Source of the DNA: Isurus oxyrinchus
Lineage: Eukaryota
Length of the DNA: 64,000 bases
Assembly (NCBI GenBank): GCA_026770705.1
Contig: JANJGN010000034.1
Coordinates: 7,378,001 to 7,442,000, forward strand
Direction of reading: 5' to 3'
Positions 1 to 64,000 of this stretch are shown in pieces. A model generated the notes under the pieces. It worked only from the letters and a program-made list of their open reading frames with translations, made no database searches and had not been told where the DNA came from. Positions within the stretch are counted from its first letter, which is position 1, and each line of letters begins with the position of its first letter. The position numbers and the translations under genes are program-made.

Positions 1-19
1 AACGCGTAAATATATTTAT

Positions 20-125
20 ATAGATAGATAAATAGATGGACAGGCAGATACACAGACAGATAGACAGAGATATAGAGAGATAGTTAGTAAGGCATGCAGG
101 TAGTTATGTACTTAGGTAGATAGTT
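20..125. repeat. Degenerate (GATA/GACA/GGTA)n simple repeat
   Basis: tagatagata...gacagatagacagagatatagagagatag...aggtagatag. Confidence 0.6.
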
Positions 126-289
126 GTCTGTTTAAGAGGCCTCATAATATTTTAGCTTATTTCAATATGTGGAATTCGCTCCCACAAGGAGCAGCACGAG
201 CTGAAAAGCATAGATGCATTTACATGAAAGCTGGACAACTACACACTATGTAATTATTAGAGTTAACAATGATGCTGCAATATATTTTA

Positions 290-395
290 ACCGTTCATGA
301 GATGCAGAAGTCGCTTTCAAGGTGCCCGTGCCTAATGAACACCTTGACAGAGGTGGTGAGCCGCCTTCTTGAACAGCTGCAGTCTTCTGGTGTAT
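290..395 (-). mobile_element. 3' tail fragment of an abundant CR1-group LINE (family A in this report)
   Basis: Reverse complement of GACTGCAGCTGTTCAAGAAGGCGGCTCACCACC; the same motif recurs at ~9190-9220, ~24870-24895 and ~56250-56280. Confidence 0.7.
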
Positions 396-422
396 TTTGT
401 TAGAAGTGGGTCAATTTGTTCC

Positions 423-643
423 TCCGCCAAATCCATAGAGACTGCGGCACTAGCATTTCAGGGCATACACCACATCAATGGCTGTGATCGTCTTACGTTT
501 GGCCTGCTCCATGTAGGTGACCGCATCTCTGAAGAAGTTTCCAGAATACCCTTCAGTATCCTGTGGGGCTCCTCGTAGATCAGACCCAAAACCCGCTTGA
601 CACCGCCACGGGCTGGTTTGATGATGCCCGGGATCTTCTGGAG
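423..643 (-). pseudogene. H4: Histone H4 pseudogene (5'-truncated, antisense in an intron)
   Basis: Minus strand reads [35 protein letters not shown], then after a frameshift [35 protein letters not shown]. Canonical H4 is [81 protein letters not shown]. Lesions: ~6-aa deletion, frameshift near 535, in-frame TAG at 450-452. Confidence 0.93.
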
Positions 644-689
644 TGGGTTCACCTAATGCTTAATTATGGCGGCATTTCAGGATTATCCC

Positions 690-1050
690 AGCCACATTCA
701 CTTCACGTAACGATGACATCTTTCCAACTCAGCCTTGTGTATGATTTGGAGTGGAATTTCAAGCTGATGGTGCTTTCATGCCCTTGTTTCTCTTGTTGAT
801 CTAGACATTGGACAACCCTTGCTCGGAAAGTGTTGTCAATTGATGTTGCAGAGTTGTTGGAGTGCCTCTTGCAAATGATACACAGTGTGTGTCGAATTTG
901 GTGGCAATGAGTTCTTGAAGTCATTGGAGTGACAGTCCAGTGCGATCTTTTGGCCTTGGTGGTGTCGAGCACTGTCAGTTTTGGTTCAGTTGTAATCATC
1001 CAGTCAAGCGGGACCATCCAATCACATCCATGGTTTGTGACCAGCAAATG
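690..1050 (-). mobile_element. Decayed family A LINE ORF2 C-terminal fragment
   Basis: ORF 703..1056 peptide LDTTKAKR...LCIICKRHSNNS parallels better-preserved copies such as LDIIHDKAAHL...VVCTIYKMRCSNSP at 56466-56723. Confidence 0.65.
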
Positions 1051-1526
1051 GTGCACTGTGATTTGGCAGTCACAAGGTGATTTACTTGCCTCAGAATATT
1101 TTGACCTTTTCTTGCGGACACAATATGTTCTGCCTCATTCAACTTTGTTGTTTACAATCCTAAATTTTGCAATTAAATTAAATTAAACTTTTGCAATGCT
1201 AAACGTGTTAGCAGTTAAGGGTTCCACAACTGTGATGGTATTCAACATTAAAGAGGTGTGGCTTTCACTCCCTCTCAGGCCCACTGCCAGACCTATGTTT
1301 TACCCCGTATTTATATACATTTCGTTTTGCTAGTGCATAGAATAAATACAATCCAATAAAACACATATAGCTATATATTGCTGCTTAATTTCTGTACATC
1401 CGCACACATTCATTTGTCCTAAAACATCAGAGAAGTGTTTATTGCAACAAATATGTTTCTTTATTGACCACCTGCGAAATATCTCCACGCTGAACCATTC
1501 TTTTTCTCTCTTATTAAAATTAACAG

Positions 1527-1553
1527 AGGGGAAGCTGGCCAATATAACGAAAG
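1527..1553 (+). CDS. Microexon 1, 27 nt, (E)GKLANITK, GC donor
   Basis: tttttctctcttattaaaattaacag|AGGGGAAGCTGGCCAATATAACGAAAG|gcaagt. Confidence 0.8.
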
Positions 1554-3384
1554 GCAAGTACCCATACAACCACGGGGAGGGGCTTGTTGCATATGCTAAC
1601 TTGCCTATTGTGCATAATCGATCATTCCGCGTTACAAAAACCAATTAATTTCATTTCCAGTAGTGCGGCCTCCTGTAATTTGATTCTGGAAGATTCTTTA
1701 GATTTTGAGTGGAGGCAGAAAAAAGGGTTTTGTGTCGGGATCTTATTTTCATTGATAGCAACAATGGAAATTAAACGCAAGTAATGGACATCACGTGTGA
1801 TATTTTATGGCCTGGTCATGCCGGCGGGGCCATAACATGTGGCGAGCTGTTCAAAAGCCCATTGGCGTTGGCATCGCCGGAATCAGAAATTCTCGCTGGC
1901 GTGTGGCTCCAAACAGGTGGGCTATCGGCAATTGCCTCTTGAAGGAAAGTTCTATTAGTTGCGGGGTTGGGGGCGGAGGAAGGTGGCGGCGTGTTGCAGC
2001 GGGGCGGAGGGTGGGTGTGATTGGCTGTGATAGTATTCAGCAGTTAGATCAAAATTGCTGCTAACTGAACTGACGCCTGGTTGGTGCTGGCCATGGTTTC
2101 TAATGGCCAGTGGAAGCAGGGTGTGACATTGAGATGGTCAGCTGTGTAAATCGGGGTTTAGAGGCAGCGCAGACTCGTTTTTCCCATTTGCCCCACTGTT
2201 GGGCCTCTGTGGATGAGAAGATGATCAATAATGGACTAAGTGGATATCGCAACAATGTGAGGGATTGGAGAGAGTGCTTTTCTATTAGGCCATGTGGTAA
2301 CAGACCTTACAGGCAGAAATAAGAGTGCTGGTCAGCAGAATGAATAAGCTGTATTCTCAATTAATATTAACAACCTCAAGGGTAAAAATATATGCATTTC
2401 CACCTGCATCACGACAAGGGATGGAACAATTAAAGCTCAAATCAATGAGACGCATGAGAAGAGGGGATTTTGGTTCATGGGACACTGGCACCAACACCGA
2501 GGAAAGAGGGAGCATCTTTTTTTATGAGGTGTTGGTGAGCCATGGGCAAAGCCAGCATTTTTTGTGAAATCAGGGGGTCAACGATATTGCTGGTCGCCTG
2601 TAGTCACATGTAAGCCAGTGCCGGAAAACACACCAGATTTACATCCCTGAAAAGAATTAATAAAATCGATCAGTTCCTTTCGATTCCAGGTTTCATTCAT
2701 TGAATGTAAATTCCGACTCCCAGTGCATTTGCTACATTTCCTTTAATCGTTAATACAGCGGTGTTGACATGTCGCCAATATCTGCCCTAAAAGTGCATCT
2801 TCACCATTGTAAACGGCAGCACTTCCATAGGGCGGCGATACGCGACATTGTGAATGCTATGACCAGGGCTGTTGACAGGGAATGAAACTAAAATGAAATG
2901 TGGGGGTGGTCTATGGAAAGGAACATTTAGAAAACTCAAAAGGGAAATCGAAGCAAAAGAACGGTACAGCGATTTGTATAAAGTGAATGACAGTGACACA
3001 GGAAAGAATGGCGTTGGCAACGAGATTCTTGCATTAGCCAAAATGGTCCGTGGAACTAATTGTGGTAGGTAAGAGATGAATATATTTGTCTATTGACCAG
3101 TGCAGAGCCCTGCTTACAAGGTAACCGAAGCTAGACAATGAACATTCATTTGTAATAGACAGTATTTGTAATACACAGGCAGCACCAGGAAAGAGGTAAA
3201 AAGGGAATTAGCCTAGTCGGAGCATGGCACCTGTTTGGATACCTCTTTGAAAGTGCCAGCACAACCATGTCTGGCTGACTGGCATCCTTCTCAGGTGTAT
3301 GATTGATTCATTATATCAGGAAATGAAGCAAATTTGAAAAAGTTGAAGGAATTGGGTGAGGGATCACCAATGAATAGAATTCTG

Positions 3385-3770
3385 AATTCTGAGAGGGAAC
3401 GAATAGAGGTGTTTATAATTATGGTCAATTTTGTTAGAGTGAACACAGAGACAATTCTTCCTCTTGCGATAGGTGCATCTTTAGAGTCCATTGATATGAG
3501 ATAGTAACCAAGAAATCCAATTGGGGATGTCGAGGAATCTTCTTTTCTCAAAGAGTGATGTGAATGTAGAACAGGCTACAACAGGCGTGGTCGAAGCGAG
3601 TGGCATTGATGCATGCTGCTAATGAGACATGGGTGGGAGAGTGTAGTGGAGAGTAACGATGCCAGATGTGGAAAGATGCGAGGAGACTTGAGTTATCTCT
3701 AAACAGCTGCATGCTCTCGGTGGGCCTAATGGCCTCTATCAGTGCCAGATATCGTTCATAATTCTATGTG
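3385..3770 (+). mobile_element. Decayed CR1 3' end
   Basis: gagagggaacgaatagaggtgtttataattatg (RGDLIEVFKIM-like) followed by an attctatg-type tail. Confidence 0.6.
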
Positions 3771-4037
3771 TCGCGAGGAATTGTCTATTTCTGATCAATA
3801 ATCCCGTATTTAAAGTTGGGACTGGAATGCTACATCTAATTGTATGCGTGGTGCTAACATTGAATTCGCTTCTTGCACATAAACAACATTAACCATTGGA
3901 TGTGTGTGCGAATGTATCAAGGTACTTACATTCTTTTCAACTCAAAGGACCATTTCGATTTCAAAAAAGTACGGTAGACAAATACCGGGTAAAGCCGTAT
4001 GCAGCAGAATTATCTAAATCCAAACGCAAACATACAT

Positions 4038-4220
4038 TCTCTCTCACTCTCTCTCTCTCTCTCCCTTTCTCCCTCTCCCTCACACGCACACACACAGAAA
4101 CATTGACACACACACACACGCACACACACGAAACATTGACACACACGCGCATAAAAAGTGATAGAGCGAAACGGACGCGCACACACACACACAAAAACAC
4201 AAAATGATAGACATACACAC
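4038..4220. repeat. Compound (CT)n/(CA)n microsatellite
   Basis: ctctctctct... then interrupted cacacaca runs, with aaacattgacacacac occurring twice. Confidence 0.85.
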
Positions 4221-5195
4221 ATATATATTTAGTCACCCTTTTTTACAGTTATGGTGGAATAGAAATTATCAAAACCACAAAACAATCACTATCTTGTAAC
4301 CAAAATCCATTCATTCAAATTCACATCCCGAGAATCTCACGTTGATGAAGTTTCTGTTCCAGGATAATTGCGAACGATTCATTTTTTTTTGTAAATGTGG
4401 CATCCCTAATCTCAATAGTAAACCATGTTGTCATAACAATAACACATAGCATTCATTGCCATTGCAGGTCTATACTATTCTGACCTTCAGAGAAGAAGAG
4501 CCTTTTTTTTTGTGCTTCCAAATTCCTGTCCAAGTCATTGGTGCATACACGACGTATCTGCCTGAGTTTGCATTCTGATTTCTCGTAACGGTTCGGGACC
4601 GTAATTCCTATTACCGCTAACAACTGTACTTTTAGTTGATCCCCGATTTACAGACACCAAAATACTGAAAAACGTCCATGAATGGATGCATTGATTCTGG
4701 ATTGCTCATCATGCATTTTACAGTTTCCTTCCAGTTCTGCCGGTAAAAGGGATGCCACGAAATGTCTCCGGATTAGAGTGACACTGAATGAAATTGTAAT
4801 GGTTTACGCAGTTCCAATAAAATAAACTTGCATTAACTTGCGCTTTTAATGGAGCACCGCGAAATAAAGTGCGTGACAACTGCGTTATCTGCATAAACTG
4901 ATTCAATGTGTATCAATTGTTGCCCAAACTTGGCCAAAGATGTGGGTTTAAAGCAGCAACACAGTATTACATCGACAAATCATCAAATCAGTGTATGTGC
5001 AAAATGGACTTGTCCAGGCAGAAGCAACAAAAGCAAGTCGAAAAATTTAAATTTAAAACCAATTTGCCTATCGACATAACAATTTATGGTGCAATTCCAT
5101 TATTAACATGTACTGTGCAGTTCATCACTTGCACTAGCCATCAACTCATTTGACCCTACAAAACATAATGCCCACTTAACGTTTTAATCTCCCAG

Positions 5196-5231
5196 AATTC
5201 CAAGACTTAAGGGACAGCCTTGAAGCTAAAG
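5196..5231 (+). CDS. Microexon 2, 36 nt, EFQDLRDSLEAK
   Basis: cttaacgttttaatctcccag|AATTCCAAGACTTAAGGGACAGCCTTGAAGCTAAAG|gtacat. Confidence 0.82.
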
Positions 5232-5739
5232 GTACATGAATGCATTGTTTATAATTATTTATTATTGTCGTTAACATCCAGATTCGACAATTCTTACAAC
5301 TCGTAGCTTTGGTTAAAATGCAAGCAGCGCAGTAGAGTTCACTTGAGGATGAGTGAAATTAACAAGCATATAAATTACATTAAACGTATTTAGGGACTAA
5401 GTGAGCAAAACTGAATATAATGCGAATCAGAGGAGAGGGCGATGGCGGGCGATGGTGGGTGGGTTGTGCCAAATCTTTTCACTGGTTGGAGTCGTGCCGA
5501 GTTAGAAACAAGACTTATGTTTTTTTCTGAAGCCGATCATGTTACCCCTAGGAGAGAGTTGCAGGGGTTTTCAGCGGTAATATCCGAGTCACAGATACAT
5601 TCAGCCACCCAGCATAACCTCAGGAGTGAAAATATTCGGTGATGGTGGCAAATTTGCACCTCACACATACTCAAACATTCGCACAGTGAGAAGCGGAAAT
5701 CATTTAGCTCTGCGTTAATGATTCTCAAGGAACATGCAC

Positions 5740-6450
5740 ACCAGAAAAACACCAGAGAATGGCCATCTCCAAGAAAATGTATGTTAAGAATCTCCTCTTG
5801 ATATTTAATGGTATTACTATCGTTGACTCCCCATCATGAGCATGCTAGGAATTACCAGTGATAAGCAATTTAACGAGACAAGCTATATAAATACTCTGGC
5901 TGTATTGTAAAGGTCAGATGCTGGTAAATTCCCCCAGGTAATTCACCTCCTGACTTATCAAAGCCAGTCCAACATTGACAATGTTCATGTAGGGAGTATG
6001 TTGGAATAATGGATTCTCTCCAGCAGCCTGGAAGATTGTAGGTCAAGGGCTATCAAATTCAGCATCATCTTGAATAATAACAGAAAGTGCTGGAAGTGCT
6101 CAGCAGGTCCACCATAGAGGTATTGTGGCAGCAATGTGAACTATCTACAAGATGGAGTGCAACATCTCGACAAGGCTCCTTCAGCAGGGCTTTCCAATTC
6201 CGACACTACTAGGTACAAAAACAAGGGCAGCAGCCATGTGTAACATCACTCTCTTTGTGATTTCATTCATGTCCCACAACAACATGGCTTGTGCTGTTAT
6301 CGCCCTTTTACCACTAAGACAAGATCCTGGAACTCACTCCCTAATAGCACTCTGACTGTACCTCCAACACGTGCACTGCAGCAGTTGAATAAAACAGCTA
6401 GGTACCATGTTATCGAGGTAATTATGGGGAATCTAAATGCCAGCAACGCT
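5740..6450 (+). mobile_element. Decayed family A LINE 3' portion
   Basis: Colinear with the copy at 24250-24945 (aattcacctcctgact...tacaagatg...caaggctccttcagcag...cctggaactcactccctaatagcac). Confidence 0.65.
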
Positions 6451-6894
6451 CAAATCCAAAGAACGATAAAAAAAAGAGACCACACTTGACGGGCTGCACA
6501 GAAATATGCCCTCCGTACAACTCGGCAGGTCCACAATTGGAGCACTGTTCACCTTTCTGGTCAACAAATAATAGAAAGTAATACATAGTTGTCTAAAGTG
6601 CGGAAAATCATTGACCAGGATGATTCTAGAGCTTGGAGAAAACAATTAATGGGCGGAGGTACTATTGTCCAACAGAGGAGACAAAATAGAAATTTTGAAT
6701 ATTATGAAACAGTTTGATCGGCTACTGGTATAGAATATACTTCCATAATTGCGGAAGAAATAAACTAGCAGAGATAACGGAGCTATCATAAGGTAGTCAT
6801 GAATAACCTAAAGAAGGAAATCAGGCTAAACATATTTACGTGGAGAGTGATGCGAAATTGGAATGTTATACTAAATGGAGTGTTTGTGGGAATA

Positions 6895-7110
6895 AAAACA
6901 GGAAGTACTAGGAAAACTCAACCGGCCTGACAGCACCTGTGGAGAAAGAAACACGGTTGAAGTTTCGAGTCAAATCTGACTCTTCGGAACTGCAGAAGTA
7001 GAAATGTGAATGGTCTAATTCTTTTTAAAAAGTGGGTAGAGACAGGTGGAGCAAAACAGAAAGTCAGGGATAGGTTAGAGACCACGGGAGAAAAAAATAA
7101 CAAAAATGCC
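6895..7110. mobile_element. Penelope-type repeat remnant
   Basis: aaacaggaagtactaggaaaactcaaccggcctgacagcacctgtggagaaagaaac...gtttcgagtc; same motif family as 18175-18305 and 33105-33296. Confidence 0.55.
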
Positions 7111-8089
7111 ATGGAATATCATTTAAGGCAATGGCAATGATTTTAAAGGAACAAAGCTTGATCGGATTCGGTGTTTATAGCAGAATAAGAGTTGGGGCAG
7201 AATAACATGAGCATTTGCGACAAAAGGCTGAGAGATAGAGCTGTTTAGAAACATGCAATAGAGAAGAAAAGAATGAGTATGGCCGCTGAGTGAGATGAAT
7301 TGGCTTGGGAGGAGTGCAGTGGGAAATGTAATTATCAAGATATTCTTGCTGTGCCGAATTACAAGAACTGTTAATATTTCCACTACTATCATTCTCCACT
7401 GATAAGCTAATATAATTATGATGGAATGATAGAATGTTCAAAACAGAATGATCCCATATCTGCACAGTCTTCTTAAAATTATGTCCCGATTACCCTGCAT
7501 TATTATCAATTTCAAGTAATTATTTAAATCCCTTTTGAAAATTCCTGTTGAATTTGCTTCCACCGCCCTTTCAGACAGTCTATTTTAGATCATAATAAAT
7601 CACTGTGCTTATGGCATCTCCTAATCTTAGCTCTCGTTCCTCTGATACCTTGAAACTGCATCCATTGGTTGCTGACAATTCTGCAGATGGAATAATTTCT
7701 CCGTATTTAGTATCCCAAAATTTGATGATTTAACAATCCTATTATAGATGCTTTAAACGTGCTCTGCATGGATAATGGCAACTTGCCTTGCATCCCAATG
7801 TAATTAATTTCTCAATTCTGCCATCATTCTAGTACCTACCCTCTGCATAGTAAGCTCGTCCTCGACATCCCTCTGAATGTGTATTGGGTATAATCGGAAA
7901 TAATAACCCAATATAGCTGAGGCCGAAGAAATGAGTTACTAGATGTAAGCATAAAAGACTTATATTTTCCAGTTTCTCGAATAAAAAAAATGACTTGGCG
8001 TGATAATCAAGTAGTGAGGTATTTTATTGTACATGAAGCTGAACACACTTGCTTCAAATATTATTAACATGATGAATATGCTTTATTAG

Positions 8090-8116
8090 ACCAAGCATTA
8101 GCAAAGAAAGACAAAG
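8090..8116 (+). CDS. Microexon 3, 27 nt, DQALAKKDK, GC donor
   Basis: atatgctttattag|ACCAAGCATTAGCAAAGAAAGACAAAG|gcgagt; peptide is paralogous to exon 7 (EQEMAKKDR). Confidence 0.83.
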
Positions 8117-8989
8117 GCGAGTTATTTTATATTATTCTATGCATTGCATAAAATTTTCAGCGTTTAAACTTTTGTATTTTTTTCTTTGTTTTTCTTTCCT
8201 GGGTTTTGGGCATCGCAGGAAAGTCCAGCATTTGGCTTCCATACTTAATAGCACTTGAGGTTAAAAAAAATCACATTGCTGGGGGTCTCATTTTGGTCAG
8301 AGCCAGTAAGGAAGACATATTTCCTCGCCTAAAGGTCATCCATGACACTTACCAATGCCATGGACACCATGATTAAGTCAAGCTTCATATTCCAGGTTTA
8401 TGAATGTAATTTAAATTTGCAAGAACTACCACAGTGGGATTTCAATCTATCTTCCCAGAGTATTGCTAATCCAGCCAGCTACAATATCAACGTTTTTTTG
8501 CAGGTTATCAGATAATGGGTTATAAACAACCATGTTCCGTTAGCCTAATCATTTGATCCATTATTATAAGAAGCAATTTATTTCTCTGATTCAATTTCCT
8601 TGTTCACATACTCCCTTGGGTGGTCATCACAACATTAAGCACCTACTTGATGTGTGTTTACGTTTTGTGTTTCTTGCAATGGTTGACCATAGTTACGTAT
8701 AATAAACACGTTGCAAAATATTTTATAATGCTGATGAAAGGTTAGCCTTTTCACCAAGGGGGGTGGATTGCGAAAAACTGTAAACTCATTTCACAGGTGT
8801 GCAAATTTCTGGTTTCACACATTTTATATCATTTGGTTCACTTCAGGGAAACAAACATCAGGAAGGATATACTGACCTTGAAATAAGTGCAACAGTTATT
8901 CATTAGAGCAAACCTGGACTACAGGTGCTGAACACAAATCTGCTTAACGATAAGCTTTTCTCAAAACAAGGAAAGCTCTTGTTGAGTTG

Positions 8990-9305
8990 CACTGCAGCAT
9001 TTTCCAATCACTCGGCCCCTACATCCTAGCAAGACAAGGGCTGTAGTTGCATGGAAACACCACCACCTGCAGGTTTCCCTCCAAGCCACACAACATCCTC
9101 ACTTGGAAAAGGTTGCAATTTCTTCACCGTCATTAGACCAAAATCCTTCCCTCCCTAACAACACTACGTGTATACCTGCACCAGATGGACTGCCGTGGTT
9201 CAAGAAGACGGCTCACCACTGCCTTTTCAAGGGCAATTATGGAAGGGTAATAAATGCTGGCCTAGCCAGCGACACCAACACCCAATGAAAGAAGAATAAA
9301 AAGAA
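8990..9305 (+). mobile_element. Family A LINE 3' end with A-rich tail
   Basis: Encodes ...SLPNNTTCIPAPDGLPWFKKTAHHCLFKGN, then aataaatgctggcctagccagcgacacc...gaataaaaagaaaa. Confidence 0.8.
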
Positions 9306-9659
9306 AATCCGGGGACCGTAACTGCCTTATTGAACAATTGATTACAGTATCTCTTCCACAATGTCTAACATTAACTCTCACCAATAATTACTCTATAAAC
9401 AGTACCTCTCACTTAATGCATGTCACACCCTCACACATGTTATGTTAACTCTTAAACCATGGTTGTTTCTCATGCTTTCCCACACACTGATGCCCCTGGC
9501 CGATATATGCGGGTTCCTTCTCTCACAAGGTGGTGAGTTAAGAGAAGCCATATCCACCTTTGAACCTTAATTCCTATATCTCATACATGAGTCTTGAGTG
9601 GACTATTCAAAACGTTGCCAAGCCAACCATGAAACAAACCATTCCCATTTTCCTAACAG

Positions 9660-9695
9660 AATTAGAGAAACTACGAAAGAGTAACTTGGACTGTG
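9660..9695 (+). CDS. Microexon 4, 36 nt, ELEKLRKSNLDC
   Basis: attcccattttcctaacag|AATTAGAGAAACTACGAAAGAGTAACTTGGACTGTG|gtgagt. Confidence 0.9.
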
Positions 9696-10414
9696 GTGAG
9701 TGCAAGAATATTGGGATCAGTGTCGTTATTCAAAGCCAGGCAATTAGCACATTCATTTGTCGGCCATTACATGTGCATCTTCCTCTAGGAAATGTGTTTC
9801 TGCTAGGCTACTGGGAGAGTTTGTGTATCAGTTGCAATTGAGTATTATTCCATAACATCGAATTTTTTAAGAAACACAACTACAAAGCTTGCAAATATTC
9901 ATCAAAAATAACTGGATAACTCTGAGCGACACTGATCTCATTGTGGTAGAACTTTGTATTTGGCAGAAGCATAAAAATGCTGCTATTTGATTGACTGCAT
10001 TAATTTCCGTCAATGCTAAAGTCCAATGGCTGCACTGGACCTGACTATTGTGCTGGATGTGATGCGATAACTAGCAATGAAAATAATTTGACTTAATATG
10101 GACTTCCTTCATCTAAGGAAAGTCTCCACAAATGACTCAAAGCAACAAAAGTGTGACCGCACATCTCAGATGGAGCAATTAGGAAACATTGTCTAAATCT
10201 TGGTCAAACAGATGATTCTTATTGAACATCTGAAAGAAGCAGAACAATAGTGGAGAATTTTAGGGAAGGCATTCTAAAGCTTAGACCCTAGGGAACTGAA
10301 GGGTCGAGCAACAATATTGCAGCCGTGATTTCTTTGGATATCCACAGTACAAATTGGAAGACTGAGAAATTGTAAGGACGTTAAATGATTGGATGTTACC
10401 AGTGGTGTGTTTGC

Positions 10415-10416
<2 letters not shown>

Positions 10417-10472
<56 letters not shown>
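10417..10472. repeat. (GT)~28 microsatellite
   Basis: Perfect GT dinucleotide run. Confidence 0.95.
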
Positions 10473-10475
<3 letters not shown>

Positions 10476-12109
10476 TTCCAGGGTGGGTGGTGACATCTGA
10501 TAGAGTTAAATATGACAATCACAGGCAGTGTCGGGCACTACACTACAGTTCAGTAAGCACAAAGGCACATATGTGAAAAGGACTTGTGCTTTTGGATAAG
10601 AAAGCAATTTTGGCTGAGATAGGACTTATGATGTGAAAGGCCGGCCAGCAAATTGGGTCGAATTTCACCAGACTTCAAACCCCATTGTGAACGGTTAATA
10701 CGACGTGGTCAGCCTAATTTAGTTTCTCCAGGATAATGCACACAAGCATGGATTCCAAATCTTACAGACTCATTAGCACTGCGAGCATTGAAGAAGGGCA
10801 TTTAACCGATTATGGTCTCTCCGGCTGGCAAGGAGCCTTACGGCCTAAGTGAATTTTCCAGCTCTAGGAATAAAGACTTATGATTTCCAATACTTCAAGT
10901 GGGCATGCCAGGAATTCTTTAAAATGTTAGAAGTGTTCCTGCCTCTGCCATTCTTTAAAATTGGCTTCCAGTTCCCCAACAATCTTGAAGTGGAAGAATT
11001 TCCCCCAATATTTCTCAACCAAATTTATGCCCCGTGATTGTGGACAGCTAAAATGTGGTAAATAGACCCGCTGTATCCACTTTACTTGGACGTTAAATAA
11101 TTTTAGGCAAATACTTAGGCAGCGCTTAGCCTCCTCTGTTCCAAAATAAACATCGATAGCCTGGATCCTCCCTCCTAATTTTCTAAACATTTCCAGTCCA
11201 ATTATCTGGTATCTGCAAAACTTGTCAGAACGTCTAGGAAACTCCTGTGCATTAATTGCACAGCTCGGTTTATTATTTATCAGAAATAACAACGGTGGTT
11301 TGACAGGCAACCTAAAATCATGCAATCGGTGAACAAAGAGTCATGAAGTTCTCCGATTGGCTGGACAAAGATGGGGAGGTTAATGTAGAGAGGCAAGAGA
11401 ATGGAAACGCCAGGTGAATAAAGGTGGGAGCATGAGACACGCTGTGTTAGGTCCAGTGATGCAATAGAATGAACTGTGCAAGTTTCCAGGCAACATAATA
11501 TAAAAATAACACATACATACTGAGAAAGTTATAAATAAAAACGGAATTAAAATAAAAGCCTTGCATTTATACTTGACTTGTCACAACCACCTGACGCCTT
11601 AAAGTGTTTCTCTTAATGCCAGCAGAGCACACGTTTCAAGAATAGAACCAGAAGTAAAATGTTACAAATATTATGAATGCCAGTACAGACTGAGATATTT
11701 TCTCTGGAAATCCGGTTCCTTCATCAGATGAGCTGATGAAGGTTTTTAGAATGATGAATTACCTGAAAAGAGAGACTTATAGAAATTTGCTCCTGGTCTC
11801 GTGGAGACTAAAACCTGGGGTCATCGAGAGATGATGGATATTACACATGTAATAGGTAATTCGGTAGAATATCATCTAACCAAATACTGGTGAGAATGTA
11901 GAAGTCGATAGTTCACTATTACTACAAATACAATTACAATAAATTATTCAATATTACTATGAGATTAATCAATACTAATCAACACTACGAAACTAATGAA
12001 TTAATTTGAACCGCCATGAATTTGCTAAACTGAAATTCGTGCTTGACTAATTCGATATTTTGATGTAGTATATGATATGTATTTCATATATAGCATTAAA
12101 TTAAACAAC

Positions 12110-12480
12110 AGGTATTGAGACAATGCTGCTTAGCACCTAACTGCGCTGGCTAGGGCACGCAATTAGAATGGACAAACATCGCATTCCAAGACAGCAGCTT
12201 ACAGAGAGCTAGCCTCTGGCAAAATAAACCATGGTCAGCTGTACAAGCGCTAGAAAGACATGCTTAAGGAAAATCTGAATTGTTGTGGCATAAAGCCTAA
12301 TGAGCTGCAAAACCAGCATCAGAAGCAATTCGTTGGAGACCACTAACATGACGAGTTTCTGACAATTTTGAAGAAGATCAACGTTAATGTCTTACTGTTG
12401 CTGGTGAACAATGTCGTAGAGCAGCATCTGTCCACCTCACAACATATGAGTTCCAAATCCGAAAGGTCACTGTGAGGCTA
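12110..12480 (+). mobile_element. RTE-clade LINE C-terminal fragment
   Basis: Translates, with stops and a frameshift, to LRWLGHAIRMDKHRIPRQ..YRELASGK..HGQ.YKR*KDMLKENL, matching the RTE motif LRWxGHxxRM...P..RxKD. Confidence 0.8.
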
Positions 12481-12560
12481 GGCTGGGACCACATTGTCAT
12501 ATCTGTTGTCATGATTGGTGAGTTTGCACATTTATCGTCTTCGAGAACTAGAAGCACAAG

Positions 12561-12598
<38 letters not shown>

Positions 12599-12600
12599 CC
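12561..12600. repeat. (CAT)~12 microsatellite
   Basis: catcatcat... run; the source of the poly-M and poly-I ORFs. Confidence 0.95.
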
Positions 12601-12963
12601 ATTATCTTAATTATCATTAACAGTAAAGTGCTAATATTTGTAACCTTAGTGGGAATTAATATGCCGTCGCAGATGGTAGGTGCATTTAAGAGGAAGTTTG
12701 ATAGATGCATGAGAGAATAACAGATAGAAAATCTGACAAATAGGATAACATGTAATCAGTTGATAGATGGCTCTTCTCTTTCATAAATAACAGCATCAAC
12801 AGTTAGAGCAAAAGGTCTGTTCGTCCGGTGTAAATTCAATGTTTCTATTAAATCTCACGTAATAACTCAAACCATTGTTTGTAATTGTTCCTTCTAAGTG
12901 TCAGTGATTGTGTTCCTTCATTCTTCACAATATATATTTTTTTTAAATCCTTGTTCATTACAG

Positions 12964-12990
12964 AAGAAAACCTGAGCACGAAAAACAAAG
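12964..12990 (+). CDS. Microexon 5, 27 nt, EENLSTKNK
   Basis: ttttttttaaatccttgttcattacag|AAGAAAACCTGAGCACGAAAAACAAAG|gtaagc. Confidence 0.9.
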
Positions 12991-13169
12991 GTAAGCTGGT
13001 AAATATGTTTCAAGGTGATCAACGACTTTTTTTCTACTTATAAACTCTGCTCTTCGATCAACCATTCTTATATGTGACCTCGTGTAGAGTATTAAGTCAG
13101 GAAGTCAGAGAAATAGGCTACCTGGAGGGTTGAGCCAGTGGTGGATCTCAAGATAATAGCAACACAACC

Positions 13170-14200
13170 AGTCAATTTCTCCCGCCCTATCCCCGTCATC
13201 CTGTGAGATCCCTTCTGATGAGTTCTCACCCGATTGCCTTTTGAAGTTGTTCATCCTCTCCGTTCCACCAACCTAATAAAGTGCGAGTTCCGGGAATTTT
13301 CACTATTATTGTATAAGGATTCAGCCTCGCCTCCCCCCTGCATCGCATCAAAAACCTTACATGAGCATCCCCAAGTCCTTACATCATCACCCAATGGGCA
13401 CAGCTTTACTTTGTAAACCTGTCAAATTCTTCTACATCACTATGAAATCGCCATTCAATTTACTCTGCTCCAAGGATAACAACCCCAGCTCCTACAACCT
13501 TCCCTCTTAGGTTAATCTCACATCGTTCTGATGCATTATTCTGCACTTTGTCAAAAAAATTCAGGTCCTCCATAAAGGGCGGTGATGAAAATTCTTACGC
13601 AATGTTTTAATTGTGTTCAAACAAGAGCAATATAAGTGCTTCGTATATCTTCCATGCTTTTGTGCTCAAAATCTGTATTTCTGAAGCTCCACATCCCCAA
13701 TGCTTTGCTAATTCTTCGCTCAATGCACTGCACCATATTCACAGATCTATGTGCATGAATCCCATTAGCTATCTCTTACCTTGTTCGCTTTTAAGAACTG
13801 CTCCATTTAGATAATGTTGCTTCTCCCTACAGATCCTGCCCAAAACACATCTCAATTCTCTGTATTAAATCCCATTTTCCATGTTGCTGCCCATTTCGCT
13901 GGCCTATCAATAGGGTTATCAGTCTTGTTGTAGTCGATTGACATCAGCCTCACCTTATGGAACATTACTGCCTGCCATTCTCAAATCTGAAGGATAAACA
14001 TCCACCACAACTCGTTGTTCTTGTCCTCAAGCCATTAAAAAAACGAGTTGGCACAGATAAATATATTCTGCGACTCTCAGTTTTATTAACTGGCTTTTGA
14101 TGTGTTACTTTCTCCCACGCTGTCCTGAGCTCCATGTAGGCAATGCCCGATATTTCCCTTTGATTAGCCAATTATTATACGCTGTCACTCACGAGTGGTT
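13170..14200 (-). mobile_element. Decayed CR1 ORF2 3' region
   Basis: Reverse complement of CR1 motifs (ctctgctccaaggataacaaccccagc; tgtattaaatcccatttt). Confidence 0.6.
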
Positions 14201-14699
14201 GTGGCTTGGATATGATCTGTTGTTTGTGGAACCATTTATCTTTGTCTATTGCATCATGCTTCCGCTGTTTGTCATAAAAATTGTCCGGTGTTGTAGCTTC
14301 ACCAGGTTGCTACCTATTTTTATTACGTCTGCTGCTGCTCCTAACAAGGCATCCTACACTCTTGATTGAACCAGAGTTGGTCCCTTGGTTTTATGGTAAT
14401 GGTGGCGTGAGGGATATGACGGGTCATGAAGTTAAAGGTTCTGGTTGAAATTAACGTTGTAGCAGCTGGCCCAGAGTGTCTCAGAGTTGCCCACTGTTGT
14501 GCTGTCCGGCGCAATCTCTGTCTATTACACTTAGCTCTGCGGTTATACTACACAACATGATGGAGTATATGCTCAGTGTTAATATTGGTTATTGTTTTCG
14601 CAAGAACTTTTCAAAAAAGGGTGTAAGGATAAGCACATTAATTATCTTCTTTGCCTAACAGTTGAAACTCAGTAGCAGGAAAACGTTTTGAAACGATAA

Positions 14700-15265
14700 T
14701 TCAGTACAAAATCAGTTGTCAATTGGGTGAATGTGCATTAATTATGGAACACCAAAGACCATTTCTGAAGATTATTCGCTTCAACTATCATTCTTGAGTC
14801 ATTTAATGAGGGAAGTGAGAGGTTTGATAATGGTAATATTGTTCAGCTGGTGTGAAATTACTTCCAAATGGCATTTGATATAATACCGGAAACAGGATGG
14901 AATAAATATTGCCAGAACATGGACACAAAATTAACTCACTGACAGGAAACAAAATAATACGTAATGGATATTTTTGTGGACTGGGCGAAGCTTTTTAGTT
15001 GGGGTCCCCAAGCCTCGGCGTATGAACATTTGCTCTTTCTAAACTAATGTAAAGTAGACCTTGGTGTACAGGGAAGAATTTATAAATGTTGCCTGATGCG
15101 AAACTCGGAAGCATTCTGAGAACATTGAGGAGTATAGCGTGGAACTTCAAGAGGATATGGATAGCTTAGTGAAATAGACGGACTACTGGTGGATTACTTT
15201 TAATTCAGATAATTGTGAAGTGATTCATTTTGGTAGGAAGTACTCGGAATGACAATATCATATGA
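14700..15265 (+). mobile_element. Decayed CR1 reverse-transcriptase fragment
   Basis: Remnants of DF.KAFD (ttccaaatggcatttgat), GVPQ (ggggtccccaa), ADD.KL (gcctgatgcgaaactc) and KCEVIHFGRK (tgtgaagtgattcattttggtaggaag). Confidence 0.75.
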
Positions 15266-15559
15266 AACTGCCTGGCAGCACAGAGCTTGAGTGTTCTGAG
15301 ATGGTTGTGCTATCTTGGGTTTAGGCGTGGGGACCTCGTTAGTAGGCGGACTCTAGAGATGTCTCGATATCTGGTTAACATTTGTTGATTCGTATTACAT
15401 CTAGACAGGTTACAGAGTTGGATTGCTGCTCATAGGCATTTTGCTAATTTCTCTCTCGAGGTTTGTGCACATGGTACCAGTGGAACTTCATAATTTGTGT
15501 CACTAAATACCACATCCCATCTGTTAACCATGTATACTACCACAAATATTGCTGAAATG

Positions 15560-16020
15560 AAATGTTGTTGAATGTTTTCATCTTGCACTCATCAGCACTC
15601 ATCATAATAGCAAATTTCAAATTCAAAAACAATGTATACTGCATGGGAGAAGAATGTTAATTCTGTGGAAAGTGGACTATGATTGCAGGAGGGGCCCACA
15701 AAGCTTTAGTTTAAATTGAAAGAAAAAAATGCAAGTTGACTCCTATTGGTCGTGGCGATGACATGAGCAATGCATCAGGGAAAATGCTTTTGTTTCAATG
15801 TAAAAAATGTGCAACTGTTGGGCAATAACTCAGAACGTACTGTTCAACACATTAAAGTGATTTCGAAATTGGTGATCACATAGTGAACAATCCTGAGTTC
15901 TCTAAAAGTAACACTGACAACCAATTTAAGCTTGTCAGCTGGGCTCACAATATAGCACACTTACGCTTGAGTTAAGGTACATTCATGCAGAATCTGGGCC
16001 CTGCCAGCTGCAAGCAAAAA
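15560..16020 (+). mobile_element. Penelope-like element remnant (GIY-YIG endonuclease C-terminal region)
   Basis: 15860-16020 reads D.EIGDHIVNNPEFSKSNTDNQFKLVSWAHNIAHLRL...GP..CKQK, resembling the Penelope SAIxxH...F.I....LE..YI....P.L motif. Confidence 0.6.
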
Positions 16021-16679
16021 GGCCATAGCTTGGAATATAGGTTCGGAGGTCGGGCGCGCACTCAAACCGAAAGCACGTAAAACGGGCAGTTATGTCTATT
16101 AAACGCCTATTTGCCAATATTTTACGTTGCCTGCGCGATTTTGAGCTCATACCGCTGGCAGAACAGGCAGCCAAAGAGCATTTTGTTTTTAATCAACTTA
16201 TCATCTAAGGCTGATAAAACGCTTCTGGAACAAAAGCGCTTTCAGTTTCCTTTTTATTTTTTCTGATGTCCTGTTTCTGAATTTTTGCCATATTTTCCTT
16301 TGTTTGTCCTAGCTTTCTAAATTGGATCACCTATAAGTTTATGCCGATGTTCTGACAAAATAGATCGGCCTATACAAACCCATGGGGAACATTGTCGTTT
16401 TCAAAATGTTTTGCTCTTGACAATCCACAGCCATTTGGCATATTGCAACTGTGAATCGCCTGGGAGCGATTCTACACCTGCTTCCGGGCCCGCCCACCTA
16501 GCTCTGACGCCAAGCGTGAAATTCACGCCCATGTCTGGATTTTTTTGCAGAAAAATAAAGTGTCCAATTCTAAAGCGTGTACAGGAGCAGACGGATCTGG
16601 TTCTATGTCTGCCCGTGTCACTGATGTTGGCAGGGAGGTTTGTGAGCAATAAAGCTCATTGCCATCCTACGTTTTATTA

Positions 16680-17250
16680 ATAAGGCCATAGATTAGCCAA
16701 GACAGCAAGTTATGTTAACTTGTGTAGAATACAGCTTCGGGCCCAAATGGAGTACTGTGTCCAATTCCCGTCGCCGTACTTTAGCAAAGAGGTGAAGTTC
16801 TCAAATAAAGCGCAGAAACGGGTCATAATAATATTTGAATCGTTTTCTTTGGAAATTCGAAGACTGCAAGTAGGGTTGATGAAGTTATAAAATCATCATG
16901 GCGTGATGGTATAGATCGGAAATCAACTGTTCAAGTTAGTGGACGGATCAGGTAGAAGATGACACAGGTTTAAGGTAATAGGCAAAATCAAGCAATGGAA
17001 ACATGAGCAAAAGCTTTTTAACGCAGTGAATGGTTGGGGTTTGTAATGCACTGCCCGGGACTCTGCTGGAAGCAGGTTCAATTCAGTAATTTAGGAGACA
17101 TTTGATTCACTATTTCAAAAGAAGAATATGCAGGGCTTCTTGGAGAATGTGGAAAAGTGGTACTAGGTCAATTGCTCCTTCTGAGAGGCAGCACAGACAC
17201 GTCGACCAGAATAGCTTCCTGTGCTGTAAACAATCTGTGACTGTGTGGTG
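16680..17250 (+). mobile_element. Decayed CR1 3' end
   Basis: R.QMEYCVQF..PYFSK (atggagtactgtgtccaattc) through tttttaacgcagtgaatggttggggtttgtaatgcactgcc to a ctgtgactgtg tail. Confidence 0.75.
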
Positions 17251-17329
17251 GTCATTTCTACCTATGTTGTCATAGGCAGATGAAGCTGCATCAGGAAGCC
17301 TGACAGCACAGGTTCTATTACACCTGTCG

Positions 17330-18120
17330 TGGGCCGGGTATGTCCTTCAAGATTCGACCAGCCTTGTCAGTAGTGATGCTACACTTGATGATGGTCATTG
17401 AAATCGTCCCTTAGCTAGTGTGCGTTCTATGTCGTTGCCACCCTCAGTACTTCCTCCAAGTGTTATCTGGGATGGAGGAGTCCTGATTCAACAGCTGAGG
17501 GAGGGCAGGAGGTCAAAATCAGTGGGACCAGGTTTCACGTGATTAATTTAGCCTCCATGTGGTTCGAAGCCAATGTGGAGGACTCACAGGCAGCTTCCTC
17601 CCGACTGTAAGTCAGCAGTGGTAATGTTGTTTTCTGGGACAGTTGCTCTAAGTGATGGTTCCTTGAACATGACAGCTCCTAATTTTTGGCACAACCCTCC
17701 GAGAATTACTAAGGAGAGCTTTGCAGTGTTGACATGTTTCCCTCTGCCATGGCCGTTTCCTTGTGCTTAAGCGAATGCCAGGTGGCCGGTCCAGTTTTAT
17801 TTCTTTTTGACTTTTCTGTAACCATTTGTTACGACCGACTGGCTTGTTAGTCCATTTCAGTAAGCAGTTCAGAATAATTCTGAAGTCACATATAAGCCAA
17901 GGAAAGCATGAGCTGTTCATCTCCTACATAAAAGACATAATTGAACCAAACGGATTTATGACAGTCAATGAGAAATTATTTGCACCGCGCTAAGTCTACC
18001 TTTCAAATATGTTTTTAAAAAAAACGAAAACAATGTCTTATCTGAAGCCGTGACCTCAAGGCAATTAATCTGGATCACTGGTTTACACCTGCAATGACAT
18101 CACAACTATGCCTCCATCTC
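17330..18120 (-). mobile_element. Family A LINE endonuclease/5' remnant with an adjacent SINE-like segment
   Basis: Decayed sequence similar in reverse to 41045-41250; boundaries approximate. Confidence 0.45.
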
Positions 18121-18174
18121 CCACTTAGCAAAACAAGGGAAAAGTAAAAGGGGTTGTATCCAATTATCCAATTA

Positions 18175-18305
18175 AAGTGAAGTACTGCGGTTGCTGGAAA
18201 TGTGAATAAAACAGGGAATGCTGGAAGAACCAAACAGGTATTATAACATCTGTGGAAAGAGAAACGACTTAATGTTTCGAGTCTAAGATCAATCTTGTTC
18301 AGAAC
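18175..18305. mobile_element. Penelope-type repeat remnant
   Basis: tactgcggttgctggaaatgtgaataaaacagggaatgctggaag...ttaatgtttcgagtc...ttcagaac. Confidence 0.6.
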
Positions 18306-18983
18306 AATTATATTGGATAAGGGTCAAATGTTGGCCTGGGTCAAAGGAGGATGGGGACATCTGCTTTGAATTTGCGCCCAGTTGATCTCCTCAGTGAGAG
18401 GGGAGATGGGACATTGAATTTAACACTGATCCAAAGAGTCAGCCCCATCAATGCAGTGCCCTCTCATTAGTGTCCCGCTGATGGCGCGGTACCCGCTCAG
18501 GACGAACATTGGGAGTTTTGGTGCAATTGGTGGTTAATGTCGTCGGAATGAGGCTTGTCACCACAACCCTGAATTCAAAAGTATTGGATGTAAGATAAAA
18601 GGGTATGACAGCGCAATAATTCCTTTCTGTTGCTCAAGGCGGATTTCGAAACCCATTTTTAAAAGACGTATTGTTTCTGGTATAAATCTGTTGATTTCAC
18701 TTCTCACCCCAGTAAATTAATGGACTCAATATTGAGACTACGCTATCGCAGGTGGTCAGATCAATCCAGCCTATTGCAATTCAACGACCTTTCGCCACCC
18801 TATTTCAATTTGGCGTGTTGCAAACCGACATTATCTAACGATACCTAGATGAAGATTCCCACAATGCGTGGGTTAAAGTTCCAGACAATCCCATTTATGT
18901 AGCTGGCATTTTTATTAATTCTGTCCCACGCTCCTTCCGCTAACCACCCATGCCAGCTGATTTTTCTTATTCCTTCTCTGTAG

Positions 18984-19019
18984 ACATCCTGAAACTGAAA
19001 GAAAACATCGATGATCAAG
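18984..19019 (+). CDS. Microexon 6, 36 nt, DILKLKENIDDQ
   Basis: gctgatttttcttattccttctctgtag|ACATCCTGAAACTGAAAGAAAACATCGATGATCAAG|gtgagc. Confidence 0.9.
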
Positions 19020-19524
19020 GTGAGCCTTAATTGTTCCTCTCAAGATGGCTTACCAGACGTTTTATATCTCTGCCTTCCACATGTGGAGTCATCATTTAAT
19101 CCTGTGTCATTATGATGCAGAAGCAATCTGAACATTATTTCAGTTGATTCCCTCATTGTGCAAGCCGATGGCACAAATGCTAATGTAAGATTAACTGATA
19201 TGGTGTTAAATGGGGATTGATCAAAAGAAGCAGAAATACCGTGGACTGTTGTTGTTTTGTTTGCCAGCACTCACTCCTCACTATTCATCTTGCTAACACC
19301 AATAGAACCGACTTTCAGAGGTGTAACTTAAAGTGGGAGAATAATGACTGCGACTCTTTCAGGACCCCTTGCTGGGAAGAATCGGAGAAATCTGTGATTT
19401 CTGTTTGGGATTCAGATTGCACCACTGTGCCGTTCAGCACATGCTTAAAAAATCACAGCACAATGGATCCGTTTGGACACATCTTACTTGCAATGGTTTG
19501 AAATTTGATTGTTTATCATTGCAT

Positions 19525-20100
19525 TTAAACCACACAGAAGCAGGCCATTCGGTCCAAATAAATCAGATCTATCTCCATGCTCCACACGAGTCTTTCCCAA
19601 CATTCCCATGGCAGTTTAATAAACTGTTCTTTTCCCCTTAATGCATCAGCTCTCCACCCCTTACATGGACCTCTGTTATTTTCCTCAAATATCCTTCGGG
19701 TAGGAAACTCCAGTGTCTCACCGCTCTCTCGGTAAAGAATGTTTATCCTGAATGCTTTATTAGATTTATTAACAACCTTCTTATATTTATGATGACTAAT
19801 GGTGAACTCCACGCATGTGAAAATTATTTTCTGCGTCAATATTGCCTGCCAGCTTCACAATTTGAGGCACTTTCCTTTCGTCACCCCTCAGTCTTGAACT
19901 TACTGAGAAAAATGTCCTTTCCTGATAGATATAGCCTCGCAGTTCTGGTATCAACTTAGCGGGTACTTTATTCACCTTATCCGATGCCTCAACATTATTC
20001 TGCCTATTTGTTTTTTTTTTTGAAACATGGAGGGAGGAACTGTGCAAATGTGCTTTGTCTAACCAAAGCATATTAATCCAGTGTTGTGCCTCGTGGTCCA
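19525..20100 (-). mobile_element. Decayed CR1 3' end
   Basis: Minus ORFs contain IPELRGYIYQER..RLRGD and HKYKKVVNKSNKAFRINIL. Confidence 0.7.
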
Positions 20101-20288
20101 AATGCGATTTGAACAAGCTTTGTTTTTCTTCCATTTAGTCCTATTTGTGATGATCCAGATAACTTGAGAAATTATCAAATCATTCTCAGGCTACAATGTA
20201 ACATTACATTCCCTGAAGTGCGTGAATATGTCCATGCTGTTCATACAATCATGAATGTGACGCATTATTCCATCAATATTCCTATTAG

Positions 20289-20315
20289 AACAAGAAATGG
20301 CCAAGAAGGACAGAG
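20289..20315 (+). CDS. Microexon 7, 27 nt, EQEMAKKDR
   Basis: ttattccatcaatattcctattag|AACAAGAAATGGCCAAGAAGGACAGAG|gtaatg. Confidence 0.88.
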
Positions 20316-21324
20316 GTAATGTTATTACCCTTTATATTGGAGAATATTTCTTCCAAAATTATTCTGCTATCGCTCACGGCTATACGATCACATTTCACAC
20401 AGAGAGGTTAATTTTACCTTCCAGATAACTCCTTATGTGTATCTTCTAATACCCCAGTAAAGTGATTGCTGAGGTGTTTATCAGTATCTCTTAATATTAG
20501 TGCCAATGTCGGTTCACCGATCAAATTACCTGAACATTCTACTGCATCACTTTCTCGCCTGTATGGAAGTTATGAAAAGAGACAAGGAACTCAACAACAA
20601 TGAAGTTATCCTAAATCTTCATAAATCAAAATCTGTGACCCACACGGAAAATTCACTCAATTTATGAGTGCCACAATTTCATAAGGATTCCATGGACTTG
20701 GGCAGCAAGAAAATGAGATTCAACAGAAAGGAATCAGTTGCCTGGAAACTTTTGCTTGGAGCATTTTTTGAGGACAGGTTTACGAAATATATTGAAAATT
20801 AGAATGAATCTTGAAAAATCGCACAGAGAGAAATTATTCACACTAAAAGTAAGTCGGCAACCACAGTACACAGATTTAAGGTAATTAGCAAAATGTGGAT
20901 GACAGCTTGTTGCTTATTCAGGTTCTCCTTGGCTATGTATTGCACCACCGAAAGAGAGATGGTCGCAGGATCAGTGCTAGCTGGCGAAAGAGTATTTGGC
21001 AGATGCTTTGAGACAAATAACTGGAGGGTACAAAGGAATTGATTCCACAGCATTTTCAAAGACCTGTCTCAATCAGGGTGGCTGTAGGAGTAAATATGAT
21101 GTGTTGTTTTGAGCGCCTCTTGTGCTCGCTGCTTCATATTAAATTCCATTGAATAGAAAACTGGGCAGAAAATATAACCACTGAACAACTCTGTATTGCC
21201 CCTTTTGTGTTACTGACGAGGTTTGATCTATCTATATTCAGTTGGAATCACCAAGCAATGATTTTTCTATGTACTGTCAGATTATATTAACACTTCTTTC
21301 CTGTTCTCCCACTCCTGCCCCAAG

Positions 21325-21360
21325 AACTGGAGAAGCTAAGGAAGAAGCTTCAAGATTGCA
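21325..21360 (+). CDS. Microexon 8, 36 nt, ELEKLRKKLQDC, with non-canonical or lost donor (GAAAGC)
   Basis: ttctttcctgttctcccactcctgccccaag|AACTGGAGAAGCTAAGGAAGAAGCTTCAAGATTGCA|gaaagc. 9/12 aa identical to exon 4. The donor is one base from GTAAGC; whether it is spliced is unknown. Confidence 0.7.
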
Positions 21361-21419
21361 GAAAGCACAGAAAAAATGAAAATCCATTGCTTTGAATTTT
21401 GAATATCATTGCATGGAGC

Positions 21420-21815
21420 GGCAACCTGATCGAGGTGTCCAAGATTATGAGGGGCATGGACCAGGTGGCTGGGGGCAGTTGTTCCCCTTAGTTGAAGGGT
21501 CAGTCATAAGGAGACATAAGTTCAAGGTGAGGGTCAGGAGGTTTAGGGGGTATGTGAGGAAAAACCTTTTTACCCAGAGGGGGGTGAAGGTCTGGAATGC
21601 GCTGCCTGGGAGGGTGGTGGATGCAGGTTGCGTTACATCCTTTAAAAAGTACCTCGATGAGCACTTGGCAGTTCATAACATTCAAGGCTATGGGCGAACT
21701 GCTGGTAAATGGGATCAGGTAGGTATATCAGGTGTTTCTCACATGTCGGTGCAGACTCGAAGGGCCGAAGGTCCTCTTATGCATTGTGTGTTTCTGTGAT
21801 TCTGTGATCTGTGAT
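21420..21815 (+). mobile_element. Relatively young 5'-truncated CR1 insertion
   Basis: QLFPLVEGSVIRRHKFKV..RFRGYVRKNLFTQRGVKVWNALPGRVVDAG..TSFKKYLDEHL, then the CR1 octamer tail ttctgtgattctgtgatctgtgatt. Confidence 0.9.
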
Positions 21816-24249
21816 TTATTGCACAGATGTATCAACTGCTTCTTCCCTAAAGCATTACGGGTGAAATTAGGCACTGTTGCAAGGCCTCTCCTATAGAATC
21901 CATTATCTGATATAAACCCGCTCCATATTAAACTCGGTTAATGTTAACACAACTCAATATCGTGCGCCTGAATTGATTCCGCTCAGTTAACACTTCAGAC
22001 CACGGCTCAGTTACAGGTCATTAAGCTGAAAGGCATCAATACTGAAATAGCAGTAAGGTTTAAGCAAAATAAACAAACAAACAAACAAAAAAGAGGAGAA
22101 GCTAAACCGCTTGAGCTATGAGGTAAGATTGAATAGTCGAACATTATATTTCCTTAATTATAAAAGTTTTTTTCCCAGTGACGCAAATGTGTTTTCCAAT
22201 TTGTTTAGTTCATGGGTAGAGATGTACTGAGGAACTATTTACTCTGGTTTAGTGTCTAGAACAAGGTCATAACATAAATTGAAATGCAATCCTTTAATAT
22301 GTCTGCATACGTTTCCTCCGTTAAGCTGTCGTGAAAATCAGGCAGGATCTCCCCGCAAGTTGCGGCGGCAGCAAGTTCAATACAGAGCTTCAAAACTGAG
22401 ACTGATAGATTGCTGTTAGGTTAAGTGAGTTACTTCTTCTTCTGGTGAAGTGGGTAGTTAAAGTTACGACAAAGATCAGCCATGGCATAATTGAAGAACT
22501 GAGCTGCGCATCAGGCTGGAAGCTGCTGGATGGATTACCCATGTTCCAATATCTTGGAATTGCCATGCCAGCATCGTGTAACTTGGCCACTGCATCAGCT
22601 CATCTGCTGCAGGCGCATTCCTTCCTGTTGTAGTCAACCTTACAATTGACTATTCAGACTCTAGCCTGGTCTCCTACGTTCTACCTTCCATACACTCGAG
22701 GTTCCCTAAAACTCGACGACCCGGATCCTAACTGAATCACACCATCTCAGTAACTTTACTGCGCATAAGGAGGCCATTCGGCCCGTCGTGTCGGCACTGG
22801 CTCTCGAAAAGAGCATTCCACCTAACCCTACTTGCCTGCTTTATCCCTGTAACATTGCACACTCTTTCTTTTCAGATAGCAATCCAATTCACTTATGGAT
22901 ATTTCAATCGAACCTGCCTGCACCACCCCCTCAGGTGAAATTGAACCAAGTTCGATTTAATGATCTCTCCCCGTGATCGTTAACCTATATTTGCTCCCGG
23001 TTCAAGCAAAGGATTCATTATAAAATGCTCACCGAAGTACCACCATGGCCTCTCCTCACCCTATCCCCCTCATCTCTTTCAGCCACACAATTATTAAAGA
23101 TCCGGGCCTTCAGCCAATTTGGGCCTCTTGACATGGACAAATACTAATTGCTGGACCATTGAGAACCATGTGCGAAGTTATCTCAGACCTAAGCTGTGAC
23201 ATTCCATTCAAAACAACTTTCTGACTGACTAAGTTTCATTCATCGTTGAACATGATTCTTAAAACATACCCCTTTGAGCAAGAGTTCGCCGATCTGTCTT
23301 AAAATGCGGTTCCTTGTTGAATTGCCATTGTTAAACACTCGTGTAGAATGTTCATTAATTTAAACGATTGTTTATGTTGTTATGATCTAAATTATCATTC
23401 ATGTCCATTTTAGAACAAAAACAAATCATAAAAGGAAAAGTTAAAAAGAGAGAATGAATTCATTGTGACAATGCTTCTTTTTTATTATTGCTTCAGTGAT
23501 TTCTGCTTCCCCTTATCAGAAATATCTTTACAATCAGGTTTTCGAGTACAGTTATCAGGTTTTGCTACTCAATCTATAGAAAACGCATGGATGTCTTTTT
23601 GTCCCTGACCAAGAAGCTGGAGGTTCAAAACTTCCTTCAAGATTTGATGCCCACTCAATGTGCGTCCATTATGTGGCCAAGGAGGCTGTTTAGCTGCCTG
23701 TAAATCCCTCCATTCCTCTTGATGACAAGCTATAAGAGGAAAAGAGTTTCTTAGTCAGTCACACTGCATAAGGAAATGGCAAACCACTGCAGTAATTCAC
23801 CAAATATAAGCATGGAGCAAGCAATGGCAACAATCTTGAGCATTGCCATGAGGAGAAAAGATTGGGTTTACCACTCTTTTTGAGTTTCCTATTTTCAGCT
23901 CTTCTTCCCTGCTGCACTTATGTATTAGACTTTCATTCCATGACATTCCCAGGCGCGAACCTGGCTGTGCAACCTTTCCTTCTCTAACTATTCGAAGCAA
24001 TATTTCACATCGTGGAAACTCCCAGCATACTCATTTGGCTACTGGCAGCATTGCAAAATGTGGACTGTCATGTATTGAAGCAATGTGTCCGCCTCAGCCG
24101 GAAGTGGGAGTGTCCATTAATGACTGAACAACGTTCAGTCCCATTCGCAATTGATCAGATCCTGAAGGAGCCCTTGTCCATTGACTGAAAAGGTGCAAAC
24201 TACGATCCTACCACATACAAGCCAGAAGAAAAAAACTGCAAGACAGAAT

Positions 24250-24945
24250 TGGATTTACTCCCCTTGACATTCAATGGCTTGCCATCGATGAATCCCTAAG
24301 TATCAACATCCTCAGTGTTAGCATTGACCAGAAACATAACTCGACAAGCCATAAAAGTACGGTGCCTGCTAGGGGAGGTCAGAGGTGGGGAACTGCAGTG
24401 AGCAACCAACCTCCTGAATCCCAAAGCCGGCTCAACATTCCCAAGGCACCAGTCAAGAGTTTTAAAGAATGTTCTCCACTTGCCTGAATCAGTGCAACTC
24501 CAGGAACGCTCAAAACTGCCAGTTAATCCCAGGGCAAAGCATTCTGCTTGACTGGTGCCGCATTCAACACCTTAAACATTCACTCCCTGCACCACTGATG
24601 CAGTAAGACAGCATTGATTCCCAGACATAAGATGCACTGCAACAATTCAGCAAGACTTCTTCAGCAACACATTCCAAACCAGTGAACTCTAACACTTAGA
24701 AGGACAAGGGTAGCAGATACATGCACCACCATCTGCCAGTTGCTCCCCAAAGCACATGCCACCCTGACTTGGAGCGATATTGGTGTTCCTTCACTGTCAC
24801 TGGGTCAAGATCATGGAATATCGTTTCTAGCAACACTTTGGGTGTACTTGCACAAAATGGACTTCAGTGTTTTTCAAGAAAGCGGCTCACCATGAGCTTC
24901 TCAGAGGAAATTATTCACAGGAATTAAATGCAGGCCTATCAGGAG
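24250..24945 (+). mobile_element. Family A LINE 3' ~700 bp
   Basis: Remnants of PLTFNG..I.ES..INIL.V.IDQK, IHSLHH and HPDLERY.CSFTVTGSRSWN. Confidence 0.75.
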
Positions 24946-26579
24946 TGCAAATAATTTTCAGTGCGATTAGTTCTAATTCATTTGAAATTCATGGTGTATA
25001 TGTCCAATTTGCTTAACATTTCTTCAATAGTCAACACTCTCACCCCTGGAACAAAACTAATTGTGACCTTAAATACGAAGACAAAAAACCGCCCATAGTA
25101 CTCCAGATGTGGGCTCACCAAAGCTCAGTCCAAATGTATCAAGACTTTCTTATGATTTTACGGCGATACCCTTGAAATCAAGACGAGCATGGCGTTTTTC
25201 AGTTTAATTTGCTGATGAACCTGAATATTCATTTTCTTTTACGCTTGTAGGAGTTGATCCAAGTTTCTCTGAGCATTTTCATCTCTAACTTTCAAGACAC
25301 TTCAACTATTCTGCATTTCTATTTGTGTTATCAAAGTGGATTACCTCACATTTCGCTACTTTGTACTGCATCTGTCATATTGTTTCTCCTTCAATTCACC
25401 TGCATATATTCATTTTCAGTCTCTTTGCGTTCTCCTTACCGTTACATTCCAAGAAGGTTTGCTAATTTAAGTGCGATGCTCTTTGTTTCTAAGTGGAAGT
25501 CAATAGTGTGGATTGGTTTCTAACTTGAAGTCAATAGCATATCTTAGTCTCTAACTGGAAGTTATAAGTATAGATTGTAAACAGATGGGTCCATCACTGT
25601 TCCCTGTGACACTACAATTAGCTTTCTACTAATTATATGCTCGAGGTCCTAATATATCCCTCAAACAAAATGTTCCTTGCGTCAAACTGTGTTTTTGAGC
25701 GAAATGTTACGAGTTCCTAACACTTCCAGAATTTCCCAGAGATTATTGTGAGTCTAACTGACCTGAATATTTATTTCCTCTACCACATCAGCCCCCACCC
25801 CTTTCCGGAATAGTGGGATTACTTAATTTATGTTCGAATATACTGGGACTATTCTTTCATCTGTGGAACTTCGAAAACTGCTGACCAGTTTATCCACCAA
25901 ATAGATCATTATGTGAAACTCTAGGTTATCAGCGAGCAGGTCAGCTTTAGTCATTTAAGTTTATTCAATACCTTGTGTCTGCTGGTACTAATTATATTGG
26001 GACTCCCTCTTTTCAGAGATATCAATTATGTCTTTAGTTTGAAGACAGACAAAAATAAATGCACATTTTTTATTCAGACATGGGATTCAAACCTCATGTT
26101 ATTGCCTTCTGTTTCTATCTCTGCAGAATGGCCATAGGAAGCTGTTGTCTCATTTCATCCGCTAATGAAACCTTCATATTTGCCTGTGTTTCCTCCAGAT
26201 TCAACTACTCCAAAACATTTGCATCTGATTCCCACTTTCACCCTTAAAAACGTGAGATCACAAGAACTCTGCTTGTTCTCTCCTGAATTGCAGCAAGCCA
26301 TGGGCTCCTCTCATCCATGCTCACTGGGCTATATTGGCACCCAATCAAGGAATGTACTGGATTTTAAAATGTTAATCCTTGTTTCTAAATCCATCTAGGG
26401 ACTTGTACCCGATACTTCTGTAATCTCACCCATACTCTGAGTTACCTTCCCTCCTCTGGCGTCTAGTGCTCAGCACGTTGAATCAATATGCGACAGCTGA
26501 CGTGATACATTGACCAAAAAATCTAGAACACATCTAAACCCCTCTACGTCACGCTGCCCCTGTAAGCGCTCCTCAAAAC

Positions 26580-27170
26580 CTGCCTCCTTGCCTAAGGTGT
26601 TCTTGTTGAAATTGTATAGAGCCTTGATGAGATCGCACCTGCAGTGTTATGTATAGGCTTCTTGTGCTTATGTTAGGAAGGATATGCTTGTTATAGAGGA
26701 AATGCAACAGAGTTTCACCAGGCGAATCCCTGGAATGGTGTGGTTGCCTTTTGAGAAGAGATTGAGTAGAATGTCAAAGAATGATAATTGATCTCATTGA
26801 AACTTAGAAAATTCTTATAGGGTGTAGTAGGGTAGATGTGGACAGGATGTTTCTGATTGCTAGTAAGCCTACAACCAGGGAACAGAGTCTCAGAATAGGG
26901 GTTTGGCCATTTAACTGGAATGAGGAGGAATTTATTCACTCAGTTGGTAGTGAAATTCTGGAATTCTCCACCCAACGGTTCTATAGAATCTCAATAATTA
27001 AGCTTGTTCAGAACGGAAATTGACAGATTTCTGGACACTAATCTCGTTAAGGAATATCGGAAACGCACAAGAAAATTGAATTGAGGAAGACGATCAGCCA
27101 TGTTCCAAATGAAAGGTGAACCAGGCTGGATGAACGGAAAGGCCTACTCCTGCTCCTATGTTCTTATGTT
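26580..27170 (+). mobile_element. Decayed CR1 3' end nested in older CR1/L2 debris (25090-27780)
   Basis: LLKLYRALMRSHLQC..RKDML.IEE.QQSFT, DVDRMFL, then tail cctactcctgctcctatgttcttatgtt. Confidence 0.75.
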
Positions 27171-28034
27171 CATCTGACTTAGCATATCCCTATGCAATAT
27201 AGTGTCATATTTCTGTTTCATAATACGTGTAATGTTGTATGTGTAATTACTTTAATATAATTTGTTAATTCCGTTGTACCACATTTCTGCCATTTCTTCG
27301 ATCCCCAGAGGAATTTCTTCTCTCTCTATTTCTAGGGCCAAAGGGTAATTTAAATTCTCACCTTTTCTTGAATCACTCATCTTTTTTTCATTTTTTTATC
27401 CACGTTTTTCCTCTCAGCTTATTTCTAAAAAACCCTGATCCTCGGACTTGCTATTATCCTTTGCAACATTGCAGTCTGTCTTTGTTAATCTAATACTATC
27501 CTTTACTTCCTTAATAAGCCAAATAACTATTTTCCTTACTGAGTATATTTTTAGTTAATTGCATATATTTTTGTTGAAAATATTGAACAGATTTTTTATT
27601 CACTGTTTGCCACTGATTATTTACTGTGAAACTATTGGCTAATATCCCAATCAATCTTCGTTCTCTCCTTGCCCATGTCTGTGCAATTGGTATTGTTTAA
27701 TTTCAAAATTGCTTTCTATTTTAACTGGTGTATGCTGCTTTAAATCTTAATAAGTTATTCGGTTGCATAATGATCAGGAATCCAGAGGATACAAAATTAC
27801 CCAGATCTTTGCAGAATACTAGACCTATAAATTCAAAATCTTGAATGTATTTTATGAATCGATCACGTCTCCAGTCCCGAATAGTTGGAACCACCATAAT
27901 CAGATGGCAATATCTTAGGTAGGCTCCAAACTCTGGAGAACAAAAACTGACAGCAAAACAGATGCCACAATGACATAGTTTATATATATATCTATAATAG
28001 GCATTGTTGCAATAACTCTTCTTGTTCGATTTAG

Positions 28035-28061
28035 AGCTAAGGATAAGCAATGAAAACAAAG
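28035..28061 (+). CDS. Microexon 9, 27 nt, (E/K)LRISNENK
   Basis: aataactcttcttgttcgatttag|AGCTAAGGATAAGCAATGAAAACAAAG|gtaaga; resembles exon 5 (EENLSTKNK). Confidence 0.88.
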
Positions 28062-28786
28062 GTAAGAGTGTGCATTATCTTCCAGATTTTGCAAAATAAA
28101 TCTGTCAGTTTAGCATTTCCCATTTTGAAGTTCTCTTTTCCTCTTTATTTTAGCTGAAACTCATTTTTAGCTTTTTCACTTTCAGTCTGAAAGTCGCCCA
28201 TTTGTGAAACATTACAGCGGCTTTTGCTAGATATCTAAGCTCCTCTTTCCAGGACTAACACATGCTGCAGAGGTGAAGTAACTTAAGACCCTTTGGTGCT
28301 CCAGGTGAATATCAAAGCTGCCACTTCACTATTTTAAAGACAATGGCCTACTCCAGAGTTCGATTATCGCAATCGCTAAAGTACAACAGTGAACATTATC
28401 ACTTTGGTATTCATTAGATTAGGCTTCCCCTGAACTTCCTGTATTACTACACTCAGAACGCTATAAAACATCTGTGAAGTGCATTGAAATGTCCTGTGTT
28501 CATGAAAGGCACTATGAAAACGATATATTTCCGTTATTACTTCTTTAGAACTTCCATCTTGTTCAATCTGTTTCACCATTCTTTACATATATTAGTCCCT
28601 TTTAAAGAATTAAAGATATATTTGAAATCATTAGACCCCCATTACCACCCCTACCCACCCCACCCACACCCCCCAACCCCCTGCCCAACAGAAAAAAGAA
28701 AAACAGGAGGAAGCACTTTTGGTGCCCAATATTGAACATGGCAGACATCAAGTTCCAGTCATTGAATCATAGAAAGAGAAAGGCAC

Positions 28787-29218
28787 ACTCTTCAAAAATC
28801 AAATGCTTCTGAGAAAACTCATAGGGACAAAAGATTCGCACTGGGGCCCTTTTCCACATTTTAACGTCTGCAAATATGGTTGTGCCAGTTCTAAACGTAG
28901 ATTTAATTAAGTAATTGGACAATTTTCTGAAAGGATCACTGGAAAATAAGATGGTGGAGCGATATTAGGTGAGATGCTGTTTCAGAGGGTGGGCAGTCTG
29001 CCATGTCCAGGCCCGCCCTCTGAAACAGCATCTCACCTAATATCGCTCCACCACCTTACTTTCCAGTGATCCTTTCAGAGAATTATCCAATTACTTAATT
29101 AAATCTACGTTTAGAACTGGCACAACCATATTTGCAGACGTTAAATTGTGGAAAAGGGCCCCAGTGCGAATCTTTAGTCCCTGTGAATTTTCTCAGAAGC
29201 ATTTGATTTTTGAAGAGT
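28787..29218. repeat. Long inverted repeat (palindrome): two ~208-bp arms, 16-nt spacer
   Basis: 28787-28994 (actcttcaaaaatcaaatgcttctgagaaaa...gatgctgtttcagagggtgggc) is the near-exact reverse complement of 29011-29218 (gcccgccctctgaaacagcatc...ttttctcagaagcatttgatttttgaagagt). Confidence 0.95.
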
Positions 29219-31415
29219 TCTCTCGAATATTCACTCAAGTTCCATTTCTCTAAAGAGACCAACAGCAGCTTGGCCAATACATCCAAGTGACTGAAGTTTC
29301 TCATACCCAGTATCGTTCTGGCAAATGTTTTCTTCAACCTCACCAATGCTATAACAATCCTCCAAAACGTCAGTGCCAGAATTGGACACATAACTCCAGT
29401 TGAGGCCGAACCCGATCTGTACAAAGATTGTCAATAATGTCAATGATTGCGTACACCAAGCCTCTATATATAAAGCGAGATTTTTTCTGTACAATTTATT
29501 CAACCAGTTTTTCAACCTGCCCTGCCACCTTCAATGATTAGTGCATATAGATCCCAGGTTCCTCTAAGCCGGCACCTTCCAATTGCATCATTCCATTTAT
29601 ATTTAAATTGCTCGTTGCTCATATTAAAAGGCATTGCGTCATCTGCCTCTATATTAAGTGCCAGCTTCGACTTTTACAGACGTTTAAACATCGTTTCCAT
29701 GTCCTGCCCAAGCCTTTCAATACACTCCTCACAGTTCACAATATTTCCAAGCTTCGGGCAATTTGCAAATTTTGAATTTGCCCCCGGCACACCCGAACCT
29801 ATGTCATTAATATGCATGAAGGTAATGAGGGGGTCTTAGTACCAGTTCACTGTGACCCCCAATATGTTCGTTCCTCCAGCCTGCAATGGCCACCGCTCAG
29901 ATTACCCTGTTAGTCACTCAACCATGTGAATGCTGTTACTTTCTTGTTTTTTTTTAATTCCATGTGTTTGAAGTTTATTGATAATTTTTATTTGCAGCAC
30001 TTTGTAAAACAGCTTACCGAAGCCCATATCCATCATATTAACTGCATTAGCTTCGTGAACCCTCTCTTTTACCTCATACAAAGGAGCAACGAAATGATTG
30101 AACCCCAATTTAGAGTTAACAGATATGTTCTGGTTTTACTTAATGAATACATATTTATGAAAGCGAGCATCAATTTTGTCTCGAACTATGCTCGCTAAAA
30201 TTTTGCTACTATTGAGGTTAGACTTACTGACCTGTATTTGCTGGGTTTATGCTAATGCATTTTCTTGGAGAGGTGTGTAACATTTGAAATTCTCCGCCGT
30301 CCTCCAATAATAACAATCCATCAAAGGAGGGTTGGGAGATCATGCCCAATATATACATAATTTCCCTTCCGTTCCCCCATTATTCTCATATGCACCTGAG
30401 CAGCTCATGCTGACTCACCAACATGAATTACAGCCAGCGTTCCCGATGGCTTCGCTTTTTCAAATTTAGACCATTTCATTACCTTCTCTTTCACTCTGAC
30501 ATTGACACAATGTTCTTCATTTGTAAAGAAAAACGCAAAGTAGTAATTCTGTAGGTCACTCATGCCCACGGTCTCCATACATAAACTAATTCATTTGGTC
30601 CAAATTGGGCCCTATTCCTCTATTGTCATCTCTTATCAGTTATAGACATTTGCATTCCCTCTTCTGTTGTTTGTAAATATATTTTCATAGACTTTCTTTG
30701 CTGGTCCTATATCTTTTGGATTTACTTTCCCAGTGAACATTCGATATTCATTTGGCTCCTCACTTGCATCATCAAGCAGACATTTGAGCAAGCATGTTTT
30801 CATACAGTGAATAGTTAGGGTTTGGAATGCACTGCCTTGAATTGTGGTGGAGGCAGGTTAAGTTGAGGCATTCAAGAGGGCATTGGATGATTATTTAAGT
30901 AGAAACAATGTGCAAGGTTACGGAGAAAAGGCAGGGGTTTGGCATGTCATTAAAATGCTCAGAGATCCTGTGCAGACGCAATGGGCCGAATAGCCTCCTT
31001 CCACACTGTTAGAATTCTGTGATTCTGTGCTCTGCTATGAATACACATGGTCTCATTCACCTTATTCCCTATCTTATTCGTTATCCAGGGAACTGTTTCT
31101 GTTATTTAATGTGCCTAATATTGCCTTTCATAAGAACGCATCTGCTCTGTACCTGGTGCATATTCCTTTTTGTAAAGGCAGGCCATTGTTCATTTGCACC
31201 CTTCCCTGTCAATCATTGATTCCAACTAACCTGAGCTGGATCCCAACTCACTACATCGAAGGTGGCTGTTGCCCAGATAATTACTGAACTCCGGGTTGCA
31301 CCTCGCCCTTTTCCACAATTTAGCTAAACCATGTTATACTTAGATCATGGCCCATTAAATCCCAGGTGCTTCCTGAGAGCACTTTAAAACAATTATCCCA
31401 CCTCACCACCTATGA
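29011..31415 (-). mobile_element. Long decayed CR1 ORF2 with a nested + strand CR1 tail at ~30790-31030
   Basis: Minus ORFs give YRNLALYIEA, WSYVSNS, NMMDMGFGKLFYKV (VYMDF.KAFDKV-like); the nested piece has gggtttggaatgcactgcct...attctgtgattctgtg. Confidence 0.75.
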
Positions 31416-33104
31416 AGATATTATGTTAAATGATGAAAATATGATCAAATATGTAGCGTTTTTACAAGATTATGGTGGAAATATGGAAGAGGTTTCCACG
31501 TTGAATATTTGTTGTTCATGCCTCTTTAGGTATAGGATGGAAAGGCACATGTGGCAGAAATAATTGGGAGGATGTGATGACAGGATTAAATGAAATGAGA
31601 GGAGATGCATCTCATATGGAGCATTAACATTACAATTGACAAGGTTGAGCGAGCGGCCTGTTTGTGCCAAAGGTTTATGTGTTTCTAATAAGAGGAACTG
31701 TGTTGAGTTATGTTGTAGAAAGTAAGGTTTCACGATTTGAAAAGATTCAATTTATATTTCAGTACAGCTGGTTGATGACATGAATGTGTAGAGACAAACA
31801 GCGACTTATCACAGGGCAAATATTACTGCAGGTTATTAAATTGTATCCTACATGCTTAATTATACACAAGGGACTATATGCTCATTTATTCAATTCTTCT
31901 GCTTTTTCTAAGGTTCAATTAACGGTGGCAGGCTAGGTTGGAAACGTGTTTAGAAGACAAACGGGGATTCTGGTCTTTATAAGTAGTGGCATGTCACACA
32001 AAAACAAGAAAACTATGAATATTTGTATAATATCCATGCGGCTTCAAAGGCAGTGTTGTTTCCAAGGCTTCTGTGAGGGTGCAAAAATTTTACGAGAGTG
32101 ATCCCAAAGGATTTCGGGCTTCATTTGCGTGCATAGAGTAGATTGACGGCTGATATTCTTCTTGGAAAAGAAAGGTTGGAGAGGAAATCTGATAGGAATA
32201 TTCATATTCCTAAGGTGTCTTGGCGGAGTTGGAAAAAAAAATTATTGCAACCGGAAAAACTGTCGAGCATGAGAACTCAAGAATATAAGAACAATGCAAA
32301 ATGAGTGATAGCAACTTCAGGGGAAAAGGTTTAACGCAGATGATGTTTCGAATTGAGGGGGGAGATTTATTTGATAGTCAAGCACAATAAATTTGGTGCG
32401 AGAAGTAATGCGGCTATGCTACTGGCATTATCCTATGACTTCCATACAATCAGCAGGAGGTACTGGCGAACAACCTCCGGGAACTGACATTAAGTGTGCA
32501 AGAACTACACAATAGAGACATCGAGAGCACGCTAATTACCCAAATATCGATTATTATGCTGTTACTGCAAAAGGAAAGGAAACCTCGAAATATCTTAAAT
32601 GTTTTCCAGATAATGTCCTTGACCAGGATATCCTTGATACTACTGGAACATAGGGATTGATGAACAGGTTCCTGGAGAGTGCTCTGGGCGATGAGGACTA
32701 ATTGCCTGTCGGTGCACACTTGAGGAAGACAGATCAGTTTGTCGAAATTTTAGATCAGTAATGGACAGGACCATTGAATAATGTAAAATAGGACTTCTAA
32801 TTTGGAAGAGGGCTAAGTTCATAATGATGAGAAGGGATTGAGTCAGAGTAAATTTGAAACAAGTGCCAGGTAGGAATTCAGGGTAACGATCTTTTTCACA
32901 AAGATGCTAAAACTTTGGTCCTTTCCTGGGTAAAAAAATGTGAATATCATATATATGTTTAAATTAGAGCAGGATAAGTACATCAGACAGAAAGAGGAAA
33001 TAAGATTGAAGTGTTAGATTATCAGTAGAGGGGAGGGTTCCACATGACGCATACACCTAATCTATAATATAGCAGACTGGTTATATTATTTAGATAAAGA
33101 CAAA

Positions 33105-33296
33105 AAACTGCGGATGCTGGAAATCCAAAACAAAAGCACAATTACCTGGAAAAACTCAGCAGGTCTGGCAACATCAGCGGAGAAGAAAAGAACTCTGTTG
33201 AAGGGTCATGAGGATTCAAAACGTCTACTCTTATCTTCTCCGCCGATGTTGCCAGACCTGCTGAGCTTTTTCCAGGTAATTCTGTTTTTGTTTTGG
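33105..33296. mobile_element. Penelope-type non-autonomous element with ~68-bp inverted arms
   Basis: ccaaaacaaaagcacaattacctggaaaaactcagcaggtctggcaacatcagcggagaaga pairs with tcttctccgccgatgttgccagacctgctgagctttttccaggtaattctgtttttgttttgg. Confidence 0.7.
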
Positions 33297-34179
33297 TTAT
33301 ATTATTTGATCAGTAATCCAAATCCTTGAGCAATAGTTAGGAAACATGTGATCAAACCCCCGAACAGCAACTTTGGGATTTAATTTCAAATAATTCATGC
33401 AATAGAAACCAGTATCAGTAATTTGTTTCAATGTTATTTCATGGAATATGGGTGTTGCTGGCAAGGCTAGCATTTGCTGGCAATCCCTCATCCCTTCCAT
33501 TCGGGGCTGGCTGGTCCATTTCTGGGCGACGCTAATAGTCAACCATATTGCTGTGGGTCAGGAGTCATATGTGGCCCAATTAGTGTTACGATGATGGATT
33601 TAATTGCCTGAAGGACAGTGTGAGAATGGATGTTATCTCTTTTAATATTTTATGGGGAATATTGTGTGTTTGGGGGGGGAGGGGAGGCGGTGGTGGGCAG
33701 GGTGGAGCGGGGGTGCATACATTATTTAGTTAATCTGGGCAAATGTTACTGGCAGACAGGTTCTGGGAGAGAGGGTACGTTAAACATTAAAAGGATAAAG
33801 GTGCTAGCGTTCTTGTACAATTGAATAGGTTTGATCAAACATTTACATTTTTAGATAAGCTGAGAGTTTGCTTGAGTATCAAAGGGGTATCAGAGGTGAA
33901 AAAGAAACATGTTTGCATCTTTCAGGAGTTCCATAGGTAAACAGAAGATGAGACATTAGATTTCATTGAGCACAGAGCAAGACAAAGTGGAAACATGAAG
34001 GATTTGATATTTAGAAGGTTTTGAGTCTCAAAGAGGTGTGGGAAAAATCGAATTGACGGCTAAAGGGGGAGGCATATTAGAGGTACCGTGGAGAGCTGAG
34101 ACTGGCTGGCAGATTTAGCTATTGGCTGTAGCTCTGGGCTGGGAGAAGATGCAGGTGCGAATCAGCCATCCAGTAAAGC

Positions 34180-34330
34180 CAGAGAAGTGCTGTAAGCTGC
34201 AGGGCTATGGGCCGGGTGCAGGAAGGTGGGATTAGAAGGGGCACCTGGGTATCCTTGGGTTAGCATAGACATGGTGGGCCGAATGACCTCCTTCTGTGCC
34301 TTAACTTTTCTATGGTTCAATGGTTCTAAG
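34180..34330 (+). mobile_element. CR1-type 3' UTR tail
   Basis: gcagggctatgggccgggtgcaggaaggtgggattag...gggccgaatgacctccttctgtgc...ttctatggttcaatggttcta. Confidence 0.7.
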
Positions 34331-35194
34331 TCTTGGGCTGCAACAAGCAGTCTTGTTTTGAAGTATTCGATTTCCACGGCAGAATGAAAGAGTTAAAGAT
34401 CACGTGGTGTGCATTTATTAAAGTTGCAGCAGCTTGTCTTATGTAATATTACTGGATTTTTATAGGTAATCATCTGAAGGGAAGAGTTGCCTGAAAGCTG
34501 TTTACTTATGAGTCTGACCAAGTAATCCTTTTTGGATGTTTTGTAAAACTAAGTTACACTGTAACTCTAATCTTGTGTGCATATGTTTTCCTTCATTGTT
34601 GTAAATAAAACTTTTACAGATAGTTTCTTAAAACCGAATATGTGTTACTAGACTCATTGCTGCTGAGATCAAAATGCCTCTTTCTCGTTTGCAGATTATG
34701 GCCTGAAAGCCAAATTTCCCTCTGGTGATTTGTTTTCGCAGCAATTAACATTGGCTGTAGTCATAACATCAGTAGTGAACTAGATGGGTTTTTTTTCCAG
34801 TGCAATCGATGATGGTTGCCAGGGTCAAAAATACTGAGTCTACCTTTCCGGTCCAGATGTTTGTTTTTGTAAATTGGAGTTAAATTCTTTCTACTGCCAT
34901 CGTGGGATCTAAATCGCTAGCCTTGACCTTTGGATTACGAGCTCAGTGCCATTATCACTGTGCCACTATTTATCCTGAAATGGCGGCCATGATACTGAAA
35001 TGTTGGACAAAACAGAACAATATTTTCAAAGCCCTTCACGTGTGCGCTGGATCTCTTTAATTATATCGCCAATCACTTGCAGTTCTGAAAAAAAAGCCCA
35101 TCAACGTGAGAAGTTAATTTTATTTATGTTTCTTAAAATGTTTCCAACATTTGGTGAGAATTAATTTCAATGGTTTCCTCTCATTTTATTTCAG

Positions 35195-35221
35195 ACCAAC
35201 AAATAAAGAATCTACAACGTG
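35195..35221 (+). CDS. Microexon 10, 27 nt, DQQIKNLQR
   Basis: gtttcctctcattttatttcag|ACCAACAAATAAAGAATCTACAACGTG|gtaagc. Confidence 0.9.
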
Positions 35222-36559
35222 GTAAGCATCACGGTTTACTTTCACTAGAGTCTGGATATTCTCCAGCAGGCAATTCAGCTCTTGATTACAAAAAATGTTG
35301 GCAACTTCAGTGCGGTACGCAAGGGTTAGACTGGGGTTGGAGGGTGCAAACTAAAGTTATAGGGATTGGGAAGGGAGCAACATGTAGAAGTACAAAAGAG
35401 GAATATTACTGAAAGAGGTGGTGCCGTGTTAGCAAGCAACAGACCAGGATGAACTACAAACAATAAGAAGGACGGCATCGAATACATGTATGTAAATGCA
35501 CAAAGGTGAAAAAGTTCACCTTCAAGCACATATAGCCGAGAGGCTATATGCTGAAGGCAACAGAGGAAATATTGAAAACTGGACACTTAATAGAAAGGCA
35601 TGCAAAATGTACAGACAAATAGGGACGGAAAATGGAGCTTGGGGAGACAGATTAAAGAAGACCTCGTCGTGATTGAAAACGAGCATGTCGTTGACGAGAG
35701 GAAGACAGTATCCAATTGAATAGAGTTGAGGGAATCATCATATGACTCGTGGTATTCCATTAGCTTCCAAATTCAGGAAGAAAGACAGAGAAATGGATAG
35801 TGAAAGAGAGAGAGAGAGTGTGTGTGTGGGTGTGTGTCCGTATCTTTGTGTGCGCCTCTGTGTTTCTGTAAGACTCTGATATGTTCTGTGTAAGTCAATG
35901 GCGGGCATTTTTGATTCCTTATTTTGATGAAATAAAGATCAATGTTTGTACAGAAAAAAATTGTGTGTGTAACTACTTTCACTTAATCGTGCATGCGATA
36001 TTAACTCCAAATATCAATTATTTGCAACAAACATCCAAACCAACGTCACAACGACGCATGGCAACATTCCGACCACAACACCTTAGCAAGGATAACCGGT
36101 CGTGTGCCGCTGTTCATAATTAAGGCCTTCAACCATTCACTTGTAAATGATAGGTAGTCGTATATAGGATATATTGTACAGATAATAGCCATTAGCCCCA
36201 CCTAATCTATCCCAGAATTTTGATTCCACCGTAAGCTCCTCGCTACTTGTGTCATCCAAATGTGGCATCCATTAATCTCTCCATCTTGGTTTTTTTCTCT
36301 CACTTTCTACCCATTCATTAATACCGGTCGCTCTACAATCCCTATTTTTGTGAGTTCCACATTCTCATCACATGTTGAGTAAAGAATATTCTTCCACATT
36401 CCGTATTGAATTGCTTGGTGACTATCTTATACTGATAACCTCTAATGAGGCACCTACCGCAAGAGCAAGCAATGTCTCCATCTCCATTCCAGCAACACGG
36501 GTCATAATTTTAAACAACTCTGAAAACTCACAGTTCAGTATTCTTTATTCAATACAAAA

Positions 36560-37100
36560 AAGAATCCTCACGTTCATCCTCTTGTGCTATGTATACTATC
36601 TATTTCTCACATCTGCCTTGCAGGAAATTGGGCAGGCAACTGAGGAGGATGATGTAGGCTGCAGAGAACAGTTGGAAAGTGGAGAACTAATACAGTTGTA
36701 CTTGCAGGAAGCAGATATAGTCGCTGCAGGTTTGCTAACGTATGGAATCCTTCGAGAATTTGAAAGGCTAGTTCAGAGCGGTTGTTTCCCCTGATTGCAA
36801 AGTCTAGAACGAGGACAATGTGCTCAGATAAGTGCTCCGCCATACAAAATAGAGTTGAGCAGACATTTTCTTTCTAAGACGATTGTGCATATGCAATTCT
36901 CTTTTGCAGGGTATTGTGAATGCTCAATAGTTTAGTGTTATAAGACTGATGGTGACAGATTGTGGAGGGAAAGTAAGGACTTTAGGATTGTGCAGAAAGT
37001 ACAGGAAAGTGAAGTTGATTTATGAAGTTCACTCATGATCAGATTCAAAGTAGAAGCCAGCTGGAACCATCTACCGGGCCTATTTTTTATATTCTTCTAT
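36560..37100 (+). mobile_element. Decayed CR1 3' end
   Basis: CFP...SRTRTMCS / gagttgagcagacattttcttt (SRTRGH.L..EMRRNFF-like). Confidence 0.6.
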
Positions 37101-37135
37101 CTAGGCTCAAACATGATACGCGTTGATTCTTTCAG

Positions 37136-37171
37136 AAATAGAAGCACTGAAAAAGAAACTGCAAGATTTAG
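37136..37171 (+). CDS. Microexon 11, 36 nt, EIEALKKKLQDL
   Basis: cgttgattctttcag|AAATAGAAGCACTGAAAAAGAAACTGCAAGATTTAG|gtgagt; paralogous to exons 4 and 8. Confidence 0.9.
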
Positions 37172-39109
37172 GTGAGTAATTGTTTGTTTCTTCTTTAGCC
37201 TGTATTTAACACAGAAACTGATTAATAGAAGTTAATAAGGATTGTGTCCTTTCAGAGATTTCAAAAGTAAATGTATTAATTGGAAATGTTAGGGAAGGGC
37301 TCAATTCAAACAAAGAATGAATATGCATGTAGAAAATGCTTCTCAACCACAGTCCTTCAAAAATAATGTAGAGGACTCCTCCTCCAATTGCAATACTCTA
37401 AGAAGGCACTGGCAATGATGGACCTCTATTGGATTGCCTTATGATTACGCTTGGCAAGGCATTGCATTTGTTGTCGTTGCCGTCCGCAGAATATCTCTCC
37501 AGGAAACTCTTCTGCCATTAATCACATTGTAAGTATGTACAGGCAGTTAATCGACCAGATTTGCCACGTTTCGAGGCAACATACATGGCCATCAACAACC
37601 AGTGTGGGACTTCAAGCCAGTTTCCCTCAGATAGTGGAGGGACATTGCCACCATGCCGCAAGGCCTTCATTTTTCGCGAACGATCTTAAAGCCAATGAGT
37701 CTTAGTTATTGACCTGTTCTAATATAGGAAACATAGAGAATGGCCCCACAATCGAATATGTGAAGTTAAGCAGACAATCTATTGTCTATTTTCGGGGGCA
37801 AATACTGGCCCAGCACACCAGGAAGACATTCCCCACGCTTCTTCAAAAAAAGTACTCAGGGACCTTAAGATGGGCTACAGTCTGTTCGAAGTTGCCATGA
37901 ATTCAACACTCGTGTGTCACCATGGGTTAATGTTCCCTGACACTGGGTGTATAAGAATGCAACAAGTGAATAAAGCTAAGCGATAATGAGACAAAATAGA
38001 TGGTTAAAGGCCAAAAGAAAACATGATGGTAAGGAAAACGTGACACACATATTCAGAGGATACCAGTAGAGAGACCAAACGCCTGAAACCCAAGAAGTTA
38101 AGAGTGCAATAGAACATAATTGGGAAAGCAAAGAGGGACACTGAGATGAAATTATCCAGACATAAAGTAAATAGTAAAATATTGTACAGGGCACATGACA
38201 AAAACATGTTTGAGATGGGATTAATACCATTAAGAGAAAGGCAGGTTGCATGGCAGACAAGGAATGAGGAAATAGTTGTTTGATAGCACAAAGCGTGACT
38301 GTTGCTGAAAAAAGGAGGCAGCACTCAAAGCTTTTCGTCTTGCAGTAAGCAGGACAGCTCGCCTGAAATTATCAACTGCAACAAGGGATCAATGATTTAT
38401 ACCCTAAGAGAAGAGACTTTTCATTCTTTGTCAGTGGACAATGATTGTTGGATGCATTTCCAAGCAGAATGCAGCATGGGACAGTTACCTGCCCAGCTTA
38501 GTTCAAGTTCAAATCATGACGGCCGATTCTGATTTCTCAAATTATTGCAACGAGGAATGAACCGGGGATTGGCTGTTCCCTAAACTTTTCTTTATTTGAA
38601 AAAGGCCCAAAGTGTTGACACGTTCCTTCCTTCTGCAAAGAACATGTTTTATGTGGTTTCGGGCATGCTTAAGTGAGTCACGTTGCAAGCCTGACTGATG
38701 CCATTACATTGGTTTTCAGTATAATTCTTAGCACAATCAGGATTGCTGATCAGGTGTTATCCATTCTCAGAATCAAACATAATGTTGGACATTATGCTTT
38801 GAGTTTTTGTTCTCGGACTGGCTGGATACAGTCAGCACTTTGTCTTTTGCGAGTAACTGAAGGAGCGTGTTATTTGATACCATCCCCCAACAGTTGGGGT
38901 GTACGACTTGTATACCTGGCGTCACACTGTCACTGAATGTCAAATACCACATTGCTCATTTGTCTGATAAAAAATATCCGAAATATTAAATATGTTTCTT
39001 CTATATTTACCTGATAGGTGAAATGCTATGTATTTCACAATCAACTTCAAAATCGCTTTATACCTCTGAGGCATTACCTGATTGCAGTGTACTTACAAGA
39101 TAATGATTA

Positions 39110-39480
39110 TAAAATAGATTAGACAGGGATATCCTGTTTCCCTTAGTGGCGAGGTCAGTTACCGGGGATAACGATTTAGAGTGATTGCTAGAAGGATTAC
39201 AATGGGTATGAGGAAAAGCTTCTTCATCCAGAGGGTGGTGAGTTTCTGGAAGTCACTGTGTACTGGGGTTGGCGGAGGCAGACAACCTCAACTCATTTAA
39301 AATGTCTATGAATCTTAATAACAAGTGATGTAACCGAGAAGGCTATGGACTGGGCACTCGAAATGAGTTTCGAAAGGCTTGCTGGTTTATTTATTTTTGC
39401 TTCCATGACCGGCGCAATCAGGATGGTCTGAATGGCTGTTTTCTATTGCCAGAACATTTCTGCGGTTCCATGGTTCCATA
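39110..39480 (+). mobile_element. Decayed CR1 3' end
   Basis: cctgtttcccttagtggcgaggtcagttaccgggg...atgaggaaaagcttcttcatccagagggtggtg. Confidence 0.75.
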
Positions 39481-40951
39481 TTTAACAATATACCTGAGTA
39501 TTGTGGTCAGTGAAGTAACGTGGGAATTACAGCAGTCAATGTTGTTTGCAAAAAAAGGTTCCAAGCGTGATACAGAAACTGAGTCCAGTAGGCTAATTGA
39601 ATGCTGCCAAATTTATAGTTGTTGCGAAAAGATAAGAAAACAAGGGGACAAAAATCAAGCTTAAGTTGTACAGAGCCCTGATTACACAACACCTGGAGGA
39701 CTGAGTATTTCAGGGCACCTAAATTTGGCACGGACATAGAAGTCTTGGCAAAATCACAGCGTAGGTGTAGGGACTGTTACCGGAACTACGACCATTTGCT
39801 TACCACAGTACAATATGAAAAGAAGTATATCTAGAATTTAGAATATTAGAGGGAGGGGGGTTTTGATCGAACTTTTCAACATATTAAGGGGACGTGCTGG
39901 AATGGATCGAGTGAAACTATCTCTGCTGGTTAGGAGTCTTGGGCTAAGGGACGTAGATTTATTTTGAAAAGGTCATGATCTTCATGAGCCACATTAGGAT
40001 CTTAGAGTTAAAAAATCCTTACTTCACACGAAGAAGCCACATCTATTTCCTGTGGGTTTTGTTGTGGGCAATCAGAATCAATAAAGACCTACACCGACAA
40101 AGGGTTGTAGAATTTTTTAATTCTCTTCCAAAAAGTGTAGACATGCCAAGTCAGATAAACAAAAAACTGAGTTTGCAAGATGTTTGTTATGCGCAGCGGT
40201 ACGGATATGCTGTTCGCTCAGAGATGAGCCTTTTATTCATTACATAGTGGATTGTGCTCGAATGGCTAAATGTTATATCCTTGGTCTTTTGTTGTATCCA
40301 ATCAGGAAAGAATGATTAGGTCATGAATATAAGGCGTTATCCAATAAATCAAATAGCAAGGATGAAGAAATATTTGTGTGCAAAAGACTTGTGAAAATCT
40401 GGAATTCAATACTGGACTGAATATTAGAATCGAATATTTGAGGCCCATTTGATTCGTAGCTCTACCAAAAAAAACATGCGGGGAAAGGGCATATCATATT
40501 TAGCAGATAGAGTTAGATGGACTGCAGAACCTCCCCGAATCACCTTCGGAAACACAATTCATACCCACGACTTCTACCACCGAGGGCCACAAGAACAATA
40601 GGTGCAGGAACACCACCACCTGAATATTCTCCTCCAAGCTACACACCGTGCTGAATTGGACTACATCACCGTTCATTCACTGTCGCTGGGCCAAAATCCT
40701 AGAACTTCACCCCTTGCAGGGATGTGGGCGTGTCTACACCACATGGGCTTCAGCAATCTAGAAGGGATCTCACCACTGCCTTCTAAATGGGAATTCTGGG
40801 CAGACGAAAAAAACCAAAGTGACCCCGCCAGCGACACCTATACCGCTTGACAGAGTAAACATCAACTAAACCATTTGTGGCCCCTGATTAACCATCTTGA
40901 ATGCTTGCACGATCTTCAATTCTACAGAATCCCAAACCCAAATGCTGCCAG

Positions 40952-41024
40952 CTTATCCTGTTCAACAACCTCCACATCCAAAGCACCAACTTATCCTGTT
41001 CAACAACCTCCACATCCAAAGCAC
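40952..41024. repeat. 38-bp tandem duplication (about 1.9 copies)
   Basis: cttatcctgttcaacaacctccacatccaaagcac occurs at 40952 and again at 40990. Confidence 0.9.
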
Positions 41025-41044
41025 ACACACGTACACCTAAGCTG

Positions 41045-42290
41045 ATGAATCAGTACTCCGCCCTTTCAAGCACCATTTGAAAAAAATGATGTGACAAGGG
41101 CACAGGATGTAAGAAGTGTGGAACTTCAGTGAATATTACCAAGACTGGCTCGGTAGTACCACCACTGAATGAGCTGGTCGGGAGCCAAAGGGCACAGCTG
41201 CTATGCTGGGCTTGCTCGACCAGGGTGGTGGTGAGGTAACCAATCAACAAGGGAAGAACAATCTACCCAACATCTTCCTAGCAAACCTGCATGTCACAGA
41301 TGCACCTGTCCCTGACAGTATCGGTAGGGCTGATAGCCGCACACTGGTTGTGGTGGCCATGTTCTGCATTCACCGGGAGGATACCTTCCATCGTGCTGTC
41401 ATCCTATTAAATGGGATCACTTTCGAATATGTCTGGCAACCCTGGGCAGCCATGAGGCGCTGTGGGCCATCAGAAGCAGGAGAATTGTATCCAAGCACAA
41501 CCGGGCTGATAAGTGGCGCGTGAGAATCTTGCTACACAAGTGCCAGGCAATGCCACTTTCAAAATGAGATTAATGCAAACATTTCCCCTTGATTTTCAAT
41601 GGAATTACTACAGCCAAATTCCACACCATTAACATCCCATTATCCTTGACCAGAATCTCAGCTCCGCCAACCGTATAAATAGTTTCCCTACAAGATCAAC
41701 TCTGAGGATCGGAATTCAACAGTGTGTACCTCACCTCCTGACTCCCCAAACTTGTTTACCATCTACAAGGCACACGAATGCGATATTCTCCACTTGTCTC
41801 AATGAAGGTAGCTCCAAAAGCACTAACGAAGCTTGAAAACATGCAGGGCAACGCAACTCGATTGACCACCACCCAATCCACCACCTTAAGCAGTGCTTAA
41901 ACAGCTGCTGGCTAAACTAGCGGTGTAAAGTGGAAGAAGCTTGTACCAGTTAGAAGATGCACCGCAGCACCTCGGCAAGTCCCCTTCGACTGCACATTCC
42001 AAACCTGGGACCTCTATCACCTCGAAAAAAGAGGGGAACAGACGCGTGAGATGCACTTTTAACTCGTCCAACAAGGAATGTACCATCCTTACTTAGAACC
42101 ACTTCTGGGCGTTCCTTCACTGTCACTGCATCGAAAGAAAAAGTACTGCAACTCCCTTTCTATCAACACTATAGCTATATCAACACCATATGGGCTGCTG
42201 CAATTTGTTAAGACAGGGAGGCGTCCCCATGCCAGCGTCAAGGGCAATTAATGTCTGACAAGCAAAGCTGGATTTGGCAGAGACGCTCAT
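41045..42290 (+). mobile_element. Internally deleted family A LINE (APE endonuclease end joined to the 3' end)
   Basis: GKNNLPNIFLANLHVTDAPVPDSIGRADSRTLVV (LDL.LTN...SDH-like), followed directly by C-terminal ORF2 and 3' UTR motifs. Confidence 0.7.
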
Positions 42291-43259
42291 TTATTTCCTT
42301 TAAAGTTACCATACCCTAGTCATTATCTTCCTTTATCTTACTGTAGGTTATCAATCAAATCTCCCCATCAAATCAATGATTTTCTCTTCTTCCCTTTTCC
42401 CTCCATCCTGTTCAGATTAAAATGTTAATCTCCTCTTCCCCTCATGGACCTCATTGTACCCAAAATTTAAAATGGTTATATCTCTTCAGCTGTTATCCCC
42501 TCTCCCTCAAATCTATGGCCATCACTTATCCCCTCAAATGTTCAAACATTGACCACCTCAACCCATGCAAAACATCATCCCATTTCCAAATTCCATTTGC
42601 TCCCCAATATCCTTGGGGTACTGCCCACTCCCAATTAGTTGCCACCTTTCCCAGCATTTCATGACTGAATCTATCCAAGCTGATTTCCAGCACTCCCACA
42701 GTCCCGAAACAATTCTTTCTCAAAATCACGGGTAAATTTTATCTGTCCAAGGGCCGTTGGCTGTATGACATCTGATAAGTTGCAATTAATCTCTGGGTGC
42801 AGTGAAAGCAGTACTATCTACTCGGTAGCCAGCAGTCGACGTTTATTCCAGTCCTCACTGATATGAACTTCGCTACAAAAAAGGGAACATTATAGTGCTA
42901 AAGGATTTTTCCCCGCATTGGAGTAGGCTTTACAGTAGGAATTTTCAATTATATATGTTTCACCGCTGGGGCAGCTCTCTCGTTTAATAATTTGTCATTT
43001 CAACATTAGAAACTAAGCACTTGGATAATGCCACCTGCAGCAACTGTTGGCAATTGCGAAATTTACCAAATGACTATATGAATTAAAAAAAACATGTTGC
43101 CTAATTGTGTCGGCTGAAATCTATACGCCCACCTCACATGCAGCACTGTTCAATATAGTTGGAGTGAGTAACAGGCAGACCAGCAGCAACCTACTTTGTG
43201 GTACCAAAGCAGGCAAATTTCTACCCCATGTAACCATGTCGTTCTTTTTGTTCACACAG

Positions 43260-43286
43260 AAGAAAAGCTAAAGCTGAAAGCGAATA
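43260..43286 (+). CDS. Microexon 12, 27 nt, EEKLKLKAN
   Basis: gtcgttctttttgttcacacag|AAGAAAAGCTAAAGCTGAAAGCGAATA|gtgagt. Confidence 0.88.
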
Positions 43287-46200
43287 GTGAGTTCTTCAAA
43301 AATATTTTGTTTCTTCTTAAAATATGCATCCTAATTTAACATGATTTGTCTAGTCTATTCTCACGCCATTGACAATACCATGTACCGCCCTCACCTTTAA
43401 AGTATAATCTCAGTTTGATCTCCACACTTCACCTATACATGCACTTTGATTACATCACACATAGGACACTATGCACATTTCGAGAAGGCATAAATAATCG
43501 GTAAACCCTACCTAACCTACAACTCAGTGCAAAGTTTGAGATTCTGTATAGCTTGCATGCGCCACACCTGGAGAAATGTGCACATTTCTGGCCTCTATAT
43601 ATTTTGGCTAGACCAGTACTAGAGTATTGTGCACGGTTCTCATCTCTATATATCTCTTTCAAACCACGTTTGGGGGATTTTACCCGGTTCATTTTTCCCC
43701 TACACGCTACATAAATCGCATATATTATATGTGTAAGTACTCTTCTTCATATCTACCAGTTAGATCACACTTGGAGTACTGTGCACAGTTCCCGGCTTCA
43801 TTCGCCTGGTTTCAATCACACACACACAGTACTTTGCACAGTCCTGGACTCAATATTTCAGAATAAAGAAAGAGAAATATGGGAGAAGGTGGTTTTTCCA
43901 GAATGGTACCATAACTAAGCATGTATTAAGCTTCAGAGTAATTTGGAAAAGGTTCTTTCTTGACTCACCTAAAAAGAGAACGTGGATATCTGACCTGAGA
44001 GAGGTCTATAAGATTACGAAGTGATATGCGAGATCTACGTCAGAGATGCTGATTTCTGTCCAGAAGGGTTCAAAGATAGAATCATGGAATCATTCAGCCT
44101 ATGACACATTTGAACCGTGATGTCTGATTTGATATTTCAATCTGATTTCCAACTTAACCTTGCATCTGAGCTTAACTCCATGACATCACCAAGTAGTTTC
44201 CCTGCAAACGCATGTCAAATTGCTTTTTTATCTTCCTATTATTCGATTCTACCACCCTTTCACATCCTTTATTCCCTCTGCGTCAAAATACAACACCCTT
44301 ATACCTTTGCCTATATTTACTTCTGTATCTATGGCTTTTGGACCAGTTGCGGCAAAGGGCCAAATTTATTCGAGAATCAACTCACATCCTTTAGTGTTTC
44401 CATTCAGCTTCTATGCTTAAAAGATGAAAATCCCAGGGCCTACAATCTTCTCAAGTAATTTAAGTCTTTCATTCTTGAGGTCATCCAAGCTAAACATCTG
44501 TGTACCATTTGGATTCTCTTGAAATCGTTCCTAAATTATGTCACCAAGCAATCACACGATTTTTCATTGGAGGCCTAGCTATAAGTTTGTGCAAGTTTCC
44601 TATTACTTCACACAAAAAACAAAAATTGCTCGAAATACGGACTCGAAACGTTAACTCAGTCTTCCAATCCTCAGATGCTGAGTTTTTCCAACAATTCTTG
44701 TTTTTGTTCCAGATTTCCAGCATCCGCAGTATTTTGGGTTTTTTTTCTATTACTTCATTGTGTTGGTATTCAATGACTCTTTTTGAAAGGCCAGGTTTCC
44801 CATGCATTGTTCTTAAATATTAATGATCATGGTGCTGACATCACCAAGTCGTTGAGACCTTCCCTGTTCTGCACCTCCCGCAATGAGTACCTCTTGCATT
44901 TATAGTCAATCTCTTGTCTGCATATAGTTGTATATTCAAAATGTCTGGCAAATCTGACAGTCGCTCTATGCTGCTGCTCTCCTGCTCACTATTTGCTACC
45001 TTGACAACTTTTGCATCCACAAACCTTGTAAGTGTAGTCCATGAGCTCAATCCCGCCTCCTTTGAAGATAATAATAAAATCATCAAGTCTCTACCCAGGT
45101 CTGGCGCACAAGACAGTTTCCTGTCCCCGAGTAACGAAAAAATAGGTTTATCATCAAACACTGCCTCCAAATTATTATCCAATTGGCACCTTAATTGGCA
45201 GTACCCTTATTGCAATGTTCTCTTTTTTTTCTGATAGGTTTGCCCCGTCCTTTTTTTCGCCATGTTACTGCGAATGATAATTAATGTTTTCAGTGGCTCA
45301 CGTCTCTACGTTCTCCCCACTACTGCTATTGGTCTATTTGGCCTGTCACTTGTTAACATATATATATATATTTCTAAAATCGCCAATACACCTAAAAGAA
45401 GATTCAGGAGAAATTTATTCACACAGAGACCGTTAGTAAAGCAGAAGTCTCCACCACAGTGCATGTTGGGTGACATTGCATCGCAGTTAAGTGATAGCTA
45501 TCATGATGGAGATGAAATAGGAGATAGGCTGATATAGATTGTTGAATTAAAGTGGAAGAAGGCTCGCAAGAAGTGAGAGGGCGGTCAGAATACATGTGAG
45601 TGCTTCAGGATTTATCAGCGAGTACCTTCCATGCAGGCATCTGCATTGCAGAGTCACAACAGATTATAAATCTATAACCTTGGGATTGAGAGTTTCGAAC
45701 AATCAAAATATGCTCCACCAGCCTCCTGTCTAGTTTAACTAGAAAAGAGAACACAAAGAGGAGTGACCTGGTGAGAATCGTGAAAATCATGAAGACGTTC
45801 GATGACATGAATATGGGGAAGTAATTTCCAATTTTGGGGCATTCCAAAAAAATGGGCATGCATAAAAAATTGTCTTTAATAAAAACCAGTAAGCTATTCA
45901 GAAGAAACTTGTGTATAAAGCAAGTGGCAAGAATATGCAGCAGCTTGCCACATGCAGAGGTCGGGCCATAAAACGTTGAGTCATTTTATTAAATATAGAA
46001 ATATAGATAACGAAAGAGGAGTTAACAAAATAGTCTATTGATCTAGTAGGGTGACACAGGTTTGAGGAAGCTTGTGTGAAAAAGAAACAACAGCATTAAA
46101 TAATTGAGTGGATAGCCTGTTTCTGGGCTGAAAATTAAATGTATTGTCTTGAATTGAACTAAATGCCGCATTAGCTGTGAAAACTTTTGGCAAAGCATTG

Positions 46201-49190
46201 TGGAGACAAATTAGAAGCGGTCCGAGGACACAAAAGTGACCGATGTTCTTTTCTCCCTATTCCCGTTTTAGAGCACACAATCGAATTTTGCAGACCTGAT
46301 AATGGCTCACCGGCATATCTGATGATGTGTCACCACACATGCCCAAGTATTCCTGAAGATTTGGGTTCTGAATGGATGGAGATGTTCAATTGCAATGTAA
46401 TCACAACCCTGGACCACACACATTAATGCGTGTGTTACAATATATAGAGAAAGGATTCAGACATTATGTTATTAATCCCTTGAGAGTGGATTCATTTAAA
46501 ATATATAATTTACCAGTATCTGATTCTGAAGATTAATGGCCAGGATCTATCTTCTGGTAAACATTCCCAGAAATGGTAAATGTTTTAATTACAGTAAAGT
46601 GTTGTTGGAATACCTCTTTCGGTACTTACCTGAACATTGTTTCCTCAATAGAAGAGAAACTCAAAGGGAAAGGTACCTGCTTTATTTTCAAATTCCTGGA
46701 ACAATCTTGAAATATAAAACGGTGTCAAGCAAGTTGAAATACAATTATATGGAGAGGATTTTAAAGTGCTTCATGGAACAGTAAAGGTCAATTGTCAATT
46801 TGGAAATTTGTAGGTGTTCATTCTTTCAGAAGTTTACACAGTAAAGGACGAAAAGTTTTTGTACTTTGCTGATACATCTGCAAACAGAGGGTATAAATTT
46901 GTGGAAGGAGCCAGAGGGCGAAGAGAAGTACTTGTTTCCACTGCTACGACCTGGAATGCACATCCTAAAATGCTGTTGGAAGGAAATTTAAAAGTAGCTT
47001 TCAAAGGACATGGATTGGTGACTTCATTCTTGCATGGGTATCGGGAATATCAGGGAAGAGATGGACATTCAGTGGTCCTTTCAAACATCCATCAAAAACA
47101 CGATTGGCTGAATGGCCACCTTCTGCGCTATATTATGTTCTGATTTTAGTCAGTTTTCTATGTTATTTGCTGGGAATATTACAAAAAGAAACGTTTTACA
47201 GGTTAATGACATGTGAGCCTTGAACTGAATGTTAGCACATTTGCACAATAATTGTGACTTGCATCTATTTGGCGCAGTAAACATAACCAAAAAAAAGGCA
47301 CAATGCATTTTAGAAGAGTATTATCAAACACAATTTCATACCGAGACTCAAAAACAGAAATTAGTGATATGGTCAAATGTTTTCTCAACAAACACCTTTT
47401 GTCTGAGAAAGGAGCCGTAGATGTGAAGGATGCGAGTTCCAGAGGGTAGGATCTTGGCAGTGGAACACAAAGCCAACGATGAGTGAGTGAGAAAGGGAGA
47501 GAGAGATCGAGTGACGCAGAAGAAAATATCATTCAATCAACGGATTTATTGCAAGGAGCTAGGGTTATGTCGTCACAGAGGAAGTGACGAGGTCATGAGA
47601 ATTTTGAATTTTAATACTGAGGGGTTGTCTAACTACCAGCCAATATTGGCCAACTAGCAGGTAACAGGAAATTGACGAGAATCCCCAGAACTCATACGGT
47701 ATTCCATAACATTACTAGCAAGATGAATTCGCCAAATCGCTGAAAGTGGCTATCAATTTGCTAACGTTTATATTCAGGAAAACGATGGCTGCACCTGTAT
47801 GTAGGCACGAAGTTTGTAAAGTGTGATCTGCTCCCGATATTTAAAAATCGTTGGGATATAAAAAGGGGTGTAAATCCTTCTGTACTGAATCTACGATATA
47901 ATTTCGTCAATGAGAGGTGCAAAACGAGAGTTTCTTTTTCTTGCCCGTTGCATCCCTGCGCATGATATTCAATTGCTTTAGCCAATATCTAAATTCCTTG
48001 ACGAGAGGATGGTAGGCAAATCTATAGAGTCCTTTTGCCCTCCCACCCAGCACGAATTCCATTGTAACGAGGTTAATTTATTGATCATTTATATTTGGGT
48101 AATCCATTACTGAAAAAACAAATATCAAAAAGGTAAGGTGTTTTACAGGAAGTGTGCAAAACATTGTGTTATAGAATTAAATAGAGCAACTGTTCTGAGA
48201 AATTGGAGCATCTGAGCTGTACAACATCGGACGACAAGTCCATGCATCGGGCCCTACAGAGACAAATTAAGTTTTATTGATTCAAAGCAAGTGCTGTCAA
48301 ATGGATAGACAATTGGCTGATGATTTGCATAGGGGAAATCCATTTAATAGATAGTCATGAATTGTGGAAAAGATGAAAGTTATCTATTGCACATGCTATT
48401 ATACTCCTATAAAATTCTCAGAGCACCTTAAGCTGCTAAGACCCTAATTCCCTCATGTCTGCAATACCCTCACCAAAGTCCCGCGTCTCTCTCTCTCTCT
48501 CTATCTATCTCTCTCGCTTTGTCTATCTCACACACACAAACACATGGTTATTTTGAATATTGTATAAAATATAAGGATGAATTGGCGAATTTGCTAAGTA
48601 GATTCATATGAATGAAACAAGAATTGAAAATTTGAATTATGGGCTGGTAACAATTTTCAGACAATAATGAAGCCAATAGGAAATGCAGGAAAAACTTACA
48701 GCGTGGTAAAAGAAAAACATAAAAATTATCACCACAGGGAATATAGGAAGAAAACAAAATAAATAAATTAAAGGTGAACACTACTAATGGCATGAGCAAG
48801 AATGGACAAGGAGGGATATGCAGAGACAGATGAAAAGCAATGTTAAGGAGCAAAATTCATGACATAAACTGCGCGACTGAAATGTCTCTATACTGATTAT
48901 TAAATGCAAATTGTGATGGTTTCCATCGATGATCTTTCAAGATGCTGGGTCTATTGTTAGATACATCCTGGAGCTTAATGTAAATATAGCAACTGAACTG
49001 ATGATGGCTGCATGCGTGTTATAAGTCACAGCATTCTGCGAGTGAACCGGGTGAAAAAAACATATTTTGTTTCCCCATGAAGAATGAAGCATTTATTAAT
49101 TGAATCAATATTTTCTAAAACTTGCATAATATCCAGAAAAGGTGCATGGTTTTAAAGCTTCATGTTGAAGAATTCTTATCTGCATTCCAG

Positions 49191-49226
49191 AGCTGAGCGC
49201 GTGTCAAAGCGCATTAAAAGAATTAG
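49191..49226 (+). CDS. Microexon 13, 36 nt, KLSACQSALKEL
   Basis: aattcttatctgcattccag|AGCTGAGCGCGTGTCAAAGCGCATTAAAAGAATTAG|gtaaga. Confidence 0.88.
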
Positions 49227-49904
49227 GTAAGAGTGCCGTTCACTTATAGGTTATAGACTGCTCCAGCTCTTTTTCGCAACAGCTAAGAGGGTGAAAGTTT
49301 ATCTCTAGTTAGAGGAGGAAAAGAAAAGGGGGGGCGGCAGGGAAGTGAGTGTACTCACGCTGCTTATACACACGGCCCATTATTCATTCATGTTAACTTT
49401 AGTAGACCTGGATTTGAAGCACCGCCTATCACGATGTCACACAGCATTAATTACAGTTTCCTATTCTTTGTGCTTCTCCAGCGTACCGCGTAACATCTTC
49501 CTCATTAAAATGCAATTGTGAATTCTGTGCAATTGAGCGGACTTGAAACGGATGCAAGATGGTTTGACGGGACTGGGCCCAATCCTCTTAGAAACAAAAT
49601 ATTGACATATTGCCGAATTGGAGGCCTTACAATTACGAATAATTTTAATGTTCTAAAAATACGAGAAACAAGAATCAAAATTCAGCACGATATTCAATGG
49701 GAAATAAGAATACTCTGCATCACCCAGATTGTGGTGTGAATGTGAATCTCACTTCCATGTTCAGTGTTTAAGTTGACCAGTGTAAATGCATTGAAAGAAA
49801 ATGCAGATAAGTACAAGGGAAGAATGGAACAGAGGGATATGATTGTAGAAAATTTGGGAAATTATTGTGTAGATCTTCACGTCGAACTCTGTTCTCATCC
49901 ACAG

Positions 49905-49931
49905 AAGCGAAACTGAAAAAGACGGAGAAGG
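49905..49931 (+). CDS. Microexon 14, 27 nt, EAKLKKTEK
   Basis: actctgttctcatccacag|AAGCGAAACTGAAAAAGACGGAGAAGG|gtaatc. Confidence 0.88.
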
Positions 49932-50199
49932 GTAATCATGTTCGGAAATTCTTTGAGCCTGAATTCTTTCCATTTTTCACGCTGGCAGTTACAGAATGTC
50001 TTCCAAAGTATTAGATATAACATTAAGCCTTTTGGCTCTTCAGCTTGGGGAATCATTTAGCCTTTTATAAGGCAACGCCAATATACATCGTCTGTAACAG
50101 ATTATATAAATGATTGAAAAAAACAGAACGAATTGACTGTAAAATGCTTCCAGAGATCATCATTGTGTGAAAGCTGCAAAATATTGTATTCTTCGAAAT

Positions 50200-53150
50200 T
50201 TTCGTTGAGGAAAATATAACTGGGAAAATAAAATAATTTAAAGGCTTATTTAACTGTATGGATCAAGCACCCAGAATAATGTAGATGAACGTTTGGCGCA
50301 GATAGATATAAATGGTTATGAATGGTAATTACCACTATAGAGGCACGGTTACACGTGACCAGATTGGGAAACAAATATTCCATAGTGCACATTCTTTTCT
50401 GAAAGACAGACTGAATGGCAAGATAGCCTGCAGAGTAAATGCTGGAATAAGGAGATTAGTGAGGCGGATCTTGGCTCAGATAATTATGAAGTAGAATCCG
50501 TATGGAAAGAAATGCGGAATCGCCAGTGTCAGAGAACCTGGCGGGCTGGTGGTTCACTGGTCCTCAAGCAGCAGATGTACTGCTGGCCAGGAGATTAAGC
50601 AAGAAACTATCTAAACTTGTAACCAAGAGTTAGCACACATTGTGGGTGAATTTAATCTTCTTAAAGGGTGGAATAATCAAATTGGCAAGGTTTGTCAAGA
50701 CAATGAATTTGTATAATGCTTACATAACAAGTTTCCTGGAGCAGTACCTCTGGGAGCCAACTACAGAAAAGGCTTTTTAGATCTAATATTATGTAACAAA
50801 GTAGTGTTAATTAGCAATTTCATCACAAACGATCTGGTTGGACATATTGATCTCAAAACCATTGATTCCATTTTAGTAGGGGAATGCTGCATCCAGCTCT
50901 GGGCGCTGTACTTGAGGAAGGATATGAAGACATTGGAGACAGGACAGACGAGGCTTGGAAGAATGAATCAAGCAATAAAGAACTGTGGCTATAAGGCTAG
51001 ATTGAGAAACTGGAGCTGTTTTCTTTGGAGAAAAGAAAGATGAGAGGAGACTTGGTAGATTATTCAAGATCCTGAAGGGCATGGACAGGGTGAATATTGA
51101 GATGATGGAGGGCACAGATTGAAAATTATTGCCAAACGAAGTGAAAGTGATGTGAGGATTTTATTTCTCAACCAATGGGTGATTTGAGTCCAGAAACAAA
51201 CTTCTGAGTGTGTAGTGGAGGAAGGGTCAATCGAGGTATTGAAAACGGAACAGCATTACTCTCTGAAATAGCCAAATGCAAGGCTACAAGGGTGAGGCAG
51301 GCGAATGGAACTAGACAGTACCGGCAAAGTTATTGCATAGTCAATGGGACTGAAAGGTCTCCTGCTGCACTGTAATGGTTCTGTGGTTCCATGAAGAATG
51401 AAAGCAGCGTGCTCCCATTACAAATATCCTTTAATTTAAGGAAAGTAAATTAAATAGATATGACGTAAGAGCTTTCTAATGTTGATTGGGTCAATAGAAT
51501 AAAGCTTTGGCAGTAAAATACAGTATGGAAACTTCTAAAGAGCCAAATGAAAATGTTCAACAAATATACATTCCACCGAAAAACGAATCCTGAAGACGGA
51601 AGATACTTTGTGGGTTACTAAGAGTGTTAGCAGTAGCCTTAGGTTCAAAGAAGAGGTTTCTAAATTCACAAGTCTTAGTAGAAGGTATAAGGATTAGAAT
51701 TGTTTTCGAGAACAGAGAAAAAAGAAAAGTTAGTAACAAGGGAACAAAGTAGAATATTTGAGCAAATTAGGTTGGGAAATAAAATCAGATTATGAAAGCT
51801 GTTTGGAGAACCTAACATTTAAGAAAATATTCAAAGTGTACCTTGGGTCCTGAGAAATAAGAGCAGAGAAATTATTATGGGAAATTTAGAAACGACAGGG
51901 AGATTGAACAAATCTGTTCTGTCTTTGCAGTTGAAGATACTAGTTGTACACCAGAAACATAGGTTAACTTGCGTATTATGACAACAGAGAAAGTTAAGGA
52001 AATCAATATAATCAGAGTGGTAAAAAGTATTGGAGAAGATTAAAATCCGGCAAATCCCGAGGAATTTAGAGCCTACATTCTAAAACAGATAATTTCAGAG
52101 ATACTGGATGTTCTGTTACAATGCTCCAAAATTCCTAGATTCTGCAATGATTCCAGCAGTCTGTAAACTATCAAATGTATTATTGCTATTCAAAGAGGTG
52201 GCTGTAAGAAAACGTGGAGCTGCAGGCCAGTTAAAGTGAAACGCTGGGAAAGGTTTGGAATGTATTAATAAAGAAGCCTTAAAAATGAAATTATAAAAAC
52301 ATAGTGCGATCAAAGTCAGCATGATTTTGAAATAGGGGAATCGTTTTGCACAGAGGTTTTTTTCTAGGGATGTAAGTAGTAAAGTACATGAAGGGGAATC
52401 AGTCTGTACGTTATAGCTGGATTTTCAAATTGCGTTCAATAAGATGCGAGGCAAAACGCTCACAGACTGGCTAAGCATTCATGGAATTGGGGGCACCATT
52501 TTAGCATGGTAATGGGACTCGTTAATGGGCAGGATGCAAATGAAAGGCATAAATGGGACTTTCTTAAGTTAGAATGCCGTAACAAGTGGAGTGCTGCAAG
52601 GATCAGTGCAGGGGCTCATCAGTTTCCATTCTCTGTGGATGACTCAGGCAAAGAGTCCGAGAGTAGCTTACATACATTTGTTGGTGATACAAATCTATGT
52701 GGAAATGTAAGCAGCGACGCAGACGCAGAGAGGTTGCAGAGAAATAAAGACAGGTTAAATGAGTAGGCAAGAAGAGAGCAGGTGTGAAATAATGTGGGAA
52801 GAGGAAGACTATACAGATTGGTCCTAACGATAGAAACGCTGGACATTGTTAGAAGCCACGAATCTTGTAATTACTAATGTTCAGAACAACATAGATGTGC
52901 TCGGACAAAAGACTCTGAAATGTAGCATTCCAGTACAGCAAGCAATCAGTAAGGCAAAGGGAATGCTGGACTTTATAGAAAGGCGTTTGGAATACAAGAA
53001 TTAGGAAGCCTTATTAAAATTCTACAGGGGCTGTGGAGGCCACACCTGGAGGTTGCCAAGATGTTTTGGCCTCATTATTTAAGGATGAATATAGTTTTAT
53101 TGGAGGTGGTCCAGCAAGGATTCAGTCCATTGGTCGCTGGGATGTTCTGT
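50200..53150 (+). mobile_element. Long decayed CR1 ORF2 (endonuclease to RT) with a nested CR1 piece at ~50870-51390
   Basis: Remnants of VESVW.E.RN, IVG.FN, LDLILCN, K.PG, LDFQ.AF.K, SGV.QGSV.G, FVGDTNLCG and RPHLE. Confidence 0.8.
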
Positions 53151-54475
53151 AAGAACATAAGAAAAAGGATTATGTGCTGTATCATTTTACGCTCCACCAT
53201 TCAATACGATCAGAGCTGATCTTGGGCTTCAACAGCATTTTCCTGCCTGCTCCCCATTTCCAACACACCTCTGTATAAGCTGGGAGGCAAAGTAATGTGG
53301 GCCTATGTTCCATTGCATTCATAAGGATCAGAGGTGCTCCAATTGAAACATACAACATACTTAAGGCGTTTGGTGTGTTAGGCACTGAGGCATTGTTTCT
53401 GCTGGCTGGAGGACCGAGAACACGGGAGAGTGGCCATGTTCACACTCAGAATAATTAGTTGGCCCTTCAGGACTGATATGAGGAGACACTACTTTTACTC
53501 AAATGTTGTGAATCCTTGGAATTCTCTATCACAATTTTTTATACATTCTCCAACGTAGACAATGCCGACGACAGGGATAGACAAACAATTAGTCTCTCAA
53601 GAAATCAAAGGATATGTAGAGTGGACACGAAAACTGGATCTTGATGTCCAACATTCAGCTATAATGGAATTGTTTGGTGGGGCAGACCCTGCGACACATG
53701 ATGTAATATTCATGCTGCAATGCCTTGTGTTAATGTGTTCTTGTAAGGCTAGGGATGTGCTGACATGCATGCATTTCAGATGTATTTTATTAACCTTTGG
53801 ATTCATATCAATGAATCTTCACTTTACCGCCCCATTTTCGCCTTCTTCCTTTACTATTGCACCATGCTCCACCCAGTTGCACATCCCAAGTGACAAAAAT
53901 CAATGCCAGTATTCTCCAAAGTTTCGAAGAATGAGAGGTAATCTAACTGAAACTTACAAAATTCTCACGGGGCTGGGCAGGACAGATGCAGCTGAGATGT
54001 TTCTCCTGGCTGATGACTCAAGACCCAGAGGACACAATCTCAGTAAAAGGGGCAAGGCTTTTAATACTCAAATGAAGACGAACCACTTCATTAAAAGCGC
54101 GGAGGATCTTCCATTTCTCGTCTGCAGAGGGCTGTGCAACTCAAATCATTGAGCATGTCCAAAAGAGATATCGATGGATTGTTGGATATTAAAGGAGCAG
54201 TCTGATGCGGGACTTTGGCGGTAAATGGTGTAGACATAGATGATCATCCATGATCTGTTTGAATGCTGGAACAGACCCGATGGGCCAAATAGCCTACTCC
54301 TGCTCCTATGTCCCTGGGCACATCTGGCACTTTGGTCGAGTAATCTAAGGCGTTTGTTTCAGTCTCCAGTCTCATGGATGTGTAGTTTCATAATCCCTCT
54401 GTTGCCAAATGTTCAGGTTATTTGTACATGTAGAACCTTCAACAAATTGCTTTGTGCAGTCAAGGGGCTGCTGAC

Positions 54476-54635
54476 TGGCATAGCGGTAATGCCCCTGGTT
54501 TAGCAACCCAAAGGCCCAGGTAGAATGTTCTGGGGGTATAAGTATAAAACCAATCGTGGCAGATGCGTGAATCTGAGTTCAGTCAATAAATCTGGAATAT
54601 GAAGTTTGTCTTAGCAAGGTGACCATGGCAGTTAT
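54476..54635 (+). mobile_element. tRNA-derived SINE remnant
   Basis: A-box-like tggcatagcggtaa, degenerate B-box and aataaatctggaatatgaag body; similar reverse copies at ~8340-8480 and ~34800-34970. Confidence 0.5.
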
Positions 54636-55869
54636 CAACACTTGTTCACTTAGATCGGAGTTGTGGATCAATTTCTTCCCTCAGGATGGTGAATCGTTTG
54701 AATTCTCTGCCCCATAGGGTTGTGGAGGCTCAAGCATTAAGGAGGTTCAGGACAGAGGTCGATACTATTTTTTAAAAATACCAATGACATCATGGGATGT
54801 GGGGCAAGATGGCGTTGAGGTAGAAAATCAGCCATGATCTATCTGAATAGCGAGGCAGACTGAGGGACAGAATGGTCTAATCCTGGCCCTACGTCCTGAC
54901 ATGGCATTGCCCCATGCATCCAGATATTGAGAGTTCGGGTACCAGAAGCTTAAGTGGTGCTCAAGCATGGCAGGGATGAATTCACACCTTTATACTTTCA
55001 GCACCTGCGGACCCGAAATGCAACCTTGGGATTACAATAAATCTCTTATGCGCGTGCCTATATGTTGGTCTCGCTGTGTTATCAGCAGAGTGTAAGGTAG
55101 GTGGCTGACAATCCTCTCCAGTGGCTTTGGGTGAATTTGGCGGTGGTCATCTGGCTGCCAGAGGCCCAGAGTGCATCAGAATTCTTTGGGGCGTTTGCAA
55201 TAGTGCAGTGCCTGCTCCTGTGGCAGTGCTGACACCGTCAAGCCCACAGAAAAGATGCAAGATGTAGGAGTCAGGTAATCCTCCACCCTCCCAAGGCATT
55301 CTGGTATCGCACTGCTGAACGGAGAATTAACAGGAGATGTTTAGCAGCCCTTACAAATAGCAGCAGCCATTGTCACGGCTTGTCCTCACGCTTCTCGCTT
55401 CCTCTGCACACCTCGAATCAAGTAGTGGTCGGCAGCAGTGTCTGCCGAATTACCATTGGCCAGTGACCTGAAAAATCCATTGCAGCTGGTTGTGTTGGCC
55501 CAATCTGTTGGTGCTGCAGCTTCTAGTCATGACTGTGGGACTTGGTTCCTAGTAGCAGAATTCAGCCAACCTTTCTTTCCTTCCATTTGCAATCACTACT
55601 CACTAAACACTGTTAACATCGCTGGCCAATGGATGTATTTGAAGCTGAACCAGCTGTTTTGCAGCACTGGTGTTGTGTCTGACGGCAAATGAATTATCAC
55701 GTCCATTCCATAACTCCGTCCCTGTCTCTGCATTTCTGTTTCAAAATTCCTATCTACGTCTGTGTGACATCTGGGCTTGAATATTGTAATGTTCTTTTTT
55801 TTAGCCGAGATCCCACCTGAAACATCTGGTGTTGCATATGAGATCTCATCAAGTCTCTTATTTGATCAT

Positions 55870-56760
55870 TCATTTCTTCCTCGGATGTGTGCATCGATAG
55901 TTAGATCAATATTTCTTCTCCATCCTAACTACCCTTGAAAAGATGGTAGTGAGCCAATTTTTTGAATGGCTGCAGGTTAGATCTTGTAGGCATACCCATA
56001 GTAATATTAGGAAGGGAGTTCGAAGACTTTGGTCCAGTAACGATATCGACAGCACCTTCAAAACCCGCAAACTCTTCCACCTAGAGGGACAAGGACAGCA
56101 GATGCATGGGAAAGCCACTACCTACAAGATGCACTCCAAGTCATATATCACCCTGACTTGGACCTATATGGTCGTTCCTTCACTATCACTGGGTTAAAAT
56201 CTTGGAACACCTTCCCAAACAGCACTCTGGTTGTAGTTACACACACGCACTGCAGTGGTTCAAGGCAGCGGCTCACCACCACATACTCAAGGGAAATAAA
56301 AGCTCTGGGCAAAAAAATTGATTGCCTAGCCAGTGACACCCACGTCCCATGAATGATGAATTAAATATATGTACAGTTCAAAGTCAGGATGATCTGTGGC
56401 TTGGAGAGAGCTTGCATCTGTTGGTGTTCCCAAACATCTGCTGCCTTCGTATTCCTACATAAATGTCATTGATTTGGAAGGTACTGTGGAAGGAGACTTG
56501 GTGAATTGCTGCAACGCATCTTGTAGATGGTACACACCACTGCCACAATGCGTTGGTAGTAGAGCGAGTGAATATTGAATATGTTCAAGTGAGCTGCTTT
56601 GTCATGGATGATGTCCAGCTTCTTGAGTGTTGTGGGAGCTGCACTCATCCTGGCAAATGGAGAGTATTCCAACACACTAATGAATAGTGTCTTGTAGGTG
56701 CTGGACAGGCTTTGCAGAATCAAGAGTTGAGTTATTCGCCACAGAATTTGCCCAGCATCT
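55870..56760. mobile_element. Nested, oppositely oriented family A LINE fragments
   Basis: A + strand copy at 56050-56360 (RSFTITGLKSWNTFPNS) sits inside a - strand copy (SVLEYSPFARMSAAPTTLKKLDIIHDKAAHL). Confidence 0.8.
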
Positions 56761-59700
56761 TATTGATGATGCAAAGCAGGTTCAACTTTCGAGGGAAAAT
56801 ACCCCATTTTTAAATTGTCCGTGTTAGTTGTCAAAAACCCCTAAGGCTTCAACTCTCCATACTTCTGAATTTCCAAGAACTCTACAAACCCCTGAGATCT
56901 CTGCATTCTTCAAATTGAGGCAACTTCCATATCTTCAATGCCATTAGCTACAATTGATTCGCCACAATTGATTTCAATTCCTGACCTGGCCCAAAACGTT
57001 GGATTTTCCTCCCGAAGCATCTCCAACTCTCCCTCCCCCCTTTCTCCTTAAACCATTTTACATTGAGCAATTGTGCATGCATCTGTCCTGATGTTTCCAT
57101 TTAATGTTCGGGGCCATTTTCACCTTTTAACAGTTTGGCATTCCGTATAGCTTGCATGCGCCACACCTGGAGCAATGTGCCCCTTTCTGGCCTCTATATA
57201 TTTTGGCTAGACCAGTATTAGAGTATTGTGCATGGTTCTCGTCTCTATATATCTCTTTCAAAACATGTTTGGGGGATTTTAAACTGTTCATTTTTCCCCT
57301 ACATCCAAGTTAAATCGCATATAATGTATGTGCAAGTACTCTTCTTCATATCTACCAGTTAGATCACACTTGGAGTACTGTGCACAGTTCCCGGTTTCAT
57401 ACACCTGGTTTCAATCACACACACACAGTACTTTGCACAGTCCTGGACTCAATATTTCAGAATAATGAAAGACAAATATGGGAGAAGGTGGTTTACCAGA
57501 ATGGTACCATAACTAAGCATGTATTAAGCTTCAGAGTAATTTAGAAAAGGTTCTTTCTTTATTCACCTAAAAAGAGAACGTGGATGTCTCACCTGAGAGA
57601 GGTCTATAAGTTTACGAAGTGATATGACAGATCTACATCAGAGATGCTGATTTCTGCCCTGAAGGGTTCAAAGCTAGAATCATGGAATCATTCAGCCTTA
57701 TGACACATTTGAACCGTGATGTCTAATTTGATATTTCATTGTGCTTTCCAACTTAACCTTGCATCTGAGGTTAACTCCATGACATCACAAAGTAGTTTCC
57801 CTGCAAACGCATGTCAAATTGTTTTTTTATCTTCCTATTATCCGATTCTACCACCCTTTCACATCCGTTATTCCCTCTGCATCAAAATACAACACCCTTA
57901 TTCCTTTGCCTATATTTACTTCTGTATCTATGGCTTTTGGACCAATAGTGGCAAAGGGCCATATTTATTTGAGAAGCAACTCACATCCTTTAGTGTTTCC
58001 ATTCAGCTTCTATGCTGAAAAGATGAAAATTCCAGGGCCTACAATCTTCTCAAGTAATTTAAGTCTTTCATTCTTGAGGTCATCCAAGCTAAACATCTGT
58101 GTACCATTTGGATTCTCTTGAAATCATTCCTAAAGTATGTCGCCTAACAATCACACGATTTTTCATTGGAGGGCTAGCTATAGGTTTGTGCAAGTTTCGT
58201 ATTCACACAAAAAACAAAAATTGCTCGAAATACGGACTCGAAACGTTAACTCAGTCTTCCAATCCTCAGATGCTGAGTTTTTCCAACAATTCTTGTTTTT
58301 GTTCCAGATTTCCAGCATCTGCAGTATTTTGGGTTTTTTCTATTACTTCACTGCATTGGTATTCAATGATTCTGTTTGAAAGGCCAAGTTTCCCATGCAT
58401 TGTTCTTAAATATTAATGATCATGGTGCTGACATCACCAAGTCGTTGTGACCTTCCCTGTTCTGCACCTCCTGCAATGAGTATTGCTTGCATTTATAGTC
58501 AATCTCTTGTCTGCATATAGTTGTATATTCAAAATGTCTGGCAAATCTGACAGTCGCTCTATGCTGCTGCTCTCCTGCTCACTATTTGCTACCTTGACAA
58601 CTTTTGCATCCACAAACCTTGTAAGTGTAGTCCATGAGCTCAATCCCGCCTCCTTTGAAGATAGTAATAAAATCACCAAGTCTCTACCCAGGTCTGGCGC
58701 ACAAGACAGTTTCCTGTCCCCGAGAAATGAAAAAATAGTTTTATCATCACTAACTGCCTCCAAATTATTATCCAATTGGGACCTTAATTGGCAGTACCCT
58801 TATTGCAATGTTCTCTTTTTCTCTGTTGGTTTGTCCCGTCCTTTTCTTCGCCATGTTACTGCGAATGATAATTAATGTTTTCAGTGGCTCACGTCTCTAC
58901 GTTCTCCCCACCACTGGTATTAGTCTATTTGGCCTGTCACTTGTCAATGTTTATATATTTTTAAAATCGCCAAGACACCTAAAAGAAGATTCAGGAGAAA
59001 TTTATTCACACAGAGACCGTTAGTAAAGCAGAAGTCTCTACCACAGTGCATGTTGGGGGACATTGCATCGCAGTTAAGTGATAGCTATCATGATGGAGAT
59101 GAAAAAGGAGATAGGCTGATATAGATTGTTGAACTAAAAAGGAAGATGGCTCGCAAGAAGCTGGGCACAGGGCGGTCAGAGCACATGCGAGTGTTTCAGG
59201 ATTTATCAGCGAGTACCTTCCATGCAGGCATGCATAAAAAATTGTCTTTAATAAAAACTAGTAAGCTATTCAGAAGAAACTTGTGTATAAAGCAAGTGGC
59301 AAGAATATGCAGCAGCTTGCCACATGCAGAGGTCGGGCCATAAAACGTTGAGTCATTTTATCAAACATAGGAATATAGATAATGAAAGAGGAGTAAACAA
59401 AATAGTCTATTGATCTAGTAGGGTGACACAGGTTTGAGGAATCTTGTGTGAAAAAGAAACAACAGCATTAAATAATTGAGTGGATAGCCTGTTTCTGGGC
59501 TGAAAATTAAATGTATTGTCTTGAATTGAACTAAATGCCGCATTAGCTGTGAAACATTTTGGCAAAGCATTGTGGAGACAAATTAGATGTGGTCCGAGGA
59601 CACAAAAGTGACCGATTTCTTTTTTCTCCCTATTCCCGATTTGGAGCACACTCAATTGAATTTCGCAGACCTGATAATGGCTCATCGGCATATCTGATGA

Positions 59701-62592
59701 TGTGTCACCACACATGCCCAAGTATTCCTGAAGATTTGGGTTCTGAATGGATGGAGATGATCAATTGCAATGTAATCACAACCTGGACCACACACATTAA
59801 TGTGTGTGTTACAATATATAGGGAATGGATTCAGACATTACGTTATTAATCCCTTGATTGTGGATTCATTTAAAATATATAATTTACCAGTATCTGATTC
59901 TGAAGATTAATGGCCAGGATCTATCTTCTGGTAAATATTCCCAGAAATGGAAGATGTTTTAATTACAGTAAAGTGTTTTTGGAATACCTCTTTCGGTACT
60001 TACCTGAACATTGTTTCCTCAATAGAAGAGAAACTCAAAGGGAAAGTTATGTGCTTTATTTTCAAATTCCTGGAACAATCTTGAAATATAGAATGCTGTC
60101 AAGCAAGTTGAAATATAATTATGTGAAGAGGATTTTAATGTGCTTCATGGAACAATAAATGTCAATTGTCAATTTGGAAATTTGCAGGTGTTCATTCATT
60201 CAGAAGTTTACACAGTAAACGATGAAGAGCTTTTGTACTTTGCTGATACATCTGCAAACAGAGGGTATAAATTTGCGGAAGGAGCCAGAGGGCAAAGAGA
60301 AGTACCTGTATCCGCTGTTACGACCTGGAATGCACATCCTAGAATGCTGTTGGAAGGAAATTTAAAAGAAGCTTTCAAAGGACATGGATTGGTGACTTCA
60401 TTCTTGCATGGGTATCGGGAATATCAGGGAAGTGATGGACATTCAGTGGTCCTTTCAAACATCCATCAAAAACATGATTGGCTGAATGGCCTCCTTCGGC
60501 GCTATATTATGTTCTGATTTTAGTCAGATTTCTATGTTATTTGCTGGGAATATTACAGAAAGAAACGTTTTACAGGTTAATGACATGTGAGCCTTGAACT
60601 GAATGTTAGCAGATTTGCACAACAATTGTGACTTGCATCTATTTGGCGCAGTAAACATAACCAAAAAAAAGGCACAATGCATTTCAGAAGAGTATTATCA
60701 AACACAATTTCATACCGAGACTCAAAGTCAGAAATTCGAGATAAGGTCAAATGTTTTCTCAACAAACACCTTTTGTCTGAGAAAGGAGCCATAGCTGTGA
60801 AGGATGTGAGTTCCAGAGTGTAGGATCTTGGCAGTGGAACACAAAGCCACCGATGAGTGAGTGAGAAAGGGAGAGAGAAATGGAATGACTCATAAGAAGC
60901 CATCATTCAATCAACGGATTTATTGCGATGAGCTAGGGTTATGGCTTCACAGAGTAAGTGACGAGGTCATGAGAATTTTGAATTTTAATATTGAGGAGTT
61001 GCCTAACCACCAGCCAATATTGGCCAACTAGCAGTTAACAGGAAATTGACGGGAATCCCCAGAACTCATACGGTATTCCATAACATTACTAGAAAGATGA
61101 ATTCGCCAAATTGCTGAAAGTGGCTATCAATTTGCTAACGTTTATATTCAGGAAAACGATGGCTGCACCTGTATGTAGGCACAAGTTTGTAACGTGTCAT
61201 CTGCTCCCGATATTTAAAAATCGTTGGGATCTAAAAATGGGTGTAAATCCTTCTGCATTTAATCTACGATATAATTTCGTCAATGAGAAGTGCAAAACGA
61301 GAGTTTCTTTTTCTTGCCCGTTGCATCCCTGCGTCTGATATTCAGTTGCTTTAGCCAATATCTAAATTCCTTGACGAGAGGATGATAGGGGAATCTATAG
61401 AGTCCGTTTGCCCTGCCTCCCAGCACGAATCCCATTGTAACGAGGTTAATTCATTGATCATTTATAAATGGGTAATCCATTACTGAAAAAACAAAAATCA
61501 AAAATTAAGGCGTTTTAGAGGAAGTGTGCAAAACATTGTGTTTGAGAATTAAACAGGCCAACTCTTCTGAGAAATTGGAGCATATGAGCTGTACAACATC
61601 GGACGACAAGTCCATGCATTGGACCCTACACAGACACATAAAGTTCTATTGATTCAAAGCAAGTGCTGTCAAATGGATAGACAATTGGCTGATGATTTGT
61701 ATGGGGGAAGTCCATTTAATAGATAATCATGAATTGTGGAAAAGATGACAGTTGTCTATTACACTTGCTATTATACTCTTATAAAATTCTCAGAGCACTT
61801 TAAGCTGCTAAGACCCTAATTCCCTCTTGTCTGCAATACCCTCACCAAAGTCCCGTGTCCCTCTCTCTCTCTATCTATCTATCTCTCTCTCTCTGTCTAT
61901 CTATCTCACACACACACACACACACACACAAACACAAACACAAACACATGGTTATATTGAATATTGTATAAAATATAGGGATGAATTGGCGAATTTGCTA
62001 AGTAGATTCATTTGAAGGAAACAAGAATTGAAAATTATGGGCTGGTAACAATTTTCAGACAATAATGAAGCCAATAGGAAATACAGGAAAAACTTCCAGC
62101 GTGGTAAAAGAAAAACATAAAAATTATCACCACAGGGAATAGAGGAAGAAAACAGGATAAATAAATTAAAGGTGAACAATGCTAATGGTATGAGAAAGAA
62201 TGGACGAGGAGGGATATGCGGAGACAGTTAGATGAAAAGCAATGTTAAGGAGAACAATTCATGACATAAACTGCGCGACTGAAATGTCTCTATACTGATT
62301 ATTAAATGCAATTCGTGATGGTTAACATCAATGATCTTTCAAGATGCTGGGTCTATTGGTAGATACATCCTGGAGCTGTATGTAAATGTAGGAACTGAAC
62401 TGATGGCGGCCGCCTGAGTGTTATAAGTCACAGCATTCAGCGAGTGAACCGGGTGAAAAAAACATATTTTTTTCCCCCATGAAGAATGAAGCATTTATTA
62501 ATTGAATCAATATTTTGTAAAACTTGCATAATATCCAGAAAAGGTGCATGCTGTTAAAGCTTCATGTTGAAGAATTCTTACCTGCATTCCAG

Positions 62593-62628
62593 AATTAAGC
62601 GCGTGTCAAAGCGCATTAAAAGAATTAG
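62593..62628 (+). CDS. Microexon 15, 36 nt, ELSACQSALKEL (duplicate of exon 13)
   Basis: aattcttacctgcattccag|AATTAAGCGCGTGTCAAAGCGCATTAAAAGAATTAG|gtaaga. Confidence 0.87.
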
Positions 62629-63317
62629 GTAAGAGTGCCGTTCACTGTTAGGTTATAGACTGCTCCAGCTCTTTTTCACAACAGCTAAGAGGGTGAAAGT
62701 TTATCTCTAGTTAGACGAGGAAAAGAAAAGTTGGGGGGGGTGGGGGGCGGCCGGGAAGTGGGTGTACTCACGCCGCTTGTACAAACGGCCCATTATTCAT
62801 TCACGTTAACTTTAGAAGACCTGGATTTGAAGCACCGCCTATCACAATGTCACACAGCATAAATTAGTTTCCTATTCTTTGTGCTTCTCCAGTGTACCGC
62901 GTAACATCTTCCTCTTGAAAATGCAATTGTGAATTCTGTGTCATTGAGCGGACGTGAAACGGATGCAAGATGGTTTGACGGGACTGGGCCCAATCCTCTT
63001 AGAAACAAAATATTGACATATTGCTGAATTGGAGGCCTTACAATTACGAATTATTTTAATATTCTAAAAATACGAGAAACAAGAATCAAAATTCTGCACG
63101 ATATTCAATGCACGAAATAAGAATACTCTGCATCACCCAGATTGTGGTGTGAAAGCGAATCTCACTTCCATATTCAGTGTTTAAGTTGAACCGTGTAAAT
63201 GCATTGAAATAAAATCTAGATAAGTACAAGGGGAGAGTGGAACAGAGGGATATGATTGTAGAAAATTTGGGAAATTATTGTGTAGATCTTCATGTCGAAC
63301 TCTGTTCTCATCCACAG

Positions 63318-63344
63318 AAGCGAAACTGAAAAAGATGGAGAAGG
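63318..63344 (+). CDS. Microexon 16, 27 nt, EAKLKKMEK (duplicate of exon 14)
   Basis: actctgttctcatccacag|AAGCGAAACTGAAAAAGATGGAGAAGG|gtaatc. Confidence 0.87.
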
Positions 63345-64000
63345 GTAATCATGTTCGGAAATTCTTTGAGCCTGAATTCTTTCCATTTTTCACGCTGGCA
63401 GTTACAGAATGTCTTCCAAAGTATTAGATATAACATTAAGCCTTTTGGCGCTTCAGCTTGGGGATACATTTAGCCTTTTATGAGACAACAGCAATATGCC
63501 TCGTCTATAATAGATTATAAAAGTGATAGAAAAAAACAAAACGAATTGACTGTAAAATGCTTCTAGAGATCATCATTGTGTGAAAGCTGCAAAATATTGT
63601 ATTCTTCGAAATTTTCTTTGAGGAAAATGTAACTGGGAAAATAAAATAATTTAAAGGCTTATTTAACTGTATGGATGAAGCACCCAGAATAATGTAGATG
63701 AACGGTTGGCAGAGATAGATATAAATGGTTATGAATGGTAATTACCACTACAGAGGCACGGTTACACGTGACCAGATTGGGAAACAAATATTCCATAGTG
63801 CATATTCTTTTCTGAAAGACAGACTGAATGGCAAGATAGCCCGCAGAGTAAATGCTGGAATAAGGACATTAGTGAGGAAGGATCTTGGCTCAGAAAAGAA
63901 TGAAGTAGAATCCGTGTGGGAAGAAATGCGGAATGGCAAGAGTGAGAAAACATGGCGGGCTGGTAGTTCAAAGGTCCTCAAGCAGCAGATGTACTGCTGG

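Follow-up and report, generated by a model that had tools for sequence, protein, structure and literature searches.

Predicted megabase-scale microexon gene for a coiled-coil rod with a terminal B30.2 domain in the shark Isurus oxyrinchus

Enterophilins of the guinea pig are reportedly cytosolic, long leucine-zipper proteins of a few hundred residues with a C-terminal B30.2 domain, and are said to be mammalian. Enterophilin-1 binds SNX1 and alters the surface levels of EGFR, as given in the table of a review (PMC13749957). According to two papers (PMC4046983, PMC5938342), butyrophilins have heptad repeats in their cytoplasmic part, with a B30.2 domain C-terminal to them. The same papers describe chicken BG, in which each module of the coiled-coil tail has a tiny exon of its own, junction codons are split, copy number varies and the genes form a tandem array, and also the zipper protein, a soluble cytoplasmic tail that regulates actin-myosin in the brush border. 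The B30.2 domain is best known from the cytosolic sensing of TRIM proteins and butyrophilins. The vespryns (ohanin, thaicobrin) are venom proteins with B30.2-like domains and a precedent for an extracellular B30.2 (PMC4566206).

The 64,000-nt window analysed here lies on contig JANJGN010000034.1 of Isurus oxyrinchus (C34; positions are window-relative unless given as C34 or in Mb) and falls entirely within a plus-strand gene, gene A, of which it represents about 6%. Gene A resembles the butyrophilins in having heptads on short exons and a C-terminal B30.2, both of which are found in A. The butyrophilins differ in having Ig domains, a transmembrane (TM) segment and few heptads, whereas gene A has about 450 heptad-equivalents on about 306 predicted exons and no Ig or TM was found in it. 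Gene A shares with chicken BG the tiny-exon coiled-coil modules, split junction codons, copy-number variation and tandem gene array. However, BG lacks a B30.2 and combines an IgV domain and a TM segment with 13-36 exons of 21 (or 24) nt, while A has a 36+27-nt main module, ten times more exons and a B30.2, with no IgV or TM found. Vespryns are unlike gene A in their short N-terminal extension, the lack of a rod and their origin in snake venom. Enterophilin is the closest working model for the leaderless gene A, whose predicted architecture fits the one that enterophilins reportedly have.

Fifteen firm exons in the window, nine of 27 nt and six of 36 nt, have an AG acceptor, a GT or GC donor, phase 1-1 and a stop-free frame and obey a core-residue rule (listed as rod exons in Table 1), and at most two further segments, at 3320 and 46652, are possible live exons. 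The 3320 segment has a copy 90 kb downstream that retains AG and GT; the duplicate of the 46652 candidate at 60026 is without GT. An initial annotation of this DNA had described 16 exons, nine of 27 nt and seven of 36 nt, all phase 1-1 and stop-free, with L, I, M or F at the a positions apart from a single Asn, with L or C at a d position of the 36-nt exons, and with one exception to a 27/36 alternation. Phase, open frame and core rule hold for all 15 exons, with the Asn in 9660, and the counts of nine and six stand. The probable seventh 36-nt exon, at 21325, does not, having a dead donor. That annotation gave no exon list, and 21325-21360 was likely its sixteenth exon, giving nine plus seven with one exception. 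Alternation is predominant without being strict, as 20289, 28035 and 35195 are three consecutive 27-nt exons. With these corrections, the microexon observation is essentially confirmed as real and far above chance.

Table 1. Positions of predicted exons, exon copies and duplications of gene A in and downstream of the window
Feature	Position	Strand	Score	Remarks
27-nt rod exon	1527..1553	+	12.8	phase 1-1, GC donor, Leu at residue 4
Possible 36-nt exon, weak	3320..3355	+	10.2	breaks core rule (Asn at 2 and 5)
36-nt rod exon	5196..5231	+	14.6	cores F/L/L
27-nt rod exon	8090..8116	+	13.5	GC donor, GT in upstream duplicate
36-nt rod exon	9660..9695	+	23.8	cores L/L/N, sole Asn
27-nt rod exon	12964..12990	+	23.4	
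36-nt rod exon	18984..19019	+	29.7	cores I/L/I
27-nt rod exon	20289..20315	+	10.6	
36-nt exon copy, likely skipped	21325..21360	+		dead donor GA; GT in 56.5-kb upstream duplicate
27-nt exon copy	23414..23440	+		dead donor TT; GT in 56.5-kb upstream duplicate
27-nt rod exon	28035..28061	+	8.6	intact copy in upstream duplicate
27-nt rod exon	35195..35221	+	13.5	
36-nt rod exon	37136..37171	+	31.9	cores I/L/L
27-nt rod exon	43260..43286	+	21.1	
Possible 21-nt exon, weak	46652..46672	+		copies with GT at +73.8 kb and C34:6,949,728
36-nt rod exon	49191..49226	+	35.7	cores L/C/L
27-nt rod exon	49905..49931	+	20.3	
36-nt rod exon	62593..62628	+	34.2	duplicate of 49191
27-nt rod exon	63318..63344	+	18.6	duplicate of 49905
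Tandem duplication, 13.4-13.6 kb	43533..64000	+		43.5-50.6 vs 57.1-64.0 kb, 93-94% identical
Copy of 56.5-kb segmental duplication	3384..57120	+		partner 53-8 kb before window, ~87.5% identical
Last rod exon, 30 nt	108,091-108,120	+		gene A
Linker exon, 27 nt	117,783-117,809	+		gene A
Terminal B30.2 (PRY-SPRY) exon	118,442-118,959 = C34:7,496,442-7,496,959	+		in frame, ends in stop

A control carrying no peptide information (a generic splice matrix, lengths 12-120 nt, both strands) gave 16 strong candidates on the plus strand, 8 of them 27 or 36 nt long, against 18 on the minus strand, none of which (0/18) had either length. The held-out control was a combined splice and peptide model whose training exons all lay outside C34 7.32-7.48 Mb. 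On the plus strand of the window, 16 of 494 segments scored at least 8.6 and the next best 3.6, whereas the top of 402 minus-strand segments scored 0.1; the sixteenth plus-strand match is the weaker 36-nt segment at 3320, in which the core rule is broken. Across 1.26 Mb, a score of at least 8 was reached by 291 of 10,042 plus-strand segments (a count that includes the training exons) versus 1 of 9,272 on the minus strand, and in 142 kb beyond gene A by 0 of 1,224. The minus strand of the window, a control proposed in the initial annotation, holds no comparable 27- or 36-nt segments under either model. The residue composition of the picked exons is partly built in, since the peptide profile was used for their selection.

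The first rod exon of gene A lies at C34:6,459,146, about 919 kb before the window, and the gene ends 119 kb past the window start, so that the predicted microexons of 21, 27 and 36 nt extend across 1.04 Mb. The 21-nt exons (12/306) are the first 12, at the 5' end. Two picks of '39 nt' are probably 15-nt exons. Among the 306 picks, 287 start with A and 285 finish with G; because nearly all have these ends, the junction codon is nearly always Glu or Asp. The terminal exon matches Pfam SPRY (E 4.6e-12), with the human BTN3A1 B30.2 as its best solved-structure match (E 6e-20), and only two SPRY exons occur in 1.26 Mb, ending gene B and gene A. The joined picks are predicted to encode 3,305 aa free of stops, of which about 3,100 residues would form a coiled coil of about 465 nm. 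Exon joining, the position of the 5' end and the size of the protein are all predicted. Contigs from four possible RNA runs do not cover the B30.2 exon, and data from two runs of unrecorded kind and two possible RNA runs fall mostly on repeats at 18.8-28.2 kb, with no exon joint among the alignments listed; these outcomes count neither for nor against splicing. The best 19-residue hydropathy window in predicted A is 1.14, and no TM helix was found before the heptads in this model, whose first coding exon is not fixed. The evidence supports the proposal of a hidden, poorly annotated and lineage-restricted gene with a coiled-coil rod built from symmetric microexons, and the B30.2 end was among the flanking domains listed with that proposal. 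A CD23-type lectin is excluded: CD23/FCER2-type stalk lectins end in a C-type lectin, whereas gene A ends in SPRY instead. The 1.04-Mb scale with about 306 exons, the B30.2 end, the 5' 21-nt exons and the non-heptad steps (27+27, 36+36) all lay outside the view of the initial annotation.

Hydrophobic residues along the joined rod show a peak period of 3.50, and the signal depends on the order of the exons (1.64, against 0.65 +/- 0.06 when the order was shuffled 200 times). Alternation of 27 and 36 nt occurs at 215 of 283 steps against 141.5 +/- 8.4 expected; the heptad reading made from the window holds across gene A. The predicted rod is a coiled coil of parallel chains, its a/d core formed by residues 2, 5, 9 and 12 of the 36-nt exon and 4 and 7 of the 27-nt exon, and a 27-nt exon next to another would give a local 7+11 (stutter-like) step. 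Of the 128 rod Cys residues, 110 occupy presumed d positions: in 36-nt exons these are residue 5 (77 Cys) and residue 12 (8), in 27-nt exons residue 7 (19) and in 21-nt exons residue 5 (6). There they could staple chains, as disulfides in the putatively exported paralogues. Gene A shows no enrichment of N-glycosylation sequons (11 vs 8.7 +/- 2.8), and a chimaera model has fewer than expected (2 vs 9.7).

The tandem duplication adds an extra 36+27 pair, and the last four exons of the window derive from it. The joint loss of the 36-nt 21325 and the 27-nt 23414 removes 63 nt, which is three whole heptads, and so keeps the heptad register. Rod length thus varies with exon copy number at the genomic level, as had been proposed, both through tandem duplication and through a pair lost in register. 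Gene B is a tandem paralogue, and all 42 paired exons are intact in A, where about 18 neutral losses (about 12 splice-site and 6 indel) are expected at an intron divergence of ~16%; pN is 0.105 vs pS 0.169. No exon indels are present in 96 paralogous exon pairs with flanks at least 75% alike (dN/dS 0.19-0.63 by bin), including 63 whose flanks match at 85% or more and which stem from duplications younger than the A/B split. For the 56.5-kb duplication, 10 exons of the upstream copy can be compared and 2 of them have dead counterparts in the window, near the neutral expectation (2.7), which counts against constraint; in the reverse direction 9/9 are intact. The comparisons show the predicted splice sites and frame to be under selection. 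The B30.2 of gene A has an open frame with pN 0.043 vs pS 0.086. In the tree the whole B30.2 divergence between A and B falls on the A branch (0.085, against 0 for B), which could signal relaxation; a site-by-site check gave mostly ties (9/13).

Five genes of this type are present on C34. Gene B, covered by 21 spaced 10-kb pieces and 4.80-4.92 Mb, is extrapolated to about 400 exons, and A aligns to it at about 77-84% along its length. In a quick tree in which most other rows are unnamed, the A/B-type B30.2 forms its own long-stemmed clade (19/159 rows, SH-aLRT 100, stem 1.13), and its named members are cartilaginous fish without exception. In the 7 clade members scanned, Pfam identified only SPRY, plus a weak PRY in one. 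Chondrichthyan models of the clade, XP_042192744.1 ('nuclear-pore anchor-like'), XP_055510696.1 ('TRIM69-like'), XP_038668997.1 ('TRIM39-like') and chiPu_0007878, belong to the same family as gene A; they carry generic names and, at 175-1,722 aa, fall well short of the 3,300 aa predicted for A. Most named relatives have 175-460 aa, and a 178-aa bamboo-shark model is the B30.2 alone. A chimaera model of 1,697-1,722 aa contains rod modules: the 36-nt-exon profile matches it 22 times, compared with 1.0 for shuffled sequence. The 9-aa profile does no better there than in shuffles (6 vs 5.7). Between two chimaera models, 8 of 13 indels are 9 or 12 aa, i.e. whole modules, and in catshark, ray and chimaera the isoforms are told apart by 9-aa blocks within the protein. 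A homologue search of 301-2,000-aa proteins gave none at E 1e-20 among 610 candidates, which is weak evidence. A literature search (subscription papers and supplements excluded) yielded no paper describing the family; what came up were reviews or reports on BTN, on BG or of general scope. A single-sequence AlphaFold prediction of the skate model was of low confidence (pLDDT 45) and was set aside.

A 111-nt exon with a hydrophobic start is common to B and C and was found nowhere else in the genome search. Gene A skips about 240 kb of B, the part with this leader exon, and no leader-like exon 2 was found in its 5' region. Gene A has lost this exon, the family's putative signal-peptide exon, which B and C carry. 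The 5' block of B is still present in A as a 22-kb copy, in which a unique stretch is 84% conserved and a donor is kept as well; the ATG and GT of a candidate first coding exon of B are both lost in A. Candidate first coding exons (A/B donor 6,440,476/4,834,603; B donor 4,840,094; C donor 3,981,489) are unconfirmed, and the B and C candidates do not align to each other. In the skate, chimaera and epaulette-shark models the first residues include a 12-residue window with a hydropathy of 2.66-2.93, and no TM follows. Of 8 database models, 4 (from 3 species) have such a start, as judged by hydropathy, and the other 4 do not; beyond residue 25 the 19-residue window is at most 1.37 in the 8 relatives. 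A signal-peptide-like ORF at C34:6,437,310 was rejected as part of a dispersed repeat (at least 40 genomic matches listed). Also rejected as A's ectodomain was an IgV at 6,424,280, which is frameshifted and part of a duplicated piece of the downstream IgV-TM gene ending before the TM exon. Searches for IgV or IgC exons upstream of the heptads, by motif scans of C34 6.40-6.545, 4.80-4.92 and 3.80-4.11 Mb and by tblastn of 6.38-7.64 and 4.80-4.92 Mb with a single IgV query, recovered nothing beyond the broken and truncated piece of the downstream IgV-TM gene; such searches could overlook an Ig that has diverged strongly. Class IV TRIM proteins have a RING and B-box before the coiled coil, and no RING or B-box patterns were found in the 5' regions of B, C and E; for the 5' region of A the screen covered Ig motifs, ORFs and exons.

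Our preferred reading is a 1.04-Mb gene in which the roughly 306 conserved segments would be spliced into a single transcript for a rod with a B30.2. The rod would be a long spacer that pairs the B30.2 binding heads and keeps them far from the other end, and the B30.2 would bind a protein or microbial ligand. The product is probably intracellular because A is without the exon that likely encodes the family's signal peptide; with enterophilin and the BG zipper protein as analogues, B and C would be exported and A cytosolic. We give this reading as a whole about an even chance. Counting against it, 128 Cys in a presumed cytosolic rod would better fit an exported protein. Such a product could be a disulfide-stapled filament with clustered B30.2 heads in plasma, mucus or reproductive secretion, its leader coming from a missed exon or spliced from B's 5' exons past B's B30.2 exon, in which case B and A would be one 2.7-Mb unit with two alternative ends. 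The d-position Cys, the shared strand of A and B, the uniform phase 1-1 of the rod exons and the constraint that persists on A after leader loss all agree with export, as does the secretion of a B30.2-like domain in snake venom (PMC4566206). However, the retained 5' block, its conserved stretch and its donor are as expected for a promoter and first exon of A's own, no leader-like exon 2 was detected, and a broken copy of the neighbouring IgV gene lies between B and A; export of A seems to us rather doubtful.

The segments might also serve as an exon library, heavy skipping or internal starts giving many short rods of varied length with the same B30.2 head. All exons are symmetric, most junction codons are interchangeable, most named relatives are short with isoforms that differ by 6- or 9-aa blocks, and chicken BG tails are alternatively spliced (PMC5938342). 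We nevertheless consider this unlikely: the long-range heptad phase is far above shuffles and selection on random subsets would not need order, the long chimaera model exists, and truncated annotation also yields short models such as that of the bamboo shark. That gene A is a decaying untranslated duplicate would agree with the deleted leader exon, the lost ATG and GT and the two dead donors within the window. It would not agree with the 42 intact pairs, the younger pairs without exon indels or the open B30.2 frame with pN below pS, and strand controls that favour the plus strand only speak against chance matches; either version is highly improbable.

More broadly, we tentatively propose, as a possibility that could well prove wrong, a previously undescribed cartilaginous-fish family predating the shark-chimaera split, with an exported B30.2 on disulfide-stapled rods of up to half a micrometre or more, encoded by hundreds of 21-, 27- and 36-nt exons. 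In this proposal B would exceed the 363 exons of titin (PMC3575840), and A would be a daughter whose rod was moved to the cytosol by deletion of the signal exon. B30.2 proteins that start with a signal-peptide-like leader and lack Ig, TM and RING would represent a new architecture for the domain, and the compartment change is directly testable in the A/B pair. If spliced as predicted, both genes would be among the most exon-rich known and near-invisible to annotation, so shark gene sets would miss megabases of coding loci. The locus would offer a natural test of the ordered splicing of hundreds of consecutive microexons and of module-by-module evolution of coiled-coil length with register kept. 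Atlas clusters of chordate SPRY proteins of 1,277-1,802 aa also exist.

The microexons of the window are a real feature. With a generic splice matrix, which has no peptide term and was applied to segments of 12-120 nt, 16 strong candidates were found on the + strand of the window, and 8 of these have a length of 27 or 36 nt, versus 0 of 18 on the - strand. With a splice-plus-peptide model trained only on exons outside 7.32-7.48 Mb of contig C34 (JANJGN010000034.1), 16 of 494 + strand segments score at least 8.6, the next highest being 3.6, and none of the 402 - strand segments exceeds 0.1. A minus-strand control of this kind was proposed in the initial annotation. Hydrophobic core residues at position 4 of 27-nt exons and positions 2, 5 and 9 of 36-nt exons are present, apart from one Asn, in 15 of these 16 top-scoring segments. 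These fifteen fit the initial annotation, and the segment that would probably complete its count of 16 (21325-21360) has the donor GA. The donor of 23414-23440 is TT, and GT is found at both sites in a duplicate 56.5 kb upstream. Because these two exons sum to 63 nt, their loss preserves frame and heptad register.

The window (C34:7,378,001-7,442,000) is contained within gene A, a predicted microexon gene analysed in the contiguous stretch C34 6.38-7.64 Mb of the 4.98-Gb assembly. An initial scan of 464 kb gave 71 matches on the + strand versus 0 on the - strand, and over the 1.26 Mb a model score of 8 is reached by 291 of 10,042 segments on the + strand (training exons included) versus 1 of 9,272 on the - strand, and by none of the 1,224 segments that lie in the 142 kb past the end of the gene. 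The 306 non-overlapping picks (148 of 27 nt, 136 of 36 nt, 12 of 21 nt and 10 others) span C34 6,459,146 to 7,495,809 with a median intron of 2.1 kb, and four more intact exon copies unseen by the scan were recovered through paralogy. All twelve 21-nt exons stand at the start of the array, and its last three members are, in order, 30, 27 and 518 nt long. B30.2, one of the flanking domains suggested initially, is encoded by the 518-nt terminal exon, whose best solved-structure match is the B30.2 domain of BTN3A1 (E 6e-20); a second SPRY exon was sought inside the array and none was seen. Many near-identical units of 5.5-7 kb with four exons each (36, 27, 36, 27) lie within gene A at C34:7,008,000-7,173,000, and related units are held by its upstream tandem paralogue, gene B, near 6.02-6.15 Mb. 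At C34:7,070,906, 7,123,147 and copies, 36-nt exons are separated by probable exons of 15 nt, which suggests more very short exons below the length limit of the scan.

Terminal exon of gene A and possible additional exons (window-relative positions)
Feature	Position	Length (nt)	Strand	Basis
Terminal exon of gene A	118,442-118,959	518	+	Pfam SPRY, E 4.6e-12
Possible extra exon, weak	3320	36	+	Splice-plus-peptide model
Possible extra exon, weak	46652	21	+	

Joining the picks and terminal exon in script yields a stop-free predicted protein of 3,305 aa. The predicted coiled-coil rod comprises 3,133 aa (19% K, 16% E, 15% L, 0.1% P) with a hydrophobic period of 3.50 and a length of ~465 nm, taking 0.1485 nm per residue. 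This composition is partly set by the peptide profile used for picking, of which exon order is independent. The windowed heptad power is 1.64 versus 0.65 +/- 0.06 in 200 exon-order shuffles (maximum 0.80), so the heptad reading made for the window extends across the picks of gene A. The alternation of 27- and 36-nt exons, initially described with one exception, is well above expectation (215 of 283 steps versus 141.5 +/- 8.4) but does not occur at every step. L/I/M/F/V/C is found at residues 2, 5 and 9 of the 36-nt exons in 119, 129 and 124 of 136 cases, respectively. The same set fills position 4 in 118 of the 148 exons of 27 nt, whose position 7 is occupied by K in 93 cases and by C in 19. 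A second type of 27-nt exon (~16 cases) has cores at 2, 5 and 9 and is followed by the first type in 15; this pair would form an 18-residue (7+11) step, read as a stutter. Of 128 rod Cys residues, 110 occupy positions read as d.

Five close B30.2 exons were found on C34 among the matches listed (7.496 +, 6.396 +, 4.817 +, 3.474 - and 2.709 - Mb), with two more distant ones on contig C21 (89.72 and 91.35 Mb). Microexon-like segments lie 5' of all seven in the stretches examined. A dense cluster at ~82-118 Mb of C21 holds most of the 150 B30.2 matches listed, two being of the rod family. Gene B spans ~4.83-6.40 Mb, and sampling 21 pieces of 10 kb gave 56 exons, from which a total of ~400 is extrapolated; as a yardstick, passages of PMC3575840 give 363 exons for titin. 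The paralogues C (+) and E (-) apparently start head to head within ~30 kb of each other (C34:3,974,000-4,005,500). A quick tree built from 159 B30.2 rows groups the seven Isurus domains and 12 database proteins in a single clade (SH-aLRT 100, stem 1.13), in which one C21 copy lies very near a protein from the basking shark. The nine named members are all from sharks, a ray, a skate or a chimaera, the other three are unnamed, and the relatives bear generic names. Isoform models of these relatives, which we assume rest on RNA as RefSeq entries, vary in internal blocks, which measure 9 aa in catshark and chimaera and 6 or 9 aa in the ray. Between two chimaera models (1,697 versus 1,722 aa) 13 indels were counted, of which 8 have a length of 9 or 12 aa. 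The longer model has 22 matches to the 36-nt-exon profile versus 1.0 in shuffles; therefore, the module likely predates the shark-chimaera split. The 9-aa profile gave no more matches than chance on that model. The ESM Atlas contains clusters of chordate SPRY proteins of 1,277-1,802 aa with generic names and isoform labels, and similar rods are possible outside cartilaginous fish, for example in other vertebrates.

Decay of gene A, or a set of chance matches, is highly improbable. Sampling of gene B yielded 53 exons, and for 42 of them the flanking intron (16% divergent) allowed pairing with gene A; every one of the 42 is intact in A, where ~12 splice-site losses and 6 indels were expected, with pN 0.105 and pS 0.169. 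In the reverse direction 106 of 112 are intact, and four of the six losses belong to one B copy. Within the contiguous region, in 96 paralogous pairs whose flanks share 75% identity or more, exon indels are absent, four donors have been lost and one stop has arisen (dN/dS by bin 0.19, 0.63 and 0.60), and four further pairs with flanks below 75% have 1 indel and 1 donor loss. Counted against selection are the window's own duplication, with 2 of 10 exons dead versus 2.7 expected (9 of 9 are intact in the opposite direction), and a longer B30.2 branch on the A side of the tree. Rod length is altered by exon-module duplication and in-register loss, both seen in the genome as the initial annotation proposed for exon copy number, and perhaps by splicing too. 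That the locus gives many short rods is unlikely.

We give an even chance to gene A encoding a likely cytosolic rod. It would be transcribed from its own promoter, and its product would form a parallel coiled coil that brings B30.2 heads into pairs and keeps them up to half a micrometre away from its opposite end, acting by analogy with enterophilin or the BG zipper protein; genes B and C would likely give exported versions. Gene A is a collinear copy of gene B (~77-84% identity) that opens with a 22-kb copy of the 5' block of B, skips ~240 kb (4,850,373 to about 5,094,000) and resumes at the first 21-nt exon, whose Met could serve as translation start. A 111-nt phase 1-1 exon and the following 36-nt exon are common to B and C, whose introns are no longer alignable. 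The 111-nt putative leader exon begins with a hydrophobic run with Ala at its end, followed by basic residues; a hydrophobic core of 13 residues is more typical of a cleavable signal than of an anchor. In B this exon sits within the ~240 kb skipped in A, and it is absent from A, where both the ATG and GT of the candidate first coding exon of B are gone. Export of the A product, through an overlooked leader or read-through from B, is rather unlikely. A genome search matched the 111-nt exon only in B and C. N-glycosylation sequon counts gave no support for secretion. Short hydrophobic starts of similar make-up occur in skate (295 aa), both chimaera and epaulette-shark models, none with a later TM, and four other relatives' models have no hydrophobic start. 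No Ig exon was seen 5' of A, B, C or E, nor a RING or B-box pattern 5' of B, C or E. The B30.2 ends of B and A (C34:6,394,000-6,397,503 and 7,494,621-7,498,114) are 89% identical versus ~77-84% for the remaining duplication, a hint of subsequent gene conversion or of tighter constraint on these ends.

The rod-B30.2 genes resemble butyrophilins in their heptad-B30.2 tail and BG in a tail with one exon per module (PMC5938342, PMC4046983). Enterophilin-1 is listed as a binder of SNX1 that changes EGFR levels at the surface (PMC13749957), and the vespryns of snake venom carry B30.2-like domains (PMC4566206), a precedent for this domain outside the cell. On the defining features compared, the rod-B30.2 genes fall outside the BTN, BG, TRIM and CD23-type lectin families. 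Butyrophilins of chondrichthyan species are covered in passages of PMC12841164, where the rod-B30.2 family goes unmentioned, and no description of it was found in the open literature searched.

Downstream of gene A, at C34:7,513,514-7,524,148 (+; window +135.5 to +146 kb), lies a gene that has one IgV domain, an 18-nt exon and a TM exon; its V domain may resemble the nectin/PVR/TIGIT type. A frameshifted copy without the TM exon lies between B and A at C34 6,424,280. On the - strand at window +162 to +176 kb (C34 ~7.54-7.554 Mb), one V-like and three C-like Ig exons may resemble Siglec/MAG/CD22. Two adjacent frames at C34:6,415,857-6,416,582 may represent a broken seven-TM receptor gene.

What the first reader, a model, noticed from the sequence alone, without database searches (positions are those of the whole stretch)
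43533..64000. Recent ~13.6-kb intragenic duplication adds exactly one 36+27 exon pair (21 aa) in heptad register
Seen: 43533-50586 is repeated at 57132-64000. The only convincing exons between the two copy starts are 49191-49226 (36 nt) and 49905-49931 (27 nt), and both reappear with intact splice sites at 62593 and 63318. About 13.6 kb of DNA therefore contributes 63 coding nt and preserves frame, alternation and a/d register. Inference: this is the rod-elongation mechanism caught in the act. More copies may follow beyond the window, and copy number may vary between individuals. That 50587-57131 is also duplicated (true head-to-tail tandem) cannot be seen here.
Basis: partly seen in the sequence, partly recalled or inferred. 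Interest (0 to 1): 0.8.

Follow-up and report, generated by a model that had tools for sequence, protein, structure and literature searches.

The report
Old exon-pair duplication lengthens coiled coil
A stretch of an animal gene was copied onto its own end long ago, probably adding 21 amino acids to a rod-shaped protein built from tiny exons; this is a clean example of a well-known way genes grow, not a new mechanism.

Summary
The duplication is real: 43533-50586 recurs at 57132-64000 (window end) with 385 substitutions in 6811 aligned bases (K2P 0.059) and 21 indels. Both copies carry an intact 36+27-nt phase-1 exon pair that continues the heptad register; no exon was found in 49932-57131. 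A decayed 51-nt repeat array runs across the left edge of copy 1 but is cut at 57132, so copy 2 holds the new junction, as a head-to-tail duplication predicts. 'Recent, caught in the act' is not supported: divergence is CpG-enriched and implies millions of generations. Frame is kept by any exon-bearing duplication here, register by 21-53%. New: an apparently dead 36+27 pair at 21325/23414 and a 27-27-27 run show that the rod also loses exons and does not strictly alternate. The gene and the organism were not identified; co-splicing of both pairs is untested. The closest precedent is chicken BG heptad-exon number variation. Verdict: known mechanism, good example, modest interest.

The parts
43533..50586 (+). 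Copy 1, visible part of the duplicated unit (native left edge)
   Evidence: repeat array continues upstream across the edge
50587..57131 (.). Exon-free spacer, inferred to be the distal half of the 13.6-kb unit; contains dispersed-repeat fragments, read by recall as decayed CR1/L2-type LINE
   Evidence: no 36/27 exon; Pfam 0 of 61 plus-strand frames in 49932-57131; 1022 of 6545 nt match elsewhere in the window; LINE label recalled from reading
57132..64000 (+). Copy 2, cut by the window end; carries the new junction at 57131|57132
49191..49226 (+). 36-nt phase 1-1 exon, copy 1
49905..49931 (+). 27-nt phase 1-1 exon, copy 1
62593..62628 (+). 36-nt phase 1-1 exon, copy 2 (3 synonymous differences from copy 1)
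63318..63344 (+). 27-nt phase 1-1 exon, copy 2 (one Thr/Met difference)
43456..43852 (+). Decayed array of ~51-nt units that spans the left breakpoint of copy 1
   Evidence: upstream unit at 43456 scores 11.2, reached by 0.7% of random 230-nt windows
57132..57451 (+). Same array, truncated at the copy-2 junction
   Evidence: best upstream score -5.1, reached by 51% of random windows
45636..45854 (.). 219 nt present in copy 1 only, 5-nt identity at its two ends
1527..1553 (+). Older rod exon, 27 nt, GC donor
3320..3355 (+). Older rod exon, 36 nt
5196..5231 (+). 36-nt exon with weak donor; follows another 36-nt exon and breaks register if included
8090..8116 (+). Older rod exon, 27 nt, GC donor
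9660..9695 (+). Older rod exon, 36 nt
12964..12990 (+). Older rod exon, 27 nt
18984..19019 (+). Older rod exon, 36 nt
20289..20315 (+). Older rod exon, 27 nt (first of a 27-27-27 run)
21325..21360 (+). Apparently dead 36-nt exon: best peptide match to the class, donor reads GA instead of GT
   Evidence: profile score 18.3, above 20 of 20 shuffles
23414..23440 (+). Apparently dead 27-nt exon: donor reads TT
   Evidence: profile score 20.8, above 20 of 20 shuffles
28035..28061 (+). Older rod exon, 27 nt
35195..35221 (+). Older rod exon, 27 nt
37136..37171 (+). Older rod exon, 36 nt
43260..43286 (+). Older rod exon, 27 nt, 246 nt upstream of the breakpoint and not duplicated

Best explanation
An old, probably fixed, head-to-tail intragenic duplication of 43533-57131 inside a gene whose coiled-coil rod is encoded by 36-nt and 27-nt symmetric phase-1 micro-exons. 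Shown: same-orientation copies, one junction at the start of copy 2 that cuts a repeat unit, one intact exon pair per copy, heptad register continuous. Inferred: the break was joined without long homology (end joining or template switch; 10 of the first 13 nt match, which may be imperfect microhomology); both pairs are spliced into one mRNA, adding 21 aa (three heptads); the copy survived because a whole pair leaves register unchanged whereas a lone 27-nt exon shifts it by +2 and a lone 36-nt exon by +5. The rod grows and shrinks slowly by birth and death of exon pairs, and this is the only event young enough for its introns still to align.
For: Co-linear 94% match. Junction polarity. No similarity between the two left flanks. 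Exons and splice cores intact in both copies; 3 synonymous and 1 non-synonymous difference, P about 0.02 for at least 3 synonymous of 4. a/d 14 of 18. No domain-bearing terminal exon seen in the spacer: Pfam 0 of 61. CpG-context transitions 34% per CpG versus 2% per other site show real post-duplication decay. Flanks of older exon pairs score at most 44 against a null maximum of 43, the duplicated pair 405-438. Dead pair at 21325/23414: including both or neither leaves a +4 shift, only one gives +2, which strains coiled coils most according to PMC5082667 passages.
Against: The second half of copy 2 and any cDNA are unavailable. Selection evidence is thin: 1 non-synonymous change against 2.9 expected (P 0.22), and intact splice cores are expected by chance with P 0.08-0.63. 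A short terminal exon in the spacer cannot be excluded: 8 acceptor-like sites and 9 AATAAA there, though at or below background density. The polarity of the junction is also what a mis-joined second haplotype or a later insertion would show. ts/tv is only 0.98, lower than I recall for vertebrate neutral DNA. One 178-nt identical run is longer than a uniform model gives (P 0.007) and bin dispersion is borderline (P 0.055), so some conversion between copies is possible.
Confidence: 0.7

Rival explanations
1. The duplication is real but does not lengthen the protein: the gene ends, or splices past one pair, so copy 2 is a skipped pair, an alternative pair or the start of a 5'-truncated paralogous fragment.
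For: Tandem exon duplications are generally associated with mutually exclusive splicing (PMC3342872 passage). This gene already holds apparently dead or weak exons. Both 27-nt copies have weak donors (score 1.3). Splice-site survival is not significant on its own.
Against: Synonymous excess between the copies (P about 0.02); no terminal domain exon detected in the spacer; order 36-27-36-27 is not the adjacent same-class layout of exclusive exons.
Confidence: 0.15
2. Not a 13.6-kb tandem unit: a shorter block (7 kb or more) was copied and inserted 6.5 kb downstream, or the original unit was different and the left edge of copy 2 was reshaped by a later deletion or transposon insertion. The coding outcome is the same.
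For: The match stops only because the window stops; the spacer has repeat fragments; a 219-nt indel shows later remodelling.
Against: One junction explains everything seen; nothing in the window needs a second event.
Confidence: 0.09
3. Assembly artefact: two diverged haplotypes placed in tandem (false duplication).
For: Such a mis-join gives the same sharp junction polarity. If the gene is an immune gene under balancing selection, alleles could be unusually diverged (inference). Amphioxus reaches 3.2-4.2% heterozygosity (PMC12862219, search listing only).
Against: 5.65% substitutions plus 21 indels over 6.8 kb of intron is about 30 times the nucleotide diversity of 0.002 reported for epaulette shark; differences are directionally balanced and CpG-enriched, not homopolymer errors.
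Confidence: 0.06

Closest known systems
Chicken BG genes (butyrophilin family), cytoplasmic heptad micro-exons
   Same: Coiled coil encoded by many tiny exons with a split first codon; exon number varies (27-37, one allele with an apparent 4-exon insertion); heptads span exon borders; some predicted exons unused (PMC5938342 passages; PMC4046983 passages and section 8 part 1 of 2).
   Different: BG exons are 21 nt (some 18 or 24), so each exon alone keeps register; here exons are 36 and 27 nt and only the pair does. Introns here are 0.7-12.7 kb. No Ig, transmembrane or B30.2 exon is in the window, so kinship is untested.
Intragenic segmental duplications of titin and nebulin
   Same: Multi-kb blocks of exons plus introns repeated in tandem inside one gene, extending a repetitive protein (PMC9142044 passages; PMC9109913 search listing).
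   Different: Those blocks carry 8-9 exons, are highly identical and vary in copy number among people; here one exon pair, 94% identity, no sign of current turnover.
Tandem exon duplication / internal gene duplication in general
   Same: 7-17% of metazoan genes carry tandem exon duplications (PMC3342872 passage).
   Different: Usually linked to mutually exclusive splicing; here additive use is inferred, not shown.
CD23 (FCER2) and related C-type lectin stalks
   Same: Coiled-coil stalk (PMC8359454 passages). From recall only: built of 21-aa repeats on 63-nt phase-1 exons, number differing between human and mouse. The rod here has 2 N-glycosylation sequons among 11 Asn and 3 Cys.
   Different: The 21-aa unit is split into 36+27 nt; no lectin or transmembrane exon in the window; the paper read gave no exon sizes (0 occurrences of 'exon').

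Membership tests
Head-to-tail intragenic duplication with exon gain | Same-orientation copies including introns | tested here: met
Head-to-tail intragenic duplication with exon gain | New junction at the start of the downstream copy, native sequence at the start of the upstream copy | tested here: met
Head-to-tail intragenic duplication with exon gain | Duplicated exons intact, symmetric and in frame | tested here: met
Head-to-tail intragenic duplication with exon gain | Whole unit repeated (50587-57131 recurs after 64000) | not testable with these tools
   window ends at 64000; no animal genome collection available
Head-to-tail intragenic duplication with exon gain | Both exon sets in the same mRNA | not testable with these tools
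   no transcript data
Titin/nebulin-type copy-number-variable segmental duplication | Copies near-identical, able to recombine now | tested here: not met
   5.65% substitutions, 21 indels, longest identical run 178 nt; the identity needed for recombination is recalled
Titin/nebulin-type copy-number-variable segmental duplication | Copy number differs among individuals | not testable with these tools
   no population data
BG / butyrophilin genes | Heptad-encoding micro-exons with split first codon | tested here: met
BG / butyrophilin genes | Exons of 21 nt (18 or 24) | tested here: not met
   0 plus-strand candidates of 18, 21 or 24 nt at score >=8
BG / butyrophilin genes | Ig-V and transmembrane exons upstream, B30.2 or 3'UTR exon downstream | not testable with these tools
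   no Pfam match at curated cut-off in 173 of 173 plus-strand frames scanned; gene ends lie outside the window
CD23-like C-type lectin stalk | 21-aa repeat on single 63-nt exons (recalled) | tested here: not met
   0 candidates of 63 nt at score >=8; unit is 36+27
CD23-like C-type lectin stalk | Type II transmembrane exon and lectin domain | not testable with these tools
   outside the window

The most novel reading that the evidence does not exclude
The host gene is an undescribed lineage-specific gene (possibly a BG/butyrophilin-like or lectin-stalk immune gene of cartilaginous fish) whose rod is built on a 36+27-nt two-exon module and changes length by birth and death of whole pairs under selection for heptad register, with one datable gain, one dead pair and one tolerated +4 discontinuity visible in a single locus; rod length would then differ among related species and could be read as a natural experiment on coiled-coil length.
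Probability: 0.3. Interest if true: 0.55.

Novelty: new member of a known kind. Interest (0 to 1): 0.3.

Why it matters
Coiled-coil length is usually conserved (length variation 3.6 times lower than in other regions, PMC5082667 passage), so a rod that gains and loses three-heptad modules is a useful comparative case. Because neither exon alone keeps register, this gene allows a direct test of whether register filters which duplications and losses survive, which 21-nt BG exons cannot show. The mechanism itself is textbook, and the single event is weak evidence of such filtering (21-53% of random blocks pass).

Tried and rejected
Gene identification failed. A profile of separate exon translations found 0 of 5478 candidates at E<=10, but a local control showed that this profile and two others cannot detect even the window's own predicted rod at that database size (E 2.8e3 to 5.8e9), so the blank says nothing. 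The spliced protein was not searched or folded, so its family and structure stay open. Pfam: 0 of 61 spacer frames, 2 of 112 other plus-strand frames and 3 of 13 repeat-like frames gave only sub-cut-off hits. Rfam: 0 matches. Organism not established: the Atlas gave weak 'Eukaryota' rows and LINE-fragment searches gave 1 and 5 unnamed proteins; 'cartilaginous fish' and 'CR1/L2 LINE' are recalled impressions. Homologous recombination at the junction rejected: the two left flanks share nothing, and a faint near-register unit at 57058 scores at background. Older alignable duplications rejected. A third decayed exon at 7184 rejected as not significant (14.1, reached by 4 of 20 shuffles). Candidates at 27309 (36 nt), 34695 (30 nt), 46652 (21 nt) and 59228 (33 nt) were dropped from the chain for poor class match; they were not formally excluded. 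No missing 36-nt exon in 28062-35194 or 27-nt exon in 3356-5195 was found. Literature: no paper on a 36/27-nt heptad-exon gene (open-licence library only; no supplements read).
Full report
Observation. Self-BLAST gives 43533-45640 against 57132-59231 (93.8%) and 45855-50586 against 59227-64000 (93.1%); the other 18 of 20 listed self-matches are 290 nt or shorter. A global alignment has 6426 identities in 6811 ungapped columns, 191 transitions, 194 transversions, K2P 0.059 and 21 gap events, the largest 219 nt; the left edge is sharp and the right edge is the window end. The four exons have AG/GT sites and are open only as phase 1-1 exons in the coiled-coil frame. Exons of 27 and 36 nt are strongly enriched on the plus strand: 6 and 6 at score >=8 against 0 and 0 on the minus strand and 1 for the other 15 lengths together (weights recalled).

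The host gene. The window lies wholly inside a rod-coding region. Sixteen phase 1-1 exons were taken as the working chain, at 1527, 3320, 5196, 8090, 9660, 12964, 18984, 20289, 28035, 35195, 37136, 43260, 49191, 49905, 62593 and 63318; four weaker candidates were dropped. The chain translates to 165 residues without stop or proline, rich in Lys, Leu and Glu. In 36-nt exons positions 2, 5, 9 and 12 are hydrophobic or Cys in 6, 6, 6 and 5 of 7; in 27-nt exons position 4 is in 9 of 9. Over the last six exons 14 of 18 a/d positions are L/I/M and 2 are Cys. No Pfam family reached its cut-off in 173 plus-strand frames and Rfam gave nothing. The gene could not be named: the one search is void because its profile fails a positive control. 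The organism is not established by any search; the repeats look to me, from recall, like those of cartilaginous fish.

What lies between the copies. No 36- or 27-nt candidate scores above 3.6 in 49932-57131, against 33-55 for the trained exons and their copies; Pfam finds 0 of 61 frames; 1022 of 6545 nt match dispersed repeats elsewhere in the window. A short terminal exon cannot be excluded, but acceptor-like sites there (8 in 7.2 kb) are below the window background of 2.3-2.9 per kb. So 13.6 kb between the copy starts most likely holds 63 coding nt.

The junction. A decayed array of about 51-nt units starts the duplicated block. In copy 1 it continues upstream of 43533 (unit at 43456, score 11.2, reached by 0.7% of random windows; another in register at 43512), whereas upstream of 57132 the best score is -5.1, reached by 51%. 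Copy 1 is therefore native and copy 2 begins at a new junction that cuts a unit. The two left flanks do not align, which argues against unequal crossing-over between repeats. Three mismatches in the first 13 nt (P 0.03) may mark imperfect microhomology with the true break near 43546; that is inference. This polarity is what a head-to-tail duplication of 43533-57131 predicts, but a dispersed insertion or a mis-joined haplotype would look the same.

Age. Differences are directionally balanced and 52 of 191 transitions are in CpG context with 99 CpGs shared, 34% per CpG against 2% per other site: real decay, not sequencing error. K/2mu is 4.2e7 generations at the epaulette-shark rate of 7e-10 and 2.9e6 at an assumed 1e-8, and the divergence is about 30 times that shark's diversity of 0.002 (PMC10587355 passages). 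The shark figures apply only if the taxon guess is right. Against full uniformity: a 178-nt identical run (P 0.007) and borderline dispersion (P 0.055), and a low ts/tv of 0.98 that I cannot explain. It is recent only relative to the other exon pairs, whose flanks score at most 44 against a null maximum of 43, while this pair scores 405-438. Present-day copy-number variation is therefore unlikely, though untested.

Is the gain used and selected? The pairs differ by 3 synonymous changes and 1 Thr/Met change; at least 3 synonymous of 4 has P about 0.02, but 1 replacement against 2.9 expected has P 0.22, and intact splice cores have P 0.08-0.63. This is weak support for both copies being translated. 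Every random exon-bearing block keeps frame; 21-53% keep register depending on block size, 21-25% at 13.6 kb, where exactly one pair is captured in 8% (using present-day intron sizes). The single event is thus only mildly informative about register selection.

Loss as well as gain. A 36-nt segment at 21325 is the best peptide match to its class but has a GA donor and no in-frame GT before a stop; a 27-nt segment at 23414 has a TT donor. Each beats 20 of 20 shuffles, narrowly for the first (18.3 against 17.9; 20.8 against 17.8). With both or neither, the 27-nt run leaves a +4 register shift; with the 36 alone, +2. PMC5082667 (passages) says insertions of 1, 3 or 4 deform a coiled coil locally while 2 or 6 strain it to breaking. 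The weak-donor exon at 5196 follows another 36-nt exon and removing it restores register. My inference is pairwise birth and death; a rare GA donor or a base error at 21362 is not excluded.

Comparison. Chicken BG genes encode coiled coils on 21-nt exons whose number varies from 27 to 37, with an apparent 4-exon insertion in one line (PMC5938342 passages; PMC4046983 passages and section 8 part 1 of 2; Kaufman 1990 seen only as a reference title). Titin and nebulin carry tandem multi-exon blocks with copy-number variation (PMC9142044 passages; PMC9109913 listing). Tandem exon duplication affects 7-17% of metazoan genes (PMC3342872 passage). The locus works like BG tail expansion but fails the 21-nt exon feature and cannot be tested for Ig, transmembrane, B30.2 or lectin exons. 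The CD23 parallel (21-aa repeat) is recalled; the paper read (PMC8359454 passages) confirms only a coiled-coil stalk. Searches found no description of a 36/27-nt heptad-exon gene; they cover open-licence papers only and no supplements were read.

Verdict. Real duplication, most likely an old fixed tandem gain of one three-heptad exon pair (confidence 0.7). Known mechanism, new instance; interest 0.3. The more interesting object is the unidentified gene and its apparent pairwise turnover (probability 0.3, interest 0.55 if true).

Noticed in passing
window 21325-21360 and 23414-23440 (+): Apparently dead 36+27 exon pair with donors changed to GA and TT; the 36-nt one could instead use a rare GA donor or act as a truncating last exon.
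   Followed up: partly
window 20289, 28035, 35195 (+): Three 27-nt exons in a row give a +4 heptad shift (a stutter, label recalled); the middle one has Leu at position 2 like a 36-nt exon.
   Followed up: partly
window 3320-3355 and 5196-5231 (+): Two 36-nt exons in a row, the second with a weak donor; no 27-nt exon found between them; possible skipped or alternative exon.
   Followed up: partly
window 1553 and 8116 (+): Two of nine 27-nt exons end in GC donors, more than I recall as usual for vertebrate introns.
   Followed up: no
window 1527-1553, 12964-12990, 9660-9695, 49191-49226: Two N-glycosylation sequons among 11 Asn and Cys at d positions hint at an extracellular stalk; too few to decide.
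   Followed up: no
window 43456-43852, 57162-57451, 6481-6565, 16742: A ~51-nt tandem unit that resembles (recall) a fragment of CR1 LINE coding sequence recurs at several places as short decayed arrays.
   Followed up: partly
window 45636-45854: 219-nt segment absent from copy 2 with 5 identical bases at its ends, like a microhomology-mediated deletion after the duplication.
   Followed up: partly
window 45070 / 58663 region: A 178-nt identical run between the copies (P 0.007 under uniform divergence), possibly a short conversion tract; ts/tv over the block is only 0.98.
   Followed up: partly
window 61861-61948 versus 48486-48560: Microsatellite expanded by about 30 nt in copy 2.
   Followed up: no
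window 40948-41024: Near-perfect 38-nt tandem duplication in an intron.
   Followed up: no
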